The notes under the pieces were generated by a model that saw only the letters and a program-made list of their open reading frames with translations, had not been told where the DNA came from and made no database searches. A stretch of 64,000 bases of DNA, from sequence record NC_047754.1. The stretch is one strand, 5' to 3'. Made by a program: the position numbers and the translations under genes. The number at the start of each line of letters is the position of its first letter. Position 1 is the stretch's first letter. Shown one piece after another: positions 1-64,000 of this stretch. The DNA is from Escherichia phage phiAPCEc03.

Positions 1-330
1 TATGAAAGTTCTGACCCGGCTATCTTTTCACTAATTAAAAACGGTGTACTGAAAACTTTTAGTATCGGATTCCGCTGCCTAGATGCAGAGTGGGATGAAG
101 CTACTGATATATTTATTATTAAAGATTTAGAACTATACGAAGTTTCGGTAGTTTCTGTACCTTGTAATCAGGACTCAACGTTCAATCTCGCTAAGAGCAT
201 GAATGGTCATGATTATACTGAATGGCGTAAATCTTTTACTGCAATAAGTTCTAAAGCTGTCCCAGCTCAAGAACGTAATCTTTCTGAACTAGAAAAACTT
301 GCGATAGCTTTAGGCTACGTTAAAGAATAA
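1..330 (+). CDS. Prohead protease, C-terminal part (5' end lies outside window)
   Basis: Open frame from position 1 to TAA at 328-330; sits directly upstream of the major capsid gene as in T5 (pb11 position). Confidence 0.55.
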   Translation, partial: YESSDPAIFSLIKNGVLKTFSIGFRCLDAEWDEATDIFIIKDLELYEVSVVSVPCNQDSTFNLAKSMNGHDYTEWRKSFTAISSKAVPAQERNLSELEKLAIALGYVKE

Positions 331-347
331 CGGAGAATTATTTAAAA

Positions 348-1721
348 ATGACTATTGATATTAATAAGCTGAAAGAAGAACTTGGTCTGGGTGATCTGGC
401 TAAATCTCTGGAAGGTCTGACCGCTGCTCAGAAAGCTCAGGAAGCTGAACGTATGCGTAAAGAGCAGGAAGAAAAAGAACTGGCTCGTATGAATGACCTG
501 GTTTCTAAAGCTGTTGGTGAAGACCGTAAGCGTCTGGAAGAGGCTCTGGATCTGGTTAAGTCTCTGGATGAGAAATCTAAGAAGAGCGCAGAACTGTTTG
601 CACAAACTGTAGAAAAACAACAGGAAACTATTGTTGGTCTTCAGGACGAAATTAAATCTCTGCTAACAGCTCGTGAAGGTCGTTCCTTTGTTGGTGATAG
701 TGTTGCTAAAGCACTGTACGGTACTCAGGAAAACTTTGAAGACGAAGTAGAAAAACTGGTTCTGTTGTCTTATGTAATGGAAAAAGGTGTATTCGAAACC
801 GAACACGGTCAAAAACACCTGAAAGCAGTGAATCAGTCCTATTCTGTAGAAGTTTCTAGTGAAAGCTATGAAACTATTTTCTCCCAGCGTATTATCCGTG
901 ACCTGCAGAAAGAGCTGGTAGTTGGCGCACTGTTCGAAGAACTGCCGATGTCTAGTAAAATTCTTACTATGTTGGTTGAGCCAGACGCTGGTAAAGCTAC
1001 TTGGGTTGCTGCTTCTACTTATGGTACTGATGCAACTACTGGTAATGAAGTTAAAGGTGCTCTTAAAGAAATCCACTTCAGTACTTACAAACTGGCTGCT
1101 AAGTCCTTCATTACTGATGAAACTGAAGAAGATGCAATCTTCTCTCTGCTGCCTCTGCTGCGTAAACGCCTGATTGAAGCACACGCTGTTTCTATCGAAG
1201 AAGCGTTTATGACTGGTGATGGTTCTGGTAAGCCGAAAGGCCTGTTGACTCTTGCTAGAGAAGATGATGCTAAAGTTGCTACTGAAGCTAAAGCTGATGG
1301 TACTGTTCTGGTAACTGCTAAAACTATCTCTAAACTGCGTCGTAAACTGGGTCGTCATGGTCTGAAACTGAGCAAACTGGTACTTATCGTATCTATGGAT
1401 GCTTACTACGATCTTCTGGAAGATGAAGAATGGCAGGATGTTGCACAGGTTGGTAACGATGCTGTTAAACTGCAAGGTCAGGTTGGTCGTATTTACGGTC
1501 TGCCGGTTGTAGTTTCTGAGTACTTCCCAGCTAAAGCTGCTTCCGCAGAGTTCGCAGTTATTGTTTATAAAGATAACTTCGTAATGCCGCGTCAGCGTGC
1601 TGTTACTGTTGAGCGTGAGCGCCAAGCTGGTAAACAGCGTGACGCATACTACGTTACCCAGCGTGTTAACCTGCAACGTTACTTTGCAAATGGCGTTGTA
1701 TCTGGTACTTACGATGCTTAA
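348..1721 (+). CDS. Major capsid protein precursor with N-terminal scaffolding (delta) domain, T5 pb8-like
   Basis: 457 aa, matching T5 pb8 size as recalled; first ~150 aa are charged and coiled-coil-like (EELGLGDLAKSLEGL...KEQEEKELARMNDL); SD GGAG upstream; strongest codon bias in the window. Confidence 0.9.
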   Translation: MTIDINKLKEELGLGDLAKSLEGLTAAQKAQEAERMRKEQEEKELARMNDLVSKAVGEDRKRLEEALDLVKSLDEKSKKSAELFAQTVEKQQETIVGLQDEIKSLLTAREGRSFVGDSVAKALYGTQENFEDEVEKLVLLSYVMEKGVFETEHGQKHLKAVNQSYSVEVSSESYETIFSQRIIRDLQKELVVGALFEELPMSSKILTMLVEPDAGKATWVAASTYGTDATTGNEVKGALKEIHFSTYKLAAKSFITDETEEDAIFSLLPLLRKRLIEAHAVSIEEAFMTGDGSGKPKGLLTLAREDDAKVATEAKADGTVLVTAKTISKLRRKLGRHGLKLSKLVLIVSMDAYYDLLEDEEWQDVAQVGNDAVKLQGQVGRIYGLPVVVSEYFPAKAASAEFAVIVYKDNFVMPRQRAVTVERERQAGKQRDAYYVTQRVNLQRYFANGVVSGTYDA

Positions 1722-1742
1722 TACAGGCTTTTCAGCCGATAA

Positions 1743-1766
1743 GGAGAGCTTCGGCTCTCCTTTTTT
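1743..1766 (+). terminator. Rho-independent terminator after capsid gene
   Basis: Hairpin GGAGAGC-TTCG-GCTCTCC followed by TTTTTT. Confidence 0.8.
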
Positions 1767-1780
1767 ATTGGGAAAAATAA

Positions 1781-2293
1781 ATGCAAATAATCACAGCTGA
1801 AGATTATAGATTATATGGCGGGTTAAAACGACCTGAACTAGAATCTGGAGTAGAGATGATGATTACTGCTGCCAATGCGCTGATTACTAGCCTTTTAGGT
1901 ATGGATGATGCTGATGCGGTAGACCAGTTAATCAATACAAAACCTACTCGTAAAAAATACTTTTTAAGTTCTCCCTCAGCTACTTCAGTAACCAAAATGA
2001 CTATTAATGATAAGGAGATAGATCCCGAACAGTATAAGTTGTACTCTGATGGGGTTATACTTCTTAAATTTAATCCTCCGGAAGGTTATATGGATGTAGA
2101 GTACACACAAGGTGGATTTAATCCAATACCTGAGGATCTCAAACTTGCAGCATGTATGCTAGTAGATCATTGGCATAAACAGGATTACCGTCAAGCTAAA
2201 ACAATTGGTGGAGAAACAGTTACTTTTAATAATACTAAGTCTGGTATTCCAGAGCATATTCGTACTATTATTGAAGTTTACAGGAGAGTATAA
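1781..2293 (+). CDS. Head-tail adaptor / connector protein (gp6-like)
   Basis: 170 aa; N-terminus ITAEDYRLYGGLKRPELESGVEMMITAANALIT resembles gp6-type head-tail connectors; position right after capsid gene. Confidence 0.5.
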   Translation: MQIITAEDYRLYGGLKRPELESGVEMMITAANALITSLLGMDDADAVDQLINTKPTRKKYFLSSPSATSVTKMTINDKEIDPEQYKLYSDGVILLKFNPPEGYMDVEYTQGGFNPIPEDLKLAACMLVDHWHKQDYRQAKTIGGETVTFNNTKSGIPEHIRTIIEVYRRV

Positions 2294-3060
2294 TGTCTCT
2301 TTCTGATTTAGCTACACAAATTATTAAGGAGCAACTAGATACTGTCGGACGTTCCGAGAACAATAAAAATACTGTTGTATACTCTGTTGAAACAGGATTA
2401 AAAGATCCTACTAGGGACGGTACTGTTGCTCAAGTATCTTTTAAGTTTTCAAAACCTGTATCACAAGATCTTCTTAATATTAGAACCGCTTCTATATTAA
2501 AAGCTGTATCCTCTAGTTTAGATCTTTCTGGAGATTTAGGTGCTCTAGAGAACTTAATACAAGCAACCGCTGGTAAAAAATCCTCAGTAGGTAAAAAACG
2601 TTCTACTGGTAGAGTGCAGGTAAATTTTGGGGATCCTAGAGACGTAGAAGATGGATATTCTGGTGCAGTAACAGGTGCTTCAGGACGTTTTGTATCAAAT
2701 AGCAATATGAAGGTTATTCTGGAGTTGGTTGCTAAAGAATACTTAATAAAGGATATGAAAAAAGCAGGAGCGCCATTAAAATTTAGAACTGGTCGCTTTG
2801 CAAACTCTTTAAAAATTAAAGATGTTATGCTTAGAGACGCAGAGACTAGTAAAGGTGCCCCAGAACTAAACGTAACATATAACTATATGACTCGTCCATA
2901 TTCTGTATTCAACCCCGCAGTATCTACATACAGAAGATTATCTCTACGACCTTATCCTGGCGCTAGAAACCCACAAAAACTTATTGGTGAGGCTATAGCA
3001 AAAGCTGCAAGAGACCTGATTCACTCCAGATATAAAATTAAGGTTAATCAAGGAACCTAA
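2293..3060 (+). CDS. Neck / head-completion protein (hypothetical)
   Basis: 255 aa ORF, start overlaps upstream stop (TAATG); function inferred from position only. Confidence 0.4.
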   Translation: MSLSDLATQIIKEQLDTVGRSENNKNTVVYSVETGLKDPTRDGTVAQVSFKFSKPVSQDLLNIRTASILKAVSSSLDLSGDLGALENLIQATAGKKSSVGKKRSTGRVQVNFGDPRDVEDGYSGAVTGASGRFVSNSNMKVILELVAKEYLIKDMKKAGAPLKFRTGRFANSLKIKDVMLRDAETSKGAPELNVTYNYMTRPYSVFNPAVSTYRRLSLRPYPGARNPQKLIGEAIAKAARDLIHSRYKIKVNQGT

Positions 3061-3063
3061 TAA

Positions 3064-3549
3064 ATGGACCATAGAACAAGTATTGCACAAGCTATGGTTG
3101 ACCGAATCTCTAAACAAATGGATGGTTCTCAACCTGACGAATATTTTAATAACCTATACGGAAACGTTTCTCGTCAAACTTATAAATTTGAGGAAATACG
3201 AGAGTTTCCTTATGTGGCAGTTCATATCGGAACTGAAACTGGGCAGTATCTTCCTTCGGGCCAACAGTGGATGTTTTTAGAACTTCCAATCCTGGTGTAC
3301 GATAAAGAGAAAACAGACATTCAAGAGCAACTTGAAAAACTCGTAGCGGATATAAAAACCGTTATTGACACAGGTGGAAATTTAGAATATACTGTTAGTA
3401 AACCTAATGGATCGACCTTCCCATGTGAGGCAACTGATATGATCATTACATCAGTTAGTACAGATGAGGGTCTACTGGCCCCATATGGTTTAGCAGAAAT
3501 AAATGTAACAGTGAGGTATCAGCCTCCACGTAGGTCACTTCGCAGATAA
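3064..3549 (+). CDS. Tail terminator / tail completion protein (T5 p142-like)
   Basis: 161 aa ORF immediately upstream of the tail tube gene; position and size agree with T5 p142 as recalled. Confidence 0.45.
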   Translation: MDHRTSIAQAMVDRISKQMDGSQPDEYFNNLYGNVSRQTYKFEEIREFPYVAVHIGTETGQYLPSGQQWMFLELPILVYDKEKTDIQEQLEKLVADIKTVIDTGGNLEYTVSKPNGSTFPCEATDMIITSVSTDEGLLAPYGLAEINVTVRYQPPRRSLRR

Positions 3550-3575
3550 GTTACAGATTAGGAGAAAATAATTAA

Positions 3576-4970
3576 ATGTCTTTACAACTATTACGTAATA
3601 CTCGAATCTTCGTGTCTACGGTTAAGACCGGTCACAATAAGACCAACACGCAAGAGATTCTAGTTCAGGATGATATTTCTTGGGGTCAGGACAGTAACTC
3701 AACAGATATTACTGTTAATGAAGCTGGTCCGCGTCCAACTCGTGGTTCTAAACGTTTTAATGACTCTTTAAACGCAGCTGAGTGGAGTTTCTCTACTTAT
3801 ATCCTGCCGTATAAAGATAAAAATACTAACAAACAAATTGTTCCTGACTATATGTTATGGCATGCACTTTCTAGTGGTAAAGCCCTTAACCTGGAAGGTG
3901 ATACAGGGGCACACAATAACGAAGCTAACTTTATGGTTAACTTCAAAGATAACTCCTATCATGAGTTAGCAATGTTACATATTTATATTCTGACTGATAA
4001 AGCATGGAGTTATATCGATTCCTGTCAGATTAATCAGGCAGAAGTTAACGTTGATATCGAAGATATTGGCCGTGTAACTTGGTCTGGTAATGGTAATCAG
4101 CTTATTCCTCTGGATAAGCAACCATTTGACCCAGATAAATTAGGTATTGATGATGAAACTTATATGACTATCCAGAGTTCTTATATTAAGAACAAACTTA
4201 CTATCCTGAAAATTAAGGATATGGATTCTGGTAAAGCATATGATATTCCTATTACTGGTGGTACTTTCACTATTAATAACAACATCACGTACCTAACCCC
4301 GAATATTATGTCCCGTGTAAATATTCCGATCGGTTCATTTACTGGTGCATTTGAACTAACTGGTTCATTAACTGCTTATCTGAATGATAAATTTCTTGGT
4401 TCTATGGAGCTGTACAAAGATCTTATCAAAACTCTGAAGGTAGTTAACCGCTTCGAAATTGCTCTAGTACTTGGTGGTGAATACAAGGAAGAACGTCCTG
4501 CGGCTATTCTGGTAGCTAAACAAGCACACGTTAATATTCCTACTATTGAAACTGATGATGTACTTGGTACTTCAGTAGAGTTTAAAGCTATTCCATCTGA
4601 TCTGGATGCTGGTGATGAAGGTTACTTAGGCTTCTCTAGTAAATATACCAAAACAACTATTAATAACTTGATTGTTAATGGTGATGGTGCTACTAATGCT
4701 GTAACCGCAATTACTGTTAAATCTGCTGGTGATGCTACTACAGTAAACAACTCGGCTACTCTTCAAATGAGTGTTGAAGTTACTCCTTCTCCCGCAAAGA
4801 ATAAGGAAGTTACTTGGGCTATCACTGCCGGTGATGCAGCTACTATCAGTGCAACCGGACTGTTGACAGCAGATGCTAGTAAAACTGGTGCAGTTACTGT
4901 GAAAGCTACTGCTAAAGATGGTTCTGGAGTTAAAGGTACTAAACAGATTACTGTAACAGCAGGTGGCTAA
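3576..4970 (+). CDS. Tail tube protein with C-terminal Ig-like domain (T5 pb6-like)
   Basis: 464 aa, matching pb6 size as recalled; C-terminus (VTAITVKSAGDATTVNNSATLQMSVEVTPSPA...VTVKATAKDGSG) is Ig/BIG2-like; SD AGGAGA upstream. Confidence 0.85.
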   Translation: MSLQLLRNTRIFVSTVKTGHNKTNTQEILVQDDISWGQDSNSTDITVNEAGPRPTRGSKRFNDSLNAAEWSFSTYILPYKDKNTNKQIVPDYMLWHALSSGKALNLEGDTGAHNNEANFMVNFKDNSYHELAMLHIYILTDKAWSYIDSCQINQAEVNVDIEDIGRVTWSGNGNQLIPLDKQPFDPDKLGIDDETYMTIQSSYIKNKLTILKIKDMDSGKAYDIPITGGTFTINNNITYLTPNIMSRVNIPIGSFTGAFELTGSLTAYLNDKFLGSMELYKDLIKTLKVVNRFEIALVLGGEYKEERPAAILVAKQAHVNIPTIETDDVLGTSVEFKAIPSDLDAGDEGYLGFSSKYTKTTINNLIVNGDGATNAVTAITVKSAGDATTVNNSATLQMSVEVTPSPAKNKEVTWAITAGDAATISATGLLTADASKTGAVTVKATAKDGSGVKGTKQITVTAGG

Positions 4971-4974
4971 TTAA

Positions 4975-5874
4975 ATGTACTACTCTCTAATGAGAGAGTC
5001 AAAAGTTATAGTTGAGTATGATGGTAGGGCATTTCATTTTGATGCCCTATCAAACTATGATATACAGACTTCCTACGAGGAATTCAAGACTCTTCGTAGG
5101 ACTGTTCATCGTAGAACTAACTATGCAGACTCTATTATAAATGCTCAAACTCCCTCTTCTATCTCTCTAGCAGTAAATTTCAGCAATACTCTTACTGAGG
5201 CTAACTTCTTTGAATGGTTAGGTTTTGATAGAAAAGGTAATACTTTCTTACTCCCACTATATAGTAATAATATTGAACCTATTATGTTCAATATCTATAT
5301 AGTAAACAAAGATAATAACTGTGTATATTTTGAAAACTGCTATGTATCTACAGTAGATTTTTCTTTAGATAAGAATATACCAATTCTTAATGTTGGTATT
5401 GAGTCTGGGAAATTCTCAGAAGTATCTACCTATAGAGAAGCCGCTTCTATTATACAGGGTGAAGTAATGTCTTACAGCCCAGTAATAGCTTCTACTAATG
5501 GCAGCATCTTACCCGGTCTTATTTCTGCCTCTTTATCTTTCCAACAGCAGTGCTCCTGGAGAGAGGATAAGAGTGTTTTTGATATAAATAAAATTTATAA
5601 TAATAAAAGAGCCTATGTAACTGAAATGAATGCTTCGGCAACCCTTTCTCTGTATTACTTAAAACGTTTTGCAGGAGATATGGTTTATAATATAGAACCG
5701 GAGATAGATGTACCTTTAACGATAAGAAATAATAATATTTCTATAGATTTTCCTTCAGCACGTATTACAAAACGCCTAGATTTCTCAGATGTGTATAGAG
5801 TTGAGTGGGATATTATACCTACTGCCTCCTCAGACCCAGTGAGAATAGATTTCTTTGGAGAAATTAAAAAATGA
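4975..5874 (+). CDS. Hypothetical tail-associated protein
   Basis: 299 aa ORF between tail tube and chaperone genes; AT-rich relative to neighbours. Confidence 0.4.
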   Translation: MYYSLMRESKVIVEYDGRAFHFDALSNYDIQTSYEEFKTLRRTVHRRTNYADSIINAQTPSSISLAVNFSNTLTEANFFEWLGFDRKGNTFLLPLYSNNIEPIMFNIYIVNKDNNCVYFENCYVSTVDFSLDKNIPILNVGIESGKFSEVSTYREAASIIQGEVMSYSPVIASTNGSILPGLISASLSFQQQCSWREDKSVFDINKIYNNKRAYVTEMNASATLSLYYLKRFAGDMVYNIEPEIDVPLTIRNNNISIDFPSARITKRLDFSDVYRVEWDIIPTASSDPVRIDFFGEIKK

Positions 5875-6275
5875 TTAATTTAAAAGATATTACTCTTGAT
5901 ACTCGTACTATTACTCTTTCCTACCCAGGTATGCCGAACTTTAAACTAGAACTTAACTATATGTCTCGTGCTACCTCTAAACGTGTTATTTCTTCTGCTA
6001 AACGCGATGAATGGGTTAACGGTACTTTGGTTCAGGTACAGGATGATGATAAGTTCATTGAAGCCTTCGTTGATGCTGCGATTAAAGGTTGGACTGGTTT
6101 GACTGTTGGTGACGTTGAAAAACTGATGCTGATTGAAACAGATGCTGATCCTGAGACTGAAGTTCCTTTTAGTCGCGATAATGCTGTAATGCTTATGCAG
6201 AACTCTTCTGCGTTTGATTCCTGGATCAACCAGACAGTGTTCCACTTAGACACTTTTCGTAGCTCAAAAGCGTAA
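5871..6275 (+). CDS. Tail assembly chaperone (G-like)
   Basis: 134 aa ORF upstream of the tape measure gene; start overlaps upstream stop (ATGA). Confidence 0.45.
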   Translation: MINLKDITLDTRTITLSYPGMPNFKLELNYMSRATSKRVISSAKRDEWVNGTLVQVQDDDKFIEAFVDAAIKGWTGLTVGDVEKLMLIETDADPETEVPFSRDNAVMLMQNSSAFDSWINQTVFHLDTFRSSKA

Positions 6276-6336
6276 AGAGTTACTAGATGCTGTTGCTGAT
6301 TTTGCAGACAAATGTATTAAAAGCTCAGCATCTAAA

Positions 6337-6705
6337 ATGACTAAACAACAATATTTAATACTTTGCGAGTCAATGGGTATAGAGCCTGATCCTAAGGCTA
6401 TGCCCGTTGAACTTGAGGATTTTCCACCTATTGTAGCTATTAGTATGAATATTTATAATAGTCTAGTTGACTGTTTCATACCTGGTGACTTCCCTATCTT
6501 TATAGGTAAAGACAAAGCTGCTTTAGGTGTTTTATTTGATATTTATGGGATTACTGATCCTATAGAAAAAGAATTTGTTCTACACATTATCAATATATTT
6601 GATGCTAAAGCTGTAGACGCTGCACGTAAACGTGCTGAGAAGCATAAGCCGCAAAACGGTAGAATACCTAACGTTAAGCCGCACGCCAGATCTCGAGCAC
6701 GGTAA
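6337..6705 (+). CDS. Tail assembly chaperone, second ORF (possible frameshift extension, frame open from 6250)
   Basis: 122 aa ORF with no SD; its frame is open back to 6250 and overlaps the end of 5871..6275 by 26 nt. Confidence 0.4.
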   Translation: MTKQQYLILCESMGIEPDPKAMPVELEDFPPIVAISMNIYNSLVDCFIPGDFPIFIGKDKAALGVLFDIYGITDPIEKEFVLHIINIFDAKAVDAARKRAEKHKPQNGRIPNVKPHARSRAR

Positions 6706-6740
6706 AAGTTTCCTCCAATGGGCGTTCCACGATGAGGCTT

Positions 6741-6771
6741 GGCTCTGGGTGATTTGCCCAGAGCCTTTTTT
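6741..6771 (+). terminator. Rho-independent terminator
   Basis: Hairpin GGCTCTGGG-TGATTTG-CCCAGAGCC followed by TTTTTT. Confidence 0.8.
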
Positions 6772-6788
6772 ATTGGGAAAAATAAAAT

Positions 6789-9700
6789 ATGACTGATAAG
6801 CTAATACGAGAATTACTAATAGACGTTAAACAGAAGGGGGCAACCCGTACTGCAAAGTCTATTGAAAACGTATCTGATGCATTAGAAAATGCTGCTGCTG
6901 CTTCCGAACTGACAAATGAACAGTTAGGTAAAATGCCCAAAACTCTATATTCCATTGAGAGGGCAGCAGATAGAGCAGCGAAAAGTCTTACTAAAATGCA
7001 AGCTAGCAGAGGTATGCTTAGTATTACTAAATCTATTAATGATATAGGAGCTAAGTTAGATGATCTCGCTATTACAATGATTGAAGTAGCAGATAAATTA
7101 GAAGTCGGATTTGATGGAGTTTCTAGATCTGTTAAAACAATGGGCAATGATGTTGCAGCTGCAACAGAGAAGGTTCAAGATAGGTTATATGATACTAATA
7201 GGGCTTTAGGAGGTACGGCTAAAGGCTTTAATGATACTACTGGTGCTGCTGGTAGAGCTTCTAGAGCTATTGGTAATACTTCTGGTTCAGCACGTGGTGC
7301 AACTCGTGATTTTGCAGCAATGGCTAAAATTGGTGGTAGTTTACCTATTATGTACGCAGCTCTTGCTTCCAATATCTTCGTTCTGCAATCCGCGTTCGAA
7401 CAACTTAAACTAGGTGATCAGTTAAATCGTCTAGAAAAATTTGGTGTTATAGTAGGTACTCAGACTGGTACTCCTGTTCAGTCTCTTGCTAGATCACTAC
7501 AAGAAGCTGCCGGGTATGCTATCTCCTTTGAAGAAGCAATGAGACAAGCATCCTCAGCGTCCGCTTATGGCTTTGATGCCGAACAACTTAATAAATTTGG
7601 TTTAGTAGCTCGTCGTGCTGCTGCTGTTCTTGGTGTTGATATGACTGATGCACTTAACCGTGTAATTAGGGGCGTATCTAAACAAGAAATCGAACTTCTG
7701 GATGAACTTGGTGTCACCATCCGTCTTAATGACGCATACGCTGATTATGTTAAACAGTTAAATGCTGCAAACACAGGTATAACATATAATGTTAATAGTC
7801 TTACCACTTTCCAGAAACAACAAGCATACGCTAACGCGGTAATTGCTGAATCTACTAAGCGGTTTGGCTACCTAGATGAAGTACTACGTGCAACTCCATG
7901 GGAGCAATTTGCTGCTAATGCAGATGCTGCACTAAGAAAAATACAACAAGCTGCTGCTAAGTATTTAGGGCCAGTAATTGATGCTATCAACACAGTATTT
8001 TATACATCTCAGGCTTCTATATCTGCTGAGGCAGCTAGAGCTCAAGAAAAAACTAATAGACAGATAGACCCTACCAACGTTGGTGCTGTTGCTTTAAGTT
8101 TAGCTGCTTCTGAAGAAGGCTATAATAAAGCTCTAGATATGTATAAGGAATCTCTTGATAAGCGTAATAAGCTAAAATCTGAGTTCGATAAACGAATGGA
8201 ACAAGCAGATTTCTATACAAAACTAGCTATACGTCAAGTTGGTGAAGGTATTCCTGTTGGTCTTGCAGCAGCAGGTGCTTCGGAGGCCAATAAGCAATTT
8301 GTAGCAGAAACTGCAGCTATGGGTTTACAAGTAACTAGACTTGGTAAAGAAGTAGAGGATTCTACTGAAAACCTCAATGCTTGGAAATCAGCGTATCAAG
8401 CTGCTGGAGCTGCTGCTGCAAAAGCTAACCCCGAGTTTCAGAAGCAAATTAATCTACAGAGAGATACTACTGATCCTGATGCTGTATACGATTTTAACTC
8501 TACTGTATTAAAAGGACTAACTGAGCAGCAGAAAGCGTACAATCAGACTAAGAAAACTGCTAGTGACTTAGCTAATGATATACAGAACGTTGCTCAGAAT
8601 ACAGATACTGCTGCTAAAACTAGTACTACGTTAGCAGATGCTATAAAAAACATAGAATCTCTATCTCTAGGTACGGGTAAAAGTGCAGATGAGTATGTTA
8701 AAAATCTTAATTTAGGCTATAATACGTTATCTGAGATGAAAACTGCTTCTCAGGCCTTGTCCGAGTATGTTAAACTAACTGGTAATGAAACTAAAAATCA
8801 GTTAGCAGTTCAACAGAAAATAGCCGATGTGTATAATCAAACTAAGGATAAGGAAAAGGCTCAGGAAGCTGGTAGACGTTTAGAGTTGCAACAGTTAGAA
8901 GAGCAAGAAGCTGCTTTACGCCGTGTTCTTCAAACAAACCAGGGAAATAAAGCTGTTGAGAAAGAAATTGAAAAAATTCAGCTGGAGAAACTTAAACTTA
9001 CCAATCAGGGTATGGAGGCCCAGAAGAAGATTAAGGATTATACAGATAAAATCCTGGGTGTAGATCGTGAGATAGCTCTTCTGAATGACCGCACTATGAC
9101 TACTACTCAATATAGATTAGCTCAGCTAAAACTAGAACTAACTATAGAGAAAGAGAAGTACGAATGGTATACAAAACAAGCGGACAAACAGAAAGAGGCA
9201 GAACAGTCTAGACGTGCTCAAGCACAAATAAGCAGAGAAATATGGGAAGCGGAGAAACAGGCAACTGCCTCACATGTATCAGCTCTCATGGATGCGCTAG
9301 AGGTCAGCCAAACGCAGAGGAATGTTACTGGTCAATCTCAAATTCTTACTGAAAGATTATCCATTCTGCAGCAACAGCTGGAGCTGTCTAAGGGCAATAC
9401 TGAGGAAGAAATTAAATATCGTAATGAGATTTATAAAACTTCGGCGGCCTTAGAGCAGCTTAGAAAACAGAGAGATATCCAGATGCAGCAACAGGTGGGA
9501 TCTTCTGTAGGTGCTGTATATACTCCTACAACTGGACTATCTGGGGAGGATAAAGATTTTGCTGATATGCAAAATAGAATGGCTTCTTATGATCAGGCAA
9601 TCTCTAAACTATCTGAATTAAATTCTGAAGCAACCGCTGTGGCTCAAAGTATGGGTAACTTAACTAACGCTATGATTCAGTTCTCTCAGGGATCCCTAGA

Positions 9701-10469
9701 TACTACCTCCTTGATTGCTTCTGGCATGCAAACTGTATCTTCTATGATTCAGTATAGTACTAGTCAACAGGTTAGTGCAATTGATCAGGCTATTGCAGCA
9801 GAACAGAAACGTGATGGTAAATCAGAAGCATCTAAAGCTAAGTTGAAGAAGTTGGAAGCTGAAAAGCTGAAGATTCAACAAGACGCAGCTAAGAAGCAGA
9901 TTATCATCCAAACTGCAGTAGCTGTAATGCAAGCGGCAACAGCTGTACCATACCCGTTCTCTATTCCTTTAATGGTTGCGGCAGGTTTAGCGGGTGCATT
10001 GGCGTTAGCACAAGCATCTTCTGCATCTGGTATGTCAAGTATTGCTGATTCTGGGGCGGATACAACTAGTTACTTAACCTTAGGAGAGCGTCAGAAGAAT
10101 ATAGATGTGTCCATGTCTGCTAATGCAGGTGAACTATCTTATATTCGTGGCGATCAAGGTATAGGTAGTGCCAACTCTTTCGTTCCTCGTGCTGAGGGTG
10201 GTAATATGTATCCAGGGGTTAGCTATCAAATGGGTGAGCATGGTACAGAAGTAGTTACCCCTATGGTTCCTATGAAAGCTACACCTAATGATGAGCTAAA
10301 AACCTCGTCTAACTCAACTTCAGGAAGACCTATCATCCTGAATATTAGTGCTATGGATGCTGCAAGTTTTAGAGAGTTTGCTTCTAGTAATAGTGGTGCT
10401 CTAAGAGACGCGGTAGAATTAGCTCTGAATGAGAACGGTGCTAGTCTGAAAACATTAGGAAATTCTTAA
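6789..10469 (+). CDS. Tail tape measure protein (T5 pb2-like)
   Basis: 1226 aa, long Ala/Gln/Glu-rich coiled-coil stretches, hydrophobic segment near residue 1050 (AVPYPFSIPLMVAAGLAGALALA); position before Dit and hub. Confidence 0.9.
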   Translation: MTDKLIRELLIDVKQKGATRTAKSIENVSDALENAAAASELTNEQLGKMPKTLYSIERAADRAAKSLTKMQASRGMLSITKSINDIGAKLDDLAITMIEVADKLEVGFDGVSRSVKTMGNDVAAATEKVQDRLYDTNRALGGTAKGFNDTTGAAGRASRAIGNTSGSARGATRDFAAMAKIGGSLPIMYAALASNIFVLQSAFEQLKLGDQLNRLEKFGVIVGTQTGTPVQSLARSLQEAAGYAISFEEAMRQASSASAYGFDAEQLNKFGLVARRAAAVLGVDMTDALNRVIRGVSKQEIELLDELGVTIRLNDAYADYVKQLNAANTGITYNVNSLTTFQKQQAYANAVIAESTKRFGYLDEVLRATPWEQFAANADAALRKIQQAAAKYLGPVIDAINTVFYTSQASISAEAARAQEKTNRQIDPTNVGAVALSLAASEEGYNKALDMYKESLDKRNKLKSEFDKRMEQADFYTKLAIRQVGEGIPVGLAAAGASEANKQFVAETAAMGLQVTRLGKEVEDSTENLNAWKSAYQAAGAAAAKANPEFQKQINLQRDTTDPDAVYDFNSTVLKGLTEQQKAYNQTKKTASDLANDIQNVAQNTDTAAKTSTTLADAIKNIESLSLGTGKSADEYVKNLNLGYNTLSEMKTASQALSEYVKLTGNETKNQLAVQQKIADVYNQTKDKEKAQEAGRRLELQQLEEQEAALRRVLQTNQGNKAVEKEIEKIQLEKLKLTNQGMEAQKKIKDYTDKILGVDREIALLNDRTMTTTQYRLAQLKLELTIEKEKYEWYTKQADKQKEAEQSRRAQAQISREIWEAEKQATASHVSALMDALEVSQTQRNVTGQSQILTERLSILQQQLELSKGNTEEEIKYRNEIYKTSAALEQLRKQRDIQMQQQVGSSVGAVYTPTTGLSGEDKDFADMQNRMASYDQAISKLSELNSEATAVAQSMGNLTNAMIQFSQGSLDTTSLIASGMQTVSSMIQYSTSQQVSAIDQAIAAEQKRDGKSEASKAKLKKLEAEKLKIQQDAAKKQIIIQTAVAVMQAATAVPYPFSIPLMVAAGLAGALALAQASSASGMSSIADSGADTTSYLTLGERQKNIDVSMSANAGELSYIRGDQGIGSANSFVPRAEGGNMYPGVSYQMGEHGTEVVTPMVPMKATPNDELKTSSNSTSGRPIILNISAMDAASFREFASSNSGALRDAVELALNENGASLKTLGNS

Positions 10470-10473
10470 AACT

Positions 10474-10503
10474 GGAGGAGGACTTTGAGTCCTCCTTTTC
10501 TTT
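10474..10503 (+). terminator. Rho-independent terminator
   Basis: Hairpin GGAGGACT-TTG-AGTCCTCC followed by TTTTCTTT. Confidence 0.75.
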
Positions 10504-10522
10504 ATGGAAAAATAAAAATTTC

Positions 10523-10551
10523 TTGATAAAATTTTCTAATACTATTATAAT
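10523..10551 (+). promoter_or_regulatory. Sigma70-like promoter upstream of Dit gene
   Basis: TTGATA at 10523-10528, 17-bp spacer, TATAAT at 10546-10551; followed by SD AAGAGGAGAAATTAACTATG. Confidence 0.55.
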
Positions 10552-10578
10552 AATTGTATCTAAGAGGAGAAATTAACT

Positions 10579-11193
10579 ATGAGATTACCAGACCCATACA
10601 CGAATCCAGAACTTTCAGGATTAGGATTCGAAAGTGTTAACCTGATTGATAATGACCCAGTAATTCGTGATGAGTTACCAAATGGTAAAGTTAACGAAGT
10701 TAAGGTATCTGCTCAATACTGGGGTATAAATATTTCTTATCCAGAATTATTTCCAGATGAATATAATGTTCTAGATGCTTTTATTCTAGAATACAAAAGG
10801 ACTGGTAGTTATATAGATGTTATATTACCCCAATACGAAGCTTTTAGAGTTAGAGGTAATACTAACTTAGTAAATATACCAGCAGGACAAAAAGGTTCCA
10901 ATATTACTATGGATACAAAAGGTGTTCTTACCGGTATCCCTAAACCAGGTGATTTATTTAAATTATCCAATCACCCAAAAGTTTATAAAATAACATCATT
11001 TAATAGATCTGGTAATTCATGGTCTATTAACGTATACCCTGATTTATTTGTAACGACTACTGGAGCTGAAAAACCAGTATTTAATGGGATACTGTTTAGA
11101 ACAAAACTCATGAATGGTGATGCTTTCGGATCTACATTAAATAATAACGGAACGTATTCCGGCATCTCATTAAATTTACGGGAAAGTTTATGA
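10579..11193 (+). CDS. Distal tail protein Dit (T5 pb9-like)
   Basis: 204 aa, matching pb9 size as recalled; strong SD; position between tape measure and hub. Confidence 0.8.
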   Translation: MRLPDPYTNPELSGLGFESVNLIDNDPVIRDELPNGKVNEVKVSAQYWGINISYPELFPDEYNVLDAFILEYKRTGSYIDVILPQYEAFRVRGNTNLVNIPAGQKGSNITMDTKGVLTGIPKPGDLFKLSNHPKVYKITSFNRSGNSWSINVYPDLFVTTTGAEKPVFNGILFRTKLMNGDAFGSTLNNNGTYSGISLNLRESL

Positions 11194-14039
11194 AAAAAAT
11201 ACTAGATAGTGCTAGAAACTACTTAAAAAATAATAGCAGAATAAAAACTGCTAGTCTAATTTCCCTAGAATTACCTGGCTCTACTGGTACTAGTACTGCT
11301 TTTATTTATTTAACTGATTATTTTAGAGATGTACTATATAATGGTATTTTGTACCAGGCCGGTAAGGTTAAGTCCATTAGCACACATAAACAAAATAGAG
11401 ATTTATCTATTGGCAGTCTATCTTTTACTATTACAGGTACAGCGCAGGATGAAGTACTAAAACTAGTGCAAAATGGTGTATCCTTCTTAGATAGAACCGT
11501 ATCAATTCATCAAGCAATTATTACTGAAGATGGTTCTATTCTACCAGTAGACCCCGATACAAATGGTCCTTTACTATATTTTAGAGGGAGGATTACTGGA
11601 GGGGGTATTAAAGATAACATTAGTACCTCTGGAGTAGGAACCTCTACAATTACCTGGAATTGTTCTAACCAATTCTATGACTTTGATAGAGTTAATGGTA
11701 GATATACTGATGACGCTTCCCATAGGGGGCTTGAAGTTGTAGCTGGACAGTTAGTACCATCTAATGGTGCTAAAAGACCAGAGTATCAAGAAGACTACGG
11801 CTTCTTCCACTCTAATAAAAGTATCTCTATCCTAGCAAAATATCAGGTTCAAGAAGAAAGATACAAGCTAAAATCAAAGAAAAAATTATTTGGTTTATCT
11901 AGAAGCTACAGCCTTAAAAAATACTATGAAACTGTCACTAAGGAAGTGGATATAGATTTTAACCTTGCTGCTAAATACATACCGGTGGTTTATGGAGTTC
12001 AAAAAATTCCTGGAATACCCATTTTTGCTGATACAGAACTACACAATCCCAACATAGTTTATGTCGTATACGCCTTTGCTGAGGGGGAGATTGATGGTTT
12101 TCTTGATTTCTCCTTTGGTGATAACCCTATGATCTGCGTAGATGCTAATGACAGCTCCGCTAGAACCTGCTTTGGTACTAAAAAAATAGCAGGAGATACA
12201 ATGCAGAGGATAGCATCTGGAACCTCTTCTAGTAGTCCATCCGTCCATGGTCAAGAGTATAAGTATAATGATGGAAATGGTGACATAAGGATTTGGACTT
12301 ATCACGGAAAATCTGATCAAACAGCCTCTGAAGTACTAGTAGATATAGCTAAAGAACGTGGATTCTACCTTCAGAATATGAATGGCAATGGGCCGGAGTA
12401 CTGGGATGCTAGATATAAGCTACTAGATACTGCATACGCAGTGGTGCGCTTCACTATTAATGAAAATAGGACTGAGATTCCAGAAGTTAGTGCTGAAATT
12501 CAAGGTAAAAAAGTAAAAGTCTATCATTCTGATGGTAGAGTAACTGCTAATAGTACTAGTTTAAATGGTATTTGGCAAACACTTGATTACTTAACCTCTG
12601 ATAGATATGGCGCTAATATTACCATTGATCAGTTCCCCCTTCAGCAATTAATACAGGAAGCATCTATTTTAGATATTATAGATGAATCCTATCAGGTATC
12701 TTGGCAGCCATATTGGAGATACGTTGGGTGGACTGATCCACTAGCAGAAAATAGACAAATAGTACAAATGAATACTATTCTGGATACATCTGAATCAGTA
12801 TTTAAAAATGTGCAAGGTTTGTTAGAGTCCTATGGTGGGGCTATTAACAATTTATCTGGCCAGTATAGGGTTACTGTAGAAAAATACTCTAATACTCCCT
12901 TAGAGATTAATTTTCTAGATACTTACGGTGATTTGGAGCTATCAGATACTACTGGTAGAAATAAATTCAACTCAGTTCAAGCATCTATCGTAGATCCCGC
13001 CCTTAGCTGGAAAACTAATTCTATTACATTCTATAATTCCAAGTATAAGGAACAGGACAAGAACCTAGATAAAAAATTACAACTATCTTTTGCTAATATT
13101 ACTAACTACTATACTGCAAGAAGTTTTGCGGATAGAGAACTTAAGAAATCCAGATACTCAAGAACACTTTCTTTCTCATTACCATACCAGTTCATAGGGA
13201 TTGAACCCAATGATGCTATTGCATTCACGTATGACCGTTACGGGTGGAACAGAAAGTATTTCCTAGTTGATGAGGTTGAAAACTCTAGAGAGGGTAAGAT
13301 AAATGTTACCTTACAGGAGTATGGAGAGGATGTATTCATCAACTCTGAGCAGGTTGATAATAGCGGTAATGATATTCCTGATATTAGTAACAATGTCCTT
13401 CCTCCTAGAGACTTTAAATATACTCCTACTCCTGGCGGTTTAGTAGGCTCTATAGGTAAAAATGGTGAGTTATCCTGGCTTCCGAGTCTAACCAATAATG
13501 TAGTTTACTACTCTATTGTGCACTCAGGCCATGCCGAACCTTACATAATACAACAGTTAGAGACCAATCCTAACGAACGTATGATCCAAGAAATAATTGG
13601 GGAACCAGCAGGTCTGGCTATATTTGAGATAAGGGCAGTAGATATTAATGGTAGAAGAAGTTCCCCGGTGACTCTGTCTATAGAACTTAACTCTGCTAAA
13701 AACCTTAGTGTAGTATCTAATTTTAGGGTAACTAATACGGCCTCTGGGGATGTAACTGAGTTTGTCGGCCCAGATGTAAAACTAGCTTGGGATAGGATAC
13801 CGGAAGAAGATATAATAGAGAGTATATTTTATACCCTTGAAATACACGATTCACAAAATAGGATGTTAAGAAGTGTACGTATTGAAAATCAGTATACTTA
13901 TGACTATTTATTAACGTATAATAAGGCAGATTTTGCTCTCCAGAACAGCGGTGCTCTAGGTATAAATAGAAAATTGTATTTTCGTATTAGGGCTGAGGGG
14001 AATGATGGAGAACAGTCTGTGGAGTGGGCATCCATTTAA
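11190..14039 (+). CDS. Baseplate hub / tail-associated protein (T5 pb3-like)
   Basis: 949 aa, matching pb3 size as recalled; start overlaps Dit stop (ATGA). Confidence 0.8.
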   Translation: MKKILDSARNYLKNNSRIKTASLISLELPGSTGTSTAFIYLTDYFRDVLYNGILYQAGKVKSISTHKQNRDLSIGSLSFTITGTAQDEVLKLVQNGVSFLDRTVSIHQAIITEDGSILPVDPDTNGPLLYFRGRITGGGIKDNISTSGVGTSTITWNCSNQFYDFDRVNGRYTDDASHRGLEVVAGQLVPSNGAKRPEYQEDYGFFHSNKSISILAKYQVQEERYKLKSKKKLFGLSRSYSLKKYYETVTKEVDIDFNLAAKYIPVVYGVQKIPGIPIFADTELHNPNIVYVVYAFAEGEIDGFLDFSFGDNPMICVDANDSSARTCFGTKKIAGDTMQRIASGTSSSSPSVHGQEYKYNDGNGDIRIWTYHGKSDQTASEVLVDIAKERGFYLQNMNGNGPEYWDARYKLLDTAYAVVRFTINENRTEIPEVSAEIQGKKVKVYHSDGRVTANSTSLNGIWQTLDYLTSDRYGANITIDQFPLQQLIQEASILDIIDESYQVSWQPYWRYVGWTDPLAENRQIVQMNTILDTSESVFKNVQGLLESYGGAINNLSGQYRVTVEKYSNTPLEINFLDTYGDLELSDTTGRNKFNSVQASIVDPALSWKTNSITFYNSKYKEQDKNLDKKLQLSFANITNYYTARSFADRELKKSRYSRTLSFSLPYQFIGIEPNDAIAFTYDRYGWNRKYFLVDEVENSREGKINVTLQEYGEDVFINSEQVDNSGNDIPDISNNVLPPRDFKYTPTPGGLVGSIGKNGELSWLPSLTNNVVYYSIVHSGHAEPYIIQQLETNPNERMIQEIIGEPAGLAIFEIRAVDINGRRSSPVTLSIELNSAKNLSVVSNFRVTNTASGDVTEFVGPDVKLAWDRIPEEDIIESIFYTLEIHDSQNRMLRSVRIENQYTYDYLLTYNKADFALQNSGALGINRKLYFRIRAEGNDGEQSVEWASI

Positions 14040-16096
14040 TGATTTCAAATAATGCACCAGCCAAAATGGTCTTAAATAGTATAATGACTGGATATACTTT
14101 GGCTTATGTCCAGCACTCCATTTATACTGATTATGATGTTATTGGTAGATCTTTTTGGTTAAAAATAGGAGAAAGTATAGATAGACGTGATTACACCGGT
14201 ATAGATACTTTCTTCGTAATGATTAATAATCTAACCCCCTCTACCTCCTATGAGATTCAGGGGGCTTTCTATGACTCAATTATTGACTCAGAGTTACTGG
14301 AAGCTAAGATTGGTATCAACCTCTCTAATGAAACTAATTTTAGAACAAAGGAAAAGCCAATAATTGTTGCAGCAAGATCTGAATCAGAACCCGTCGACGT
14401 TGGTGTTGGTGCTCCAATAGTTGTTGTAGAGACTGCTGGTGAAGCTAGTTACTGCACTATTGAATTAAAAAGTACTGCATCAGAAGACAGTGAATGGGTT
14501 AAGTATTATATAGGTGCGCTGGGACCTACTATCAAATTTGGTGGTGTTCCTGTTGGAGACTATAAGATCAGAATATCTGGTCAAGTTACGATGCCAGATG
14601 GTGTTACAGTTGACTCATCTGGCTATTATGAATATCCTAGCGTTTTCACTGTAGCTTATAATTTCGTACCACCTACTGCACCTACTAACATTGCCTTTAA
14701 AACTGCACGAATCGCAGACGGTAAGGAACGATATGATGTTAGAATAGAATGGGACTGGGAACGTGGTGCTGGTGCTAATGTCCGTGAATTTCTGGTTACT
14801 TATATAAACTCTGAAGAATACGCTAAGACTGGTTGGGCTAAAGCTCAAAAGATAAACGTTGGGGCTGCTAGAGCTGCAACAATTATATCATTCCCATGGA
14901 AAGTTGAGCATACTTTTAAGGTATCATCAATTGCCTGGGGACCAAATAAGCAAGATATAACAGAATCAGCTCCTGTAACATTTATATTGAATGAAGATAC
15001 TCCTCTAGACAACAGCTTTGTCAATGAGACGGGTATTGATGTTAATTATGCCTTTATTAAGGGCAGCATGAAAGATGGAGAAATCTGGAGACAGACATTC
15101 TTAATCGATGCAGCTACTGGTGCTATTAACATTGGTCTGCTAGATGAAGAAGGAAAAGCACCTATTTCTTTTGACCCTATAAACCGTGTTGTTAACGTTG
15201 ATGGTAAAGTAATTACTAGAGATATTAATGCTGCGAACTTTATCATGACTAACTTATCTGGTAAGGATAACCCAGCAATTTACACTCAAGGTAAATCTTG
15301 GGGGGATAATAACTCCGGTATTTGGATGGGTATGGATAATACCTCTGCCAAAGCTAAGTTAGACATTGGTAATGCCACACAGTGGATTCGTTATGATGGT
15401 GATGTGCTACGTATTTCTAGTGGAGTAGTTATTGGAACTCCTAATGGCGATGTAGATCTTGGTACTGGTATGCAAGGTAAGCAAACAGTATTTGTTTATA
15501 AGTTAGCAACATCTCTACCTGCTAAACCACTAGAACAAGATTATCCGCCTCCTGGTTGGTCAAAAACTCCACCTAACCGTACAGATATGACACAAAATAT
15601 CTATGCCACTACAGGTACACTTGATCCCGTTACTAACAAACTTCTTGAAGGTACTAGCTGGTCTGATGTAGTTCAGTGGAGTGGTACTGAGGGTACTATA
15701 GGACATGATGGACAACGTGGTCCTGGGATGTACTCCTTAGGTATTCCTGGTCTTGGAGGCTGGGATGATGGACAAGCTAATGCCTTCTTCCAGAATAACT
15801 TTGGTAGTCCTCCTGTTAGATATGATGTATTAACCGAATTTAATAGTAATGCTCCACAATCAGCATTTACCAGACAATGGAATGGATCTGGGTGGGTGAA
15901 CCCTGCAATGGTTCTTCATGGGAACATGATTGTTAATGGAACAGTGACGGCAGATAAAATTGTAGCAGGAAATGCTTTCTTGTCTCAAATTGGTGTTAAT
16001 ATCATTTATGATAGAAATGCTGCGTTATCCTGGAATCCTGAGGCATACTACAAGATGAAGATAGACCTAAATAGTGGGTATATCCATATAAGGTAA
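14024..16096 (+). CDS. Central tail fibre / baseplate protein (T5 pb4-like)
   Basis: 690 aa ORF directly after hub gene; size close to pb4 as recalled. Confidence 0.7.
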   Translation: MGIHLMISNNAPAKMVLNSIMTGYTLAYVQHSIYTDYDVIGRSFWLKIGESIDRRDYTGIDTFFVMINNLTPSTSYEIQGAFYDSIIDSELLEAKIGINLSNETNFRTKEKPIIVAARSESEPVDVGVGAPIVVVETAGEASYCTIELKSTASEDSEWVKYYIGALGPTIKFGGVPVGDYKIRISGQVTMPDGVTVDSSGYYEYPSVFTVAYNFVPPTAPTNIAFKTARIADGKERYDVRIEWDWERGAGANVREFLVTYINSEEYAKTGWAKAQKINVGAARAATIISFPWKVEHTFKVSSIAWGPNKQDITESAPVTFILNEDTPLDNSFVNETGIDVNYAFIKGSMKDGEIWRQTFLIDAATGAINIGLLDEEGKAPISFDPINRVVNVDGKVITRDINAANFIMTNLSGKDNPAIYTQGKSWGDNNSGIWMGMDNTSAKAKLDIGNATQWIRYDGDVLRISSGVVIGTPNGDVDLGTGMQGKQTVFVYKLATSLPAKPLEQDYPPPGWSKTPPNRTDMTQNIYATTGTLDPVTNKLLEGTSWSDVVQWSGTEGTIGHDGQRGPGMYSLGIPGLGGWDDGQANAFFQNNFGSPPVRYDVLTEFNSNAPQSAFTRQWNGSGWVNPAMVLHGNMIVNGTVTADKIVAGNAFLSQIGVNIIYDRNAALSWNPEAYYKMKIDLNSGYIHIR

Positions 16097-16102
16097 TAAA
16101 TA

Positions 16103-16525
16103 ATGAGTACTGAAAATAGAGTTATAGACTTAGTAATAGATGAGAAAGTACCTTATGGTCTAATGATGCAATTCTTAGATGTTGATGATAGTACTTATCC
16201 CCCTACAAACACCCCTGTTAACTTAACAGGGTATTCTCTAAAGGGTACTATAAAGAATAGCCTTGATGAGAATGCGGAAACTTTGGCATCTTTTACTACT
16301 AAAATTATTGATGCTGCTCAAGGTGCTATAGCTATAAGTTTACCTGTAGAGGCGGTAGATAATATTGGTGAAAAAGCCACCAAAGAGAGAGATAAGTATA
16401 ACCCTCGCCAACGTTTTGCAGGATACTATGATATAATTATGACACGAGATGTCATAGGATCAGCTATTAGCTCTTTTCGTATAATGGAGGGTAAAGTATT
16501 TATCAGTGATGGGGTAACTAGATAA
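16103..16525 (+). CDS. Collar protein (T5 p132-like)
   Basis: 140 aa ORF between pb4-like gene and fibre gene; size and position match p132 as recalled. Confidence 0.55.
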
Positions 16526-18972
16526 TGGCAATAACTACTAAGATTATTGTACAACAAATATTAAATATTGATGATACTAAAGCTACTGCTAGTAAATTTC
16601 CTAGATACACAGTAACTCTTGGAAACTCTATTAGCTCTATTACTGCTATAGAGTTAGTATCCTCTATAGAGGCCGCTGCTAAATCTGCTGCGGCTGCAAA
16701 AGATTCTGAAATAGCTGCTAAAACCTCAGAACTTAATGCTAAGAACTCTGAACAGGAAGCTGCTATTTCTGCTGGAGCTTCAGAAGCTTCTGCTAATCAG
16801 TCTGCTACCTCTGCTACTCAGTCCGCAGCGTCAGCCAATAAGTCTGCAGAATCCGCTGCCGCAGCTAAAATATCCGAGACTAATGCGAAGACTAGTGAAA
16901 CTAATGCGAAGACTAGTGAAACTAACGCGAAGACTAGTGAAACTAATGCTGACGCATCAGCTGCTGCTGCAAAAATTAGTGAGACTAATGCAAAGGCAAG
17001 TGAGACTAATGCAGCTCAATCAGCTGCTGATGCAAAACTTAGCGAGGGTAACGCAAAGGTCAGTGAGACTAATGCAGCTCAATCAGCAGCTGATTCTAGC
17101 GGTTTTAGGAATGAGGCGGAAATATTTTCTGGGCAAGCTGCTGCATCGGCATCTGCGGCAAAAATCTCTGAAACCAATGCAAAAACCTCGGAAACAAAAG
17201 CTAAGGCTAGTGAAACTAATGCTGCGGGATCTGCAACTTCTGCTAGCCAATCTGTAGCTACTATTCAAGGACTTAAATCAGATGTCGAACAGTTAAAATC
17301 TGATACCCAGGACATTAAAAATAGTGCTATAACAGAGACAACAGCTTTAAAAGCGGATGTCGAACAGTTAAAATCTGATACCCAGGCCATTAAAAATAGC
17401 GCTATAACAGAGACAACAGCTTTAAAAGCGGATGTTGAGCAACTAAAAACAGATACACAAGGTATTAAGGATAGCGCGGTATCTGAGACAACAACTTTAA
17501 AAGATCAAGCTGCTGCTTCTGCTGCACAAGCAGGTAATAGTGCTGTTGAGGCCGGGCAACAAGCTAGCAATGCTGCTGGTAGTGCAAATAGCTCTAAAGT
17601 AGAAGCAGACCGTGCAAAGGCAGAAGCAGACCGTGCGGAAGTTGCAGCTAATAGGGATCCTGATCTTCAACCATTCCCTGACGTATGGATTCCATTTAAT
17701 GACTCGCTTGATATGCTCGCAGGTTATTCACCCGGCTATAAGAAAATAACAGTTGGTGAAGATGTTATTACAATGCCTTCTGATAAGGTTGTTAGTTTCA
17801 CGCGTGCGTCAAATGCAACATACATAAATAAGCATGGTGAATTTTGTATTGCTAATATCGATGAACCCAGATTTGAAAAGCAAGGACTCTTGATTGAAGG
17901 CCAGAGGACAAATCACATTACTTTCAGTAATGACCCCGCTTCACTAAATACAGATAAGCACCGTAGTGATGTTACTTATAATGTTGATAAGTATGGTTTT
18001 GCATATGCAACGGCTACAGCTAACGAAAATTCACATGGTGAGTACCCTTCATTATTTTATTGTAAAACCGTGAATGCAATCAACTGTCAGCAAAATGAAT
18101 ATGTTTCTTTATCTATACGAGTAAAGGCAAACTCGGATATCTATATCACCCCACAATTTTATTTAGTAGGTAAGGATGGAGGTCTTATTCTCGGTGCTAG
18201 ATCTTTCATAAGTTGCGAAACCGGCGAAGTTTCTTCTGTAGTAGAAGGGAGGGGGACTATAGCACATAGAATATATAGAGAAGACAACGGATGGTTGAAA
18301 GTTGAAGCTATGTGTAAATTTGTAGAACGTGGAGGTAGTTCTATTGGATCTGTAAATTATTGTCGGAATAATGATCAACCTTCGCAAGTTGGGGATACAA
18401 TATCATTTTGTACTCCGCAATTTGAAAAGGGTTTTTGTGCATCCTCCTTCATTATTACGGGAAGCACTCCTGCAACAAGGGCTCTGGATTATGTTACTAT
18501 ACCTGCAAGAAATAATTTCTCAGGGACGAATATTTCATTCCTTGCTGAGGTAAGTATCAACTGGAATAGCTTTCAATTAGATAATATATACCCAATGATA
18601 GTGGATAACAACCACTACTTCGTAAGAGGAAAAGCATTTGTTGCGGAATTTGACAGAACCTCCGTTACACCTTACACGTATGTGGTAACTGAGGATGGAT
18701 CAACTATTCTGTCCAGAGGTTATTCATTTGAAAAACAATTTTCTCCACATGTATTTGGTTTTATTCTCAGTGGCGATGTAGAGGTCACCTCGTTTGTTAA
18801 TGGTAATAGTGGTGAGACCTCACACGGTTCTACCTGGAAAGGAACGGACTCGGACGCACTAGTAGAAATAGGCGGTAGACTTTCAGATTCAACTAAATTG
18901 TATGGTCATATTCGTAACCTTAGAATATGGAATAGAGTATTAACAGATAGTCAAATGCGGGAGAAAGTTTAA
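16525..18972 (+). CDS. Tail fibre protein A (side fibre shaft; repeat-rich N-terminal half, jelly-roll-like C-terminal domain)
   Basis: 815 aa; heptad repeats SETNAKT x4 and 25-aa repeats DVEQLKSDTQxIKNSAITETTALKA x3; C-terminal ~350 aa Cys/Trp-containing domain ending ...LYGHIRNLRIWNRVLTDSQM (lectin/LamG-like by impression); start overlaps upstream stop. Confidence 0.7.
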   Translation: MAITTKIIVQQILNIDDTKATASKFPRYTVTLGNSISSITAIELVSSIEAAAKSAAAAKDSEIAAKTSELNAKNSEQEAAISAGASEASANQSATSATQSAASANKSAESAAAAKISETNAKTSETNAKTSETNAKTSETNADASAAAAKISETNAKASETNAAQSAADAKLSEGNAKVSETNAAQSAADSSGFRNEAEIFSGQAAASASAAKISETNAKTSETKAKASETNAAGSATSASQSVATIQGLKSDVEQLKSDTQDIKNSAITETTALKADVEQLKSDTQAIKNSAITETTALKADVEQLKTDTQGIKDSAVSETTTLKDQAAASAAQAGNSAVEAGQQASNAAGSANSSKVEADRAKAEADRAEVAANRDPDLQPFPDVWIPFNDSLDMLAGYSPGYKKITVGEDVITMPSDKVVSFTRASNATYINKHGEFCIANIDEPRFEKQGLLIEGQRTNHITFSNDPASLNTDKHRSDVTYNVDKYGFAYATATANENSHGEYPSLFYCKTVNAINCQQNEYVSLSIRVKANSDIYITPQFYLVGKDGGLILGARSFISCETGEVSSVVEGRGTIAHRIYREDNGWLKVEAMCKFVERGGSSIGSVNYCRNNDQPSQVGDTISFCTPQFEKGFCASSFIITGSTPATRALDYVTIPARNNFSGTNISFLAEVSINWNSFQLDNIYPMIVDNNHYFVRGKAFVAEFDRTSVTPYTYVVTEDGSTILSRGYSFEKQFSPHVFGFILSGDVEVTSFVNGNSGETSHGSTWKGTDSDALVEIGGRLSDSTKLYGHIRNLRIWNRVLTDSQMREKV
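16873..16950 (+). repeat. 21-nt tandem repeat (about 3.7 units) inside fibre gene
   Basis: Unit ACTAGTGAAACTAATGCGAAG repeated head-to-tail, encoding SETNAKT. Confidence 0.85.
17281..17505 (+). repeat. 75-nt tandem repeat x3 inside fibre gene
   Basis: Units at 17281-17355 and 17356-17430 differ at 2 positions; third unit (17431-17505) is diverged. Confidence 0.85.
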
Positions 18973-19236
18973 GTGAAAGATATTAATTTACAATTCAAGG
19001 ATGAAAAACATTATCTGGATGTTGTCGTTGATAGTGGGTGGCTTAAGACAAACTACGGTAACGTGTTTATAGATGAAATTGGTTTTATCCCTGTGGTAGA
19101 CGACCCTAAAAGTAAAACCCCTGCTATTATTGGTAAAGAAGGTTATTACATAAATATAAGGGTAGGAGATAATATAGACTTGTCAGACATCGAACAATTC
19201 ATTATTAAGAATCCCGATGTACGCAAATGGGCATAA
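18973..19236 (+). CDS. Hypothetical small protein between fibre genes (GTG start)
   Basis: 87 aa ORF filling the gap between the two fibre genes exactly; GTG start directly after upstream stop. Confidence 0.35.
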   Translation: MKDINLQFKDEKHYLDVVVDSGWLKTNYGNVFIDEIGFIPVVDDPKSKTPAIIGKEGYYINIRVGDNIDLSDIEQFIIKNPDVRKWA

Positions 19237-19246
19237 GAGGTGATCA

Positions 19247-20989
19247 ATGACTACTTATACTAATATCCCCCAGGATATTACAAAACTTAAAGACGAAAAG
19301 ATGGATAAAAACAACAATTTATCCGATCTTGCAGACCGTGCAGCAGCATGGTTAAATGTGCGTCCTATTGGGTCCACCCCTCTTGCGGGGGATCCTGTTG
19401 GGGACTATGATGCCGCAACTAAACGTTGGGTAGAGAATAAGATTAACACCGGTACAGTCGGTCCCACTATGAATGGTGTTATGAATTACGGTGTTGGTGA
19501 TTTCCACCTTCGAGATAGTCGTGCGTATATCCAGCCGTACGAGGTGGTTTCTGATGGTCAGCTTCTTAACAGGGCTGACTGGCCGGAGCTTTGGGCATAC
19601 GCTCAAAGGGTTGGTGTTATAGAGGATTCGGTATGGTTAGCTTATAAATTCCAGCGTGGAAAATACTCTAATGGTGACGGAGCAACAACTTTTCGTGTTC
19701 CAGATAAGAATGGGGTGCAGGAGGGATCAATACGTGCTCTTTATGGCCGTGGAGATGGCGGGAATAGTGGTGCAAATGGGCAACTGTTCGAATCCGCTGC
19801 GCCTAATATTACAGGCTTTTTCACCACATATTCCGCTCAAACTTACGGCCAGGTATTAGGTATGACAGGTGGTTCTTTTACCACAAGTAATAAAATATTT
19901 CCGGAAGGAAAAGGAGACGGTATACCCCCAGGCACAGCGCCGCTCGCTGGGCGTTATAATACCTGCGACTTCAATGCCTCAATGTCAAGTCCGATTTACG
20001 GGGCATCAACTGATGAGATTCTTACACGAAACTTTGTCGGCGTGTGGGTAATACGGGCGTCCGGTGGTTTCGTTGCGGCAAATACATCATGGAGTGTAAT
20101 AAACGCTGATGCTGCCAAACCTCCTACTGGTACAGTTGTAAGGGGTGGTAGTGTGAAGTCAGAATACAAGATTGGCACAACTACTACGCATCAAGCATAT
20201 CTGCAATCTTACGGAAAGATTGATGGATTGACGTCTGAACAAGGTGCAGTTATATCAAACGGGGTTCAAGAGTGGTCATTTAATCAAGCTGGGACTTTGT
20301 ACTTCCCAAGCGCAGAAACTCAAATTGGCACGCTAAGGTCTGATGGCGCGCTACAGGTTAACGCATACGTACGAGCAAAAGACTTCGTTGCACAGCCATT
20401 AAACTCTGTTGGAGTTGCCGCTATAGAAAGAAACGCCATCAGAATGATTAACTACGCGAATGTGTCAGAAGGGTATTATGTAAACACTATAAGCGGCGAT
20501 TGGTACGATGGAAGCTGGATATTTGGTGGTATTCGCTCCGGTAATAGGTTGTTAGATAGGGTACAGCTTAATGTCTATAACGGAATCGGAGGAGCTGCAT
20601 CTTATATTTTTGGGACGGATGGTATAGCAAAAGGTCAAGAATGGAGAAACTTATCCGACAAACGCATTAAAAGTAATATTGAGCGTATAAACGATCCACT
20701 ATCTAAGATGCGAAACATTAAAGGGGTTAAATGGGTACTAGAAACAAACGGCTCAGTTGGGTATGGATTTATTGCTCAGGATGTAGAGAAAGACTTTCCT
20801 GAAGCAGTATCTGAAACTCAGTCATCACCTGTTACTCTGCGCGACGGTTCGACGTTGGATAACATAAAATCTGTTAATATGCCAGGTGTAGCAGCTGCAC
20901 TGCACCACGAGGCGATACTTGCTTTGATGGAAAAGGTGGAGAACCTAGAAGCAGAATTAGCTGCATTAAAAGAAGCGAATGGTTCCTAA
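19247..20989 (+). CDS. Tail fibre protein B with C-terminal intramolecular chaperone (peptidase S74-like) domain
   Basis: 580 aa; C-terminus NLSDKRIKSNIERINDPLSKMRNIKGVKWVLETNGSVGYGFIAQDVEKDFPEAV...LEAELAALKEA is typical of self-cleaving fibre chaperone domains; SD GAGGTGA. Confidence 0.75.
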   Translation: MTTYTNIPQDITKLKDEKMDKNNNLSDLADRAAAWLNVRPIGSTPLAGDPVGDYDAATKRWVENKINTGTVGPTMNGVMNYGVGDFHLRDSRAYIQPYEVVSDGQLLNRADWPELWAYAQRVGVIEDSVWLAYKFQRGKYSNGDGATTFRVPDKNGVQEGSIRALYGRGDGGNSGANGQLFESAAPNITGFFTTYSAQTYGQVLGMTGGSFTTSNKIFPEGKGDGIPPGTAPLAGRYNTCDFNASMSSPIYGASTDEILTRNFVGVWVIRASGGFVAANTSWSVINADAAKPPTGTVVRGGSVKSEYKIGTTTTHQAYLQSYGKIDGLTSEQGAVISNGVQEWSFNQAGTLYFPSAETQIGTLRSDGALQVNAYVRAKDFVAQPLNSVGVAAIERNAIRMINYANVSEGYYVNTISGDWYDGSWIFGGIRSGNRLLDRVQLNVYNGIGGAASYIFGTDGIAKGQEWRNLSDKRIKSNIERINDPLSKMRNIKGVKWVLETNGSVGYGFIAQDVEKDFPEAVSETQSSPVTLRDGSTLDNIKSVNMPGVAAALHHEAILALMEKVENLEAELAALKEANGS

Positions 20990-21070
20990 CAAATTTGAGC
21001 AAGAATTAATCGAACTGAAAAACTTGTGAACCAGCTCAATAATCCAGATAGATAATTATATACGCATAGT

Positions 21071-21110
21071 AAAAAGAAACCCCAGTGGACAAAATCCGCT
21101 GGGGTTTTTA
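21071..21110. terminator. Bidirectional terminator between convergent late (+) and early (-) modules
   Basis: Hairpin CCCCAG-N13-CTGGGG flanked by an A-run (21071-21079) and a T-run (21105-21109). Confidence 0.75.
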
Positions 21111-21112
21111 TA

Positions 21113-21376
21113 TTACTTGCTTCTACAACCTTCTATAATACCAAGATTATAGATAGTTAATAGTATTTTTAAATGCTCATTATCAGTATTAGTACAAAAT
21201 TCTACAAAACCTTCAGGATCCCAGAAAGTAACATTACCTTCTTTATCTGTTTTTAGCACAAACGTTTCTGGTTTAGTAGTTTTAATCTGATAAGCTGACA
21301 TACTAGTATCAATACCTACCATATTAGGATCACTAAAATTATTTGCTTCCTGAGCTTCCAAACCCGCCTTCCCCAC
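21113..21376 (-). CDS. Hypothetical protein (true start probably internal, near 21322)
   Basis: 87 aa ORF; 5' end overlaps dUTPase 3' end by 38 nt. Confidence 0.4.
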   Translation of the reverse strand: MGKAGLEAQEANNFSDPNMVGIDTSMSAYQIKTTKPETFVLKTDKEGNVTFWDPEGFVEFCTNTDNEHLKILLTIYNLGIIEGCRSK

Positions 21377-21785
21377 GATCAGTTTCCCCTAGTTCATCAA
21401 CAATTTCAAAATTATGTGTTGAGTAGTGTGGTACTACTACCAACTGGCAAAGTCTTTCAAAATTTTCCAGAGTTTGAATTTCAGAACCGTAGTTATAAAG
21501 GTTCATCTTAATAGTTCCACGATAGTCTGAGTCGATCACTCCTGCGGTATTTGCGATCATCAGATGACGCTTACCTAAAGAGCTGCGAGGAACTACCAAA
21601 CCGAACCAACCTCGCGGAATTTCCACCGCGACACCGGTGTCAATCATTAGGGATTTGCCTGGTGCAATAGCGCGTAAATCTGCAGCAGGGTTAGTACCAA
21701 AGAATGCTCGCAGGTCCATACCTGCGGCATCTTTGGAACCAATCTTAGGCATACAATCTGGATGAGTTAATTTAATTTTAATCAT
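21339..21785 (-). CDS. dut: dUTP diphosphatase
   Basis: 148 aa; motifs AGMDLRA, RSSLG, GVIDSDYRG, RGEGGFGSSG. Confidence 0.9.
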   Translation of the reverse strand: MIKIKLTHPDCMPKIGSKDAAGMDLRAFFGTNPAADLRAIAPGKSLMIDTGVAVEIPRGWFGLVVPRSSLGKRHLMIANTAGVIDSDYRGTIKMNLYNYGSEIQTLENFERLCQLVVVPHYSTHNFEIVDELGETDRGEGGFGSSGSK

Positions 21786-22657
21786 TGTTCTGCAATCTCC
21801 AAAATATCTTTTGTAAACTTATCTAATACATCTTGACCTACAGCAGCAATAGCATCCACACAGTAGGTAGGTAAATCAACCAGAATTAGGTTTCGATAAA
21901 GCAATTCTTCCGAAGCGTTTAAATTCTGTATATATTTCTGTTTTCCAGGTAGTGGAAGCTGATCAATAATATCCAGAACATTACCAAATTCACGAATAAT
22001 GTTATATCCTCGTTTCGCTCCAATACCTTCAACGCCACGGATATTATCCCCTAAATCACCCATAATTGCTTTCAGAGAGATAAACTGCTCTACATCGTCA
22101 ACATTATGGTGCTCATACATATCACGAAGATGATATTCACGACGTGTTGTGAAAGAGAAGCGAGAAACTTTATCAGTTAATAAAGTATCCCAGTCACCGT
22201 CAGTAGAAATCAACCAAACGTGGTCATATAGATGCCCGATGAGCTTAACAATATAAGCTGCCATATCATCTGCTTCTACACCACGAATAGTGAAAGTTGG
22301 AAATGTAGTTTCGCATAACTCGAAAGCATCTCTCAGATATTCGAAGAATTGTTCATCTAATGCTTTCTCCTCTTCCGTACGCTGTGAGTATTTCTCATCT
22401 CGATTCCCTTTATACTCGGGGAGATGCTCTAAGCGGAATGCAGACTTCCCTTTATCTCCTAAAACTATTGTAGTTCTAGCGGAATAAGATTTTGCTAGAG
22501 ACTGAATAGTGGAAACATAACTTGAGGCAAAGGGTTTTTTACTGTTATTATGTTTGAAGCGAAAGCCTAAGTTAGTTCCATCGACAATCATTAGGTTACG
22601 ACGGGAAGCCATTTCAGCTTCCTCTTCTTCAATAAATTTTCCCCAGGATTTACTCAT
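21782..22657 (-). CDS. Flap endonuclease / 5'-3' exonuclease (T5 D15-like)
   Basis: 291 aa, matching T5 D15 size as recalled; N-terminus LMIVDGTNLGFRFKH and acidic clusters typical of FEN family; start overlaps next stop (ATGA). Confidence 0.85.
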   Translation of the reverse strand: MSKSWGKFIEEEEAEMASRRNLMIVDGTNLGFRFKHNNSKKPFASSYVSTIQSLAKSYSARTTIVLGDKGKSAFRLEHLPEYKGNRDEKYSQRTEEEKALDEQFFEYLRDAFELCETTFPTFTIRGVEADDMAAYIVKLIGHLYDHVWLISTDGDWDTLLTDKVSRFSFTTRREYHLRDMYEHHNVDDVEQFISLKAIMGDLGDNIRGVEGIGAKRGYNIIREFGNVLDIIDQLPLPGKQKYIQNLNASEELLYRNLILVDLPTYCVDAIAAVGQDVLDKFTKDILEIAEQ

Positions 22658-23139
22658 TATTTAATTAAGTCCTCAACAGATGCATGATGTAGCCACGGCT
22701 CAAATAAACCAATTACGATTTCCATGTCTTTCTTATTTAACACCATATGGGTACGACTCATTAAGTTGTCAACCATCGGGTCTGAGCTATCCAAAGCTAT
22801 TAACCACTGTCCTCTGTCTTTTTTGAATATTAATGCAGGTTTGGAGTTCATCTGCTCACCTTCACGTGAGCACTGCTGCCACCACTTCTCTAGAGTGGAT
22901 TCACCAACATTAAATAAATTACTTGATATATTATCATCTTTATACCACTTAACTTCGAAGCAGTATTTACTAATGTGTCCGCTTTGTGGTGGAAGGTAGA
23001 TGTCACCTTTCAGTCCGTGGCTCTGGCCAAAAGCACCAGAGCCAGGAACACGTTCCCACTCAAGACCTGTACGCTCACGTAGAATATCTCTTACCTGATA
23101 TTCACCACGTTTACCTTTCTCTCTACTATCTACAGCCAT
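22657..23139 (-). CDS. Putative nuclease (T5 D14 position), function uncertain
   Basis: 160 aa; N-terminus REKGKRGEYQVRDILRERTGLEWERVPGSG; placement between FEN and SbcC-like genes. Confidence 0.4.
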   Translation of the reverse strand: MAVDSREKGKRGEYQVRDILRERTGLEWERVPGSGAFGQSHGLKGDIYLPPQSGHISKYCFEVKWYKDDNISSNLFNVGESTLEKWWQQCSREGEQMNSKPALIFKKDRGQWLIALDSSDPMVDNLMSRTHMVLNKKDMEIVIGLFEPWLHHASVEDLIK

Positions 23140-23142
23140 GTT

Positions 23143-24981
23143 TTATTCTAAGTAGGAAAATCCTTCTGCATCTTTTTTGACAGTAATCTTATGAGCTAAT
23201 GGATGCGTATGCCCATGAGAAACAATGATAGAATTTAGACTTTCTTCCCCATTTAATAGTTCAACGAGAGTATCAAGTCCTTTCGTATCAATAAAGCTAA
23301 TTACTTCATCAAGGAATAGAAGATTAATATTAACTTTACTAATAGATGTTAACAGCATCCGAATAGCTAACAGGGTTGCTAGATTAATTCGACTTTGCTG
23401 ACCAGTAGAGCAGTTCTCCATACTGGTACGATTTCCATCATTGAAGATTACTACTTGTAATTTTGTTTCATCAAGTTCAAATCCAAGTGCGAATTTACCT
23501 CCAGTCATAATAGAAAGGTATTTATTAATTAATTCTTCGAATACTTTCACACTATGCTCTAGTTTATATCCTACTAGATTCTTCAATGCAGCAATCAGAA
23601 TATCGAGATCAGCAACAGCTTCAGATACTCCATCCAGTTTGGAAGTAATCTCAGTCATTTCTGCTTCTGCTTTCTCAATCTGTTCTAACTTTGCTTTATA
23701 TTTTGCATTGGCTAATTCGACATTTGCATTATGCTCTTTGGCAATTGCAACCTTAGAGCGGCCATCAGCGATTTCCTGTTCTAATTGTCGGATTTGCACC
23801 TGTAGGATTTGCACATTGAGTTCTTCAAAAGAAGCATCACTCATTGAATTTTTGAACTCGTCTCTAGCTACCACTGCTTTATCCAAAGCATCCTTTGCTT
23901 TAGTATACGCAACGTACTCAAGTTGTTCTTTCTTCAACTGTTCTAGCTTAGCTTCAAGAGATTGCTTCTCTTTGAACAGAGGATCATATTCTATTCTAGC
24001 CATATCCATTGCTTTTTGAGCAGCAGTTGTATCCAGATGAGTACCACAAGTAGGGCATTCAGTATTTGAAGCCTCTTGCTTAAACTTCTGATAACGTTTC
24101 TTAACTTCGCTCGCACGTGAGGTCACAATCGTTAGGTCACGCGTAACACTCGAGATCTCTTCATTTTGGTCGGTGGGCGCGGGCAGATTTTTGAAAGGTT
24201 CGAAAGATTGTTCGGCAACTTGTACAGCTTTGTCCAAATTACGCAACTTAGTAATATTAGCCTCTTGAGACTTGGCTAATGCCGCCTTAATTTTCGATTC
24301 AGTAAGTTCTTGTGCTAATGGCTCTTCATCAAACTCCGGTACTTCTACAGGTTCCTGTAAACTCCCGAGATTATCTTTACTATTTAGAATCTTCGTAATT
24401 ACAGCCATTTGGCCCTGCAGATTACTTAATGTAGCTGCCACTTCTTTACGATCAGCTTTGATAGTCTCAGACATTTCTTTGTATTGTTCTTGATTGAATA
24501 AGTTAACAAGAAAAGCCTTACGTGTTGCATCTGTTGCTTTTAGAAAATCTAGGTTGGAACCCACTGATTGATAAATCAGTTTGGTGAATGTTTGAAAGTC
24601 ACCACCCATAATCTCTTCAATCATCTTGTATGTTTGGGTTGCCGTGTGTCCACTAATATCTTCCCCGTTCTTAATCAACGTTACTTTAGCAGTTGACTTG
24701 ACAACTTTATGCAGCTCATACTCATCATCGTCTTTTGAAAAGTAAGCGTGCATATCATATTCTTTCTTGGGGGCATTCCAAGAGAACAATGCATCCTTCT
24801 TGATACCTCGAGAGTTCTTGTTATAAAACAATTCCTCGATAACCGTAGCGATGGTGGATTTCCCTAGCCCATTGCCACCAATTAGTTGAGTAACTGGATT
24901 CTTATCGAAATGAATTACGATGTCCTTACCGTAAGACATAACGTTACTAAATTTTAGTGTCTTAATTGTAATCTTTGACAT
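23143..24981 (-). CDS. SbcC/Rad50-like recombination ATPase (T5 D13-like)
   Basis: Walker A GGNGLGKST near N-terminus, long central coiled coil with CPTC hook-like motif, C-terminal LLFLDEV; start set at internal ATG (MSKITIK) to avoid 100-nt overlap with upstream gene. Confidence 0.8.
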   Translation of the reverse strand: MSKITIKTLKFSNVMSYGKDIVIHFDKNPVTQLIGGNGLGKSTIATVIEELFYNKNSRGIKKDALFSWNAPKKEYDMHAYFSKDDDEYELHKVVKSTAKVTLIKNGEDISGHTATQTYKMIEEIMGGDFQTFTKLIYQSVGSNLDFLKATDATRKAFLVNLFNQEQYKEMSETIKADRKEVAATLSNLQGQMAVITKILNSKDNLGSLQEPVEVPEFDEEPLAQELTESKIKAALAKSQEANITKLRNLDKAVQVAEQSFEPFKNLPAPTDQNEEISSVTRDLTIVTSRASEVKKRYQKFKQEASNTECPTCGTHLDTTAAQKAMDMARIEYDPLFKEKQSLEAKLEQLKKEQLEYVAYTKAKDALDKAVVARDEFKNSMSDASFEELNVQILQVQIRQLEQEIADGRSKVAIAKEHNANVELANAKYKAKLEQIEKAEAEMTEITSKLDGVSEAVADLDILIAALKNLVGYKLEHSVKVFEELINKYLSIMTGGKFALGFELDETKLQVVIFNDGNRTSMENCSTGQQSRINLATLLAIRMLLTSISKVNINLLFLDEVISFIDTKGLDTLVELLNGEESLNSIIVSHGHTHPLAHKITVKKDAEGFSYLE

Positions 24982-25939
24982 ATTTCGCAGCTCTAGCCAA
25001 GATTCTATCAATGTCGCCTTGAGATAGCTTCTCGACTTCACGGAAGTAAAGTTCAAGTTCACCTAACATATCAAGATCGACAAGATTTAACTTAGCATCT
25101 TTAGTAACTCGATGGTTAATCTTCTTATCTAATAAATCAGAGTCTTTGATAGACTTTAATTGAACAACGTCACCAGTAACTTCGTAGACTACACGATCAT
25201 AATCACTAGGTTCCATCTCTTCACCAGCTCCGATTGTTTTACGAATCAGTTGTGGTAAATCACCTAGTTCAATCCATTCTACTTTTAATGTGTCGGTATC
25301 AATGATAAAGCAACCATTTGTACCTTTTGTGCGTTCTCTATGGAACGATGTGGTTAATGGAGACCCTGGGTAGAGAAGTCTAGTAGATCCAATAGTCTGG
25401 CTATTAGTATAAGAATGTAAATCGCCAGCAATTACAGTATCATAACAGTTGTACTTAGTTAGATCAATTTCTGGTTTTACATGTGGAGGGATTTCACCAC
25501 GAACATGCGTGAAACATAGTTTTGATTCAGCAGGTTTCCACTTGGGTTTATGAATCTCATCATAGGGGACAATATCAAATTCTGGGGAACGATATGGTTT
25601 GGTAATTACTTCCCACTTCCCACTAGTTACTTTATTAATAACTCCCGCATAATGGTATAGACATGAAATGGTTTTAGTTAACATTTCATGATTTCCAGTA
25701 AAGATTTTGCCTGGATGGTCAAGTCTTGACATAAACTGTTCAAGCAGTTCTATTTCTTCTGATGACGGGTCGGCAACATCAAGTATATCACCGCCAGCAA
25801 TATGAAGATCACAGTTATGATTATGGAATATATCATTTAACCGTTCTCCTAGCATCAGGAAGCGACGCTTCTGCCATTCCTTTGGAACTTTATCCTGTCC
25901 TAGTTTGATATGATGATCAGCACTAAATAATATTCTCAT
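24962..25939 (-). CDS. SbcD/Mre11-like nuclease (T5 D12-like)
   Basis: 325 aa; phosphoesterase motifs ILFSADHH, GGDILD, GNHE. Confidence 0.85.
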   Translation of the reverse strand: MRILFSADHHIKLGQDKVPKEWQKRRFLMLGERLNDIFHNHNCDLHIAGGDILDVADPSSEEIELLEQFMSRLDHPGKIFTGNHEMLTKTISCLYHYAGVINKVTSGKWEVITKPYRSPEFDIVPYDEIHKPKWKPAESKLCFTHVRGEIPPHVKPEIDLTKYNCYDTVIAGDLHSYTNSQTIGSTRLLYPGSPLTTSFHRERTKGTNGCFIIDTDTLKVEWIELGDLPQLIRKTIGAGEEMEPSDYDRVVYEVTGDVVQLKSIKDSDLLDKKINHRVTKDAKLNLVDLDMLGELELYFREVEKLSQGDIDRILARAAKYVKDYN

Positions 25940-25975
25940 TGGTTAAAAAGAAAGGGGCCGAAGCCCCTCTATTTA
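25940..25975 (-). terminator. Rho-independent terminator (- strand)
   Basis: Hairpin AGGGGC-TTCG-GCCCCT with T-run on - strand, downstream of 25976..26749. Confidence 0.7.
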
Positions 25976-26749
25976 TTAGTCATCCAGATCGCTTGCAGCT
26001 TCGTGGTCAATACCTTTCTGGGAACCAGCATTGCTGTTACCAGATTTGGCATCATCATCTTTATTCTCACGACCTTCCATGAAGGCTTGAATTGCTTCTT
26101 TCTGCTCTTCATAGGTAGGAACCGGATAGGTTTGTTCCAGAGAAGGAACTTTTTCGAACTTAATGATGTCGCCATCTTCGTCACACATAGCTTCACCAAT
26201 CAGATCTACATCCGCAGCATATTGCTTAGATTCTGCACTGTTAGGATCTTGCAGCTTAATCTGGAACTGCATAGCAGCAATCTGCTGTACATCATACTCA
26301 GTATCGAAACCTTTGCCTTTTTTCTCGATAGAAATATCAATATCAAACGGAGTTGCCAGATTCAACTGCTTCATGATAGACTGGATGCCTTTCAGAATAG
26401 TAGCTTTGACTTCCATTACTTTCAGTTTGTTATCGGAACGGTCGATAACAAAAGCGATATAGTTTTTCTTCGGTTTCAGCGGAACACGATTGCCATCTTT
26501 ATCCAGCTCTTTCTCAAAGAAGCCCATCTCATGAACCGGGTCAGCTTTACCACGAACAAAGCTCTCTTTGTCGCGGTTAAAACGGAGACATTCGAAAGGA
26601 GCTACGCTACCCTCTTTATTAGTCAGCCAATAGACATAACGTGGAAGAACACCAGAAACGATACGAACACGGGTGATACCGTTGTTGAACTTCAGGAATT
26701 CGATTTTATCGTTAGAACCGCCAGTAGTTTCGCCCCAAGACTTAGCCAT
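25976..26749 (-). CDS. Hypothetical replication-associated protein, possible ssDNA-binding protein (T5 D11 position)
   Basis: 257 aa with acidic C-terminal tail (...HEAASDLDD); SSB function is inferred only from the tail and gene context. Confidence 0.35.
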   Translation of the reverse strand: MAKSWGETTGGSNDKIEFLKFNNGITRVRIVSGVLPRYVYWLTNKEGSVAPFECLRFNRDKESFVRGKADPVHEMGFFEKELDKDGNRVPLKPKKNYIAFVIDRSDNKLKVMEVKATILKGIQSIMKQLNLATPFDIDISIEKKGKGFDTEYDVQQIAAMQFQIKLQDPNSAESKQYAADVDLIGEAMCDEDGDIIKFEKVPSLEQTYPVPTYEEQKEAIQAFMEGRENKDDDAKSGNSNAGSQKGIDHEAASDLDD

Positions 26750-27026
26750 ATTTTATTTCCTCTTTAAAGATTAATTTCGATTTGTTAATTGCGATTAGTG
26801 GGTTAGTGTCGATTACTAAACGTGGTATCCATACTGGAACATATTGTATGTCCAAACTAGGATCGTTTGTAAACTTGTATTCGGCATAATTTCGTAGACT
26901 TAAAATTCCTAGATATTCTGCCAGTTGTCTATTAGACAATTTATTTGGATTATCAACTATTGTTGATTCGTTCAAAATGAATGAGGAACCGACCAATAAT
27001 TGGTGAGCATCAGGCTCTGTAAGCAT
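26742..27026 (-). CDS. Hypothetical protein (weak; no SD)
   Basis: 94 aa ORF downstream of tandem promoters; no recognisable SD. Confidence 0.25.
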   Translation of the reverse strand: MLTEPDAHQLLVGSSFILNESTIVDNPNKLSNRQLAEYLGILSLRNYAEYKFTNDPSLDIQYVPVWIPRLVIDTNPLIAINKSKLIFKEEIKYG

Positions 27027-27134
27027 TCTTTTGAATAGCTTAATAATTAGGTCGGAATTTCCTCTAGCTAGTAAGTATAGCTTTTCATAATCGAAGAATT
27101 TAATTTTTGTTTTCTCCTCGAATTTATGTATATA

Positions 27135-27163
27135 TTATACTAGATTTCGAGAGAATTTAGCAA
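27135..27163 (-). promoter_or_regulatory. T5-type early promoter (- strand)
   Basis: Complement of TATAAT at 27135-27140, 17-bp spacer, complement of TTGCTA at 27158-27163. Confidence 0.65.
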
Positions 27164-27234
27164 CTAAAAGTTTTATTTTTCTGCTTCGGACTTTCTTATC
27201 AACCCGAAACTTTCTCTCTCAAATTTATGTATAT

Positions 27235-27263
27235 ATTATACATCATTTATGAGCTGTTGCCAA
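27235..27263 (-). promoter_or_regulatory. T5-type early promoter (- strand), tandem copy 100 bp upstream
   Basis: Complement of TATAAT at 27235-27240, 17-bp spacer, complement of TTGGCA at 27258-27263; shares the CTCTCAAATTTATGTATATATTATAC block. Confidence 0.55.
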
Positions 27264-28599
27264 ATGCAATTTTAGCTAATTGAACTGCTTTCTCCGGAGT
27301 CATAGTAATAGTTTTCCACCCGTTGTTACGATATACTGTCATACGTCCAGAAGCCTGTCTTAGCCCAGTGCCACCTTTCATAATTAGATCTACAACGATT
27401 GGGTCGAGTTTACCCTCGACAATACGTTGAACACGGCCTGCAAGCTGTTCAATTAGAGATTCATTATTAATGAGGCTTCCCATTATTAAACAAGACAGCT
27501 CGTTAAGTGAAATACCTTCAGAGAAGATGCTTTGAGCTGCTGCAAGCACACACGGCCCGCCTTTTGCTATATCTTCCTGAATTTTTAATCGGTCATCTAA
27601 GTGGGTTGCTCCTATAATTTCATAGGTTGTAACACCACGCTGTGTAAGAGCTTCTAGTATTGTTTGTATTAACTCTGTTCTATCACTTACAATGAGTACT
27701 TTATGTCCCATATTCGCATATAAATGTGCTAGGTTTATAATAGTCTCTCGGTATTCAGGATGGTTATACACATCGTTAGCACGTAATGCCCACGGTACGT
27801 TTTGGTTTCCTGATAGCTCAACAGGCACGGAATACCTATGTATTGTAGGAGCAACAGTATTATTAACCGGCGGGCTAAATATCTTATATCCAAAGAAATC
27901 TTTGAACATAAATTGTAAACCATCTTTTCGTTTTAATGTACCGGATAGTCCAATTTTATAGCGAGCACATGATATTTCTAGGAAATTAGTGAAAGTTGTA
28001 GCTACACAATGGTGAACTTCATCAACTATAACAGTACCGAATACTTTAGAAAGATTATTCGCATGTTTATTCACTGTTTGAATATTACTGACTACAATTG
28101 GTGGATCAATATTGTATTTCCCAGAACCTATAATGCCCGGTTCAAACCCAAACCATTTACGAACTTCTGCCGCCCACATTTCACGAATGGATGTATTCGT
28201 ACAGATTACCAAAGTTTTCTGGCCAAATTTATATGCAAGTGCAAGGGCTAGGATAGTTTTACCAAACCCAGGCTTACCATTAATAATACAGGTATCATCG
28301 CACTCTTCATATATTGGAAGCTGATCTTCTTCACGCAGTTTAAACGACGGTTTTGGTATATCTACCGGAGCTAATGTGCGTTTATCAACTAATTCGTATT
28401 TTATTCCTTTAGCATCTAGTAAGTCCAGACGCGTAATAGGAATCCACTTAATCTCTTTGGCAACAACACCACTATTCTTATACATAATAGGGTATTTACT
28501 AGTCATTGTCTCTATGTGATAAGTGGTTTGCTTACTACAATAGTCCCAAAGTTCATCATCGGGCTTGAAATAGGCTTTATTAGATATAACAACCTTCAT
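27247..28599 (-). CDS. SF2 DNA helicase (T5 D10-like)
   Basis: 450 aa; Walker A GKPGFGKT, motif II DEVHH, SGT motif. Confidence 0.8.
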   Translation of the reverse strand: MKVVISNKAYFKPDDELWDYCSKQTTYHIETMTSKYPIMYKNSGVVAKEIKWIPITRLDLLDAKGIKYELVDKRTLAPVDIPKPSFKLREEDQLPIYEECDDTCIINGKPGFGKTILALALAYKFGQKTLVICTNTSIREMWAAEVRKWFGFEPGIIGSGKYNIDPPIVVSNIQTVNKHANNLSKVFGTVIVDEVHHCVATTFTNFLEISCARYKIGLSGTLKRKDGLQFMFKDFFGYKIFSPPVNNTVAPTIHRYSVPVELSGNQNVPWALRANDVYNHPEYRETIINLAHLYANMGHKVLIVSDRTELIQTILEALTQRGVTTYEIIGATHLDDRLKIQEDIAKGGPCVLAAAQSIFSEGISLNELSCLIMGSLINNESLIEQLAGRVQRIVEGKLDPIVVDLIMKGGTGLRQASGRMTVYRNNGWKTITMTPEKAVQLAKIAFGNSS

Positions 28600-29093
28600 A
28601 ATTTTATTCTAAGTCTAGGAATTTCAGGCTCCTCTTGATGGACTTGATAAATAACAGGGCTATTATTTACCAGAATATAGCTTATATAAGCTGGAACGTA
28701 GGATAATACAAATGGATAAGGGACTTTAGCCACATAGCATTGGTATTTTCCATTATAAATTCTAGCTGAATGCAAAACTTTAGAGGTGACAACATCATAG
28801 AACGTAGTTTTCTTCCAATTAATAAGATTTCCATCAGAATCTATAAATTGGTTACGCTTTGACCCAACTAATTGAGACAACATTGATATTCTACCCCTAA
28901 TAGGATAGAGCTTGTATGGTAATTCTTTCCGTTTCTCAAATAGAATAAGCCTACGTTGAGAAAACGTGCCAGGCAACTTCCTGTTATCTAGCACATATTT
29001 ATTATATCTTGTTGTAATTACGGAATAATCACCTTCTTGCTCAATTGATACAAACGCCCGTAATGCATAGACGGGCAATTTGAAATTAAGCAC
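28596..29093 (-). CDS. Hypothetical protein between polymerase and helicase genes
   Basis: 165 aa ORF, no recognisable motifs. Confidence 0.4.
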   Translation of the reverse strand: MLNFKLPVYALRAFVSIEQEGDYSVITTRYNKYVLDNRKLPGTFSQRRLILFEKRKELPYKLYPIRGRISMLSQLVGSKRNQFIDSDGNLINWKKTTFYDVVTSKVLHSARIYNGKYQCYVAKVPYPFVLSYVPAYISYILVNNSPVIYQVHQEEPEIPRLRIKL

Positions 29094-31653
29094 CGAGAAT
29101 CCTTTTCACGTTATCCAGATCTTTACATACAGCAATAAACTTATCATCCTTGTACTTGCTGTGGTCTGGATGCTCTTTATCCATTGCTGCTAATTTCTTA
29201 TACTCGAAATCTGCATCAAGTAATACACCCTTGACATAACGAGTATATTCATCATCATCAATACAAGCGATTGATGGGTGCTGTTTCTTCATCTTACCAC
29301 AAGAATAGTCACGAGAACCTCCAGCTTCAGAATCTGAATCAATACCAATCGGACAGCCAGGAATACTGATACCACGGTCTTTCTGAATATTACGAATCAG
29401 GATTTCATTGTATTGGTCGATCAAATCCTCACGAACAATAGCAACTACGGAATCGTGAACCAGCATAACAATCTTCATCTCTTGTTCTAGGCCAAGAGAA
29501 ATGATCTCATTATCTGCATCTACAGCACCTAAAAGGAGACTATCAGAAGAAGCAGACTGAATGATTGCATTAAATCCAGAACGAATTTCTTCACCCTGAA
29601 CGCCACGGTCTTCGGAATGGATATTATGCAGACGACGTTTACGACCAAAGTGACTATAGATAAATCCATGATTCTTGATCTGATCGTGGCACTTATCAAT
29701 CCAACGCTTAAGCTGTGGGAACTGACTGAAGTAAGTTTCGATATAGTCCTTCGCATCTGCAACAGTACATTCAACAAACGGTTCGCCTGTTTTAGCAGAT
29801 TGTTCCAGAAGAGCTTCGTTAACAGAATGCGCTACTTTAGCCGGGCCAGAGCCGTATAGAATACCGAAGGTAATTGCCTTAGCGGCCTGACGCAGCGCTG
29901 GGAATAGCTTTTTAACATCACGGGGTTCGCATTGCAGCTTAAACACCATGTGTGCGATGTTAGAGTGGAAGTCAGGGTATTTATCAGGTTCATTTCTCAT
30001 GTTGATAAATACTTGTTGCATATTTCTATCACCAGATAGAACAGCAGCATAATAAACTTCCGCAGTTGTTAAGTCCCATGCGATTACACGGTATCCCGGC
30101 GGTGCAACTACACAACCCTTAATGATAGATTCATCACGAGGTAACTGTTGCAGGTTCAGTTTACCAGAAGAACTCAGACGACCAGAAGTAGTCATATGTT
30201 CGTGGAAACCTGTACGAATGCAACCATCTGCATCAATACTCAGAAGAATCTTCTCAACATAAGTAGAGATCAGCTTAGTCAGCTTACGAATCTCTAGAAG
30301 AGTTTTAGCAATCGGATGTTGGGTTGCCAACTCATTCAGAGCTTCTGCATCCGTAGAATCTGCACCAGTATCTGTTAATTTACCAGTTGGAGTCAAACCA
30401 ACATAATCGAACAGAAGAACACGAAGTTGCTTAACAGAGTTCGGGTTAAATGCTTCATTCTGATCTTGTTCTAGCTGTTTAACTTCTGGATAAGTATACA
30501 GTTTCTCACGGGCTTTATTCAGGTTATGAGTTAACTGATACTGAGCTTCTTTCAAACGATCAATAGAGATAGGTACTCCACGATCCTCAACACGTTGCAA
30601 GAATACGCAACCAGGCATCAAAACATCATAGTACAGACTGCAAAGTTTTTCATTCTTCTCAATTTTTGGTAAGAAGAAGTTGTGCAAACGTATGGTGGCA
30701 TCTGTATCTTTCGCAGCATATGGCCACATAATATCAAACGGAATTAAATCATAGGTGAAATCTTCTTTCTTGATTTTATGTGCTTTGCAGTAATCATCTT
30801 TGAACTTATCTAGTTCGAAGTCATAGTCACCCATATCGGTATACTTCATTGCTAGAGATTTCAAGCCATGAGTACCACGACGTTCATCTAGAACATAGTG
30901 CTGCAACATGGTATCATGGAGCCTGCGTTCTTTATGTGCTTTATCAAAAGTAAGTCCCAGATGGTACTTATAAAAGTGCATATCAAACTTCAAGTTGTGA
31001 AAAACAATAGTGTGGTTTTCACTATCCAGAATTTTCTGGAGATAATATACTGCAACTTCTGTGAGACAATCAGAATCGATATATACACCCTGATATTCTT
31101 GGTGAGATATAGAAACACCAAGCAGATAACCATCTCTACAGTATAGTGCTGAGGTTTCGGAGTCGAATGCGACAGGTCCGATAACCATATTATACACCAT
31201 CTTGATATATTCTTCTGCCTCATCAGGGTCAGTAATAGGACGGTAATCACCAGCTTTTGCAATCTTCTCACGACCATTGATAATATCGTGGATATTCTCT
31301 ACTGTTGCATCAAAAACTGGTTTCATCTCAGGTTTAAAGTGTAACTGGGCTGGGCTGATACTCGCAATCCAGTTAGCATATCCATTATACTCTACACGTT
31401 TACCGGTATAATCACCAATACCTTTCTTACCTGCAAAGTACAGAAAAGGTTCGGCACCTACCAGTATAACAAAATCATAATCATTCGGGTCAAATGGGTT
31501 TTCCGGAGTCCCGATAGTAATATGCTTTTTGAGCAAACGACCGGATAACTTCTCGTTACACATATGGAATACATCAACTTCCTCGCCGTATAGCTGGAAA
31601 TGTTTATCATAACGAGTGTTATTTAGGGCTTTATCAACTACTGCGATTTTCAA
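29086..31653 (-). CDS. DNA polymerase, family A, with 3'-5' exonuclease domain (TTG start)
   Basis: 855 aa, matching T5 polymerase size as recalled; exo motif VAFDSET; Pol A motifs RRLAKAITFGILYGSG and HDSVV; SD GAGGAG 7 nt before TTG at 31653. Confidence 0.9.
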   Translation of the reverse strand: MKIAVVDKALNNTRYDKHFQLYGEEVDVFHMCNEKLSGRLLKKHITIGTPENPFDPNDYDFVILVGAEPFLYFAGKKGIGDYTGKRVEYNGYANWIASISPAQLHFKPEMKPVFDATVENIHDIINGREKIAKAGDYRPITDPDEAEEYIKMVYNMVIGPVAFDSETSALYCRDGYLLGVSISHQEYQGVYIDSDCLTEVAVYYLQKILDSENHTIVFHNLKFDMHFYKYHLGLTFDKAHKERRLHDTMLQHYVLDERRGTHGLKSLAMKYTDMGDYDFELDKFKDDYCKAHKIKKEDFTYDLIPFDIMWPYAAKDTDATIRLHNFFLPKIEKNEKLCSLYYDVLMPGCVFLQRVEDRGVPISIDRLKEAQYQLTHNLNKAREKLYTYPEVKQLEQDQNEAFNPNSVKQLRVLLFDYVGLTPTGKLTDTGADSTDAEALNELATQHPIAKTLLEIRKLTKLISTYVEKILLSIDADGCIRTGFHEHMTTSGRLSSSGKLNLQQLPRDESIIKGCVVAPPGYRVIAWDLTTAEVYYAAVLSGDRNMQQVFINMRNEPDKYPDFHSNIAHMVFKLQCEPRDVKKLFPALRQAAKAITFGILYGSGPAKVAHSVNEALLEQSAKTGEPFVECTVADAKDYIETYFSQFPQLKRWIDKCHDQIKNHGFIYSHFGRKRRLHNIHSEDRGVQGEEIRSGFNAIIQSASSDSLLLGAVDADNEIISLGLEQEMKIVMLVHDSVVAIVREDLIDQYNEILIRNIQKDRGISIPGCPIGIDSDSEAGGSRDYSCGKMKKQHPSIACIDDDEYTRYVKGVLLDADFEYKKLAAMDKEHPDHSKYKDDKFIAVCKDLDNVKRILGA

Positions 31654-31714
31654 ATTTAATCTCCTCTTGGTAAGTAAGTATAACTTCAGTGTTTCTTCTC
31701 TAACTTACCAATAT

Positions 31715-31744
31715 ATTATACCAAATCTTTAAGCGATTCAGCAA
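31715..31744 (-). promoter_or_regulatory. T5-type early promoter (- strand) for polymerase gene, inside primase 3' end
   Basis: Complement of TATAAT at 31715-31720 and TTGCTG-like -35 near 31738-31744. Confidence 0.5.
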
Positions 31745-32606
31745 CTAAAATTTCAATACGTTTTGCTAACATATCAATCTCTTCTTTATTTAAGTCACCA
31801 GGGTCTTTACCTTCAGGCAGAAGAAAGTTAGCAACTACAGGTGTTAAACGCGTTTTTGTACGAATTAGCTTGGCCAATGCTTGTGCAGCTTTATTACCAG
31901 AAGCATCATTATCTAGTAAGATAACAACAACTTTTACACCGGCAATAATATAAGGACTGAACTTATCTGCAATGTTATCTGAAGTAAACTGATGTGTACC
32001 AAAGCAGCAGGAAGCATAGTCTATACCATTATCCTCTAGATTCAGCATATCAAAGATACCTTCAACTAGAATAAGAACTGGAGTATTATATCGTACAGGA
32101 AAAATTGGTGGTGAAACTTGTTTTGGTTTTACTAAGTATTTAGGAGGGGCAGAACTGTTTATAGAACGACCCAAAAATAGGATATTGCGTCCAACAGCAT
32201 CTGTGATTGGGAATACAATTCTGCCTTCCCAGTCTGCTTGGTGTTGGAAAGCAAAATATTTCTTCAAGGTCTTAGAACTTATGCCTCGGAAATCACCTTC
32301 GAAAAGGTAAGCAGATTCAGGAATTGCAAGATTCGTTGATCCATTCCTAATCTCTGAAATCTTTTTACGTACTTGCGATAGCCTTGGGGACTGTCGGTAC
32401 TGAGTCTCATTAAAATAATGGTAAATGCTCGGTATACCTTTACCGAATCCACAACTCAAGCAGTGCATAATACCTGTTTCAGGGTCAATACGCAAACTTG
32501 GGTGTTTATCGTCATGATCTGGATTGAGACAACATATAAGAATATCCCCGCCTGTATCCTTGTACTCAATTCCTTTTAGATCAAGTAACTCTGTTATTCT
32601 ACTCAT
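31716..32606 (-). CDS. DNA primase (DnaG-like: zinc finger plus TOPRIM)
   Basis: N-terminal CCLNPDHDDKHPS...CLSCGFGKG zinc-binding motif; TOPRIM-like VLILVEGIFD and VVILLDNDASG. Confidence 0.8.
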   Translation of the reverse strand: MSRITELLDLKGIEYKDTGGDILICCLNPDHDDKHPSLRIDPETGIMHCLSCGFGKGIPSIYHYFNETQYRQSPRLSQVRKKISEIRNGSTNLAIPESAYLFEGDFRGISSKTLKKYFAFQHQADWEGRIVFPITDAVGRNILFLGRSINSSAPPKYLVKPKQVSPPIFPVRYNTPVLILVEGIFDMLNLEDNGIDYASCCFGTHQFTSDNIADKFSPYIIAGVKVVVILLDNDASGNKAAQALAKLIRTKTRLTPVVANFLLPEGKDPGDLNKEEIDMLAKRIEILVAESLKDLV

Positions 32607-33136
32607 GAATTTAACTCCTCCAGTGAAGGATAATTAGATGTATCAAAAATTTCTATAACAGCACGTTCTCCATGTAACTTAGTCCTTAATATATTTGCTG
32701 AATTTACAGCTAGCTCTAGCTCTTCATACTTAAATCTGCCACCATTTTTAAGAGTGCTATTAGAGTCTCTTACTTGAACTCTCCATCTTTGTTTTTCTAT
32801 ATCCCAAGCAACTCCCAAATATCCAGACTTACTACATGCGGTTTTATTTCTACTATTTTCCTGGGCTGTGGCGTCTCTTAGATTACACCATCGGTTATCA
32901 AAGGGTATTCTATTTACATGGTCTACTTTTTCAGGTAACGTGTTTTCCATAAATAGGAAGGCCATACGATGGGCTTTATAATCACTACCATCTATACCGA
33001 TAATTATATAACCGTTTGAATCCTTTCTAGTTACTATACTCCCGGCTTTCTGGTTGCCTCTAGATACTTTTCTAATAAACTCCCCAGTCTCTGGGGAGTA
33101 GTCAAACAGTTCTTTTAGTCGTTCCTGTGTTATCAT
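32603..33136 (-). CDS. HNH homing endonuclease with AP2-like DNA-binding domain
   Basis: HNH motif VDHVNRIPFDNRWCNLRDATAQEN; AP2-like GYLGVAWDIEKQRWRVQV; sits between helicase and primase genes. Confidence 0.8.
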   Translation of the reverse strand: MITQERLKELFDYSPETGEFIRKVSRGNQKAGSIVTRKDSNGYIIIGIDGSDYKAHRMAFLFMENTLPEKVDHVNRIPFDNRWCNLRDATAQENSRNKTACSKSGYLGVAWDIEKQRWRVQVRDSNSTLKNGGRFKYEELELAVNSANILRTKLHGERAVIEIFDTSNYPSLEELNS

Positions 33137-34605
33137 ATATCGCTGGCCTGTTCACCTGTTGAATTTTCAGCTTTGTCTTTCTTAGCACGTTTAGATTGAG
33201 CTGGCTTATCCTTCTCAATAGGGATAACGAACTCAGCTTCCATTTGAGATATATCTTCCATTGCTAGGTTGGTAGTGTTATCCATCCGCAGGGTTTCCCA
33301 GTTCATTTTAGGCATAAACTTCACGCTATCAGAAGAACGAGTCTTAACGAAGTCAAACATAATAGCACCTTGACCATTATCAGCTTTTGCAGCATTAAGA
33401 TTAGCAGCCATGTCTGCGGAATCAAGAATCCCCTTTGACATACGTGTTCTACCATCTTGATCAATCTGGTAAGGAGCTACACCAGCCACGTTATGTTTCT
33501 GGCAGATAGATTTGAAAGACGAGCTAACAACCATCTGTTCTTTCCAGTCATACATATCAATGGTTTTAGAGTCTGGAAGTCGGGTTTGGTTAATATAGTC
33601 CAGTAAAGCTACTGTAACTTTATCCCCATATCTAGCAACTAATTTATTTAATTCTACGTCAACTGTTGTAATAGACAGCTCAGGATCATAAACAATAATC
33701 ATAGGAGTATGTAGCTCATATCCTTCTATTAGCTTACTTTCCATATCGTAGAAATCACTCATCTTAGCCATTGTGTACTGTTTAACGAAATTGTCGAAAA
33801 GCTCTTCACCACCGTTAAACATCCTAGCTCTAGTTCTGGCTAATCTCAACAGAGCTGCACCTTCTAGAGTATTATTACGCATTGCTAGTGCTGATACACC
33901 AGCTAGCATAGCTAGATTACGTCTAAATACTTCATGTTCTTTCATCTCAATTGAGAAGTATGGAGCAATATCTCCATTCAAATATTGCTGAACCTGTATG
34001 TTTGAACAGATAATGGATTTACCAGTACCACGCCAACCACCAAGCAGTAACGTTTCTGTGCGAGCTAAACCAATTTGAGCGTCGAACTCATTACAAATAC
34101 CAAGAGCGATTAAGTTCAGTTTGGTATCTTCTTCTCTCTGGAAAATACGCATGTTATCTGCGTTGAATACTTTTCCAGTATTCGTTACTTTCTCTTCTAA
34201 TTTTAAGTGAAGGGAGGCAACTCGGTTAAGAATTTCTCCCTGATCCAGCATTGTTAAATCTTGAAGCACGTCTGTTTCTAGAAGCTTCAGGAATAAATCC
34301 TGTGTATACTCGGCCTCTAGGACTTCAAGTGCCTGTTCCATGCTAACTTCTGGAATTTGAGTGTTAGCTAAGACGACTAGAGCTTGAGAAAGGCGGGCGT
34401 TCCTATTAGCTTCAAGCATAAGTGCGTCAATGGACGGCATTGTGTTATATTTTTTATAATAATTCTGGACGGCTTGGTAAATTGAGGAGAAAGCGTCATT
34501 AAAATGATCTTTATGCAGTTTTGAGAATGTTTCCAATGCTATTTGCTTCTGTTCGGAAGCTAGAAGCATCTTCAACACTACAGCTTGCACGTTAAACAAG
34601 GTCAT
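33133..34605 (-). CDS. DnaB-like replicative DNA helicase
   Basis: Walker A GGWRGTGKS in a RecA-like C-terminal half; start set at ATG 34605 with SD AGGAGA (the ORF-track start at 34656 lies upstream of it). Confidence 0.75.
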   Translation of the reverse strand: MTLFNVQAVVLKMLLASEQKQIALETFSKLHKDHFNDAFSSIYQAVQNYYKKYNTMPSIDALMLEANRNARLSQALVVLANTQIPEVSMEQALEVLEAEYTQDLFLKLLETDVLQDLTMLDQGEILNRVASLHLKLEEKVTNTGKVFNADNMRIFQREEDTKLNLIALGICNEFDAQIGLARTETLLLGGWRGTGKSIICSNIQVQQYLNGDIAPYFSIEMKEHEVFRRNLAMLAGVSALAMRNNTLEGAALLRLARTRARMFNGGEELFDNFVKQYTMAKMSDFYDMESKLIEGYELHTPMIIVYDPELSITTVDVELNKLVARYGDKVTVALLDYINQTRLPDSKTIDMYDWKEQMVVSSSFKSICQKHNVAGVAPYQIDQDGRTRMSKGILDSADMAANLNAAKADNGQGAIMFDFVKTRSSDSVKFMPKMNWETLRMDNTTNLAMEDISQMEAEFVIPIEKDKPAQSKRAKKDKAENSTGEQASDI

Positions 34606-34635
34606 TCTCCTTTGCACGCTTTCGTGCCTTCTAAA

Positions 34636-34680
34636 TGCAAAAAGGGGAAGGAGCATAGCCCCCTCCCCTTAGGTTTAATT
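34636..34680 (-). terminator. Rho-independent terminator (- strand)
   Basis: GC-rich hairpin GGGGAGGGGGCTATGCTCCTTCCCC followed by T-run on - strand. Confidence 0.6.
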
Positions 34681-34687
34681 TACCAGA

Positions 34688-35455
34688 TTATTCAGCAGCC
34701 GCAGCTTTTGCATCCAGTTTAGCACGCTTAGCGGCACCATCATAGTCCTTAGCAACCAGACCACGACGAGACAGCATAGATTTAACACCGCGCTCAGATT
34801 TACCAGTTTTCTCAGCGATCTCAGCAACAGTCATGTTAACCAGATCCAGACCTTCTAACAGATCTTCACGAGTTTTAGCACTTGAGGTTTCCTGTACCGG
34901 CATAGCAGCGATACGACCTTCACGAAGCAGGCTCAGAGCTTTACCACGGATCTGCTTAATATTGCGACCGAAGTGAGCAGCGATAGCTTCAATAGTAGCA
35001 CCAGCAACAACCTGATTAACAAAATCAGTTTCTTCATCCGGAGTGAAGGAACGAACAGCAGCAGCTTTTTCGGTTGGCTTAACAGAAGCGGTCATTTCCA
35101 GACTCAGGATCTTACCCTGTACCTGTTTAGCACCGAACTGACCACCAGCTACAGCAGCAGCGATTTCAGCATAGGTATACTGACCAGCATGAGCGTTCAG
35201 GAAATCAACCAGTTCAGCTTCCTGCTCAGGAGTCCATGGGGATTTCTGTACTTCGTTGGCTTTCTGTACTTCAAAACCTTCTTTACGCAGTTTAGAACCA
35301 ACAGAGCGGGCAGTAACATCTTTGCCAGTTTCAGCAGCCAGTTCAGCAGCGATAGCAGCTACTTGTTCTTGAGAGATTACAGAAACACCCAGAGCAGTGG
35401 CTTTTGCTTTCAGAGACTCGGTTACACCTTCTACGTTCCAGTTCAGTTTAGACAT
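34688..35455 (-). CDS. Ala-rich DNA-binding protein (possibly T5 D5-like)
   Basis: 255 aa with internally repeated segments (AEIAAAVAG / VAEIAEKTGKSERGVKSMLSRRG); most GC-rich, codon-biased gene of the early block. Confidence 0.45.
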   Translation of the reverse strand: MSKLNWNVEGVTESLKAKATALGVSVISQEQVAAIAAELAAETGKDVTARSVGSKLRKEGFEVQKANEVQKSPWTPEQEAELVDFLNAHAGQYTYAEIAAAVAGGQFGAKQVQGKILSLEMTASVKPTEKAAAVRSFTPDEETDFVNQVVAGATIEAIAAHFGRNIKQIRGKALSLLREGRIAAMPVQETSSAKTREDLLEGLDLVNMTVAEIAEKTGKSERGVKSMLSRRGLVAKDYDGAAKRAKLDAKAAAAE

Positions 35456-36218
35456 TATTATTTTTCTCCAATAGTTCTTTAATCGACAGGATTTCTATCC
35501 CATTCGTTTCGGCTTTCTTATAAGATGAGGAAGAACGTTTTGATTCATCCTCACAGATCAGGTATTTGACATCTTTGGTAACGGATTTCTTAACCGTATA
35601 TCCTAGACCTTCTAAATAGTTTGTTGCATCCGTTCTATTTGCAAAGTCTTGCAAAGATCCGGTAATACATACCGCGATTCCATTTGGCTGGGCAACTAAA
35701 TCATCAGTAACGACGGTTTTAGCTTTAGCACCAGTTGAGAATTTCCACGGTAATTCGATAACATCCTTGCCTTGTGGGGAATTTAGCCAGGCTTTATAGT
35801 TTTCTCCAGCCTTGCCGTCAGCCTTCACATCGTGGAAGCTAGTGCAATTTTGGGATAATTTCTTTGCTGCAACCTCTCCGATTAGAGGGATTCCTAAAGA
35901 ACCGAGAACTGAACCAAAGTCAATGTCTCCGCGAACTTTAGTATTTAATTCGCTAATTAACTTAGCGGCAACCTTGCTACCCACGGCTCTAACCAAATCT
36001 TCTTCGGTTAGGTAAAATAGTTCTGAAATCTTCGTCAGCTCCAGCTTCTCAATAGTTTTTGGACCAAAGCCCTTTAACTTAATTTTTGTACAGAAGTTCT
36101 CAATTAACTTACTTGATTGCGCTGGACAGTTGGACTTATTCCGACAGAATAATTGTCCGTTGACAAGATCTAGCTTAGAACCACAAGAGGGACATTGTGT
36201 TGGAATTTCGATTTTCAT
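35448..36218 (-). CDS. ligB: NAD-dependent DNA ligase, subunit B (Zn finger, HhH, BRCT)
   Basis: Cys4 motif CPSCGSKL...CRNKSNCPAQ, HhH-like GFGPKTIEKL, C-terminal BRCT-like VCITGSL...YLICED; ATG at 36218 with SD AAGGAAG. Confidence 0.8.
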   Translation of the reverse strand: MKIEIPTQCPSCGSKLDLVNGQLFCRNKSNCPAQSSKLIENFCTKIKLKGFGPKTIEKLELTKISELFYLTEEDLVRAVGSKVAAKLISELNTKVRGDIDFGSVLGSLGIPLIGEVAAKKLSQNCTSFHDVKADGKAGENYKAWLNSPQGKDVIELPWKFSTGAKAKTVVTDDLVAQPNGIAVCITGSLQDFANRTDATNYLEGLGYTVKKSVTKDVKYLICEDESKRSSSSYKKAETNGIEILSIKELLEKNNNV

Positions 36219-36248
36219 CAAAGTTCTTCCTTATCAATTTATATAAAT

Positions 36249-36277
36249 ATTATAGCAAGTATTTAAGCATTTAGCAA
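36249..36277 (-). promoter_or_regulatory. T5-type early promoter (- strand) for ligB
   Basis: Complement of TATAAT at 36249-36254, 17-bp spacer, complement of TTGCTA at 36272-36277. Confidence 0.65.
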
Positions 36278-36420
36278 CTACAATTTTAACTAACTTTGCT
36301 TACCCTCGCCATAACTTTCTATCCCTCAACTGAATGATAATAGTATATACCTAAGCGGCGAAAATGTCAATAACCACTTTATAATTCCGATATGGTAGAT
36401 GGGTAGCAAAGGGTTATGTA

Positions 36421-37392
36421 TTAATCGTATACTCGCTCTACTATACACGGGATTACACCACCAGCACGAATTACTCGAATCTGGCAACCGATCTCTAGAT
36501 CAAGAGAGTTAATATAATCAACGTTATTAAGAGTCGCCTTAACAATTGTAGCATCATCAATAATTACCGGTTCGAAATAACCAACTGGAGTTACTTTACC
36601 AGAGGCCCCTACCTGCCATTCAACTTTAGTAAGAGTTGTAATCTCGCCTTCTTCATCCTCTTTAATAGCGAAGGCTCCACGAGGGAATTTATTAGTCCAG
36701 CCCTCTCGGAAGAATTTGTTGTTATCATTAATACGAACAACTTTACCGTCCGTCGGAATCCATTTAAAGAAGGAACGCACATTAACAACTGTTAAGAAGT
36801 TCTCATTCTCTAGCCAAAGCATATCTTTTAAATATGCTTCTGTAATACCTACAGATTCAGCAGAACACTGGATACCGTATGCGACGAAGATTAAACCACC
36901 TTCCCCTATACGTTGTACGAAATCATCGCTATCTTTGAGGTTAATAGCACCAGAGGCAAAGTTACGTTTATTTTCTACTTCTTTTGTAATTAGAACTTCA
37001 CCAGTGATTTGAGTAGGTACTTTTTGGGAAATCTTTTGAGGGATGTTCAGCAATCTTACGTTGCTTGTGACATCATTCCCTAGAATACCATTACCACGAG
37101 TTAGTGCTTGAACAAATTCGCCATTAATATATAACAGAGAAATCGCACAACCATCTAACTTATCAGTTTCTACCTGACCTAACGGGTTGAACGGAGGTTT
37201 ATCTCCACGATTATAATAAACTTTCTGTAAAGAATACATACGATACAGATGTGGAATATCACCCTTAGGCCCGATCTCTTCTTCTAATGGAAATCTTTTA
37301 ATCAGACGATCATATTCTTCGTCAGAGATTAAAGACATACCTTGATAATATGCTTCTTGACAGCGTTTAATAAAGTCTTTTACATTAGTCAT
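36421..37392 (-). CDS. ligA: NAD-dependent DNA ligase, subunit A (adenylation and OB domains)
   Basis: N-terminal Ia-like region; adenylation motif KLDGCAIS (KxDG). Confidence 0.8.
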   Translation of the reverse strand: MTNVKDFIKRCQEAYYQGMSLISDEEYDRLIKRFPLEEEIGPKGDIPHLYRMYSLQKVYYNRGDKPPFNPLGQVETDKLDGCAISLLYINGEFVQALTRGNGILGNDVTSNVRLLNIPQKISQKVPTQITGEVLITKEVENKRNFASGAINLKDSDDFVQRIGEGGLIFVAYGIQCSAESVGITEAYLKDMLWLENENFLTVVNVRSFFKWIPTDGKVVRINDNNKFFREGWTNKFPRGAFAIKEDEEGEITTLTKVEWQVGASGKVTPVGYFEPVIIDDATIVKATLNNVDYINSLDLEIGCQIRVIRAGGVIPCIVERVYD

Positions 37393-37423
37393 TTATTTAT
37401 ATCTCTCATCAATTTATATAAAT

Positions 37424-37452
37424 ATTATATAATAAAACTGAGTTGAAAGCAA
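37424..37452 (-). promoter_or_regulatory. T5-type early promoter (- strand) for ligA
   Basis: Complement of TATAAT at 37424-37429, 17-bp spacer, complement of TTGCTT at 37447-37452. Confidence 0.65.
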
Positions 37453-37479
37453 ATACATTTATAAAGAAAAAGCCAAGAA

Positions 37480-37788
37480 CTAGGCATTCTTGGCTTTGAG
37501 TTCTTCAGCTCGTTTCTGTACTTCATGTAAAACCTCAGATTCGCTAAGAATCTGTGTAAACGCATAGAAAAGCTGTGATGTTGTTTCTAGGGTGTAAGGA
37601 AAAGAGAAGCCAGATTTCGTTGGAAACCATTCATCATTAATATCAAGAAGCCAGTAACGAATACCCATGTATAGATTCCCACGAAATTCAGATACTGTTA
37701 ATCTTACTTGTTCTCCCTCCTTCTCCCAAAGTATGATGGACTGGTCATCAACGTGTCCTTCATAGTTTTGATTTACCTGTTCGCTCAT
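37480..37788 (-). CDS. PC4/YdbC-like putative ssDNA-binding protein
   Basis: 102 aa; motif RLTVSEFRGNLYMGIRYWL...WFPTKSGFSF resembles PC4-type domains. Confidence 0.45.
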   Translation of the reverse strand: MSEQVNQNYEGHVDDQSIILWEKEGEQVRLTVSEFRGNLYMGIRYWLLDINDEWFPTKSGFSFPYTLETTSQLFYAFTQILSESEVLHEVQKRAEELKAKNA

Positions 37789-37814
37789 TTACATATTCCA
37801 AATACACAAAAAGC

Positions 37815-37840
37815 CCCATATAGGGGCTAATTGGTTTCTT
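37815..37840 (-). terminator. Rho-independent terminator (- strand)
   Basis: Hairpin AGCCCC-ATATA-GGGGCT with T-run on - strand. Confidence 0.65.
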
Positions 37841-38135
37841 ATCGGCCTACTGGAGAAGCACGATCTAACTCTGATTGGAGGCTAGTCACACGACGGACTT
37901 TCTCGACAGGAATAAAACGGAAGCTATCATTAGTACGAGAGAAGACAAGGATCTCATCATCTTTCGCTTTACGAATACGTTCACGTTTAATACGCTCAGC
38001 TAGATATTTATCTTGGGCTGGATCAAATTCCATTGTACCCTGAAGGTACGTGGTTCCTTTCTGACGAAGTTTCTCGTAATGAAGATAAAACTCACCAAAT
38101 TTTTCACATTGTGCGATAATTTCAGCTTTGGTCAT
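37839..38135 (-). CDS. Hypothetical protein
   Basis: 98 aa ORF in early operon. Confidence 0.45.
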   Translation of the reverse strand: MTKAEIIAQCEKFGEFYLHYEKLRQKGTTYLQGTMEFDPAQDKYLAERIKRERIRKAKDDEILVFSRTNDSFRFIPVEKVRRVTSLQSELDRASPVGR

Positions 38136-38171
38136 AACTGTGTTCCTTTTGTTGGTGGATTTATCTAAAAA

Positions 38172-38582
38172 TTACTTAGTGATAGCTCGGATTGCTTCTG
38201 CCAGATGAGCAGCCGCTTTACCGGTCAGTTTGTCGATAATTGCATCATCCAGAAAATCTGGTGCTAGGCCAGCATCAGAGAATGCTGAACGAAGGTCGGC
38301 GTGAGCTTGGGCTTTGGAGGTACGAGAACCACCGGAAGCTTTTTCTCCAGTAGATGCGCTAGATTTAGAAGCAGAGCCAGCAGCTTTCTTGATATACAAA
38401 CCTGCTTTAGTCAGCTTCATACGAAAACCGTTCGGAGTTACACCATTTTCCTGGGCAATTTCGCTAACAATTTCCATGCTAACACCCGGACGTTCATCCT
38501 CTGGGAATTGCTCCATACGAGCAACGTATTCGGAAGACATTTTTTCGAACAGTTCATCAGTCCACTGAGTTGGAGTAGTCAT
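38172..38582 (-). CDS. Hypothetical protein
   Basis: 136 aa ORF downstream of promoter at 38640-38668. Confidence 0.5.
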   Translation of the reverse strand: MTTPTQWTDELFEKMSSEYVARMEQFPEDERPGVSMEIVSEIAQENGVTPNGFRMKLTKAGLYIKKAAGSASKSSASTGEKASGGSRTSKAQAHADLRSAFSDAGLAPDFLDDAIIDKLTGKAAAHLAEAIRAITK

Positions 38583-38639
38583 ATTTTATATTTCCTTAAT
38601 TAAGAATTAAACAGAATAGTTCTTTCAAACTATGAGAAT

Positions 38640-38668
38640 ATTATATCAAGAATTATAAGATTAAGCAA
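38640..38668 (-). promoter_or_regulatory. T5-type early promoter (- strand)
   Basis: Complement of TATAAT at 38640-38645, 17-bp spacer, complement of TTGCTT at 38663-38668. Confidence 0.65.
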
Positions 38669-38688
38669 CTGAAATTTTTCTGTAATTG

Positions 38689-38976
38689 CTACACATCTAG
38701 CTCAACGATCTCCCAATCATCCGCCAGAGCTTCTTCTAGGGTTAGGGAGGTGGTTTTCCATGTTGCGTCTTTTATATCGAACTTGGTATACCCATCTTCA
38801 TTGGGCCACCAGGTAAACTCGACAATATCATTATTATCAACATCTACTTTTATAATAGTAGAGTAATAAGTACGAGCATCCCAGTTACCCCAGCTATCTC
38901 GCTGGAGATATTTTACATCTCCATCTTTGAGCAAATCTGTTAGTTTACTCACGGCGTTTTCCTTTTTCTTTATCAA
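38689..38976 (-). CDS. Hypothetical protein
   Basis: 95 aa ORF. Confidence 0.45.
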   Translation of the reverse strand: MIKKKENAVSKLTDLLKDGDVKYLQRDSWGNWDARTYYSTIIKVDVDNNDIVEFTWWPNEDGYTKFDIKDATWKTTSLTLEEALADDWEIVELDV

Positions 38977-39649
38977 GTTTCAGGGCAGCCTTAACAGCTT
39001 CGTTAATCAACGTAATAATTTCTTCACGAGTCCATTTATACCCCAGAGACTTTACGTCTACCCCTAACTTTTCCAGATGTTTAACAGAAGCCAGCTCGTA
39101 ATTCATATAATGAACGTTCTGTTGTTTGCCTTCTGATAGAAGCCATACACGGTAGCAACCAACAGGATTATCCATTGCTTTTTTGATTTCACCGATACAC
39201 TGGTATCCAGGAACCCAAACAAGCTCACCAACTGCAAATTCTTCTGCTACAGCATCATCAGGAATAATCGGAGGATTCAATGGATCTACAATATCATTCA
39301 AACGAAGTAGAGCACCGTAGCGTTCCAGAACAGATTTAACCATTGCTACAGAGCGATAATTACGATCGGCAATTTCTTCAAAAGAATCACCAGATAAATA
39401 CTGCTCAATAACGTTGGCTAACTCGATGCCTTCAATAAGTGTGCCACGTTTCTTTTTCTTCATTTCGGCAACTTGAATCTGGCGGTCTTGCCATTCTTCA
39501 ATCATCCTTTCCATAGTTGGGTTGGATGATACGCCGAGCATTTCACATGCTGCTTTCTTAGTACCACCGTTCTCCAGATGCTCTATAACTTTTTTAAAGA
39601 CTTCATCCGGGATTTCATGGATATGTTTCTTTCTGCGAGAACCAGCCAT
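38945..39649 (-). CDS. HTH DNA-binding protein, first gene downstream of PN25-like promoter
   Basis: 234 aa; HTH-like TKKAACEMLGVSSNPTMERMI; SD GAGAGGAG upstream. Confidence 0.6.
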   Translation of the reverse strand: MAGSRRKKHIHEIPDEVFKKVIEHLENGGTKKAACEMLGVSSNPTMERMIEEWQDRQIQVAEMKKKKRGTLIEGIELANVIEQYLSGDSFEEIADRNYRSVAMVKSVLERYGALLRLNDIVDPLNPPIIPDDAVAEEFAVGELVWVPGYQCIGEIKKAMDNPVGCYRVWLLSEGKQQNVHYMNYELASVKHLEKLGVDVKSLGYKWTREEIITLINEAVKAALKLDKEKGKRRE

Positions 39650-39680
39650 ATTTAAACTCCTCTCTCAAATTTATGAATCT

Positions 39681-39709
39681 ATTATACAGAAAAATTTTCC
39701 TGAAAGCAA
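39681..39709 (-). promoter_or_regulatory. Strong early promoter matching T5 PN25
   Basis: - strand reads TTTATTTGCTTTCAGGAAAATTTTTCTGTATAATAGATTCATAAATTTGAGAGAGGAG, which matches the PN25 sequence as I recall it. Confidence 0.8.
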
Positions 39710-39717
39710 ATAAATTT

Positions 39718-39951
39718 TTACGATTCCTTGAGCAAAGAAGAAAGTTCAGCATATACTTTATCTAACTCAAACCCTATGCGAAGAGATACGTTAGTCCTCC
39801 GTTGTTTAAGTAACCACTCGGATATGTTAGGGATGCCAGCTAATCTATGTGGTACCACCCTACATAGCTTTTCCGAAGTATCATAAACAGGAACTTTACG
39901 TTCTTTTACTGGAAACTTCCTTGTTTCCCATTTTTTATTCTTCACTGTCAT
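39718..39951 (-). CDS. Hypothetical protein (start uncertain)
   Basis: ORF 39718..40059 overlaps HNH gene 3' end; shortened to internal ATG. Confidence 0.3.
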   Translation of the reverse strand: MTVKNKKWETRKFPVKERKVPVYDTSEKLCRVVPHRLAGIPNISEWLLKQRRTNVSLRIGFELDKVYAELSSLLKES

Positions 39952-40465
39952 ATCTCTCCGAGGGATTAAATTCACCAAACAGCTCTTTAACTCCCCTAAG
40001 GTATAGCTGATGGGCTTCTTCCGGGGTATCTCGTCTACCAAAAATATGTTGCTTTCCATCGCAGTAAGCGTAGGCCATATACCTATTACCTCGTTTTACA
40101 ACTCCAGTGAATCCGGTAGAATTAGTAGAACACTTCTTATTCTTTCCATTTTCGGAATAGGTAGCCTTACGTAAATTATCCCACAAGTTGTTTAAACTAT
40201 CACCGTCTTTATGGTCAATAGTTTTATCTCCAGGATCTTCACCTGTCTTTATAAACCAGATTATTCTATGGGCTAAGTAAGCTGTCCGCTCCCCATTTAT
40301 CATAAACTCTAGCTGTCTCCCAGTTTTCATTTTGGAGCCCGCTACTTTTCCCTTCCTTGGGCCAGATAACCAAATTAAGTCCCCAGTACTTTCGTCATAT
40401 CTAAGCTTTTCTAGGATAAATGCCATAGGAGGCATTGGTTTATGCATCTTCATTAGTTGCTCCAA
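39935..40465 (-). CDS. HNH homing endonuclease with AP2-like domain
   Basis: HNH motif IDHKDGDSLNNLWDNLRKATYSEN; AP2-like TGFTGVVKRGNRYMAYAYCDG. Confidence 0.75.
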   Translation of the reverse strand: MEQLMKMHKPMPPMAFILEKLRYDESTGDLIWLSGPRKGKVAGSKMKTGRQLEFMINGERTAYLAHRIIWFIKTGEDPGDKTIDHKDGDSLNNLWDNLRKATYSENGKNKKCSTNSTGFTGVVKRGNRYMAYAYCDGKQHIFGRRDTPEEAHQLYLRGVKELFGEFNPSERYDSEE

Positions 40466-43304
40466 GTTCGGACAGTACTTCTTCTGCCATAGCCTTCTCT
40501 TCCTCTGTCATGAATTTGAAAGGAATTGGCATACACTCGATTTTACAATAGGTTCTGTACCAGTCTACGATATTTTCAGTGTTCATATCCTTACCAATAC
40601 CCATCATACCAAGATACATTCTAGCATATTTTGGGTTAGCACTCTGACCTGTTTTAAGGAAGAAATCTTTCTTCTTACCTTTCAGAGCTTCTATGAATGG
40701 TTTGATAGTAACATTTGAACACTTCTTAATATCTTCCCAGAACATCTCGTGCATCTTATGGAAGAATGCAGCTCGATCATTAGGTTTATCTTTGATATAT
40801 TGTTCAACATGCTCAACTGTTACATCTTTAATAGACTCAAGATGATAGTAGCGAACAAGAAGTAGTTTAGCTTCGTACGCATCTGCATGGCGTGGAGCAC
40901 AATAATCAGGAGTTGAATATAAAATAGCTTTGATTCGCTCTTCCGTATACTCTTTTCCTGCACCTTCGATAGTTCCCCAGCTTTCACTGAAAATATCAAT
41001 AGTTGCACCCTGATCAAGCAAGTAATAACGTAAAGTACTAGTATAGTTCCTAGACTCCAGCTCCCTACGACGTGCGTATAATTGCTGTGCTAACTCCAGC
41101 CAACCTTCATCAATGTTATATTGTTCAGAACCTGCGGAGAATCCACTCGTAGATTTATCAATGAAATAATAAATGTTCTGAGCGCCACGGTCGCGCCTGA
41201 TTGCTTGGAAACGCATGTTTGGCGCTTGGTTACTAGTTCTAGTAATAACGAATACGTTATCAAAGTAGTTAAAGTCAACTCCACTCGTTACGGATGGACT
41301 ACATAATAAGCAATCAATTTGTTGATCAATTAGCTCATTAGTTGTGTAATCCAGAATACGTCTAATATCCACATCAGACGTAGAGTTTGAGTGGATTTCC
41401 TTAACTAACGCACCCGTATTACGACGCAACGCCATGCCCTTCTCATTCAGTTCATCTGGTCCACAGTCAGATACTAGGATAGATTTCTCACCCATCTCTA
41501 GAGATGTCTGAAGTGCAACCCAAATACTGGATTCATCAGGAAACTCATAAGCATGAGCTTTTGACAGCATTCTACGGTGATGATTATAAAATGCAACCGG
41601 TTTATCAAACTCAATCAAGGAACCATATGCTTCAATTGTTTCTGCACTAATATCACCATCAGATAATATAATGATTTTTGCAGTTGCAAGAATGTCCCGA
41701 AGAACCTGAATACATTCACGACGTTGTTTAACAACCGGGGCGAATAATAGGTCATTCATTACAGCGTCACATTCATCGATAAAGATTGCATCAATTTGAC
41801 CAATAAAACTCTTGAACTTATGCAAAGAGTGAATAGTTGTGGACATACGGTCAATAGCACCACGCTTAAAATTGAGCATATCTACAGACTTATCATATTG
41901 TCCTGCACTAAATTTCTTGGCATTTGAAGATACCAGTGCTCTAGTATTGGTAATTGCTAAGAAATTACCTTTAATAACTCCTGAGTCTAACCAACGCACA
42001 ACCGCCGTGGTTTTACCTGTACCTAGACTTGCTTTTACAAAAGTCATATAACCTTCTGGTGGCACAGTATTTAATTTCAAGAAGTTATCAGTTTCTAGAG
42101 AATTAGTTTCTAGCTTTTTAAGTGGAATACCTTTTAAAACATCTGGTATATCACGTTTAGAATTATTAACAAACGCTTTCAGAGCCTGCTTACGACCGTT
42201 GTTAAAATAATCTTGAATATTACGACTATTATCTTTAGTTGCAATATACTCAGATAAAGCTGGGCGGATCTCCTTCTCTAGCCAACCAAAATCTACACCA
42301 TCCTCTAGTGCTCGGTGATAGAGTTTAGGAATAATACGTAGATATACACCATCCTCAGCTTCTTCTAACTCGCTGATGGTTTCTTCTACTTTATCAGAGG
42401 CAGCCTTTTTACCTTTAATTTGATCGAGTAAGGAGTAGAACTCCTCTTTAAACTCTCCTCTAGTTGTTTCATAGTCAACTAGATTATTGGGTAAATTTAC
42501 TTTTGAGCCTTTAACAAATACCAGACGTGAAGCACCCTCCGCTTTAAACGGATCTACTATACCATCAGTAAATAAAGGATCTGCAAAGTAATGGAGCTGT
42601 ACGGAAGAGTAATAAGCTAAGTCGGCAATATCAAAGCCATACTTTTGTCTACTACTTTCGTTGATAGATGTAAATAAGAACTTGATTTGACCCTGAGTTA
42701 CTTTAACATTAGATTCTAGTATTAAGTGCATTCGGATACCTGGTTTTAGCCCAGCCGAAGACGATGCATGAGCAATAAACCCTGCATCAAGAGGAAACAT
42801 GTCCTCACTAATACTATTTAACATTCTAATAATATGTCGAGCCATGCCAACAAGATCAAACTTGTTACAACCACCTGTATCTACAATACCATCCACGTCC
42901 ATTGCAATTATATGACTTGGGTTAGATACATTAAAGTTGCCCTTCTTACGTCGCACATTATTTTTAGGTGCAAGACATCGACCTCGTACCGCAACGATAT
43001 GAGGGTCAGACGTTAAACGTCTCATAAGAGGAAGCATTTCTACTAGGGTTTGAGGATCAACTTCATCAATTACATCAAACTTGAAGGGCATTGAAGCTGG
43101 TTTACCTTCAGGATGCTTTGAGGAAAATCTTTTAGCAAAAAGATAGTCTTCTGCTTTAACTTCTCGCCAATTGCCTGTGGCTAAATCGCGATGAAATCCT
43201 GCATGACCTTGTAGGATTGAGAACACAACAATACTCCTGTGTTGGAAATGAAATAAGTTTTCTTTAGGACTATTCAGAAAGAATAGAACAACTGTTACTG
43301 TCAA
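40440..43304 (-). CDS. Large replication protein with P-loop NTPase/helicase domain (start uncertain: TTG at 43304 or ATG at 43091)
   Basis: Walker A SLGTGKTT and Walker B IFIDECD in central region; 954 aa as listed. Confidence 0.55.
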   Translation of the reverse strand: MTVTVVLFFLNSPKENLFHFQHRSIVVFSILQGHAGFHRDLATGNWREVKAEDYLFAKRFSSKHPEGKPASMPFKFDVIDEVDPQTLVEMLPLMRRLTSDPHIVAVRGRCLAPKNNVRRKKGNFNVSNPSHIIAMDVDGIVDTGGCNKFDLVGMARHIIRMLNSISEDMFPLDAGFIAHASSSAGLKPGIRMHLILESNVKVTQGQIKFLFTSINESSRQKYGFDIADLAYYSSVQLHYFADPLFTDGIVDPFKAEGASRLVFVKGSKVNLPNNLVDYETTRGEFKEEFYSLLDQIKGKKAASDKVEETISELEEAEDGVYLRIIPKLYHRALEDGVDFGWLEKEIRPALSEYIATKDNSRNIQDYFNNGRKQALKAFVNNSKRDIPDVLKGIPLKKLETNSLETDNFLKLNTVPPEGYMTFVKASLGTGKTTAVVRWLDSGVIKGNFLAITNTRALVSSNAKKFSAGQYDKSVDMLNFKRGAIDRMSTTIHSLHKFKSFIGQIDAIFIDECDAVMNDLLFAPVVKQRRECIQVLRDILATAKIIILSDGDISAETIEAYGSLIEFDKPVAFYNHHRRMLSKAHAYEFPDESSIWVALQTSLEMGEKSILVSDCGPDELNEKGMALRRNTGALVKEIHSNSTSDVDIRRILDYTTNELIDQQIDCLLCSPSVTSGVDFNYFDNVFVITRTSNQAPNMRFQAIRRDRGAQNIYYFIDKSTSGFSAGSEQYNIDEGWLELAQQLYARRRELESRNYTSTLRYYLLDQGATIDIFSESWGTIEGAGKEYTEERIKAILYSTPDYCAPRHADAYEAKLLLVRYYHLESIKDVTVEHVEQYIKDKPNDRAAFFHKMHEMFWEDIKKCSNVTIKPFIEALKGKKKDFFLKTGQSANPKYARMYLGMMGIGKDMNTENIVDWYRTYCKIECMPIPFKFMTEEEKAMAEEVLSELGATNEDA

Positions 43305-43725
43305 TTTCTCAACAAATTAATTGCAAATACTGAAGTGGGGTGGCAACTTCCACTTTCACGCTGCGCTGCTGCTTTGCTATACCGCACAAATCCTTGAGGA
43401 TGGCCGCTAAGCCAGATTTGCTCACCTAATGCTTCATATACTAGCTCATACTAGATGCAATATAACTTACAGAATCACGTCTCGGAGTTTTTCACTCCTC
43501 CCGTCTCACTTCACAACCACCTCTGTCTAGGTTGCTTCGAGGCCTTACCAGGGTTCCTACGGGACGCAGATCGCTAAGTATTCTATTAACTATTTGTTTA
43601 AAAACTAACACGTAACAGTTAAAACAACCCTTAATGGGGCAGCCTAACTGTTCCGTATCGCGGATTGTAAACAAGAAAAATTAGCAAAATCAATTTTTAC
43701 TAATGTCTCTCAATTCAATATAAAT

Positions 43726-43754
43726 ATTATATCAAGATTTTGGGCATCCTGCAA
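43726..43754 (-). promoter_or_regulatory. T5-type early promoter (- strand)
   Basis: Complement of TATAAT at 43726-43731, 17-bp spacer, complement of TTGCAG at 43749-43754. Confidence 0.6.
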
Positions 43755-43845
43755 GTAAAATTTTCCGGATGGTGCTATCATTGGTCTTGAGTACGGATAA
43801 AACCGAGCCAAAATGACTCGGTAATCAGAGTTCAGCTAATAAAAA

Positions 43846-44238
43846 TCATTCATCATTTAGGCCTGGAACATAAATCCCAACACGATTTAATTGTTCTTTA
43901 GCTTCTGCGAGAATATCTGGAGTGTACTCCCAAATATCATCTTCCACCTGTAAAAGATGGGGCGAACAACCATCATCCGGCACACGACATATGGCCAAAC
44001 CACGTGGATGGAATATAGAGAAGTTTAGGGCAACAATTAAACCCATAGCGGATAATTCATTCCAGTCCAATTCCCATTCCCCCGCGTAGCCGGATAGGAA
44101 AACACCAACACAGGGATCATCTATTTGCTGCTCCGGAAAAGTGAAGGAGGCTTGTCTTACCCCCAACCAACGTTGTAGCAGCTTCTCCGCACGTTTCACC
44201 AAACTAGGATCAATCTGACGCCAATATACTTGTTCCAT
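43846..44238 (-). CDS. Hypothetical protein, paralog of 44248..44676
   Basis: 130 aa; shares PC[VI]G, W.EL..MGL..ALN and Y.P....PGL blocks with the adjacent gene. Confidence 0.55.
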   Translation of the reverse strand: MEQVYWRQIDPSLVKRAEKLLQRWLGVRQASFTFPEQQIDDPCVGVFLSGYAGEWELDWNELSAMGLIVALNFSIFHPRGLAICRVPDDGCSPHLLQVEDDIWEYTPDILAEAKEQLNRVGIYVPGLNDE

Positions 44239-44247
44239 TATGCCCTC

Positions 44248-44676
44248 TTAAGCAGTTAAACCTGGGATCATATACCCGAAACGTCGAAGTTTCTGAATCC
44301 CCTCATCTACTTCTTCCGGTGAGTAAGACCAACCATAACGTTCATTAACCTGAAAACCAGGAGATTCACTAGTTTTATAGTTAACAACGAGGCGATGCTT
44401 AGCAGGCATAAACAGCTTATAGTTTAACGCAAAAACTAAGCCCATTTCATCTAACTCTTTCCAGCCGACAATCTCTTCAAGACCCTCCTCTACCTGAACA
44501 ATTAAACCAATACAGGGGGCCTCATCAATATCATCTTTAAAAGCAAAGGAGATTTCGTTATTCTCACACCATATTTTCAAAGAGTTAATAGCCTCATTAT
44601 ACAGGCTAGCTGGGAGAGTACGCCAAAAGTTAACCAAAATTGGGTTAGCTTCTTTAGAGAATACATTATTGAACAT
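44248..44676 (-). CDS. Hypothetical protein, paralog of 43846..44238
   Basis: 142 aa; same conserved blocks as neighbour. Confidence 0.55.
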   Translation of the reverse strand: MFNNVFSKEANPILVNFWRTLPASLYNEAINSLKIWCENNEISFAFKDDIDEAPCIGLIVQVEEGLEEIVGWKELDEMGLVFALNYKLFMPAKHRLVVNYKTSESPGFQVNERYGWSYSPEEVDEGIQKLRRFGYMIPGLTA

Positions 44677-44678
44677 AT

Positions 44679-45194
44679 TTACACCTTAAATTGTTGCAAG
44701 GATTTACACATTTCAAGATCTGGGCTAAATTCTAGCATATAGCTAACAGCTTTTAAATCTTGAAGATTTATCCCAGTCCTACCGTTGACTATAACCGTTG
44801 GATACTGATACATCATAGCACCCGCATCATCAAGCACACACCAATGTTTGAGCTTATGCTTTTCAACGAAGCGAAGAACAGAATTACCCCTAGATAATCC
44901 ACCACCAGTAAAATCCGTTGTACCAAGAAAACGATCGATAAGACCTAATCCGGTCATAATCTGAACGTTCTCCATCTCATTTCTGACAGAAAACCAAGAT
45001 GATACTCCGACAATCATTATCGGAGAAGGACGAATAAAGTCCTGAAAAGCCTTGAGAAGCGGTTTGAAAACCCAGTCACTTCCAAAGAAAATCTTTTCAT
45101 CATCAGGTGCATGATGGTGGGAGATGCTCGAATTGAGCACCCCATCAATGTCTAGAAAAATAATTGGAGTATTACTTATTTCCACCAGTAGCAT
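44679..45194 (-). CDS. HAD-superfamily phosphatase-like protein
   Basis: Motif I IIFLDIDGVLN (DxDG) near N-terminus; start trimmed to internal ATG to limit overlap. Confidence 0.55.
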   Translation of the reverse strand: MLLVEISNTPIIFLDIDGVLNSSISHHHAPDDEKIFFGSDWVFKPLLKAFQDFIRPSPIMIVGVSSWFSVRNEMENVQIMTGLGLIDRFLGTTDFTGGGLSRGNSVLRFVEKHKLKHWCVLDDAGAMMYQYPTVIVNGRTGINLQDLKAVSYMLEFSPDLEMCKSLQQFKV

Positions 45195-45357
45195 CCCACG
45201 TCCAGACTTTAACTTCATCAGTAAAAGGAACCGGAACCTTCAATTCACCCTTACCCCACATAACAGACAGGAACAGAGAATAAATGGTAATCATACCAAT
45301 TAGGTTGACAAACCATACTAGACCTTTCCAGATACCCTTAAAAATCTTCTTTATCAT
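45172..45357 (-). CDS. Small membrane protein
   Basis: 61 aa with one hydrophobic helix (GLVWFVNLIGMITIYSLFLSVMW); ATG overlaps upstream TGA. Confidence 0.45.
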   Translation of the reverse strand: MIKKIFKGIWKGLVWFVNLIGMITIYSLFLSVMWGKGELKVPVPFTDEVKVWTWDATGGNK

Positions 45358-45524
45358 TCGTTCTCCTCTAGGAACGTATCATACTCAACCGTATCAACAT
45401 ATATGACACCATAGTCATCGGATTTATAGTCCATTTCCCACAGCTCACAGCGATAGCACCAACTACCATCCGCCCATACAAATATATCATCGGGATGTGT
45501 ATACACAGATTTAACTATGGACAT
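45358..45524 (-). CDS. Small Cys-containing protein (not in ORF track), paralog of 45515..45700
   Basis: 55 aa: MSIVKSVYTHPDDIFVWADGSWCYRCELWEMDYKSDDYGVIYVDTVEYDTFLEENE; stop overlaps next start (ATGA). Confidence 0.4.
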
Positions 45525-45700
45525 ATCTGTTTCCCCTCATCTCCAGAGGATAACCATATGTTCTCTGTAGTATAGATAATTTTATATGTGTTGCCCAACC
45601 TTTCTTTAACATTAGGAAATCTATAGGCAAACCTATAACACCACGTGCCAGACTCAGTTATAAAAATATCCCATTCATTATTTCTTGCTTCCCGACACAT
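45515..45700 (-). CDS. Small Cys-containing protein, paralog of 45358..45524
   Basis: 61 aa; shares DIF..(S/T)G(S/T)WCYR and Y.(V/I)IY.T blocks. Confidence 0.4.
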   Translation of the reverse strand: MCREARNNEWDIFITESGTWCYRFAYRFPNVKERLGNTYKIIYTTENIWLSSGDEGKQICP

Positions 45701-46496
45701 AAGGTCTACCCTCTAAATGAGCTTCTACACGAGCAATAAAATCAGGATCACTGAAAGCATCTACCGCACCTTTACTCCAGTAAGGGATACCGCGTTCTTC
45801 CAGCTGGTACATCTCACTACGAGTCATACCTTGATAGCCCGGTTCCGCCGCTAGGGCACTATCATAGTAGTTAACAACCATTAGCTTGGCAGCAGTCAAA
45901 TTAAGAACAGGAAATAATTCCCAGTAGAAGTTAATTACTTGGTTAGAGCAACCAATCACAACGATCATATCTTGACTGGTAATACCATCAAAAACATTGT
46001 ACATTTCTGCGTATGCAGGAGCATGCTCTCCAAAGAAGATTACATTAGGTTTAACCCATTTATAATCATCTGGATCAATAGAATTATATCCTACATCAAT
46101 AATCCGTTTATTACTACTACTGTAGCTATCCGCTACAACAACCTCTTTTAAGTATCCATGAATGTGCAGAATGTCACTATGTGGAACTCCAGCACGCTCA
46201 ATAAGGTCATCAACGTTGGTAGTCAAGTTTACTATTTGACCGGGATATTGTTTATACCATTCGCCAATACGCAAATGCGCAAGATTGGGTTCAACAGTTT
46301 TTAGCTCTTCACGACGCTTGTTGTAAAACATATGGGTTTTATGATAAAAATTACCACGAAAGGCATGAATATTACATACTTCTTCTAGATCATAATCATC
46401 CCACAGTGCTTTACCACTAGCAGTATCAGTACGGAAGGCTCGTACACCACTTTCAACACTCAAACCTGCACCGCTAATAATAATTAATCTACGCAT
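45678..46496 (-). CDS. Sir2-family (sirtuin/CobB-like) NAD-dependent protein lacking the zinc-ribbon module
   Basis: 272 aa; GAGLSVESGVRAFR, FYNKRREEL...EPNLAHL, NLTTNVDDLIERAGV and HIHG align block-for-block with CobB from memory; no Cys pairs where the Zn ribbon normally sits. Confidence 0.75.
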   Translation of the reverse strand: MRRLIIISGAGLSVESGVRAFRTDTASGKALWDDYDLEEVCNIHAFRGNFYHKTHMFYNKRREELKTVEPNLAHLRIGEWYKQYPGQIVNLTTNVDDLIERAGVPHSDILHIHGYLKEVVVADSYSSSNKRIIDVGYNSIDPDDYKWVKPNVIFFGEHAPAYAEMYNVFDGITSQDMIVVIGCSNQVINFYWELFPVLNLTAAKLMVVNYYDSALAAEPGYQGMTRSEMYQLEERGIPYWSKGAVDAFSDPDFIARVEAHLEGRPYVSGSKK

Positions 46497-46710
46497 TTTT
46501 CACCTGTTCTCTGAAGTTTTGCCCAATACTGCCTAATAGCTCAGCTAATTCTTTATTGCCTTTCTCCATTAAGGTATTAGCAATAACTTCTAGCATAGTA
46601 GCGCAGGATTCAACACCATCCTTATAGCCAGTTTCCCAGTGCTGCATTAATGCATTTTCCAAAGCGGCGTTTAACCCCTTATCTGGTAGCATCGGCTTCG
46701 AGAATGCCAT
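46489..46710 (-). CDS. Hypothetical protein
   Basis: 73 aa ORF in same operon. Confidence 0.4.
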   Translation of the reverse strand: MAFSKPMLPDKGLNAALENALMQHWETGYKDGVESCATMLEVIANTLMEKGNKELAELLGSIGQNFREQVKNA

Positions 46711-46882
46711 ACAGTTTCTCCTCTAGTTCCATAACACGATTTTCATAAGAGGCACGCAACTTTTCAATTGCCAGCGCACGCACTGTAACCTCATTAGAAT
46801 TAATAGCTAATTGGGCCAGATCTTCTGTTTCCATACGTCCGTTGTAAATTAAGCGATATTTAAGATGTTTTACGTTTTTCAT
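46679..46882 (-). CDS. Hypothetical protein
   Basis: 67 aa ORF in same operon. Confidence 0.4.
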   Translation of the reverse strand: MKNVKHLKYRLIYNGRMETEDLAQLAINSNEVTVRALAIEKLRASYENRVMELEEKLYGILEADATR

Positions 46883-47238
46883 ACTTTTAGCTCCGCTCCA
46901 ATATCCTCATAGAAGTAATCGTAGTAAACCTGCTTAATATGATGTTTAATAACAGAAGAGAAATCCTCTGTGCCGTTAGAGGTAACATTAAATACTTGTA
47001 AGTGGTTCCAATATACAAATTCTAGAGTCTCTTTTAAGTCTTCAGGTTCTTCATATATAGGATTATAGACAGTAATATCTAATTCTTGCTCTACGAAGTC
47101 ACCTAGTAATGTAGGATATCCAATACCTCCTAGCAATGAGTAATCACCTGTAGCAGCAAAAATAGCTTCCTGAATAGTATCTACTCCTAAGTGATAATGT
47201 CCTAACTTAGATACAACAATAAATGGTTTTAGGTCCAT
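46879..47238 (-). CDS. Hypothetical protein (first gene of operon)
   Basis: ATG at 47238 preceded by SD GAGGAGGG; ORF-track start at 47253 lies upstream of the SD. Confidence 0.5.
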   Translation of the reverse strand: MDLKPFIVVSKLGHYHLGVDTIQEAIFAATGDYSLLGGIGYPTLLGDFVEQELDITVYNPIYEEPEDLKETLEFVYWNHLQVFNVTSNGTEDFSSVIKHHIKQVYYDYFYEDIGAELKV

Positions 47239-47265
47239 ATACCCTCCTCTCAAATTTATAAATCA

Positions 47266-47294
47266 ATTATACATAAGTTTTAGCTCGAAAGCAA
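47266..47294 (-). promoter_or_regulatory. T5-type early promoter (- strand)
   Basis: Complement of TATAAT at 47266-47271, 17-bp spacer, complement of TTGCTT at 47289-47294. Confidence 0.65.
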
Positions 47295-47299
47295 ATAAA

Positions 47300-47336
47300 A
47301 TAAAAGCCAGGTCGACTAGCAACCCGGCTGATTAGC
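47300..47336 (-). terminator. Probable terminator downstream of nrdD (- strand)
   Basis: Hairpin GCCGGG-N13-CCTGGC with T-run on - strand. Confidence 0.5.
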
Positions 47337-49211
47337 TTATTTAGCTCGAATATCCTGATGCTTCACTCTGCCCATCACCTCGTGCTGTTTGCCGGGGTTA
47401 AATGGACGAGCACCCGGATTTCCAAGATACCCACAAACTCTACGAGTTACTTCAAGAGTTTCGGGGTCATGATTACCACAGATAGGGCACTTAAATCCAT
47501 CTTCGGATGCTATTGTTTCACCTAAGAATCCACATTTACCACAAGAATCCACTGGAGTATTAATACCGAAGTAATGAACCTTACTAGCAGCATAATTAAT
47601 AACCCATTCCAGTGCATCTGGGAATCGTTTCATATCCGGTAGTTCTACATAGGAAATGCACCCACCAGAAGCAATCGGAGTAAAGTTAGATTCATAATCA
47701 AATTTTACGTTAGGAGCAACTTTACGTTCCACATCAAGGTGATGAGAGTTAGTGTAGTATCCTTTGGACAGAATATCTTCATGCTCCGAGAAATATTCAC
47801 GGTCTAGACGACAAAAACGGTCACATAGGGATTCTGATGGTGTAGCATACAGGCTATAACCTAACTTAGTTTCTTCCTTCTTCTGATCGACTCTATCCCG
47901 CATGTACTGCAATACACGCTGAACAAACTTGATGCAGGTCTCGGACATTGTGTCTACATCTTTGCCAAACATGAACTGTAGCATTTCATGGCAACCAATA
48001 TACCCTAGAGATACAGAAGCACGGTTATAGAAGTGATCGAATACATATTCATCAGGCTCCAAGCGCAGTCCAAAGGCTCCTGACATATAGAGGATGGGCG
48101 CAGCTTTAGCTTGAATGTATTTTAAGCGATCAACTCTCCACTCCAATGCTTTTAACGCTGTATCCACACGTAGCTCAAGCAAATCAAAGAATAGATCAAT
48201 ATTTCCTTCAGCTTCGATAGCAATTCTAGGCAAGTTTACAGAAACAACACCTAAGTTATTACGACCGGCAGTTTCACCATCTTCTGTAGCAGCTAGGAAT
48301 GAACGGCAGCCCATAGAAACTTTATAGTCGCCAGTAACTTCCACAACCTTGTCATAGCTGATATAATCTGGATACATACGTTCAGACGTACATTTCATAG
48401 CTAACTTCTTGATGTCATAATTAACATCTCCTGGTTTCATGTTAACGCCATCACGAAGCACAAATACTAGTTTCGGGAAGATAGCTGTACGTTTATTGAT
48501 ACCTAAACCATCCATACGTACTTTTAGTATTGCTTTCTGTACTAGACGTGCCTCCCAAGAAGTTCCTAGACCAAAACCAAAGGTAATAAATGGACTCTGA
48601 CCATTAGAGTTGAACATGGTATTGATTTCATATTCTAAACCCTGACAAGCGTCATAGACTTCTTTCTCAGTCATCTCCGTAGCCATTACGGATGCTTTGG
48701 CTTCATCCTTAGTCCAACGTTTTGCAAACGCATGATTTTTGTCATAGGATTTACGAACATAAGGGGCTAATACTTCATCAAGGCGGTCTACAGAAGTACC
48801 ACCATACTGATGGGAGCTAACTTGAGTGATAATCTGAGCAGTAATAGCCGCCGCAGTAGTGATAGAGTTTGGAGTGCTAATTTCAGCATTACCAACCTTC
48901 ATACCATTCTTCAACATATCTTCCAGAGCTACCAGACAACAGTTAGTCATGCCTAATGCAGCATAATCAGCATCATGGAAATGAATATCCCCAATCATAT
49001 GAGCATTTCGAATCTGAATTGGCATTTCTTCTAGAATCAGATACTTACTCAATTCACCTGCAAGCATATCCCTTTGTGTAGGGAAACGTTCTGAGGGTTT
49101 ATTGGCATTATTAAACAGCAGCTCTTCATCTGCTGACCCTTCGATAATCTCTTTGCAGTTTCTAATTAACGCCTGCATTTCTTTATACTTTAGTTCTTCA
49201 TTGCGATTCAT
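47337..49211 (-). CDS. nrdD: Anaerobic ribonucleoside-triphosphate reductase (class III)
   Basis: 624 aa; C-terminal Zn site CGKCGF...CPICGNHD and glycyl-radical motif RVCGYLG. Confidence 0.9.
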   Translation of the reverse strand: MNRNEELKYKEMQALIRNCKEIIEGSADEELLFNNANKPSERFPTQRDMLAGELSKYLILEEMPIQIRNAHMIGDIHFHDADYAALGMTNCCLVALEDMLKNGMKVGNAEISTPNSITTAAAITAQIITQVSSHQYGGTSVDRLDEVLAPYVRKSYDKNHAFAKRWTKDEAKASVMATEMTEKEVYDACQGLEYEINTMFNSNGQSPFITFGFGLGTSWEARLVQKAILKVRMDGLGINKRTAIFPKLVFVLRDGVNMKPGDVNYDIKKLAMKCTSERMYPDYISYDKVVEVTGDYKVSMGCRSFLAATEDGETAGRNNLGVVSVNLPRIAIEAEGNIDLFFDLLELRVDTALKALEWRVDRLKYIQAKAAPILYMSGAFGLRLEPDEYVFDHFYNRASVSLGYIGCHEMLQFMFGKDVDTMSETCIKFVQRVLQYMRDRVDQKKEETKLGYSLYATPSESLCDRFCRLDREYFSEHEDILSKGYYTNSHHLDVERKVAPNVKFDYESNFTPIASGGCISYVELPDMKRFPDALEWVINYAASKVHYFGINTPVDSCGKCGFLGETIASEDGFKCPICGNHDPETLEVTRRVCGYLGNPGARPFNPGKQHEVMGRVKHQDIRAK

Positions 49212-49240
49212 TATACTCTCCTTCTCTAACTAAGACTACT

Positions 49241-49269
49241 ATTATAACTCATTCGAGGGCGGATGTCAA
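49241..49269 (-). promoter_or_regulatory. Promoter for nrdD (- strand)
   Basis: Complement of TATAAT at 49241-49246, 17-bp spacer, complement of consensus TTGACA at 49264-49269. Confidence 0.65.
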
Positions 49270-49320
49270 CAATATTTTACTATAAAGTTCTGTAACATGA
49301 TCTGAGTCAAAAAATTTTAT

Positions 49321-49349
49321 TTGCCAATCTCTATTAAAAATTGTATAAT
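49321..49349 (+). promoter_or_regulatory. T5-type early promoter (+ strand), distal
   Basis: TTGCCA at 49321-49326, 17-bp spacer, TATAAT at 49344-49349. Confidence 0.6.
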
Positions 49350-49461
49350 CACGCACTCGTGTACGCGATATAAAATGATTATCTAGTATCACACATCTCA
49401 CGTTAAAAGCAAGCAAATTTTTTATTTAAATGCAATATCATAGGCTTATTTAAAATTGTAG

Positions 49462-49490
49462 TTGCTTTTTACTGTATATATTGGTATAAT
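49462..49490 (+). promoter_or_regulatory. T5-type early promoter (+ strand) for phoH
   Basis: TTGCTT at 49462-49467, 17-bp spacer, TATAAT at 49485-49490. Confidence 0.65.
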
Positions 49491-49554
49491 ATATTTGTAA
49501 GTTGATAAACAAGATCTTTTTGTTGATCCTCTGTTAGCGAAGTACACTATAGGA

Positions 49555-50316
49555 GTGTTATTTATGGGAAAAGCACGTCAAAAAAGAGAGAACCGCAATG
49601 GTTCAAGAAAGCGTGGCAACAAATATGAGAACAACGTAATTCAGGCTGATTTTTCTAATGATTACGCTAATCCAGTTGCTAAATCCCTAGTAGGTAAAAA
49701 CCGCGAGCAAAAATCATATATCAATATGATCAAGAACAACACAGTGACCGTGGGTATCGGTGAGCCGGGTACTGGTAAAACCTTTATTCCGTCCGTTCTT
49801 GCAGCTCAGGAACTCGTAGACATTCACTCAGATATTGAGCAAGTGATTCTCGTACGTCCTAATGAACCTCTAGGTAAGTCTCTTGGTATGCTTCCTGGTG
49901 ATCTAGCGGAAAAGCTAGAGCCTTGGTTGGAGCCAATAGCTGATGGTATGAAATGGGCCATCGGCGATCATGCATATAAAGGATATGTCGAACGTCAGAA
50001 AATTAAATTTTTGGCTGTCGAACATGCTCGTGGCAGAACTTTCAACAACTCCTATGTAATTGTCGATGAAGCTCAGAATATTTCCGTTGAGGCAATGATT
50101 TGTCTCCTAACTCGTGTAGGACAAGACTGCCGTTTAATTATCTGCGGAGATATAGCTCAGAAAGACATTAAAGGTGACTCAGGTCTAGCACTCCTTATGG
50201 AAGTCTATGAAAAATACGAAAATGCCCCATTCTCAATGATCGAATTGGTTGATAACGTTCGTTCTGTTGAGTCTAAAGCATTCTATGATATTTTTAAAGA
50301 CATGGGGAAGGTGTAA
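49555..50316 (+). CDS. phoH: PhoH-like ATPase
   Basis: 253 aa; Walker A GEPGTGKT, Walker B-like VIVDEAQN. Confidence 0.85.
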   Translation: MLFMGKARQKRENRNGSRKRGNKYENNVIQADFSNDYANPVAKSLVGKNREQKSYINMIKNNTVTVGIGEPGTGKTFIPSVLAAQELVDIHSDIEQVILVRPNEPLGKSLGMLPGDLAEKLEPWLEPIADGMKWAIGDHAYKGYVERQKIKFLAVEHARGRTFNNSYVIVDEAQNISVEAMICLLTRVGQDCRLIICGDIAQKDIKGDSGLALLMEVYEKYENAPFSMIELVDNVRSVESKAFYDIFKDMGKV

Positions 50317-50317
50317 T

Positions 50318-50539
50318 ATGGGAAACGTCGTTCATCTGAGCCGTAAAACTAAAATACATCGTACCTCACTGAGTGCTGCTAATATGATTACACGTAAAGA
50401 AGGGGAAGAAAGTCCTAAGACAACCCTAGCGTGGAAAATTGTAACCTCAAATCCAAATAAACCATTCAATTATAACGAGCTGAGCACCTCTATAGATATT
50501 CTATTAAAAGAAGTAGCTAGAGCTAAAGTAATTGAATAA
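50318..50539 (+). CDS. Hypothetical small protein
   Basis: ATG at 50318 overlaps phoH stop (TAATATG); 73 aa. Confidence 0.45.
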   Translation: MGNVVHLSRKTKIHRTSLSAANMITRKEGEESPKTTLAWKIVTSNPNKPFNYNELSTSIDILLKEVARAKVIE

Positions 50540-50614
50540 GCTAAAAAGCTAGACTGGTAGTATACAGGGCCTGGGTATGAAAATACTCGGGCCTTTTCTA
50601 TCAGAAAATTTTAT

Positions 50615-50643
50615 TTGCCTAATGACCAATAATAATGTAGAAT
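50615..50643 (+). promoter_or_regulatory. Promoter for nrdA
   Basis: TTGCCT at 50615-50620, 17-bp spacer, TAGAAT at 50638-50643. Confidence 0.55.
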
Positions 50644-50681
50644 ATTCCTTAAATCCTGATAACTATAAAAAGGAAAGCCAA

Positions 50682-53012
50682 ATGAGCCATCGCATTGAAA
50701 AAGTAATTAAACGTGACGGTACTGTAGAAGACTTTGCTCCTGAAAAACTCAATGGTTGGGCAGAGTATGGTTGCAAAACAGTTGATGTAAGTTGGTCAGC
50801 CATTACTATGGCTGCTCAAAAAACTCTGCCTAAAGGGGTTGTAGATTCCGACACTCTGATGGATGCATTAATTAAAGCTGCTGAAAGTCTTATTAAAGAT
50901 AATCCAGCATACGATGTGCCAGCAAAGGAATTACGTCTTGCGCAAATGCGTAAGCGCCTTTATGACTCTTTCGAACCACCTTCTCTACGCTTCTTCCATG
51001 ATCATATGGTTAGTGTAGGTGCATGGGAAGACATGAGTGCATGGATTACCGATGAGCAGTTTGAGGCTTTGAATCAGGTTATTGACCATGATCGTGACCG
51101 TCTTTTCACTAGTGGAGGACTGAAACAATTCTTTGATAAGTATTCTCGCCGTAATATAGCAACTGGAGAAATTTACGAAACTCCGCAATTCGCCTATATG
51201 GGTATGGCAATGGCGATGTTATCTCAACCTAACTGGACAATTCTAGATGCAATCGACCTCTACAATGCAATGTCGCTCCACAAAATCAACGTTCCTACGC
51301 CGCCATTGGTTGGCTTGCGCTCTAGTGATCGTGGATTTGCTAGTTGTTGCCTCGTTGATTCCACTGACACATTGGATTCAATCGACACGGCCGAACACAT
51401 CGTCTTCAAAATGGTTGCAGCCAGAGCGGGAATCGGGTATCATCTTGAAAGCCGATCAATTGCTGATCCGGTGCGAAATGGGGCATTCCCGCATTCCGGA
51501 AAACTGCCATATTATCGACACATTGACCGCTCAGTAAAGGCCAATACTCAGCAAACTCGTGGTGGTTCTGCTACAGTGTCTTATCCATACTTTGATCCTG
51601 AGATCATTCAATTGATGCAGGTTAAGCAACAACGTGCTACAGATGAGAATAAAATCGATAAGATGGATTATTCTCTGAGCTTCAACAATCTTTTACTAAA
51701 ACGTTATCTGAAAAATGAAGATATTACGCTAATGTCATACTTCTATGCTCCAGAAGTTCATGAAGCGTTTTATAGTGATGACGAGGCTAAATTTGAAGAA
51801 ATCTATGTGGCAGCGGAGAAACGTGTGGCATCTCTTACAAAGATCGACCACGAAGGAAAAACAGTTCCAGCAGCTCCTAAAGTCTCTGCAAAAGAAATCC
51901 TAGATACTTGGCTACGTATCCGCATGGAAACAGGACGTATGTATGCACACCACATTGCAGAATCTAATCGTCATGGTAACTTCCTTGACCAGATTCGTAT
52001 GACTAACCTTTGTGTTGAAATTACTCAACCTACACGTCCATTCCATCACATTACAGAACTGTATAAGACAAAAGAGCAGCTTGATCAAATGAAGCCGGAG
52101 GATATTGGTGAAGTATCTCTGTGTAACTTAGGGGGTGTTGTACTTGGACGCATGGAATCTCTGGCTGAGTGGGAAAAAACTTGCTACATCCTTCTGAAAT
52201 TCGTTGATACAATTATCGAAATTCAGGATTATCCGTTCCCAACTATGGAATATACGGCTAAGAAACGTCGTAATGTTGGTATTGGCCTAATGAACGCAGC
52301 AGGTGCAATGGCCGCAGAAGGTCTGGCTTATGAAGGTATTGAAGCCCGTAACTGGATTCACCGTGAGGCTGAAAAACTGTCCTACTTCCTGCATAAAGCC
52401 TCTGTACGCCTAGCTAAAGAACAGGGTGCATGTGAGTGGTTCGATCGTACTAAACCATCTAAAGGAATTCTGGTAATCGACACGTACAAGAAAACTGTTG
52501 ATGAACTGGTATCCGTAGGTCTAGAAATGGATTGGGAGTCTCTACGTGCAGATATTTTGAAATATGGTATGCGTAACTCTGTTCTGACTGCTCAGATGCC
52601 GGGAGAAAGTTCTTCTGTTCTGTTAGGTGTTACTAACTCTATCGAACCACCACGTAAGATTGTATCTATCAAGGGTAGTGCAGTGAATAAAGTAATTGCA
52701 ATTGCTCCAGGTGCAACCGATTGGGAAACGTTAATGAGCTATAAACTGGCTTATGATGTAGATCGTATCGAGTGGATCAAATGGGTAGCAACTATGCAGA
52801 AATTCTTCAGTCAGTCTATCAGTACGAATATGTACTATGACTACACCAAGTTTGAGAATGAAATCATTCCTGGCCCAGTAGTAGTTCGTGATTTCATGAC
52901 TGCTGTTAAGTATGGGTGGAAAACTTGGTATTATGCTAACTTCAACACTGCAAATGGTGGAGGTGCTGGAGAAGAAGCAGCCGGTTGTGCATCCGGTGGT
53001 TGTACTATTTAA
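50682..53012 (+). CDS. nrdA: Ribonucleotide reductase class Ia, large subunit
   Basis: ATP-cone N-terminus (HRIEKVIKRDGTVEDF), catalytic core with NLCVEI and C-terminal Cys pair CASGGC; start set at ATG 50682 with SD AAGGAAAG. Confidence 0.9.
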   Translation: MSHRIEKVIKRDGTVEDFAPEKLNGWAEYGCKTVDVSWSAITMAAQKTLPKGVVDSDTLMDALIKAAESLIKDNPAYDVPAKELRLAQMRKRLYDSFEPPSLRFFHDHMVSVGAWEDMSAWITDEQFEALNQVIDHDRDRLFTSGGLKQFFDKYSRRNIATGEIYETPQFAYMGMAMAMLSQPNWTILDAIDLYNAMSLHKINVPTPPLVGLRSSDRGFASCCLVDSTDTLDSIDTAEHIVFKMVAARAGIGYHLESRSIADPVRNGAFPHSGKLPYYRHIDRSVKANTQQTRGGSATVSYPYFDPEIIQLMQVKQQRATDENKIDKMDYSLSFNNLLLKRYLKNEDITLMSYFYAPEVHEAFYSDDEAKFEEIYVAAEKRVASLTKIDHEGKTVPAAPKVSAKEILDTWLRIRMETGRMYAHHIAESNRHGNFLDQIRMTNLCVEITQPTRPFHHITELYKTKEQLDQMKPEDIGEVSLCNLGGVVLGRMESLAEWEKTCYILLKFVDTIIEIQDYPFPTMEYTAKKRRNVGIGLMNAAGAMAAEGLAYEGIEARNWIHREAEKLSYFLHKASVRLAKEQGACEWFDRTKPSKGILVIDTYKKTVDELVSVGLEMDWESLRADILKYGMRNSVLTAQMPGESSSVLLGVTNSIEPPRKIVSIKGSAVNKVIAIAPGATDWETLMSYKLAYDVDRIEWIKWVATMQKFFSQSISTNMYYDYTKFENEIIPGPVVVRDFMTAVKYGWKTWYYANFNTANGGGAGEEAAGCASGGCTI

Positions 53013-53020
53013 TAAAAACA

Positions 53021-53047
53021 AGGAGATCTTCGGGTCTCCTTTTTCTT
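53021..53047 (+). terminator. Rho-independent terminator after nrdA
   Basis: Hairpin GGAGA-TCTTCGGG-TCTCC followed by TTTTTCTTT. Confidence 0.75.
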
Positions 53048-53058
53048 TGAAATTTTAC

Positions 53059-53087
53059 TTGCTAATCGCTATCAGATTTGCTATAAT
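53059..53087 (+). promoter_or_regulatory. T5-type early promoter
   Basis: TTGCTA at 53059-53064, 17-bp spacer, TATAAT at 53082-53087. Confidence 0.7.
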
Positions 53088-53113
53088 ATCTCCATTAGTT
53101 AAGGAGATTAGTT

Positions 53114-53629
53114 TTGATAACACAAGATGAATTAAAAAGGATTCTGGAGTATAATCCAGATGAAGGAACATTTACTTGGTTAAATAACCAAGAAGTACAC
53201 AATAAAGTAAGAGGACTACCTGCTGGTTGTTTAAAACCACACTCAGTAGACCCTAACCGAAAAGACTTAGTGATACAAATCAAGGGTAAGAAGTACCCTG
53301 CACAAAATATTGCTTTCCTGTACATGACAGGAAACTTACCTAAAGTTATGGTTGACCATATAGATGGAGATTCACTAAACTATAAGTGGACTAACCTAAG
53401 AGAAGCAGACTGGCAGTTAAATAGTCAAAATAGAAAAACCAGTAAAAACAATATATTGGGTACTAAGAATATTCGGAAGAAAGGGTCTGGATTTCAAGTT
53501 AGAAAATCTATTAACGGAAAAGAATACGTGAAAACTCTTCCAACTCTAGAAGAGGCAATAGAGTATCGAGATTCTTTAATCCTCTCTATAACCAAAGATC
53601 CAACACTACTTAGAAACACAGATAAATAG
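53114..53629 (+). CDS. HNH homing endonuclease with AP2-like domain, inserted between nrdA and nrdB
   Basis: HNH motif VDHIDGDSLNYKWTNLREADWQLN; AP2-like GSGFQVRKSINGKEYV. Confidence 0.8.
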   Translation: MITQDELKRILEYNPDEGTFTWLNNQEVHNKVRGLPAGCLKPHSVDPNRKDLVIQIKGKKYPAQNIAFLYMTGNLPKVMVDHIDGDSLNYKWTNLREADWQLNSQNRKTSKNNILGTKNIRKKGSGFQVRKSINGKEYVKTLPTLEEAIEYRDSLILSITKDPTLLRNTDK

Positions 53630-53637
53630 GAGAACTA

Positions 53638-54783
53638 ATGACAACTTTACTTAACTTAAACTGGGATCATACCAATAAAGATCTATTTCTCGGTGATTCT
53701 CTTGGTATTGCAGATTATGTACGAGTAGCCCATCCAGAGCTGGAAAGGCTGGCGTTATTAGCTCGCTCTCAATTTTGGACTGAAACTGAAATCAGTCTGG
53801 AAGCAGATAAGAAACAATGGCCCAACCTCCCACGTGAAATTCAGGAAATTACACTCCTGAACTTAGCATGGCAGACCCAAACAGATTCTTTCATTAGTCG
53901 CGCACCTGAAGCAGCTATTATGCCGCTTGTAAGCCGCCCTGAACTGGAAGGAATGCTAAAACAGTGGAGCTACTTCGAAGACCTGCATAGCCGTGCGTAT
54001 AGCAACATTATCCGTAATGTGCTGACTGATCCGGCAGAATTTATTGATTCTGTAACTAAAAACCAAGAAGCATTTGCACGTATCGCAGATTCTGTTGAAC
54101 TGTTTGATGAACTGTACCAGTTAGGTCAGTATTTCATTGCAGTACGTGATCATCGTGGTGACAATACATATCCAGAAACTGAGTTCCCTGAAGTTAAGCG
54201 TGAAACTCAGGCTAAACTGTTAGATGCTTATTTTGCAATCTACGGTCTGGAAGCAATGCAGTTCTACGCATCCTTTGCATGTACCTTTGCGTTAGCAGAG
54301 AACGATATTCTGCAAGGTATTGCTAAAAATCTGCAATTGATTGCTAAAGATGAAGCCCTACATACTCAGATGTCTAAAACAATCATCCAGATTATGTTCC
54401 AGCAGTTTGACAAAGATCTGGTAGATGAAGCAGTGGCTAAAGCACCAGCACAGCTCCTGAAAACTCTGAAAACTGAAATTGAATGGGGTCATTTCATTTT
54501 CAAAGGTCGTAGTCTGATTGGCTTGAATGCAGAACTTCTAGAAGAATATCTGTACTTTGTGGGGCGCAATGCATTTATGCACATCGGTGTAGAATGGCCA
54601 AGTAATCTGCCGGTAATCACCAAAAACCCTATTCCGTGGATCATGAACTGGTTGGATACTACTTCTCTACAGCCTGCTCCGCAAGAAATCCAGATTGGTG
54701 CAGCTTACCGTGTAGGTCAGGTAACTGAGACCTCTACTGATACTCTGAAAGATCTGGGTAATGAATTTGGAGATTTCTTATGA
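53638..54783 (+). CDS. nrdB: Ribonucleotide reductase class Ia, small subunit
   Basis: 381 aa; di-iron/tyrosyl radical motifs (EDLHSRAYS, FYASF, KDEALH). Confidence 0.9.
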   Translation: MTTLLNLNWDHTNKDLFLGDSLGIADYVRVAHPELERLALLARSQFWTETEISLEADKKQWPNLPREIQEITLLNLAWQTQTDSFISRAPEAAIMPLVSRPELEGMLKQWSYFEDLHSRAYSNIIRNVLTDPAEFIDSVTKNQEAFARIADSVELFDELYQLGQYFIAVRDHRGDNTYPETEFPEVKRETQAKLLDAYFAIYGLEAMQFYASFACTFALAENDILQGIAKNLQLIAKDEALHTQMSKTIIQIMFQQFDKDLVDEAVAKAPAQLLKTLKTEIEWGHFIFKGRSLIGLNAELLEEYLYFVGRNAFMHIGVEWPSNLPVITKNPIPWIMNWLDTTSLQPAPQEIQIGAAYRVGQVTETSTDTLKDLGNEFGDFL

Positions 54784-55313
54784 TTACAGCAATATATGCA
54801 GTTGGGCCGAATGGGGAGTTCGGCCTCCGCGGTAAACTTCCATGGGGTTCCTTCAAAGAAGAACTAGATGCTTTCTATTCTCAACTGGACGTGTTGAATC
54901 CAGATAACATCATCATTGGTGCTGGTACTTATTTAGCTCTTCCATACGCCGTTAGGGAACGTATGATTGGAGCTTCTGATCTATTTATTCGTGCTGATCG
55001 TCCACTGCCAGACGATATTACACATGATATTTACACCCCAATTTCTAAGATTGGGGATACATTGCCCACGTTCTTAAAAGATCAACAGACAGTGGTTTTA
55101 GGTGGCGCAACATTACTGTACGAAATGTATATTCATGGTCATATTGAAAGTGCTTTCGTATCCACAATCTTTAGTAATCAAAAACTAGAGGCAGATGTAC
55201 ATCTGGATAATACGATTCTAGATTACAACTATGAATCTACTCGTTTAGTTTACGCAACTGGCGCAAACAGTGATAACAGCCTGCGATTTGTACAGGAATT
55301 GGTTACTTATTAA
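54780..55313 (+). CDS. frd: Dihydrofolate reductase
   Basis: 177 aa; N-terminus ITAIYAVGPNGEFGLRGKLPW; start overlaps nrdB stop (ATGA). Confidence 0.85.
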   Translation: MITAIYAVGPNGEFGLRGKLPWGSFKEELDAFYSQLDVLNPDNIIIGAGTYLALPYAVRERMIGASDLFIRADRPLPDDITHDIYTPISKIGDTLPTFLKDQQTVVLGGATLLYEMYIHGHIESAFVSTIFSNQKLEADVHLDNTILDYNYESTRLVYATGANSDNSLRFVQELVTY

Positions 55314-56152
55314 TGCAACAATACTTAAAAATTTTGACAGATGTAATTTTACTAGGTGAACCCCGTAATGACCGTACAGGAACAGGCACAGTTTCAATTT
55401 TTGATTCCTATGCTAAGTTCGATCTACGTGAGGGATTCCCTGCCGTAACCACTAAACGTCTAGCTTGGAAATCGGTAGTTGGAGAACTCTTATGGTTCCT
55501 ATCTGGGTCTACAAATCTCCATGATCTGCGTATATTCACATTTGGGCGTGACGAAGGACAGTGGACTATCTGGACCCCAAATTATGAAGACCAAGCTATA
55601 AGCATGGGTTATGCCAATGGTAATCTAGGACCAGTATATGGTAAACAATGGCGCAACTTTGGCGGACGAGATCAGATTTTAGAACTCATTGAGGGACTCA
55701 AGAATAATCCACATGGTCGTAGACACCTAGTATCTGCATGGAACGTTGCTGAACTGGATAAGATGGCACTACCACCATGTCATTATGGTTTTCAGTGTTA
55801 CGTAAGTAATGATGGATACTTAGATCTTAAATGGACACAACGTTCTGTAGACTGTTTTCTAGGCCTACCTTTCAATATTGCTAGTTATGCTTTATTAACG
55901 CACATATTAGCAAAACTGACAGGATTAAAACCTCGTTATCTTATCTTTAGTGGCGGTGATACTCATATCTATAATGACCACATGGAACAGGTAGAAGAAC
56001 AGGTAAAACGTAAACCTCGTCCTCTACCGACTCTAGTAATGCCAGAATTTGTAGATTTTTACGACTTACTAGAAAATAATACGGCAGCTTGGTCATTCCA
56101 TTTAGAGGGGTACGATCCTCATCCAGCTCTTAAAGCTAAAATGTCCTCTTAA
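55313..56152 (+). CDS. thyA: Thymidylate synthase
   Basis: 279 aa; signature DRTGTGTVSIFD, active-site region LPPCHYGFQCYV. Confidence 0.9.
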   Translation: MQQYLKILTDVILLGEPRNDRTGTGTVSIFDSYAKFDLREGFPAVTTKRLAWKSVVGELLWFLSGSTNLHDLRIFTFGRDEGQWTIWTPNYEDQAISMGYANGNLGPVYGKQWRNFGGRDQILELIEGLKNNPHGRRHLVSAWNVAELDKMALPPCHYGFQCYVSNDGYLDLKWTQRSVDCFLGLPFNIASYALLTHILAKLTGLKPRYLIFSGGDTHIYNDHMEQVEEQVKRKPRPLPTLVMPEFVDFYDLLENNTAAWSFHLEGYDPHPALKAKMSS

Positions 56153-56157
56153 CTTAA

Positions 56158-56175
56158 ATAGCCCTTCGGGGCTAT
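56158..56175 (+). terminator. Rho-independent terminator after thyA
   Basis: Hairpin AGCCC-TTCG-GGGCT followed by AT-rich tract. Confidence 0.6.
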
Positions 56176-56191
56176 TATATTTAAATTTCAT

Positions 56192-56220
56192 TTGCTTATT
56201 TAGTGAAATTTAAATATAAT
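56192..56220 (+). promoter_or_regulatory. T5-type early promoter
   Basis: TTGCTT at 56192-56197, 17-bp spacer, TATAAT at 56215-56220. Confidence 0.7.
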
Positions 56221-56245
56221 ATATTTTATAAATTGGAGGTATACA

Positions 56246-56527
56246 ATGATTTCAGCCAAAGAAGCCCAAGAACTTGCAGGATTAACAGAAGTACCCGCAT
56301 TTCTAAAGTTTATAGAAGAAAAGATTGTAGAAGCTGCTAAGTCTGGAAATACAGAAGTAATTATTCGAGATAATCCTTACGCTAGGTGGTTATATAATCC
56401 TAGAGAAATGCCAGGAGCAGCTAAATCGGTACTAAAAACCTTATCGGATAAGGGGTATCATCTCTCACAATACTACCGAGAAGCCGCCTTTGTAGACATG
56501 GGTCTTAAAATTAGTTGGGAGGTATAA
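56246..56527 (+). CDS. Hypothetical protein
   Basis: 93 aa ORF with SD GGAGGT upstream. Confidence 0.5.
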   Translation: MISAKEAQELAGLTEVPAFLKFIEEKIVEAAKSGNTEVIIRDNPYARWLYNPREMPGAAKSVLKTLSDKGYHLSQYYREAAFVDMGLKISWEV

Positions 56528-57003
56528 TGTCGGTTTTCCACATTTATACAGATGGTGCTTGTAAGTCTAACCCAGGTCCAGGTGCTTGGGGTTTTATTGT
56601 CTATGATGATAACGACGATCGTTTAGGTTCTAAATCTGGTTATAATCCTAAAACTACAAATAATGAGATGGAACTCACAGCTATCGTAGAAGCCCTACGT
56701 TGGTCTGTTAAAAAAGATAATAGACCAATTGCTATCTATACTGACTCTGCTTATTGCAAAAATGGTATGGAAAGTTGGATGTTTTCTTGGCAAAGGAAAG
56801 GCTGGAAGAAAGCAGATGGTGAAGTTCCTCTTAATCTAGAACTTTGGCAGGAAGCATTTAAATTAACACAGCAGTATATCAACTTTCATAATACTAATCC
56901 TACCTTTATTAAGGTTAAAGGGCATTCTGGTATTAGTGGTAATGAAGCTGTAGATGCCTTATGTAATACAGTTATTACTGAAGCTGAAATGGCTGAGATG
57001 TGA
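56527..57003 (+). CDS. rnhA: Ribonuclease H (RNase HI-like)
   Basis: Motifs IYTDGAC, ELTAIVEAL, IYTDS, final VKGHSG...NE.D; start set at ATG 56527 overlapping upstream stop (TAATG). Confidence 0.85.
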   Translation: MSVFHIYTDGACKSNPGPGAWGFIVYDDNDDRLGSKSGYNPKTTNNEMELTAIVEALRWSVKKDNRPIAIYTDSAYCKNGMESWMFSWQRKGWKKADGEVPLNLELWQEAFKLTQQYINFHNTNPTFIKVKGHSGISGNEAVDALCNTVITEAEMAEM

Positions 57004-57024
57004 TAAATAAATTAAAAAATTTTC

Positions 57025-57053
57025 TTGCTTAAAGCCCTCTAATTTAGTATAAT
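57025..57053 (+). promoter_or_regulatory. T5-type early promoter
   Basis: TTGCTT at 57025-57030, 17-bp spacer, TATAAT at 57048-57053. Confidence 0.7.
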
Positions 57054-57080
57054 ATTCGTATTGAAAGTGAGGAGGGCTTT

Positions 57081-57359
57081 ATGCGGATTTATAACCCAAA
57101 TTCACTAGGATTTAAACCATTGAGAAAACGTGCACAATCACCCCGTCAGATAAGAAAGGCTAATATTGGTGAGCCAGAAACACGTCTTCCACCTCCTCCA
57201 GAACAACGTTTAGTTTATCTGGACGAAGAATTAGCTGAACGCGAAAGAAAAGCTCAAGAAGAGATTGAGCGTAAGAAAATGTGTACTGCTCCAGCGTATA
57301 ATAAAGGAGCGTATCAATATGTCTCAGATGCCGAACAAGCTAAGATGGTTGGTAGATAA
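57081..57359 (+). CDS. Hypothetical protein
   Basis: 92 aa ORF, SD GAGGAGGG upstream. Confidence 0.5.
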   Translation: MRIYNPNSLGFKPLRKRAQSPRQIRKANIGEPETRLPPPPEQRLVYLDEELAERERKAQEEIERKKMCTAPAYNKGAYQYVSDAEQAKMVGR

Positions 57360-57375
57360 TTTTTAAAAAATTCAT

Positions 57376-57404
57376 TTGCTAAACGCTTCAAATTCTCGTA
57401 TAAT
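57376..57404 (+). promoter_or_regulatory. T5-type early promoter
   Basis: TTGCTA at 57376-57381, 17-bp spacer, TATAAT at 57399-57404. Confidence 0.7.
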
Positions 57405-57442
57405 ATACTTCATAAATTGATAAACAAAAAGGAAAATAAATA

Positions 57443-57958
57443 ATGGCTAAGCAGAAAAACGCAAAAACTCAAGCAGCTCCGGCAGTTAAAACTTTCCCGA
57501 AGACTGAGGCTAATCGCAAAGCTCGCCTGGAACGTCACCTGCGTAAGCATCCTACCGATGCTCAGGCTGCACAAGCACTGAATAATCCGGCTCCGATTCG
57601 TCAAAAGCCGAAGGCTAAGAACGCAACTCGTTCTGTAGCCCGCCTTGTGACCTATGTACAGGGTTACGGTCACAAATCTGTTCCAGTAGTACTGAGTTTC
57701 AATGCTGGAGCAGAATTGTTCCCTCGTAATGGCATGGCCATGAAAGATTACGAGAAAGCAGTTAACCAGAAGCGTAAACCAACAGCAGATGTATTGCGTG
57801 ATACTCGTGGACAGTTTGGTTCTGTTAAGCCAAATATCTTTGGCGTAGAGTATAGTAAAGATAATGTTCGTGCTCTGTGTTACGGTATAGGCATTAAGTT
57901 CACTGGTGATTCTGCTTGTAAATCTGCTAAACCAGCTCGCAAGCGTAAAGCGAAGTAA
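57443..57958 (+). CDS. Basic, Lys/Arg-rich putative nucleic-acid-binding protein
   Basis: 171 aa, basic N- and C-termini (KQKNAKTQ..., ...KPARKRKAK); SD AAGGAAA. Confidence 0.5.
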   Translation: MAKQKNAKTQAAPAVKTFPKTEANRKARLERHLRKHPTDAQAAQALNNPAPIRQKPKAKNATRSVARLVTYVQGYGHKSVPVVLSFNAGAELFPRNGMAMKDYEKAVNQKRKPTADVLRDTRGQFGSVKPNIFGVEYSKDNVRALCYGIGIKFTGDSACKSAKPARKRKAK

Positions 57959-58021
57959 TAGATAAATAGGGGCTTCTGCCCCTACAATCTACTAATTCTC
58001 TAACTAATCAAGGATATTTTT

Positions 58022-58237
58022 ATGTTCTCTAAGAAACCACGTTCTGTTACTGAAATCGTTGCTTCCTTTACCACTATCACTGATGAGCTTCAAGCTCGTA
58101 TTGAGGCTGATCAAAAAATCGCTGCTGATATTCAGAAACAGCAGGAAGAACTCGCTTTAAAGTTGGCTGAAACCAACAAGAGTGAAAAATCTGCCCAAAC
58201 TATTATGGAAAATATCCTTAAACTGCTGGGCAAGTGA
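58022..58237 (+). CDS. Hypothetical small protein
   Basis: 71 aa ORF followed by hairpin GGGGGCGAAAGCCCC. Confidence 0.45.
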   Translation: MFSKKPRSVTEIVASFTTITDELQARIEADQKIAADIQKQQEELALKLAETNKSEKSAQTIMENILKLLGK

Positions 58238-58278
58238 TTTAAATCAGGGGGCGAAAGCCCCTCTTATTTGGAGAAACT

Positions 58279-58515
58279 ATGCGTAATTTTGTAGCAAAGA
58301 ATGATTTTAACCGTGCTAGCACCCATAAGTCAGCTAGGGATTATACACGACTTTCTAGTCATGAGGTAATGGATACCTGTTATGAAGAGCTGGAAGGTAG
58401 CTGGAATGAATGGCCCGACTTCTCTATGGAAGAGAACTGGGATATCAGTGAGGATATGCTTCCTGGTTTTAAAGACCCCAAGAAGTGGGAGTCTATTAAA
58501 GAGACAGCTCTTTAA
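58279..58515 (+). CDS. Hypothetical small acidic protein
   Basis: 78 aa ORF with SD GGAG upstream. Confidence 0.45.
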   Translation: MRNFVAKNDFNRASTHKSARDYTRLSSHEVMDTCYEELEGSWNEWPDFSMEENWDISEDMLPGFKDPKKWESIKETAL

Positions 58516-58543
58516 TAGTTTTCTACACAATAAAGGATAAGTT

Positions 58544-59245
58544 ATGAAAGTAAAACCATTTGGTATGCTAGATATTGAATCTCTAGGAACTCCAGGAGAT
58601 TGTGGTACTACTCATATCGTAATGCCTTCTTTCGCTTTTGTGGCTATGCATGGGGTTGATAAAGACCCTGACTTAGTATTTGTTACTTTGGATGTGCAGG
58701 ATCAGCTTAATTCTGGTGCCAAAGTTACAGCATCTACTCTAGCATTCTGGATGGATCAAGCTAAAAATAGCCCGTCTGCTATTCACATTATGGAAGCTAT
58801 GAACGAGCGTAATCCAAAACTGATTGCCTTCCAAAATGGTAAACATCATTGTACTAATAAACTTGGCTCTAACTATGCTGCCTTCTCTATGGCTCAAAAT
58901 ATTATGAAGTTGGCTCTAGGCGAAAATGCTTTGTATTATGGCAATGGCCCAGAGTTTGATATGACTATCTACTCTGCAAACACGTTCCATGCTGGAACCA
59001 ATGAAGAGGTAATTCCGTGGAAATTCTGGAATTTGGGTAATGTTCGATCTCTTCGTAATCTCTGGATGCAAGCTGGATACAGTTATAAGGCTCTAGAGAC
59101 CGAAGGTATTAGCTGGGCAATAGCTAAAATGGAGAAGATGGACACCATTCGTTATGGGATATATCCGGTTAAGCACGACCCAGCATTCGATGCCTTAGTT
59201 GAGAGCTATTGTGTTGCGGCTATGATCGAAAAAATGAAAATTTGA
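58544..59245 (+). CDS. DEDDh-type 3'-5' exonuclease-like protein
   Basis: 233 aa; candidate Exo I MLDIESLG, Exo II FDMTIY, Exo III H-x4-D (HDPAFDALV); SD AAGGATAAG. Confidence 0.55.
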   Translation: MKVKPFGMLDIESLGTPGDCGTTHIVMPSFAFVAMHGVDKDPDLVFVTLDVQDQLNSGAKVTASTLAFWMDQAKNSPSAIHIMEAMNERNPKLIAFQNGKHHCTNKLGSNYAAFSMAQNIMKLALGENALYYGNGPEFDMTIYSANTFHAGTNEEVIPWKFWNLGNVRSLRNLWMQAGYSYKALETEGISWAIAKMEKMDTIRYGIYPVKHDPAFDALVESYCVAAMIEKMKI

Positions 59246-59246
59246 T

Positions 59247-59275
59247 TTGCTTCCGGCCCCAAAATTCTGTATAAT
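59247..59275 (+). promoter_or_regulatory. T5-type early promoter
   Basis: TTGCTT at 59247-59252, 17-bp spacer, TATAAT at 59270-59275. Confidence 0.7.
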
Positions 59276-59315
59276 ATATTCATAAATTTGAGAAAACAAT
59301 AAAAGGAAAACAAAT

Positions 59316-59498
59316 ATGCCAGTATCTAAAAATGTTCGTAAAAATGGTAAGAAAGCTACTCGTAATCTGGGTATCCGTCGTATGGCTGAACGTCAATCAG
59401 GTGTCCAGAAAATCTTTGATCTGCTAAATCGTGCTAATCCTAAAATTGATAACAGTAACGATACTGTTCTGCGCACTCTGCTGGCAATTGGTCTGTAA
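59316..59498 (+). CDS. Hypothetical small basic protein
   Basis: 60 aa ORF with SD AAGGAAA. Confidence 0.45.
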   Translation: MPVSKNVRKNGKKATRNLGIRRMAERQSGVQKIFDLLNRANPKIDNSNDTVLRTLLAIGL

Positions 59499-59551
59499 TA
59501 GATCAAATTTAAACAAATTCAAATCTCAAACTTCATATAAGGAAGCAAATA

Positions 59552-60190
59552 ATGACTACTCGTATTTCTAAAACTCGCGCTCTGGCAACTATCAAATCTC
59601 TGGAAGCTAAAATCCGTAAAGCTACTGAACAACAGCTTCTGATCGCTGTTGGTGAAGGTAAGGATAAAAATAAGGTTGTAGTTGGCGCTGCAATCGAAGT
59701 AGACGATCTATCTGCTCGTATTAAGGCAGATTTCCAATCTCTCCTAGATATGATGTCCCAGCGTGATCGTATCAAAGCTGCTCTGATTAAGAGCAATGCG
59801 GAAACAATCGTTGAGATTGGCTCTCGTAAGATGACTGTTGCGGAAGCAATTGAAGCTAAGCGTTCTATGGAGCTTAAAGCTCAGCTGCTGGCTAACATGC
59901 GTAAGCAGTTCCATGCCGCTACGGTTAAGTTTAATACGCAGAAAGCACAGTTTGATGCTAAATATGAGCGTTTGCAGGATAGCATGGCTACCCGCGATAA
60001 GAAAACTTCCGAAGATGAAGTTAAAATGCAGCTCAACCTGCTGGAACTCAAGAATACTCCATTCTTGATTGATCCGCTGGAACTGGAGAAGCTGATTAAG
60101 CAGCATGACGAGGAATACCAGGACTTTGCAACAAATGTTGACTTTGTTCTGTCCGAGTCTAACGCCTCTACCTTCATTGAAGTAGAGTAA
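59552..60190 (+). CDS. Hypothetical protein
   Basis: 212 aa ORF with SD AAGGAAG; preferred over the antisense ORF 59744..60331. Confidence 0.55.
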   Translation: MTTRISKTRALATIKSLEAKIRKATEQQLLIAVGEGKDKNKVVVGAAIEVDDLSARIKADFQSLLDMMSQRDRIKAALIKSNAETIVEIGSRKMTVAEAIEAKRSMELKAQLLANMRKQFHAATVKFNTQKAQFDAKYERLQDSMATRDKKTSEDEVKMQLNLLELKNTPFLIDPLELEKLIKQHDEEYQDFATNVDFVLSESNASTFIEVE

Positions 60191-60573
60191 TAATTTAAAA
60201 GCTAGTAAATCGGTAGACGAAAGCCCAAGCATCTTACCTCGCACCAGCGGTTGAAATACGAGGTTAAATAAGACCGCTGACCATACTATAAAGTATAATC
60301 TATTGGAGATTATGTTTATTACATCAGACATTTAATCTGACACGTAAAAACAAAGCGTCGTTGATATTACCGACACAACTTCAAAGATCAACATTTAAGT
60401 ATGAAAGCTGAAAAGTTTAAAGAACTCAAACTTCTAAACTTCTAAAGCTAAAAGATGCAAAGTATTCGTTGATGATTCAAACCCTAGATCAAAGGTACAT
60501 GGCTCATAAGATATGGCCTGTGGCGCCTCTAGGCTGTTTATCGGTTTACTAGTTTCACAATTTAAAAATGTAT

Positions 60574-60602
60574 TTGCTAATTTATTAAGTTATCTGTATA
60601 AT
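60574..60602 (+). promoter_or_regulatory. T5-type early promoter
   Basis: TTGCTA at 60574-60579, 17-bp spacer, TATAAT at 60597-60602. Confidence 0.7.
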
Positions 60603-60632
60603 ATATTTTTAAATTGATGAAACGAGGCTATT

Positions 60633-60950
60633 ATGACTTTTCATATTTTGATTGATGATGTGCGTAATCTTCACGGAATGGACATTATCATTCGAACCCC
60701 AGAAGCCGCTGTAGAGTTTCTGAATAAAACTGATACCACAGGCCACTTCGTTTATATGGATAATGACTTGGCTGTAGATGGTATGGAAGGTTATCAAATT
60801 CTTCGTTTACTCTTAGAATTTGGGCAGAGACCAAAGAAAGTGGTACTAGTAACCTCGAACCCAGTAGCTAAGCAACATATGCGTAATGATTTGCTTGACT
60901 TAGGGTACAAAGAAAACCCCAATCGTGTTGAATATGATTGGCAGGAGTAA
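60633..60950 (+). CDS. Small protein with receiver-like (CheY-like) fold signature, function unknown
   Basis: 105 aa; beta-alpha pattern HILIDDVRN...DIIIRTPEAAVEFL...FVYMDNDL...KVVLVTSNP. Confidence 0.45.
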   Translation: MTFHILIDDVRNLHGMDIIIRTPEAAVEFLNKTDTTGHFVYMDNDLAVDGMEGYQILRLLLEFGQRPKKVVLVTSNPVAKQHMRNDLLDLGYKENPNRVEYDWQE

Positions 60951-60955
60951 AAAGA

Positions 60956-61405
60956 ATGAAGGCAGCTTTGCTTTTAGTAGCTGCCCTTACCTTCAGCTTT
61001 AGTAGTCAGGCATCGCACGATGCAAAAGAAATAGATTGCATTGCTAAAAATATCTATTTCGAAAGTCGTGGTGAGGGCATAAAGGGAATGACGGCGATTG
61101 CACACGTTACTAAAAACCGTGTAAACTCCGGTAAATTCCCAGATTCCTACTGTAAAGTAGTATATCAGTCTAACCAGTTCTCTTGGGTATCTAAGAGACC
61201 AAAAGTTGATAAAACTGATGAGGCTTGGCAAACCGCTAAGAATTTAGCTAGAGTGATATACTACGTTGATTTACCACAAGATCCTACATATGGAGCACTA
61301 TACTTCCATAGTGGTAAAGATAAACCTTACTGGACAAAGAAGTTTAAGAAAACAACTAAGATTAAGGGACATACGTTTTATAAACCTGTTGTCACTAAAA
61401 CTTAA
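60956..61405 (+). CDS. Secreted SleB-like cell-wall hydrolase
   Basis: Signal peptide MKAALLLVAALTFSFSSQA, then CIAKNIYFESRGEGIKGMTAIAHVTKNRVNSGKFP...QFSW resembling SleB/CwlJ-type domains; ATG at 60956 with SD GGAG. Confidence 0.6.
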   Translation: MKAALLLVAALTFSFSSQASHDAKEIDCIAKNIYFESRGEGIKGMTAIAHVTKNRVNSGKFPDSYCKVVYQSNQFSWVSKRPKVDKTDEAWQTAKNLARVIYYVDLPQDPTYGALYFHSGKDKPYWTKKFKKTTKIKGHTFYKPVVTKT

Positions 61406-61413
61406 AAATTTAC

Positions 61414-61442
61414 TTGCTTAAATACTTAAATTTCCGTATAAT
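61414..61442 (+). promoter_or_regulatory. T5-type early promoter
   Basis: TTGCTT at 61414-61419, 17-bp spacer, TATAAT at 61437-61442. Confidence 0.7.
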
Positions 61443-61473
61443 ACTTCCATGAATTAATGAGAGGAAGCGAAAT

Positions 61474-61644
61474 ATGAAATCAGTTGTAATTATTGGTGTT
61501 AACACTCGCGGTATTCGTACTACGAAAACTGTTAAAACTTCTAACGTTGCTGAAATCACTACGAACCCTAAAAAGTTTGATTTCGCCAAAGTCTCAGCAG
61601 TTATGACAGAACAATCTTTTAACCAAGCGTTAGGAATGAAATAA
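61474..61644 (+). CDS. Hypothetical small protein (below ORF-track cutoff)
   Basis: 56 aa ORF (MKSVVIIGVNTRGIRTTKTVK...) with SD GAGAGGAAG; stop overlaps next start (TAATGG). Confidence 0.4.
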   Translation: MKSVVIIGVNTRGIRTTKTVKTSNVAEITTNPKKFDFAKVSAVMTEQSFNQALGMK

Positions 61645-62087
61645 TGGAAGAGAATATTTTAGATGTTTTGCGTAGAGCTTTGCAGGATTCTAAGTTTAAT
61701 GGTTCTGATAAAGAAGTCGCTAAAAGCTATCAGACCATAATCGGGGATCTTCAGCGTATTAATAAAGATTTCATCACTTCTGAACAATTTGTGTCTTATC
61801 TCAAAGCTCAACTAAAAAGCATTAACCAGATGAAAGCTAAACTTCATGGTCAAGATCTTGATAGTTATAGCTTGCAGTCCGCTCAGTATGAATACATTCT
61901 AAATAAGTGGTTGCAGGAGTATCTGCCTCCTCAGTTATCTGATACTGAAATTCGTGAGTATTTTGCAGAACTGGTTAAGTTAAACCCAGGTATTACCAAA
62001 GCTCTATTAATGAAAACTATTAAGGCAGAATTTCCTGGACGTTATGATGGTAAAACAACTGCTTTGATTGCTAGTGAATTTTTCTAA
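61644..62087 (+). CDS. GatB/YqeY-domain protein
   Basis: 147 aa; C-terminus EIREYFAELVKLNPGITKALLMKTIKAEFPGRYDGKTTALIASEFF resembles YqeY/GatB C-terminal domains. Confidence 0.55.
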   Translation: MEENILDVLRRALQDSKFNGSDKEVAKSYQTIIGDLQRINKDFITSEQFVSYLKAQLKSINQMKAKLHGQDLDSYSLQSAQYEYILNKWLQEYLPPQLSDTEIREYFAELVKLNPGITKALLMKTIKAEFPGRYDGKTTALIASEFF

Positions 62088-62095
62088 AAATTCAT

Positions 62096-62124
62096 TTGCT
62101 AAATGCTTATAAATTCTGTATAAT
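62096..62124 (+). promoter_or_regulatory. T5-type early promoter driving the tRNA/ncRNA region
   Basis: TTGCTA at 62096-62101, 17-bp spacer, TATAAT at 62119-62124; no protein-coding ORF follows for ~900 nt. Confidence 0.7.
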
Positions 62125-62339
62125 ATATTCATAAATTAGGGAACAGCGAGCCGATTACGCTGAGTGCATAATCCCAACCGGAGCGCATTGAATAGAGTCG
62201 GTGGGTTAGTTGTAAAACTAGTACACAGGGGGCGGCAATCCCGGTTAGTGGCTAGAACGTGTAAAATGAGGCGTCTGAAACCTCTCCCCTAAACTCTTCT
62301 CTAATTTATAAATAGTGGGGTGTGGAAATCACTTATGTA

Positions 62340-62420
62340 GTAACACTGCCGTCCTAGTATAATTGGTATTATTAAGCCGTAACTGGTGGAAGATGTAGGT
62401 TCGAATCCTACGGTCGGTAA
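62340..62420 (+). ncRNA. tRNA-like element with canonical T-arm (possible degenerate tRNA)
   Basis: Canonical T-arm GTAGG-TTCGAAT-CCTAC at 62395-62411 and D-loop-like TAGTATAATTGGTA; I could not fold a full cloverleaf by hand. Confidence 0.3.
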
Positions 62421-62498
62421 GAACTGGATAACTGGTGCTTTTAACGTAAAAGCTTCCGAGGTTAGTTGCGCACTGCCTAAACCACGCGGTAGTTGGTT

Positions 62499-62520
62499 CC
62501 AGACTAACCAACCAGTCTGC
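62499..62520 (+). other. Stable hairpin in ncRNA region (processing site or terminator)
   Basis: CAGACT-AACCAACC-AGTCTG inverted repeat. Confidence 0.35.
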
Positions 62521-62921
62521 TGAATAGTTTTATTACGATTTAACTATGTCCAGGCTAAAGAAGAACTTTAGAAGGTATTCTAGGATAGTGAAGTTCTTTC
62601 TCCATATCGGAGTAGTTTTTCAAGCTATCCACAAAGTGGGAAATGCTGACATGAGAGATGTCACTAATGGTGCACAATAGCACAGGTAATTCGCGATAAC
62701 TCCTGTTGAGTAGCAGCAAAAGGCGGGAAGTCATGACCCCAAGCCTAACCGAGTCCTCAATATACCGCAGGACATAACCACTAAGTCACCCTGACTTAAA
62801 CTGGAAAATAATAGACGTTACTGTATTTTGTCTTGAAATACTTAATGAGTGAGACTTAGGACTCTCCCGGTATCGTCTGTATTTTTAAGAGTTTTTACGA
62901 GAGTTCTTAAAAATACTTAAA

Positions 62922-62996
62922 CGGGGTGTAGTCTAAGGGAGAGGCAGGAGTCTTCTAAATTCCTTTATGCAGGTTCGAATCCTGTCACCTCGGCCA
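62922..62996 (+). tRNA. tRNA-Arg (anticodon UCU), CCA encoded
   Basis: Hand-folded cloverleaf: acceptor CGGGGTG/CACCTCG (one G-U), U8, D-stem GTCT/AGGC, anticodon stem GGAGT/ATTCC with loop CT-TCT-AA, T-arm GCAGG-TTCGAAT-CCTGT, discriminator G then CCA. Confidence 0.7.
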
Positions 62997-63030
62997 ATTT
63001 TATTAACTGTAACTAAAACAAAGGAAATAT

Positions 63031-63978
63031 ATGTTTAATACTAAAAATATGAAAGAACTGACTTCTGAGCAGAAAGTAATTCGTACTATTAAACGTTGGG
63101 GTATTGGTGCTGTAGTTGGTTTAGCAGGCTTGATTCTAGCCTTTAATTCATATACTATTGTTTCTGATGGTACGGTTAAAACCCAAACATTCCTGGGTAA
63201 AGTAGATCCTAATCCAGTATTGCCTGGTTTCCATCTTGTAAACCCGTTTGCATCTTTCGATACTTTTAGTACAAAAGATATTGCTGTAAAATTAGATAAA
63301 CTTCAGGTTCCTAGCCAGGATAAGTTTAAATCCACTGTTGACCTGACTGTTATGTTGCAGTTTGATGGTTCTAAGGCACCGATTAACCGTATTAATGCAG
63401 GTACTCAGGATCAAGCGTTAGACAAATATGTAACTGAAAAATTACTGTCTACTATTCGTGAGTTTGGTAAGTCTGTGCCTAAAGCACAAGATTTATTTGA
63501 TGCTAAAATCCAGGCTCAATTGCAAACTGCAATTCAACAAGAAGTTGAAGAGTATGCACGCCCATATGGTTACACAGTTAAGCAGGTATTCCTTCAGGAT
63601 ATTACTCTGCCACCAGTAATCATGGAACAGGTACAGAATACCAAAGTTCGTGAAGAACAAGTTAATGCTGCGAAAGCTGAATTGGCTCGCGTTGAACAGG
63701 AAGCACAGCAAAAAGTTAAACAAGCAGAAGCAGACCGTGAAGCTCGCAACAACCAAGCTATTGCCAATGAACGTGACGCAGATGCTAAACTGTATGCAGC
63801 TAAGAAAGAAGCTGAAGCTAACGCCGCGCTGCAACGTACCATTACTCCTGAGATGATTCGCTGGAAGCAACTAGAAGTTGAAATGATTCGTGCTCAGAAG
63901 TATCAAGGTGGTGTACCGCAGACTGTGGTTGGCACTGGTTACGATGGCCAGATGATTATGGATATGCGTAATAAGTAA
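63031..63978 (+). CDS. SPFH/band-7 (prohibitin/HflK-like) membrane protein
   Basis: 315 aa; N-terminal TM helix (GIGAVVGLAGLILAF), SPFH-like core, C-terminal Ala/Glu/Gln-rich coiled coil; SD AAGGAAA. Confidence 0.6.
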   Translation: MFNTKNMKELTSEQKVIRTIKRWGIGAVVGLAGLILAFNSYTIVSDGTVKTQTFLGKVDPNPVLPGFHLVNPFASFDTFSTKDIAVKLDKLQVPSQDKFKSTVDLTVMLQFDGSKAPINRINAGTQDQALDKYVTEKLLSTIREFGKSVPKAQDLFDAKIQAQLQTAIQQEVEEYARPYGYTVKQVFLQDITLPPVIMEQVQNTKVREEQVNAAKAELARVEQEAQQKVKQAEADREARNNQAIANERDADAKLYAAKKEAEANAALQRTITPEMIRWKQLEVEMIRAQKYQGGVPQTVVGTGYDGQMIMDMRNK

Positions 63979-64000
63979 TACCCACGCGTAATATTCAAAG

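Follow-up and report, generated by a model that had tools for sequence, protein, structure and literature searches.

The gene for the lateral tail fibre protein LtfA of the T5-like Escherichia phage phiAPCEc03 carries coding tandem duplications in the segment that encodes its helical shaft. These duplications are probably altered by repeat-mediated gain and loss, a reading to which we assign a probability of roughly 0.78. The repeats occur as units of 21, 63 and 75 nucleotides (7, 21 and 25 residues), arranged head-to-tail and in frame within one open reading frame (ORF, 16525-18972) of the window, the 64,000-nucleotide stretch of phage DNA analysed here. Comparison with related genomes supports a coding tandem repeat whose copy number varies between lineages.

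A lateral tail fibre gene with in-frame repeats

By homology and gene order, the repeat-bearing ORF is an LtfA-type lateral tail fibre gene of a T5-like phage (Tequintavirus). Its product is identical to AKO61493.1 of phiAPCEc03 in an exact-sequence look-up, and the ORF matches the tail protein family phrog_1419 (E 8e-227). The N-terminal part is matched by DT57C LtfA (PDB 8hqz_d; aa 1-212, E 8.1e-34, phmmer) and by the 1396-aa profile phrog_24369 (aa 3-192, E 3.5e-47). Within the pb3-pb4-ltfC-ltf tail-tip cluster, whose gene order is the same in relatives, the gene follows immediately after ltfC/p132; the full context is pb3, pb4, LtfC, LtfA, an 87-aa ORF and LtfB (Table 1). The 87-aa ORF also occurs in ESCO40, FFH1, AKFV33, SelmaRatti and others, and the LtfB-like protein ends in an intramolecular chaperone (Pfam PF13884 Peptidase_S74, E 8.9e-12). 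Towards its own C-terminus, LtfA matches PF13385 Laminin_G_3 (E 2e-6; 28.5 bits against a cut-off of 27.6), and this domain is likely, from its sequence, to be the receptor-binding head.

Table 1. Features of the LtfA locus, in coordinates of the window
Feature	Coordinates	Strand	Basis or remark
ORF 5' of ltfC, 949 aa	11190-14039		
ORF 5' of ltfC, 690 aa	14024-16096		
LtfC/p132 collar protein gene	16103-16525	+	Pfam PF23926 LtfC, E 3.7e-15; relatives annotate collar protein
ltfA-type lateral (L-shaped) tail fibre gene, 815 aa	16525-18972	+	ORF call
Predicted long alpha-helix 1, aa 41-193, proximal shaft	16645-17103	+	AlphaFold2 monomer model
Heptad block 1, aa 116-190 (75 aa)	16870-17094	+	11 heptad rows
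21-nt tandem array, TSETNAK heptads	16879-16949	+	Tandem Repeats Finder: 3.4 copies, 96% matches, score 135
63-nt (21-aa) tandem array	16914-17094	+	Tandem Repeats Finder: 2.9 copies, 84% matches
Predicted helix break, aa 194-207, SSGFRNEAEIFSGQ	17104-17145	+	AlphaFold2
Predicted long alpha-helix 2, aa 208-375, distal shaft	17146-17649	+	AlphaFold2 monomer model
Heptad block 2 (AKISETNAKTSETKAKASETNA)	17158-17223	+	Repeat search
75-nt tandem array, three 25-aa units	17275-17499	+	Copies 1 and 2 near-identical, copy 3 diverged
C-terminal concanavalin-A-like lectin/glucanase domain, LtfA aa 655-810	18487-18954	+	Pfam PF13385 Laminin_G_3
87-aa ORF between both fibre genes	18973-19236	+	phrog_1361, E 2e-26
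Second, LtfB-like fibre gene, 580 aa	19247-20989	+	phrog_6921, E 5e-259

A first-pass annotation of this DNA had described a 21-nt unit in about 3.7 copies and a 75-nt unit in three, both in frame within the fibre gene. Tandem Repeats Finder recovers both, the shorter array at a slightly lower count (Table 1) and the longer at 17281-17503 (3.0 copies, 87% matches, score 313). In codon register, the 75-nt copies found by repeat search occupy 17275-17349, 17350-17424 and 17425-17499, and they encode the 25-aa unit K[SA]DVEQLKSDTQxIKNSAITETTAL. Relative to copy 1, copy 2 is 95% and copy 3 is 73% identical. The earlier statement that the first two copies differ at only two positions is right in the Tandem Repeats Finder register from 17281 (2/75); in codon register the difference is 4/75. 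That annotation did not include the 63-nt array, the second heptad block or, at 16968-17013, a weaker array of 21-nt period. An overlapping ORF in another plus-strand frame (16736-17257) was rejected as a leucine-rich read-through of the repeat, an artefact. Since every unit is a multiple of 3 nt, a change in copy number cannot switch the reading frame, and an on/off phase-variable contingency repeat was rejected.

Repeat identity beyond chance and beyond the protein

The repeat signal is far beyond chance. When the fibre gene is shifted against itself by 21 nt, its best 40-nt stretch is 97.5% identical; in 300 codon-shuffled genes, the highest value over shifts and stretches averaged 58.8% and never exceeded 72.5%. 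A stricter control permuted synonymous codons 5000 times, thereby holding the protein constant. Copies 1 and 2 of the 75-nt unit match at 71/75 nt, against 55.8 +/- 2.9 after permutation, and none of the 5000 permutations reached 71. The 21-nt block is identical at 40/42 nt at shift 21 (permuted 32.3 +/- 2.4; 2/5000 reach 40), and the 63-nt units at 16969-17031 and 17032-17094 match at 55/63 nt (44.7 +/- 2.8; 2/5000). Thus, in all three units DNA identity exceeds what the protein requires, indicating recent duplication or homogenisation. The third 75-nt copy behaves differently: it matches copy 1 at 55/75 nt, with no clear excess over the protein-imposed expectation in the same 5000 permutations, of which 224 and 724 attain its observed identity to copies 1 and 2, respectively.

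A predicted helical shaft

All repeats fall within the two helices predicted by AlphaFold2 for the LtfA monomer. Helix 1 has a pLDDT of about 78-91 across aa 51-180, and its predicted start at residue 41, from a monomer prediction only, matches T40 of DT57C LtfA, where cryo-EM shows the start of a helix that forms a three-helix bundle (PMC10713586). The break between the helices has a pLDDT below 50 and no helix across aa 196-207, and its motif is kept in relatives; it is a candidate hinge of the bent fibre. The calculated lengths of the two helices are 22.7 + 24.9 nm. In transmission electron micrographs, phiAPCEc03 bears three fibres that are bent, measure 53.0 +/- 2.1 nm and are globular at their distal ends (PMC4900583).

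The first-pass annotation had called the repeats SETNAKT heptads and 25-aa coiled-coil segments. The encoded units are as it described; the coiled-coil reading rests on cryo-EM homology to DT57C and the AlphaFold helix prediction. Heptad block 1 has Ser at position 2 in 11/11 rows and Ala at position 6 in 10/10, with 4/3 spacing, and its Kyte-Doolittle power at period 3.5 is weak (1.5; aa 116-190), without a classical hydrophobic core. Hydropathy Fourier analysis therefore does not support a canonical hydrophobic coiled coil in the heptads, and a heptad core, if present, would be Ser/Ala. The 25-aa array has a hydropathy power of 41.3 at 3.57, but the 25-residue repeat itself gives rise to several harmonics, of which this is one, and the peak is thereby confounded. 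By homology, the shaft helices would continue the trimeric bundle of DT57C LtfA, and a trimeric coiled-coil geometry may be expected for the shaft.

A model for shaft growth and shrinkage can be built on this architecture. In it, the fibre would be fixed to the LtfC collar through the N-terminal 40 residues of LtfA, and the two long helices (residues 41-375) would presumably trimerise to give a thin rod about 48 nm long that leads to the lectin-like head. Shaft segments would be added or removed when homologous recombination misaligns the copies or replication slips between them, and because the units are whole codons, such gain or loss keeps the reading frame. The calculated length steps are about 1.0, 3.1 and 3.7 nm for the 21-, 63- and 75-nt units. 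Gene conversion may hold some of the copies near-identical. Of the two routes, both unequal crossover and slippage would suit the repeats, and shaft length may in turn affect adsorption or host range.

Shaft length and copy number among relatives

Among 21 distinct genomes, the shaft between two conserved anchor motifs takes eight different lengths (12, 174, 259, 265, 272, 283, 290 and 319 aa). The 25-aa unit is present three times in the phiAPCEc03 window and in seven relatives, twice in at least nine, once in P0001 and not at all in SelmaRatti. The two-copy state is found in IrisVonRoten, mar004NP2, L6jm, EC148 and ABTNLsp4, which were isolated independently and are mutually diverged. P0001 came from a word-indexed search of proteins that took the N-terminal 345 aa as query, in which the 8000 candidates with the most shared words were scored and most matches were shorter than 600 aa; among these, the motif family is widespread and low-complexity Ala/Ser/Thr-rich fibre proteins dominate.

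Indels relative to the phiAPCEc03 window are mostly 21, 42, 63 or 75 nt. For example, heptad block 2 has 21- or 42-nt insertions (at about 17169-17224) in IrisVonRoten, L6jm, EC148, OSYSP, MET_P1 and L029, and S.Ent 1-35-3 is one heptad short. AKFV33 is 31 aa short, OSYSP and MET_P1 are one 108-nt unit apart (97% identity), and in SelmaRatti an in-frame loss has removed 834 nt between runs of GCTGCT alanine codons. Paired +21/-21 indels in the global alignments were not counted as real compensating changes, since slippage of the alignment within diverged heptads could produce them. Other lineages have near-perfect arrays of their own: 63 nt at 100% in phC11, 21 nt x 4.1 at 98% in Lindwurm and 42 nt at 95% in T5_ev219. 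The middle 75-nt copy is a mosaic of copies 1 and 3 in at least four different forms among the three-copy genomes, a pattern suggesting that unequal crossover or gene conversion has happened repeatedly.

Other features speak of inheritance. The phiAPCEc03 copy numbers are common to its closest relatives ESCO40, I14, NBEco002, FFH1 and PNJ1902, and the 21-nt array was thus inherited rather than newly arisen. The 75-nt copies group mostly by position across genomes (positional orthologues in eight), so that the triplication is older than these isolates. A 290-aa shaft recurs in 8/21 genomes and heptad block 1 measures exactly 75 aa in 12/14, so that either changes are rare or stabilising selection acts on length.

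These comparisons bear out the proposal of the first-pass annotation that the repeats could vary fibre length between isolates. The cross-relative count it had suggested gives zero to three 25-aa units and heptads gained and lost. Copy number is not invariant and divergence is not equal, as the 71/75 and 55/75 matches of copies 2 and 3 to copy 1 illustrate. Its view of the repeats as substrates for slippage or unequal recombination is likewise supported between lineages, by the length steps, the unequal divergence and the mosaics.

Alternative readings of the repeats

The repeats could instead be relics of old duplications, kept for a periodic shaft and stable now, with length differences reflecting rare ancient events or module swapping. 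The positional orthology of the three 75-nt copies, the common shaft and block lengths and the merely protein-imposed similarity of copy 3 all fit such a history. However, synonymous sites agree far more closely between copies 1 and 2, and among the 21-nt units, than the protein would demand, the near-perfect arrays differ by lineage (periods 21, 42, 63, 108 and 129 nt), the middle copy exists in several mosaics, and a repeat was gained in the laboratory in DT571/2 LtfA. We consider a static shaft unlikely on this balance. Were the repeats to act in DNA or RNA, for instance as arrayed binding sites, as a regulatory structure or in phase-variation switching, the protein periodicity would be incidental; such a role has nothing positive in its favour, was raised only by the synonymous-site conservation between copies, and is scarcely credible. 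Unit periods and sequences vary by lineage while the helical protein pattern is retained, and in T5 pb1 diverged DNA encodes the same KTSETNA motif. Across the repeats, the minus strand holds no ORF of at least 80 aa.

Short-read collapse or mis-joining could also counterfeit copy-number differences where the true number is uniform, and parts of the data set do bear its marks. The records of phC11, phC17, phA11 and PH204 end inside the region and the S.Ent 1-35-3 contig stops there; I14 has a frame-breaking 28-nt partial-unit insertion, SP15 and WP85 are frameshifted too, and P0127 is a short-read (Logan) assembly with an upstream frameshift. Nonetheless, the unit arrangement is reproduced base for base in the independently sequenced ESCO40, NBEco002, FFH1 and PNJ1902, the two-copy state is common to independently isolated, diverged genomes, and the differences in SelmaRatti, AKFV33 and OSYSP are clean and in frame. 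The arrays are also short (71 and about 150 nt at high identity) relative to common read lengths. An assembly artefact is thus a very improbable source of the pattern.

A bolder version of repeat-mediated gain and loss would make the shaft a tunable length dial, in which unequal crossover within the 21-, 63- and 75-nt arrays generates length variants within each lysate at contingency-locus-like rates and the thickness of O-antigen or capsule selects among them. We regard this as doubtful. If it held, the selected length would be the one that best places the LtfA head and the LtfB branch, and the recurring 290- and 272-aa shafts, reached via different unit combinations, would be host-specific optima.

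Comparison with known fibres

The closest parallels are DT57C and DT571/2, whose LtfA also follows LtfC and has a homologous N-terminal anchor, with aa 1-100 highly similar (PMC4728585; Ayala et al. 2023, PMC10713586). Like phiAPCEc03, DT57C has two fibre genes, LtfA and LtfB, a long helix from about residue 40 (predicted in phiAPCEc03) and in-frame tandem repeats in LtfA; its LtfB attaches to the virion through LtfA, giving a branched two-protein fibre. However, DT57C LtfA is 1076 aa long, lacks the SETNAK and 25-aa arrays, and carries its own repeat, a 19-aa (57-nt) motif, at aa 478-542, beyond the compared shaft region. Its C-terminus is an S74 chaperone, whereas phiAPCEc03 LtfA has a Laminin_G_3-type end without S74, and the 87-aa ORF between LtfA and the S74-bearing second fibre gene sets phiAPCEc03 apart from DT57C. 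In the laboratory mutant DT571/2-ABF, a 19-aa tandem motif of LtfA was extended by one copy (Golomidova et al. 2016, PMC4728585); this gain, in a repeat other than those of phiAPCEc03, is the sole experimental precedent. T5 pb1 (Ltf) shares the N-terminal anchor and has a helical region at about aa 40-205 with AAKTSETNA several times, but it is a single 1396-aa fibre without the 25-aa array, and the DNA of its motif copies has diverged (best tandem-repeat match 21 nt x 3.7 at 61%).

Fibres built of repeated segments are found well beyond the T5-like phages. The T4-type fibritin (gpwac), reportedly described by Letarov et al. in 2005 as a segmented coiled coil whose segment number varies between phages, is a trimeric helical fibre that evolves in length by segment gain and loss, as the LtfA shaft may do; the protein is unrelated to LtfA and forms neck whiskers with another role. 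In the adenovirus fibre shaft and in T4 gp37 adhesin duplications, unit number differs between strains and alters length or host range. These are a triple beta-spiral and a beta-helix, respectively, which differ in fold from LtfA and are unrelated in sequence.

Implications for T5-like phages

Length variation by fibre repeats is already known, and the laboratory gain in DT571/2 LtfA has been in print since 2016; the LtfA shaft repeats thus reveal no new kind of biology. A literature search on repeat or copy-number variation in fibre length returned nothing on the subject, as did one on SelmaRatti/Bas34. For engineering and comparing T5-like phages, the arrays mark where the lateral fibre can lengthen or shorten unbroken, by a calculated ~1 nm per heptad and 3.7 nm per 25-mer. 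They also flag a region in which breaks and frameshifts are common when these phages are assembled from short reads. SelmaRatti shows that an isolate propagated on K-12 can lose nearly the whole rod. Finally, the natural series of zero, one, two and three units could be used to relate shaft length to adsorption on O-antigen-bearing hosts.

Gene neighbourhood and family

Judged by its sequence, the region is a stretch of coding tandem repeats within the helical shaft of LtfA, the lateral tail fibre of T5-like phages; as related phages diverged, its units were gained, lost and exchanged. It sits in a T5-like tail-tip cluster, with a 949-aa pb3-like ORF, a 690-aa pb4-like ORF, a 140-aa LtfC/p132 collar protein (Pfam PF23926) and the 815-aa fibre in that order, followed by an 87-aa ORF and a second fibre of 580 aa that has a Peptidase_S74 chaperone. 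Megablast matched 89 phage records, nearly all Tequintavirus, the closest being ESCO40 (93.5% across the full gene), and the window's replication module is ∼95% identical to that of T5. The fibre protein equals AKO61493.1 of Escherichia phage phiAPCEc03, residue for residue. Its N-terminal 212 residues match DT57C LtfA (PDB 8hqz chain d, E 8e-34). In the DT57C cryo-EM structure, the chain ahead of T40 is threaded into the LtfC collar, and a long helix from T40 enters a radially outward three-helix bundle (PMC10713586). Gene position and N-terminal homology place the protein in the T5-like LtfA/pb1 family, and the helix prediction is consistent with this. By homology with DT57C, the window fibre would also form a trimeric bundle.

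phiAPCEc03 is a human-gut isolate with a genome of 103,737 bp. The 87-aa ORF corresponds to phrog_1361, without a Pfam match, is conserved in every examined relative with two fibre genes and may act as an adaptor or assembly factor. The tRNA region that T5-like genomes typically have probably begins near the window end, at a single tRNA-Arg.

Repeat arrays and their age

Tandem Repeats Finder confirmed the 21-nt and 75-nt units that the first-pass annotation had placed in 16873-17505 at ∼3.7 and 3 copies. That the first two 75-nt copies differ at only two positions is true in the register from 17281; in codon register there are four differences. Every array is in frame within the one fibre ORF, as had been claimed for the 21-nt and 75-nt units. 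The 63-nt period and the second heptad block were absent from that annotation. Self-identity at shift 21 reaches 97.5% over 40 nt, against a maximum of 72.5% among 300 codon-shuffled genes.

Features of the fibre gene and its surroundings (window positions)
Feature	Position	Description
Lateral fibre gene	16525-18972 (+)	815 aa
SelmaRatti deletion junction	~16680 and ~17509	in GCTGCT alanine-codon runs
173-aa ORF	16736-17257 (+, other frame)	leucine-rich, overlaps repeats
KTSETNA-like heptad motif	16807-16962	aa 95-146; Ala/Ser/Thr/Glu/Asn/Lys
21-nt tandem array	16879-16949	3.4 copies, 96% matches
63-nt (21-aa) period	16914-17094	2.9 copies, 84%
Predicted helix break	17104-17145	aa 194-207, SSGFRNEAEIFSGQ
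Second heptad block	17158-17223	
75-nt tandem array	17281-17503	3.0 copies, 87% matches
75-nt copy 1 (codon register)	17275-17349	
75-nt copy 2	17350-17424	95% identity to copy 1
75-nt copy 3	17425-17499	73% identity to copy 1
End of similarity, four relatives	~17586-17592	just past QAGNSAVEAGQQASNAA motif
End of similarity, T5_ev219 and EC100	~17832	gene position 1308
87-aa ORF	18973-19236	between the two fibre genes
tRNA-Arg	62922-62996 (+)	anticodon TCT

Identity between copies was compared with a null obtained by permuting, 5000 times, the synonymous codons that encode the same amino acid in the gene. The repeats proved unequally diverged: by these results copy 3 is old, and some copies are young or have been homogenised.

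Nucleotide identity between repeat copies and the synonymous-codon null
Comparison	Identical	Null (mean ± sd)	Reached by
75-nt copies 1 vs 2	71/75	55.8 ± 2.9	0/5000
21-nt block at shift 21	40/42	32.3 ± 2.4	2/5000
63-nt units	55/63	44.7 ± 2.8	2/5000
75-nt copies 2 vs 3	58/75	52.8 ± 2.7	224/5000
75-nt copies 1 vs 3	55/75	51.5 ± 2.8	724/5000

The 173-aa ORF is a by-product of stop-free repetitive sequence; P0127, a frameshifted metagenomic protein, starts in its frame.

Position of the repeats in the shaft

A single-sequence AlphaFold2 model (mean pLDDT 72.5, about 78-91 over most of both helices) has residues 1-40 disordered, helices at 41-193 and 208-375 separated by a break, and a beta-rich region beginning thereafter. 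The 21- and 63-nt arrays code for aa 116-190 in helix 1, and the 75-nt array for aa 251-325 in helix 2. Calculated helix spans are 22.7 and 24.9 nm (0.1485 nm per residue), and a lectin-like head (Laminin_G_3) lies at aa 655-810. In its original description, phiAPCEc03 has three bent fibres that measure 53.0 ± 2.1 nm and carry globular structures distally (PMC4900583), which is consistent with two modelled rods, a hinge and the lectin-like head. The predicted break may correspond to the kink that makes the fibre ‘L-shaped’ or bent. Its GFR[ND]xAE motif is kept in all relatives and is also present in DT57C LtfA, ∼70 residues nearer the N-terminus.

Across the 11 heptad rows that make up aa 116-190, Ser always occupies position 2 and Ala position 6, the 4/3 spacing of core positions. 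A hydropathy period of 3.5 is only weak there, and a classical hydrophobic coiled coil is therefore not demonstrated for these residues. The N-terminal search returned at least 1050 proteins at E <= 1e-10; the heptad motif is thus widespread and confounds homology searches. It was found also in unrelated fibre-like proteins, for example a depolymerase chain (PDB 7vyv, residues 121-172).

Shaft length and copy number among relatives

Loci were retrieved from GenBank phage records (22) and IMG/VR (54), and the shaft was measured from the SSI[ED]A to the A[GA]NSAxEAGxQA motif in 21 distinct genomes with an intact reading frame in between. It is 290 aa long in eight, the window among them, 272 aa in five, and 283 and 265 aa in two each; single genomes have 259 (AKFV33), 319 (OSYSP), 174 (the IMG/VR contig of locus L030) and 12 aa (SelmaRatti). 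Copy number likewise varies among relatives. The 25-aa unit occurs three times in the window, ESCO40, NBEco002, FFH1, AKFV33, T5_ev219, EC100 and PNJ1902, twice in phC11, ABTNLsp4, IrisVonRoten, mar004NP2, L6jm, EC148, the IMG/VR contig of locus L025 and others, and once in the metagenomic protein P0001; SelmaRatti lacks it entirely.

In pairwise DNA alignments, indels relative to the window are overwhelmingly of 21, 42, 63 or 75 nt and fall within the arrays. Compared with the window, S.Ent 1-35-3 is one TSETNAK heptad short and AKFV33 lacks 30 and 63 nt. OSYSP carries one 108-nt unit (97% identity) more than its close relative MET_P1. Other lineages carry near-perfect arrays that differ in place and period from those of the window: 63 nt in phC11 (100%), 42 nt in T5_ev219 (95%), 21 nt x 4.1 in Lindwurm (98%), which also has a 129-nt period, and 57 nt x 2.4 in a DT57C-like locus (100%). 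The window's copy numbers are common to its nearest relatives, and heptad block 1 has a length of exactly 75 aa in 12 of 14 genomes. Because these copy numbers, the 75-aa block and the 290-aa shaft recur, either change is infrequent over such a timescale or stabilising selection acts on length.

The extreme case is SelmaRatti (Bas34), whose LtfA has 537 aa (locus L003, 3001-4614) and lacks 834 nt in frame, ∼aa 52-329, nearly the whole helical shaft. Its isolation host was K-12, on which lateral fibres are dispensable; fibre-less mutants accumulate on C600 (Golomidova et al., PMC4728585). The large deletion may reflect relaxed selection.

Similarity to PNJ1902, ABTNLsp4, OSYSP and MET_P1 ends abruptly just beyond the shaft, and that to T5_ev219 and EC100 somewhat further on; past these breakpoints the relatives have different distal modules. 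The conserved shaft end looks like a module-swap junction.

Exchange between copies and assembly error

In eight three-copy genomes the 75-nt copies cluster mostly by position, so the triplication predates these isolates. Copy 2 varies among genomes when scored at sites where copies 1 and 3 of the same genome differ. In PNJ1902 it is copy-3-like at position 4 alone; it switches between positions 6 and 12 in the window and T5_ev219 and between 27 and 33 in EC100, passes from copy-3-like to copy-1-like and back in NBEco002, FFH1 and AKFV33, and is entirely copy-3-like in S.Ent 1-35-3. Mosaics of this kind would be left by unequal crossover or by gene conversion with differing breakpoints, and they imply several independent events. 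Adjacent heptads also co-vary in synonymous state within lineages, with AGC in both middle heptads of NBEco002 and AGT in those of the window and ESCO40. P0127 aligns with FFH1 over 677 residues at 99% identity and has exactly one 25-aa unit fewer, with a copy-1/copy-2 fusion; its source is a short-read assembly that is frameshifted upstream, and it was hence given little weight.

Assemblers have difficulty with these repeats, and some of the reported variants may therefore be errors. The deposited ltfA is frameshifted within the repeat region in I14 (L002), SP15 (L007) and WP85 (L004), and for phC11, phC17, phA11, PH204 and S.Ent 1-35-3 the record or contig begins or stops within it. These are probably repeat-caused assembly problems; the frameshifted records might conceivably be real pseudogenes. 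I14, filed under Felixounavirus though T5-like, has a 28-nt partial-unit insertion at the equivalent of 17354. Assembly error does not account for the whole pattern, because the two-copy state is common to mutually diverged genomes from independent isolations, and four independent genomes reproduce the arrangement of the window.

Relation to known fibres

T4-type fibritin is a helical phage fibre in which segments have been gained and lost. Work on it is cited in the DT57C cryo-EM paper (PMC10713586). For LtfA, change mediated by repeats is already on record: a 19-aa tandem motif acquired one extra copy in the laboratory mutant DT571/2-ABF, and ltfA-ltfB fusions arose via deletions between repeated sequences (PMC4728585). 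The T5 fibre protein pb1 has the same AAKTSETNA motif as the window fibre, but its DNA copies have diverged. Neither the SETNAK and 25-mer arrays of the window's clade nor their copy-number series was found described in the literature searched. The kind of variation is already known; the suggestion that the repeats are substrates for length change between isolates is supported at the between-lineage level, where units are gained, lost and exchanged.

Follow-up and report, generated by a model that had tools for sequence, protein, structure and literature searches.

Three HNH genes among replication and nucleotide-metabolism genes

Three open reading frames (ORFs) of similar architecture lie among the replication and nucleotide-metabolism genes of Escherichia phage phiAPCEc03 (NC_047754.1), raising the question of what they encode and whether they are mobile. 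The window analysed, a stretch of 64,000 nucleotides, is Tequintavirus and is 95-98% identical to T5. On sequence comparison, the three ORFs are orthologues of T5 hegJ (P-TflX, T5.120), hegI (P-TflIX, T5.109) and hegH (P-TflVIII, T5.095), and very probably represent free-standing genes for homing endonucleases (HEGs) in the I-HmuI-like HNH_3/AP2 family:

32603..33136, minus strand: HNH-AP2 gene 1 (hegJ/P-TflX orthologue, 177 aa); Pfam HNH_3, PHROG 99, AlphaFold (AF2) model
39935..40453 (extended to TTG 40465 by the ORF lister), minus strand: HNH-AP2 gene 2 (hegI/P-TflIX orthologue, 172 aa); Pfam HNH_3, PHROG 99
53114..53629, plus strand: HNH-AP2 gene 3 (hegH/P-TflVIII orthologue, 171 aa, TTG start); Pfam HNH_3, PHROG 99, AF2 model

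The T5 genes are direct orthologues that occupy the same three positions with identical neighbours and junctions, and exhibit 98% (hegJ), 99% (hegI) and 99% (hegH) amino acid identity to the window proteins. Within-gene nucleotide identity is 93-97%, the differences being allelic only; the hegH frame of T5 runs on into the nrdB start, whereas that of the window ends at a TAG 9 nt earlier. hegJ, hegI and hegH are already annotated in T5 as free-standing HNH homing endonuclease genes, and the finding is in this sense already known. The T5 annotation labels them 'putative' (P-Tfl), and they are called homing endonucleases because other T5 HNH enzymes, F-TflIV among them, have demonstrated site-specific activity. 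Those enzymes are encoded in the tRNA-gene region, outside the window, and the His-Me classification puts F-TflIV in another group (PMC5714182). For hegJ, hegI and hegH we infer both endonuclease and homing activity.

All three coordinates given in the initial annotation yield uninterrupted translations, and the paralogy it proposed is well beyond chance given pairwise BLASTP E-values of 5.9e-19, 1.8e-7 and 2.3e-12 at 31-36% identity. The start of ORF 2 is most likely the ATG at 40453, giving 172 aa as in T5 hegI (519 bp in the T5 annotation), and not the TTG at 40465. An HNH motif is likewise present in each protein: proteins 1, 2 and 3 score 32.6, 47.5 and 31.5 bits against Pfam HNH_3 (PF13392; E 6e-8, 1.4e-12 and 1.3e-7), all above the gathering cut-off of 24.8 bits, and match PHROG 99 'HNH endonuclease' with E-values of 2e-57, 8e-54 and 1.4e-45. 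No further member of the HNH-AP2 family was found within the 64-kb window. Membership of the T4 Mob-type HNH enzymes (group 1, PF01844-like) was rejected, HNH_3 being the sole Pfam nuclease family matched at E up to 0.1, and the His-Me classification places Mob proteins in another group than HNH_3 (PMC5714182).

The conserved beta-beta-alpha-metal catalytic residues (D-H ... N-L-R ... N..N) are present in all three paralogues, in which D72, H73, N85, L86, R87, N94 and N97 (protein 1 numbering) are identical. Across 69 homologues H73 is invariant and D72, N85, N94 and N97 are at least 90% conserved. From the family-profile alignment and the residue numbering of I-HmuI, we take H75, N87 and N96 of that enzyme to be the corresponding residues. 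The helix preceding the HNH core carries Q-N in protein 3 and H-R in the other two.

The AP2 domain and predicted folds

The AP2 regions are too diverged to reach the Pfam AP2 (PF00847) cut-off of 33.3 bits by themselves, protein 1 scoring 15 bits (E 0.03) and proteins 2 and 3 giving no match, and Pfam alone is insufficient to establish the domain. Both PF00847 and PF13392 are, however, precomputed in approximately 40 of the 116 homologues listed. A family profile built from 69 sequences, in which the three window proteins are all aligned through the AP2 region, matches plant AP2/ERF proteins over positions 103-161 (WRI1 7wq5, E 5e-11; TEM1 7et4, 1.4e-6; AtERF1 1gcc, 6e-3), with the same region also aligning with ERF96, and matches I-HmuI (1u3e) over positions 30-117 with an E-value of 2e-8.

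The two AlphaFold models agree with the profile and, together, these results uphold the HNH-AP2 architecture described in the initial annotation. For the model of protein 1 (pLDDT 95.7), which has a C-terminal AP2 fold, the top-ranked PDB structures are AP2 domains (1gcc: probability 1.00, TM 0.75, rmsd 2.1 A), and I-PpoI is the only nuclease-core match among those listed (probability 0.72). The model of protein 3 (pLDDT 90.8) has I-HmuI as its best Foldseek match in the PDB (probability 0.99) and matches the TEM1 AP2 domain 7et4 with a probability of 0.93 and an rmsd of 1.6 A across 44 columns. The nuclease core is thus predicted to have the beta-beta-alpha fold in these models, and profile and fold both point to a C-terminal AP2 domain, a three-stranded sheet packed on a helix, in proteins 1 and 3; in protein 2 the domain is assigned by alignment.

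Insertion sites and their junctions

Site 1 lies, as initially annotated, between a primase and a helicase gene, which are orthologous to T5 pri and D6:

31716..32606, minus strand: DNA primase, downstream neighbour of gene 1 (orthologous to T5 pri, T5.121)
33133..34656, minus strand: DnaB-like replicative helicase (D6), upstream neighbour of gene 1 (orthologous to T5 D6, T5.119)
32535..32606, minus strand: primase 5' end, first ~72 nt, haplotype region, from the flank comparison of genomes

Both ends of the HNH gene overlap a neighbour through an ATGA, its start with the stop of the helicase gene and its stop with the start of the primase gene, and in empty-site relatives a single ATGA joins helicase to primase. 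These relatives lack approximately 32607-33136 (530 bp), the boundary being ambiguous by the 4-nt ATGA. The hegJ region is 95.9% identical at the nucleotide level to that of T5 and 99% identical to that of HdH2, and D6 helicase exhibits 97-100% amino acid identity across the 27 sampled IMG/VR genomes. At the start of the primase gene, ~72 nt form one nearly invariant haplotype in 18 of 18 empty-site genomes and several haplotypes among genomes that carry hegJ. Five positions within 100 nt are strongly linked to the gene, and the signal is weaker here than at sites 2 and 3.

Site 2 is flanked by T5.108 on one side and by a 77-aa ORF on the other:

40440..43304, minus strand: 'replication origin binding'/helicase-like protein (T5.108), upstream of gene 2, by orthology to the T5 annotation
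39718..39951, minus strand: 77-aa hypothetical ORF (T5.110), downstream of gene 2 and upstream of D2, by orthology to the T5 annotation
40459..40525, minus strand: hegI-linked haplotype block at the 3' end (~65 nt) of the origin-binding-protein gene, from the flank comparison

The start codon of T5.108 is uncertain, the protein being 928 aa in the T5 annotation and 954 aa from the TTG chosen by the ORF lister. Empty-site relatives lack 39957-40458 (502 bp), and in the junction alignment hegI takes the place of the final ~5 codons of the gene upstream. HNH ORF 2 ends on the former 3' end of that gene (..YDSEE* versus ..NDSEE*), and the 17-nt overlap with the 77-aa ORF is preserved, the ATG of the latter lying within the final 17 nt of HNH ORF 2. 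Fifteen gene-linked differences fall within 50 nt of the junction, where identity to the window is 94-96% in genomes that carry hegI versus 63-70% in empty ones, and the linked signal is at background level by 100-150 nt.

Site 3 lies between nrdA and nrdB, confirming the initial placement through orthology to the T5 annotation:

50577..53012, plus strand: nrdA, ribonucleotide reductase large subunit (T5 annotation orthology)
53020..53087, plus strand: nrdA terminator hairpin (53020-53041 plus T-run) and nrdB promoter, from a pattern scan
53101-53106, plus strand: ribosome-binding site AAGGAG of gene 3, from the sequence
53638..54783, plus strand: nrdB, ribonucleotide reductase small subunit (T5 annotation orthology)
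53613..53762, plus strand: hegH-linked haplotype block, nrdB ribosome-binding region and first ~125 nt of nrdB, from the flank comparison

The nrdB promoter consists of TTGCTA at 53059, N17 and TG-TATAAT ending at 53087, and a promoter is annotated at this spot in T5 and AKFV33. Empty-site genomes lack 53094-53612 (519 bp; junction alignment) and carry the same terminator and promoter, unchanged, directly upstream of nrdB; the pre-existing nrdB promoter now drives hegH and then nrdB. hegH exhibits 94-99% amino acid identity to its T5, DT571/2 and NR01 orthologues. Within 150 nt, 32 positions are common to genomes with hegH and different in empty-site genomes, and identity of the nrdB flank to the window is 95-98% in the former and 68-81% in the latter; none of the hegH-linked positions was found 201-800 nt from the junction. 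The linked changes in nrdB are mostly synonymous, with three amino acid changes, and the block is a candidate for either a co-conversion tract or a cleavage-resistant target allele.

Presence, absence and mobility

In GenBank phage records, whose counts include RefSeq duplicates, the window-type gene occupies site 1 in 59 of 439, site 2 in 22 of approximately 435 and site 3 in 73 of 435. Most of the other records have the exact empty site, missing 530, 502 or 519 bp, and some have a different HNH gene at the site. With such counts, it is clear that the three genes do not sit at identical positions in every relative. Among 27 IMG/VR genomes the gene is present or the site empty in 9 and 18 at site 1, in 3 and 24 at site 2 (with one alternative gene) and in 5 and 15 at site 3 (with seven alternative genes), the window being counted as present alongside 26-27 loci at sites 1 and 2. 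The three sites assort independently in these genomes: none of the genes is found in 12, and all three occur together only in T5. Across relatives, members of the family occupy eight or more positions within 21.5 kb, always on the strand of their neighbours, and the nrdA-nrdB spacer alone holds at least four deep HNH-AP2 lineages (<45% identity).

The view of the initial annotation that the genes are mobile insertions is supported by this gene-sized presence and absence at all three sites, by the independent assortment and by the linked substitutions beside the junctions. The flanking footprints it anticipated at each ORF are clear at sites 2 and 3 and weak at site 1. Substitutions clustered at the junctions and linked to the genes are as co-conversion would leave them, and more than ~150 nt away similarity is at background level; the linkage is correlative, and linked positions are not independent events because the compared genomes are related.

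Two parts of the initial description require revision. The genes were said to be inserted in replication and nucleotide-metabolism genes, but the insertions lie between genes and preserve the operon, and only hegI touches coding sequence. Each HEG is a single-gene cassette of ~0.5 kb within an early-gene operon, in the orientation of its neighbours and with no promoter of its own, and the expression signals of the neighbours are kept: the ATGA overlaps at site 1, the old 3' end and overlap reused at site 2, and at site 3 an insertion downstream of the nrdB promoter but upstream of the ribosome-binding site of nrdB. The insertions were also thought to be recent, a reading contradicted by the divergence of each gene between phages (dS 0.36-0.76, dN/dS 0.03-0.12) and by the presence of the same three genes in T5. 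The dN/dS values, 0.03-0.12 at dS of 0.13-0.76, indicate that hegJ, hegI and hegH are under purifying selection.

Discussion

Among characterized enzymes, I-HmuI (PDB 1u3e), an intron-encoded nicking HNH endonuclease of Bacillus phage SPO1, belongs to the same His-Me finger subgroup (HNH_3/group 2) and shares with the window proteins the layout of an N-terminal beta region followed by the HNH core. Its C-terminal DNA-binding part, however, is helical (NUMOD/HTH-like) and not AP2, and, unlike intron-encoded I-HmuI, the window genes are free-standing and lie between genes. HNH-AP2 endonucleases and plant AP2/ERF transcription factors were reportedly considered together by Magnani et al. in 2004 and Wessler in 2005; the former have the HNH and C-terminal AP2 architecture of the window proteins, whereas the plant AP2/ERF proteins have lost the nuclease and function as transcription factors. 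A positional counterpart of hegH is MobE of T4, a free-standing, promoterless HNH HEG between nrdA and nrdB that nicks the 5' region of T2 nrdB, with a recombination point no more than 189 nt into nrdB (PMC2790892). Its position and recombination point match the hegH site and the ~150-nt linked nrdB block, but MobE belongs to a different HNH subfamily (group 1, PMC5714182), lacks an AP2 domain and comes from a different phage family. The likeness is functional and positional only, and the similarity of site is convergent.

In the proposed mechanism, a phage carrying the HEG would co-infect a cell alongside a related phage with the empty site. The AP2 domain, probably with the N-terminal beta-rich domain, would bind a specific sequence in a neighbouring gene of the empty allele, and the HNH beta-beta-alpha-metal site would nick or cut it. 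The best candidate targets, which we infer from linked polymorphism only, lie at gene ends: the initial ~150 nt of nrdB, the final ~65 nt of the origin-binding-protein gene and the initial ~70 nt of the primase gene; the linked blocks could also derive from recombination breakpoints or hitch-hiking, without cleavage there. Recombination-dependent repair would then copy the HEG and a short flank from the HEG-bearing genome, which differences in flank sequence would shield, and repeated cycles in a mostly empty population would keep the endonucleases under purifying selection.

Other roles for the genes can be weighed against homing. It is rather unlikely that the genes are retained chiefly for interference competition, as weapons that damage or exclude co-infecting relatives lacking them, with the benefit going to the host phage and linked markers and the spread of the gene being secondary. 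Strong purifying selection despite long residence, locations adjoining essential replication and nucleotide-synthesis genes and the replacement of several lineages by one another at one site would fit such a role. Competition between the intron HNH nickases of SPO1 and SP82, which Goodrich-Blair and Shub reportedly found in 1996 to favour flanking markers, is a parallel. Interference would, however, use the same molecular mechanism as homing and is compatible with it, and a strong general fitness benefit sits poorly with the low occupancy (5-17% of records). Much less probable is that the genes are decaying or inactive relics of past invasions, held by linkage to essential genes. The activity of hegH, hegI and hegJ is putative only and the classic HEG life cycle predicts degeneration once fixed, yet every carrier sampled has an intact ORF, the catalytic residues do not vary, dN/dS stays at 0.03-0.12 over dS up to 0.76, and the elements are far from fixation, so that selection for homing should persist.

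A role for one or more of the HEGs in making the characteristic single-strand nicks of packaged T5 DNA is highly improbable. I-HmuI-like HNH enzymes are typically nickases (PMC5714182; PMC2790892) and the virion DNA of T5-like phages is nicked (PMC10644984), but nicked DNA is a general property of these phages (PMC10644984), whereas all three genes are absent from 12 of the 27 sampled genomes and each is absent from most GenBank relatives; a literature search found no link between the HEGs and the T5 virion-DNA nicks. There is equally little to favour the genes being AP2-type regulators that act on the adjacent replication and nrd genes and whose nuclease domain is vestigial. The C-terminal AP2 DNA-binding fold and the intra-operon positions would suit regulators, but there is strict conservation of the HNH catalytic residues, most relatives do without the genes while having otherwise the same neighbouring genes, and polymorphic insertion marks a mobile element and not a core regulator.

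Within the homing interpretation, we tentatively consider it possible that the nrdA-nrdB spacer, and to a lesser extent the other two sites, is a place of repeated mutual replacement among at least four deeply diverged HNH-AP2 lineages, each with its own cleavage-resistant nrdB 5' haplotype, as a convergent re-run of T4 MobE and nrdB in another phage family and HNH subfamily. SP01 has a different HEG on a hegH-type nrdB haplotype, forming a mosaic flank, and DT571/2 has a chimeric empty site at site 2; if this reading is true, both would be footprints of serial invasion, replacement and loss.

HEGs are named as the principal origin of variation between T5-like genomes (PMC10644984). That gene content differs among these phages mainly through HEGs is already recognised, and the present results leave current understanding unchanged. 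For annotation, the three ORFs should carry the labels of orthologues of hegJ, hegI and hegH and be regarded as accessory selfish elements instead of core replication genes. The HEGs mark likely recombination boundaries in T5-like genomes, which is relevant to comparing and engineering therapeutic Tequintavirus isolates, and the junction anatomy and linked flank haplotypes provide candidate target regions for characterizing new sequence-specific HNH-AP2 nickases.

Identity and architecture of the three HNH-AP2 genes

The initial annotation described three paralogous HNH-AP2 homing endonucleases, and the three ORFs are real as described, each with a clean translation:

32603-33136 (-), gene 1, orthologue of T5 hegJ ('putative H-N-H endonuclease P-TflX'), between the genes for primase and the DnaB-like helicase D6
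39935-40453 (-), gene 2, orthologue of T5 hegI ('P-TflIX'), between the gene for the 'replication origin binding' protein T5.108 and a 77-aa ORF upstream of D2
53114-53629 (+), gene 3, orthologue of T5 hegH ('P-TflVIII'), between nrdA and nrdB

The proteins are 98-99% identical in amino acid sequence to their T5 orthologues, and in the flanking DNA identity to phage T5 and other Tequintavirus genomes is 95-98%. All three proteins pass the Pfam HNH_3 cut-off, match PHROG 99 'HNH endonuclease' (E 1e-45 to 1e-57) and share invariant HNH-core residues (D-H...N-L-R...N..N). Their paralogy is borne out by pairwise identities of 31-36% and BLASTP E-values of 5.9e-19, 2.3e-12 and 1.8e-7, and a search of the 64-kb window with a family HMM yields these three and no others. 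The GC content of the inserts carries no foreign mark, except a mild one at site 3 (0.34 vs 0.42 in the flanks). Automated ORF calling begins gene 2 at a TTG, 12 nt ahead of the ATG annotated in T5 (window 40453-40465); from the ATG, the gene overlaps its upstream neighbour by 14 nt. A 76-aa antisense ORF inside gene 3 (window 53095-53325, -) is probably spurious. Annotation of the T5 heg genes goes back to the T5 genome records, a homing endonuclease between nrdA and nrdB has been noted in AKFV33 (PMC3326045), and differences among T5-like genomes are reported to stem mainly from homing endonucleases (PMC10644984; see also PMC12639943). The finding is correct, yet already known.

Pfam alone is insufficient to establish the AP2 domain: protein 1 scores 15 bits against a cut-off of 33.3, and proteins 2 and 3 give no match to Pfam AP2. 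Searched by itself against PDB sequences, protein 1 returned chance matches only, and a family profile was therefore needed. The HNH-AP2 architecture is supported by homologue domains, this profile and structural models. PF00847 and PF13392 occur together on about 40 of the 116 listed homologues, and a 69-sequence profile matches I-HmuI (1u3e) over positions 30-117 (E 2e-8) and plant AP2/ERF proteins over positions 103-161 (WRI1, E 5e-11; TEM1, 1.4e-6), with weaker matches to ERF96 and AtERF1. The top PDB matches of the AlphaFold model of protein 1 (pLDDT 95.7) are AP2 domains (1gcc, probability 1.00, TM 0.75, rmsd 2.1 A), while the model of protein 3 (pLDDT 90.8) matches I-HmuI first (probability 0.99) and also the TEM1 AP2 domain (0.93). 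Proteins that combine HNH_3 with AP2 are already described; the His-Me finger classification puts them in its group 2, citing Magnani 2004 and Wessler 2005 (PMC5714182). In fold searches with two models, the C-terminal domain also shows a weak likeness to the arm-type DNA-binding domains of the Tn916 and HPI integrases, consistent with the three-stranded-sheet DNA-binding fold common to AP2 and these families.

Insertion polymorphism and junctions

Presence and absence at the same loci in related phages were compared using BLAST queries consisting of each gene with 400 bp on either side; wider queries were unable to tell presence from absence, because more than 80% coverage remained without the gene. 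Counting GenBank/RefSeq duplicates, the window-type gene is present in 59 of 439 records at site 1, 22 of approximately 435 T5-like records at site 2 and 73 of 435 records at site 3. Most other records match both flanks and lack exactly 530, 502 and 519 bp, respectively, and all three sites are thus polymorphic for the insertion. Examples of relatives with an empty site are JLBYU40 and DT57C (site 1), EC122 and oldekolle (site 2), and HdH2 and EASG3 (site 3). The remaining variants include diverged alleles at site 1 (T5_ev219, DaisyDussoix), other genes near site 2 (phA11, JLBYU43) and other HNH genes in place at site 3 (AKFV33 orf096, SP01 gp075, SLAM_phiST45_044). Across 27 IMG/VR genomes the patterns at the three sites are independent: 12 genomes have none of the genes, several have one or two, and T5 only has all three, as in the window. 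Among the occupants of the nrdA-nrdB spacer, four or more lineages can be told apart, with less than 45% identity between them, and every one matches the family profile. Family members occupy at least eight positions across the relatives, in the 21.5 kb around the helicase gene, and always lie on the strand of their neighbours.

The loci named for the insertions are correct, the position at each being intergenic rather than inside genes. At site 1, the empty sequence reads ...GATAT-ATGA-GTAGAATAACAG, its single ATGA overlapping the helicase stop with the primase start; occupied sites carry ATGA at both insert ends, so that translational coupling of helicase, HNH and primase genes is kept. At site 2, an insert of 502 bp takes the place of the final few T5.108 codons, changing the C-terminus from ..GARNDSEE* to ..GATNEDA*, and the HNH ORF ends on the old T5.108 terminus (..YDSEE*), so the 17-nt overlap with the following ORF is preserved. 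At site 3, the insert separates the pre-existing nrdB promoter (TTGCTA-N17-TATAAT) from the ribosome-binding site of nrdB, and supplies its own AAGGAG and TTG start. All three genes lack a promoter of their own.

Other indels and ORFs were observed in the region. An extra HNH-AP2 ORF lies directly upstream of the helicase gene in SHSML-45 (L037, 9337-10005) and VSe12 (L042, 9364-10005), at the D5/helicase boundary near window 34600-34690, where the window has no insert; the helicase match begins only at residue 20 in both, so the helicase 5' end has been remodelled by the insertion. The DNA polymerase-primase gap (window ~31654-31715) is another indel hotspot, with an extra ~387 bp in DaisyDussoix, SP15, slur09, GSP044 and JLBYU43 that holds the 330-bp hypothetical ORF bas31_0033 (L004, 658-987), absent from the window and T5. 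Adjacent ORFs at 35448-36221 (257 aa) and 36421-37392 (323 aa), both (-), resemble T5 ligB and ligA in size and position, an NAD-dependent DNA ligase as two separate genes with promoters between.

Gene-linked substitutions in the flanks

The flanks of carriers of each gene were compared with those of empty-site genomes. The ungapped comparison fails at relatives' indels (site 3 left beyond ~50 nt, site 2 left beyond ~300 nt), and results are limited to bins close to the junctions and, at sites 2 and 3, the right flanks. Substitutions linked to the gene lie near the junctions at sites 2 and 3, and weakly at site 1; the positions are not independent events, because the genomes are related:

Site 3: the ribosome-binding region of nrdB and the initial ~125 nt of the gene, with 32 linked positions in the 150 nt nearest the junction
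Site 2: the ~65 nt at the 3' end of T5.108, with 15 linked positions in the 50 nt nearest the junction
Site 1: the ~72 nt at the 5' end of the primase gene, a weak signal with 5 positions strongly linked in the nearest 100 nt

In the site 3 block, carriers are 95-98% identical to the window vs 68-81% for empty genomes, and no gene-linked positions occur from 201 to 800 nt. Outside the linked blocks, similarity to the window is the same with and without the gene, indicating that the effect is local and not one of overall relatedness. The linked nrdB changes are mostly synonymous, with three amino-acid replacements, a pattern consistent with import of a diverged tract. At site 1, one nearly invariant haplotype is found in 18 of 18 empty genomes and several different ones in carriers. 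Such blocks are evidence of linkage, not of cleavage.

Two relatives have flanks that differ from their site content. In SP01 (L068) the nrdA-nrdB spacer holds gp075, which shares 36% identity with the gene in the window, yet the first ~125 nt of SP01 nrdB (window 53638-53762) are of the hegH-type haplotype, suggesting that one endonuclease gene was replaced by another on the same flank. In DT571/2 (L023, IMG/VR 2974666860), site 2 is empty and the flank is chimeric, being hegI-type ~60-20 nt upstream of the junction (window ~40478-40520) and empty-type at the junction, which may be a footprint of gene loss or partial conversion.

Age and mode of spread

The insertions had been taken to be recent, but the alleles point to old ones. 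Orthologous alleles differ by dS of 0.13-0.76, with dN/dS of 0.03-0.12 in all more diverged pairs, indicating that the genes have long been resident in the T5-like gene pool with function maintained. Between the window and T5, hegJ shows 93% nucleotide identity, against 97-99% in the adjoining helicase/primase flanks. The site 1 gene (window 32603-33136) has at least three allelic lineages with 64-71% amino acid identity (L003 T5_ev219, L004 DaisyDussoix, L027 NR01); the first ~33 residues and the nucleotide 3' ends are near-identical and the middle is diverged, giving the alleles a mosaic look.

Family membership, architecture, polymorphism, junctions, linked flanks and purifying selection were all observed, and intronless homing is the best-supported reading. 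The endonuclease would be expressed from the early operon and, in a mixed infection, would nick or cut the empty allele near the insertion point, after which recombinational repair would copy the gene with a short flank; catalytic activity, target location, strand specificity and conversion itself are presumed. The closest worked example is T4 MobE, an occupant of the nrdA-nrdB interval that introduces a nick into the 5' part of T2 nrdB; its recombination point is in the first 189 nt of nrdB (PMC2790892). HegH is alike in position and footprint extent, and MobE, like the three window genes, is promoterless; however, MobE and HegH belong to different HNH subfamilies. The MobE sequence family was rejected as a home for the window proteins, which fall in Pfam HNH_3, a separate His-Me group (PMC5714182). 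A link to the T5 virion-DNA nicks was likewise rejected, given that most relatives do not have these genes and a literature search turned up no such connection.

The mobile-element interpretation therefore stands for intergenic and long-standing insertions, and not for recent ones within genes. Beyond existing knowledge, at most a population-level account could be added, in which HNH-AP2 lineages serially replace one another in the nrdA-nrdB spacer.

Follow-up and report, generated by a model that had tools for sequence, protein, structure and literature searches.

The question raised by this locus is what a phage uses an early operon for in which a zinc-less Sir2-like protein is encoded together with a HAD phosphatase and two pairs of tandem paralogs. 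The window, i.e. the whole stretch of 64,000 nucleotides analyzed here, comes from Escherichia phage phiAPCEc03 (NC_047754.1). Its segment 43846-47294 (minus strand) is the early operon T5.100-T5.107 known from T5-like phages (here a Tequintavirus), a set of accessory genes that is well conserved and non-essential. The operon DNA is up to ~95% identical to Tequintavirus genomes, and promoter, terminators and gene order are like those of the orthologous operon in T5.

Table 1. Features of the operon and its surroundings (positions in the window).
Feature	Position	Strand	Basis
Upstream nrdD intrinsic terminator	47305..47329	-	10-bp stem with 6 GC pairs, then T-run
Sigma-70-type promoter	47266..47294	-	-35 TTGCTT, 17-nt spacer, -10 TATAAT; sequence inspection
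Gene 1, 119 aa (124 from upstream TTG), acidic	46879..47238	-	phrog_11748 at 1e-64
Gene 2, 67 aa, T5.101 homolog	46679..46882	-	phrog_5236 at 3.7e-46
Gene 3, 73 aa	46489..46710	-	phrog_5827 at 2.6e-30
Sir2-family protein, 272 aa, T5.102 ortholog	45678..46496	-	PF02146 1.7e-24; phrog_2162 4.8e-120
61-aa protein, SGTWCYR motif, T5.103-like	45515..45700	-	phrog_5116 at 4.4e-24
56-aa acidic protein, DGSWCYR motif, T5.104-like	45354..45524	-	phrog_5116 at 6.8e-28
61-aa basic protein, one predicted membrane-spanning segment	45172..45357	-	phrog_11166 at 2.5e-44
Predicted HAD phosphatase, 179 aa, T5.105 ortholog	44679..45218	-	PF18143 HAD_SAK_2 4.9e-20; phrog_1818 1.6e-57
DUF7415 protein, 142 aa, acidic, T5.106 ortholog	44248..44676	-	PF24187 at 5.2e-36, two matched stretches; phrog_2502
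DUF7415 protein, 130 aa, acidic, T5.107 ortholog, second paralog	43846..44238	-	
Operon-closing intrinsic terminator	43802..43822	-	ACCGAG/CTCGGT stem, 9-nt loop, T-run; sequence inspection
cREC domain protein, 105 aa, possible distant partner, outside operon	60633..60950	+	PF20274 at 1.5e-14

One promoter and one terminator enclose ten small genes on the minus strand. The original prediction had 11 genes behind a single promoter; the single promoter stands, the number of genes does not. The ten ORFs, tightly packed or overlapping, run from 47253 to 43846 with lengths, in order, of 124, 67, 73, 272, 61, 56, 61, 179, 142, and 130 aa; the first has 119 aa when read from an ATG at 47238 with a GAGGAGG Shine-Dalgarno sequence. 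The promoter (TTGCTT at 47294-47289, a perfect TATAAT at 47271-47266) lies directly past the nrdD terminator, which forms the 5' boundary of the operon, and hardly differs from the stretch annotated as a promoter in T5. A consensus promoter scan overlooked it because the -35 hexamer matches in just 3 of 6 positions, which puts it below the threshold, and the closing terminator was overlooked because its loop exceeds 8 nt. Both terminators lie where terminators are annotated in T5 and HdH2.

The order Sir2, small genes, HAD, DUF7415, DUF7415 is constant across Tequintavirus and Epseptimavirus, and in Pectobacterium phage My1 Sir2, HAD and one DUF7415 gene retain it. Six of the proteins are 88-98% identical to those of T5 (Sir2 94%, HAD 98%, the DUF7415 proteins 91% and 94%). 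Gene 2 is found in every Tequintavirus and Epseptimavirus locus examined. Gene 1, for which a Pfam search gave no match, is a divergent allele of T5.100 (49% identical), and two such alleles occur among T5-like loci, with ~95% or ~47-51% identity. Gene 3 and the gene for the small membrane protein are both missing in T5; the former is limited to some relatives and absent from many other loci, the latter is a variable insert in a minority of T5-like loci (L022, L023, L040-L043). The prediction of a small membrane protein was borne out by a single hydrophobic stretch of 22-23 residues in this 61-aa basic protein (GRAVY 0.42, pI 9.7).

Both pairs of paralogs were recovered. The 142-aa protein (pI 4.67) is the first and the 130-aa protein the second of a tandem pair, both match DUF7415 (the shorter one at 4e-32 in Pfam), and they are 31% identical (E=4e-20). 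In the other pair the 61-aa protein comes first, being limited to some relatives, and is followed by a protein (pI 4.05) of 56 aa and not 55 as first given. Both belong to phrog_5116 and carry G(S/T)WCYR, and the direct match between them covers just 13 residues.

The 272-aa protein is a true member of the Sir2 family and belongs to a phage-restricted clade off the class III (CobB/SIRT5-like) sirtuins. Family membership had been predicted, and the blocks quoted for it (GAGLSVESG, TTNVDDL, HIHG) are present. Like those to HAD_SAK_2 and DUF7415, the Pfam match to Sir2 is much stronger than chance would give. The protein matches CobB (1s5p) at 1e-17. The top Foldseek matches of its AF2 model (pLDDT 88.5) were CobB, Sir2Af1 and SIRT5, which are class III deacylases, and the model can be superposed on almost the full length of CobB (TM-score 0.82-0.85, CobB-normalized). 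It shares with E. coli CobB and human SIRT5 a Rossmann fold plus small domain, GAGxS, FR, N, D, the catalytic His and Tyr-x-x-Arg. In an alignment of 29 clade members Y58, R61, N94, D96, and H113 are invariant, and GAGxS, FR, Y58xxR61, TTNVD and H113G hold clade-wide; Y58/R61 align with Y92/R95 of CobB, the class III Tyr-x-x-Arg acyl/anion pocket, and the residues of the NAD pocket are likewise retained. The clade departs from CobB and SIRT5, to which identity is ~25%, in having TTN for TQN, V-I-N-F for the substrate-binding V-x-P, and no zinc-binding Cys: between HG and FFGE none of the 29 aligned members has a Cys, as foreseen for this protein. Structure prediction had been suggested as a way to confirm loss of the zinc module. 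The ligands are all gone, but the model retains three predicted small-domain strands in the segment that corresponds to the module.

The 179-aa product is predicted to be an intact HAD_SAK_2 phosphatase of the "Swiss-army-knife" RNA-repair type. Its match exceeds the Pfam gathering score, the DIDGV and LDD motifs are visible, and the earlier assignment to HAD-type phosphatases from IIFLDIDGVLN was correct. The start annotated in relatives is residue 12 here (~45185). The HAD_SAK family was defined from RNA-repair proteins, and some GenBank records label the homolog "RNA repair protein."

It should be noted that earlier papers describe both the pairing of Sir2 with a SAK-HAD and the missing zinc site, and that T5.102 is labeled Sir2-like in the T5 genome record. 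A phage Sir2 without zinc was noted in 2016 in a paper (PMC5107563) which lists T5 among phages also carrying a Sir2/CobB protein. The sirtuin of the KVP40-like Vibrio phages phiSt2 and phiGrn1 described there likewise lacks the small-domain zinc ligands, but it is paired with NAD-synthesis genes (NAMPT, NMNAT), has no adjacent HAD, and was proposed to be a deacetylase. Iyer, Burroughs, Anantharaman and Aravind (2022; PMC9503650, section 3.7.3) described a sirtuin clade beside a "Swiss-army-knife" HAD in the T5-like SP15, set apart from ADP-ribosylating sirtuin systems by the missing Macro partner, and predicted NAD-dependent RNA repair. The operon studied here likewise combines a phage sirtuin lacking a Macro partner with a SAK HAD, and the rV5-type and jumbo-type neighborhoods of that paper are reproduced in our analysis. 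Their prediction was purely computational and did not include the DUF7415 and phrog_5116 paralogs, the remote T5-like cREC, or the missing phage RNA ligase. The counter-defense role suggested by the original prediction is plausible and has been proposed in print. No biochemical test of any member of the clade was found in the literature searched.

The explanation that we tentatively prefer, after Iyer et al. (2022), is that the operon heals damaged RNA ends. The model hypothesizes that the sirtuin uses NAD+ to strip phosphate from such ends: an oxygen of the 2'-phosphate in the Tyr/Arg pocket would attack C1'' of NAD+ and nicotinamide would leave. The reaction would share its two steps with KptA/Tpt1, whose mechanism is summarized in PMC11417386. 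The likeness is one of proposed chemistry only: an anionic oxygen would first receive ADP-ribose from NAD+, and the ribose 2''-OH would then attack. The ART fold of KptA/Tpt1 is unrelated to the sirtuin Rossmann fold, so no homology is implied, and for sirtuins the activity is a proposed one. The HAD and the separately encoded cREC would act on terminal phosphates, whether cyclic or linear, by opening or removing them, or alternatively would clear the ADP-ribose phosphate by-product.

What points to RNA repair is the neighborhood of the gene in relatives, together with the family of the HAD and the cREC in the window. In rV5-like phages, whose Sir2 is 56-62% identical to the 272-aa protein, the genes run from a T4-type RNA ligase through cREC and a P-loop kinase to Sir2, which in some members is preceded by a short ORF, with a calcineurin-like phosphoesterase nearby and a tRNA cluster within ~6 kb. 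In rV5_ev168 the kinase is instead a neighbor of the phosphoesterase and is encoded on the opposite strand, and a cREC homolog directly precedes the Sir2 gene in rV5-like phages. A jumbo-phage locus (Sir2 ~35% identical) has an Rnl1-type RNA ligase two genes upstream. T5-like, My1 and KVP40-like phages all have the cREC, and these lineages also have the Sir2 clade (~39% identity in KVP40-type phages).

Several observations speak against RNA repair. In T5-likes the cREC gene is 14 kb from the operon and oppositely oriented, the HAD is missing in Klebsiella T5-likes although Sir2 is there, and no RNA-repair domain is recognizable among the Sir2 neighbors in another group, made up of seven loci (L035, L037, L038, L044, L045, L047, L051). 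A phage RNA ligase appears to be missing in T5-likes (in tblastn neither the window nor T5 1-40 kb matched either of two Rnl1 queries), so that sealing would rely on a host enzyme. With a pI of 5.5 and a net charge of ~-9 the sirtuin is acidic, which is unusual for an RNA-binding enzyme, the DUF7415 fusions point to nucleotide metabolism and not to RNA repair, and all retained pocket residues would suit an ordinary class III lysine deacylase equally well.

Such an ordinary deacylase (desuccinylase, demalonylase or deacetylase) without structural zinc is the main rival, and we regard it as possible though rather doubtful. It would remove acyl marks early from host or phage proteins, e.g. metabolic enzymes or the transcription/translation machinery, with the HAD and the small proteins as functionally unrelated neighbors. 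The best sequence and fold matches named above agree with this, deacylase models were the sole matches in an NCBIfam search, the invariant Y58/R61 is the pair recognizing succinyl-lysine, and the FGE substrate-staple motif and catalytic His are retained in the clade. The 2016 modeling argued that salt bridges could keep a zinc-less phage Sir2 folded and that it could function as a deacetylase (PMC5107563). Yet the score is far below all CobB equivalog cut-offs (99.7 bits vs 243), the TTN and V-I-N-F substitutions run throughout the clade, and an acyl-transferase partner or target is not evident. The recurrent linkage to RNA ligase, cREC, kinase, phosphoesterase and HAD_SAK in independent phage lineages would also be left unexplained.

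An adjunct to nucleotide metabolism seems improbable. Here the HAD would be a nucleotidase or sugar-phosphate phosphatase, the sirtuin would act on NMN/NAD-type molecules as CobB can do in cobalamin synthesis (a phosphoribosyl-transfer role cited in PMC9503650), and the DUF7415 proteins would tether or regulate nucleotide enzymes. The operon comes directly after nrdD in T5-likes, and in a Klebsiella T4-like phage the next gene downstream of nrdD encodes a DUF7415 homolog, but adjacency to nrdD may mean no more than that small accessory genes collect at a hotspot there. Thymidylate kinase is a fusion partner of DUF7415 in one representative and dATP/dGTP pyrophosphohydrolase in two others, but these are fusions of DUF7415 and not of the sirtuin. 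A nucleotide kinase is among the rV5-like Sir2 neighbors, a MazG-like pyrophosphatase comes after Sir2 in rV5_ev168, and a nucleoside 2-deoxyribosyltransferase-like gene follows the jumbo-phage Sir2; against this, the HAD falls specifically within the SAK family of RNA repair and not within nucleotidase families.

The original prediction read the zinc-less Sir2 as an NAD-cleaving or protein/DNA-ADP-ribosylating enzyme for host takeover or interference with NAD-based defense. The step from no zinc to NADase is unsupported because the class III pocket is invariant, deacylases are the best matches, and the small-domain strands are still predicted. The window protein shares Sir2 superfamily and NAD+ use with the defense SIR2 NADases (ThsA, DSR1/2, SIR2-HerA, SIR2-APAZ), but it has no fused sensor domain or partner ATPase, and its gene is phage-encoded in an early operon. 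This reading is very unlikely: the missing ligands, the early-type promoter and the precedent of NADase activity in defense sirtuin domains and of protein ADP-ribosylation by some sirtuins (PMC9503650) are outweighed by the lack of a PADLOC defense Sir2 match (E<=0.01), of a defense Sir2 among the top 50 structural matches (Foldseek), and of a Macro, Nudix or NADAR partner in the operon (Pfam). NAD+ depletion would moreover starve the phage too; the DNA ligase of T5 is NAD-dependent.

Returning to the healing of RNA ends, the operon is dispensable in the laboratory, in agreement with the claim that none of it is required for replication: T5.100-T5.106 scored "Not Fit" in published CRISPRi-ART data, and phage DT57C carries a natural Sir2/HAD deletion. 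This dispensability fits a conditional role, in which tRNA or mRNA cut by host anticodon-nuclease-type defenses would be healed.

The operon at 43846-47294 is the counterpart of phage T5 genes T5.100-T5.107, which in the T5 record are flanked by nrdD and the origin-binding helicase gene T5.108, with a promoter and flanking terminators annotated. In a megablast search 528 phage records match 43700-47400, the closest being Tequintavirus genomes such as vB_EcoS_HdH2 (95% identity). It should be noted that databases or papers already contained the operon, its Sir2 annotation, the absent zinc site and the pairing of Sir2 with a HAD phosphatase. The Sir2 annotation of T5.102 is already in the T5 genome record. 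The 2016 work on the Vibrio phages phiSt2 and phiGrn1 described the Sir2/CobB protein of KVP40-type phages as lacking the zinc ligand site, suggested that salt bridges substitute for the zinc and listed T5 among the phages which carry Sir2/CobB (PMC5107563). The survey of viral NAD and ADP-ribose systems by Iyer, Burroughs, Anantharaman and Aravind (2022; PMC9503650) places the majority of viral sirtuins in a distinct clade with three types of gene neighbourhood. It proposes that the sirtuins without a Macro domain partner act like KptA/Tpt1 and remove 2'-phosphates from RNA during the repair of nuclease-cut RNA. The literature searched yielded no experimental study or enzyme assay of a clade member, and the question left by the operon is biochemical, not genomic.

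The original prediction postulated a single promoter heading 11 genes. The promoter was correctly placed, and the count was one too high: ten ORFs, overlapping or separated by small gaps, run on the minus strand from 47253 to 43846. The promoter reads TTGCTT, 17 nt, TATAAT, coincides with the promoter annotated in T5 and is near-invariant among the window, T5 and HdH2; a generic scan overlooked it because its -35 hexamer matches at only three of six positions. The most likely start of the first gene is the ATG at 47238, preceded by a GAGGAGG Shine-Dalgarno sequence, in agreement with the 119-aa annotation in HdH2. The families guessed for the genes were borne out by Pfam and PHROGs profile searches. 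The coordinates are collected in the table.

Features of the operon and of its surroundings in the window
Feature	Coordinates	Strand	Remark
nrdD ORF	47337-49211		one intact ORF, 624 aa
nrdD terminator	47329-47305		just upstream of the operon promoter
Operon promoter	47266-47294	-	
Gain/loss hotspot	45172-45700	-	between Sir2 and HAD genes
HAD gene	44679-45218	-	
Closing terminator	43822-43802		hairpin and T-run; likewise annotated in T5 and HdH2
Gene-free stretch	43305-43800	-	about 470 nt
cREC gene	60633-60950	+	105 aa; PF20274, E=1.5e-14
tRNA-Arg(TCT)	62922-62996	+	sole tRNA found in 64 kb

Some observations on the surroundings can be added. The gene-free stretch, which has no convincing ORF, extends from the operon terminator to the gene of the 954-aa origin-binding helicase and is preceded by a promoter-like TATAAT that follows the terminator; T5 has the same gap (promoter 58999-59073, CDS from 59545). 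Its predicted RNA folding is only modestly stronger than that of shuffled sequences (z=-2.05), and it has no convincing repeats, no iterons and no Rfam match; in 43200-47400 a search of Rfam at E<=1 gave a chance miRNA match only. The intact nrdD of the window is unlike that of HdH2, where the gene is annotated as two adjacent CDSs of 648 nt and 1323 nt (positions 6311-8282 of the HdH2 locus). The tRNA cluster of T5 sits in the part of the genome adjoining the equivalent of the window.

The 272-aa protein was assigned to the Sir2 family, and the profile search upholds this with 87.2 bits against Pfam PF02146 (cut-off 24, E=1.7e-24, profile positions 1-178 of 180). The clade to which it belongs has members in about a thousand sequence records of T5-like, rV5-like, KVP40-like and jumbo phages. 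In an alignment of 29 members, the window protein and 28 homologs at 54-85% identity, the residues G9-A-G-x-S13, N94, D96 and H113-G114 are invariant, as are F21-R22, Y58, R61-R62, TTNVD, KPxVxFFxE and N209, while the Gln of the TQN motif is Thr. From H113 to F154 neither the window protein nor any of the 28 homologs has a Cys, and thus there is no Cys4 zinc ribbon; this segment, bounded by the catalytic HG and the FFGE motif, is where CobB has its Cys ligands. For the same segment an AlphaFold model based on 29 homologs (pLDDT 88.5, pTM 0.87) predicts three strands, at residues 114-122, 131-134 and 147-152. Of the zinc-ribbon-less Sir2 originally described, the absence of the Cys ligands therefore stands and the loss of the module does not; judged from alignment and model, the Zn module appears to be degenerate rather than deleted.

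In SIRT5 and CobB a Tyr/Arg pair binds the carboxylate group of a succinyl- or malonyl-lysine. Y58 and R61 of the phage protein align with Y92 and R95 of CobB (numbering taken from the mutants named in PDB entries 6rxm and 6rxs), so that the class III Tyr-x-x-Arg pair is present. By sequence, the solved structures closest to the phage protein are those of E. coli CobB (1e-17), Sir2Af1/2 and SIRT5, and the top Foldseek matches of the model are CobB, Sir2Af1 and SIRT5 with TM-scores of 0.82-0.85 normalised to CobB. NCBIfam deacylase models match the protein, with best scores far below their CobB equivalog cut-offs (99.7 bits against 243 for NF001753, 89 against 320 for prot_deacyl_CobB). In sequence and predicted fold the enzyme resembles class III sirtuins and not defence NADases.

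Four genes downstream of Sir2 in the same operon is the gene for a 179-aa protein which matches Pfam HAD_SAK_2 (PF18143; 72.7 bits, gathering threshold 27.5, E=4.9e-20, profile positions 1-138 of 139), a family entitled "HAD domain in Swiss Army Knife RNA repair proteins". The HAD catalytic motifs D23-I-D25-G-V and L-D-D-A are present; a search of PDB sequences gave no match even at E<=10. This gene is labelled 'Sir2 (NAD-dependent deacetylase)' in the RefSeq/PHROG annotation of T5 and many relatives. Both the HAD and the Sir2 protein match the family phrog_18062, HAD through its C-terminal half (7e-58) and Sir2 through a short segment (3e-6). In phage DT57C a natural deletion joins the C-terminal parts of Sir2 and HAD (positions 3354-3626 of its locus), and the product is annotated "defective". 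Apparently this chimera seeded phrog_18062 and is the reason for the mislabelling, and the practical consequence is that the HAD genes of many T5-like genomes are wrongly named 'Sir2' in RefSeq/PHROG.

To analyze the gene neighbourhood, the ten proteins of the operon were located in 54 viral loci that code for relatives. Every Tequintavirus and Epseptimavirus locus among them has the fixed order Sir2, small genes, HAD, DUF7415, DUF7415. Between Sir2 and HAD, a hotspot of gene gain and loss, relatives have from none to three small genes (phrog_5116 paralogs, membrane protein) in varying combinations. Four Epseptimavirus-type loci (L040-L043, 6001-6840) encode a sirtuin with no more than 50-51% identity to that of the window, alongside near-identical copies of the flanking 67-aa gene (86-88%) and of HAD (90-91%); T5-like lineages have therefore exchanged the sirtuin gene as a cassette. 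Pectobacterium phage My1 retains Sir2, HAD_SAK_2 and one DUF7415 gene; the Klebsiella T5-likes keep Sir2 and DUF7415, with HAD absent. In rV5-like phages the Sir2 ortholog (56-62% identical) comes after a T4 Rnl1-type RNA ligase and a cREC gene, the latter immediately before Sir2, in a gene cluster that also has a P-loop kinase; close by are a calcineurin-like phosphoesterase, a MazG-like pyrophosphatase and a tRNA cluster. One jumbo-phage locus has an Rnl1-type ligase two genes upstream of Sir2. At seven loci (of the L035/L037 type) the Sir2 neighbours have no Pfam domain or recognisable RNA-repair function and belong to PHROG families of unknown function, except for one DNA methyltransferase.

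A cREC gene is also found in the window, remote from the operon, and is labelled merely 'hypothetical' in T5-like genomes. It occurs in T5-likes, My1 and KVP40-like Vibrio phages, lineages in which the sirtuin clade is present too. cREC was defined by the group of Iyer and Aravind as a domain for the processing of cyclic phosphates, and the SAK HAD was described by them as a linear terminal phosphatase of RNA repair. A tblastn search of the window and of T5 1-40 kb for RNA ligase (two queries), polynucleotide kinase and phosphoesterase found none of them, cREC being the sole match. The window protein is thus a Macro-less phage sirtuin linked to HAD_SAK_2 and cREC, and the linkages listed for the clade by Iyer et al. 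(2022) are HAD_SAK, cREC, RNA ligase, kinase, 2H and Nudix.

The best-supported reading is the published RNA-repair proposal together with the additions made here. It hypothesizes that the sirtuin would transfer ADP-ribose from NAD+ to an anionic oxygen bound in the Tyr/Arg pocket, that the His-activated 2''-OH would then resolve the ADP-ribosyl adduct, and that HAD and cREC would handle cyclic or linear phosphates. With a 2'-phosphate as substrate the proposed reaction matches that of Tpt1 (mechanism in PMC11417386) step for step. We consider RNA-end healing by sirtuin, HAD and cREC quite plausible, at somewhat less than an even chance. The neighbourhood support is real but uneven, the T5-likes have no ligase of their own in the regions searched by tblastn, and the sirtuin is acidic. 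Furthermore, a plain class III deacylase fits every conserved residue too, and protein deacylation by the sirtuin is a possible, somewhat less likely alternative.

A role in nucleotide metabolism is improbable. The 130- and 142-aa proteins are both DUF7415 (PF24187; 110.7 and 123.1 bits, cut-off 27) with 31% identity, each matching the 53-residue Pfam model in two stretches. The 56- and 61-aa proteins share one PHROGs family, phrog_5116, and have little in common outside the G-x-W-C-Y-R block. The two tandem paralog pairs are thereby confirmed, the smallest protein having been sized at 55 aa instead of 56. The remaining genes of the operon fall into PHROGs families of unknown function, and the other protein of 61 aa, which is basic and has one hydrophobic span, is carried by some relatives only. 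The DUF7415 proteins are strongly acidic (pI about 4.5); for the 130-aa protein the best of five models has a pLDDT of 92.5, the other four 66-75, and no characterised relative of the fold was found. A profile search of 1.8 billion representatives gave 157 proteins, in which the widespread core (residues about 56-110) mostly stands alone in small phage proteins. Fusions are to thymidylate kinase (one) and to dATP/dGTP pyrophosphohydrolase (two; together P0210, P0228 and P0234); the other long matches have no second Pfam domain, and one is a spurious Ig-repeat protein. In a Klebsiella T4-like phage (L060, 2980-3213) a small ORF homologous to DUF7415 lies directly downstream of nrdD, as does the whole operon in the T5-likes. 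These are hints, on thin evidence, of a link between DUF7415 and deoxynucleotide metabolism or nucleotide enzymes.

The original prediction went from the zinc loss to an NADase or ADP-ribosylating takeover enzyme, a step at variance with class III sirtuins as the closest matches and with the PADLOC result, and such an enzyme is very unlikely. Defence-type SIR2 NADases (Thoeris ThsA, DSR, SIR2-HerA, SPARSA) were rejected: none of the ten operon proteins matches a PADLOC profile, defence SIR2 included, at E<=0.01, no defence-system Sir2 is among the top 50 Foldseek matches, and Pfam finds none of the sensor or partner domains SLOG, HerA and Argonaute in the operon. A Macro-linked ADP-ribosylating sirtuin of the SirTM type was rejected as well, as Pfam finds no Macro domain in any operon protein; the Macro partner is likewise absent for this clade in the published survey (PMC9503650).

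That the operon is not required for replication, as had been claimed, agrees with the natural Sir2/HAD deletion of DT57C and with the genome-wide CRISPRi-ART screen of T5, in which T5.100-T5.106 are "Not Fit" (PMC11879866, supplementary file 16). Within T5.100-T5.107 only T5.107, the ortholog of the 130-aa DUF7415 protein, is "Fit" (p=0.02). The T5.108 helicase is also "Not Fit", and the sensitivity of the screen is therefore limited (PMC11879866).

A fuller version of the RNA-repair proposal, which we offer as a conjecture, less likely than not, is that the Zn-less phage sirtuin would be a Tpt1-like NAD-dependent RNA 2'-phosphotransferase which together with the SAK HAD and the remote cREC reverses the cleavage of tRNA or mRNA by defence nucleases of the host; a separate inhibitor or adaptor layer would be made up of the four acidic DUF7415 modules. 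If the Tpt1-like reading is true, no sirtuin before this one would have been shown to use a nucleic acid as substrate. Should the enzyme be a deacylase, phages would edit the acyl-lysine marks of their hosts; should it remove RNA 2'-phosphates, sirtuin chemistry would reach nucleic acids and phages would have a new counter-defence arm against anticodon nucleases.
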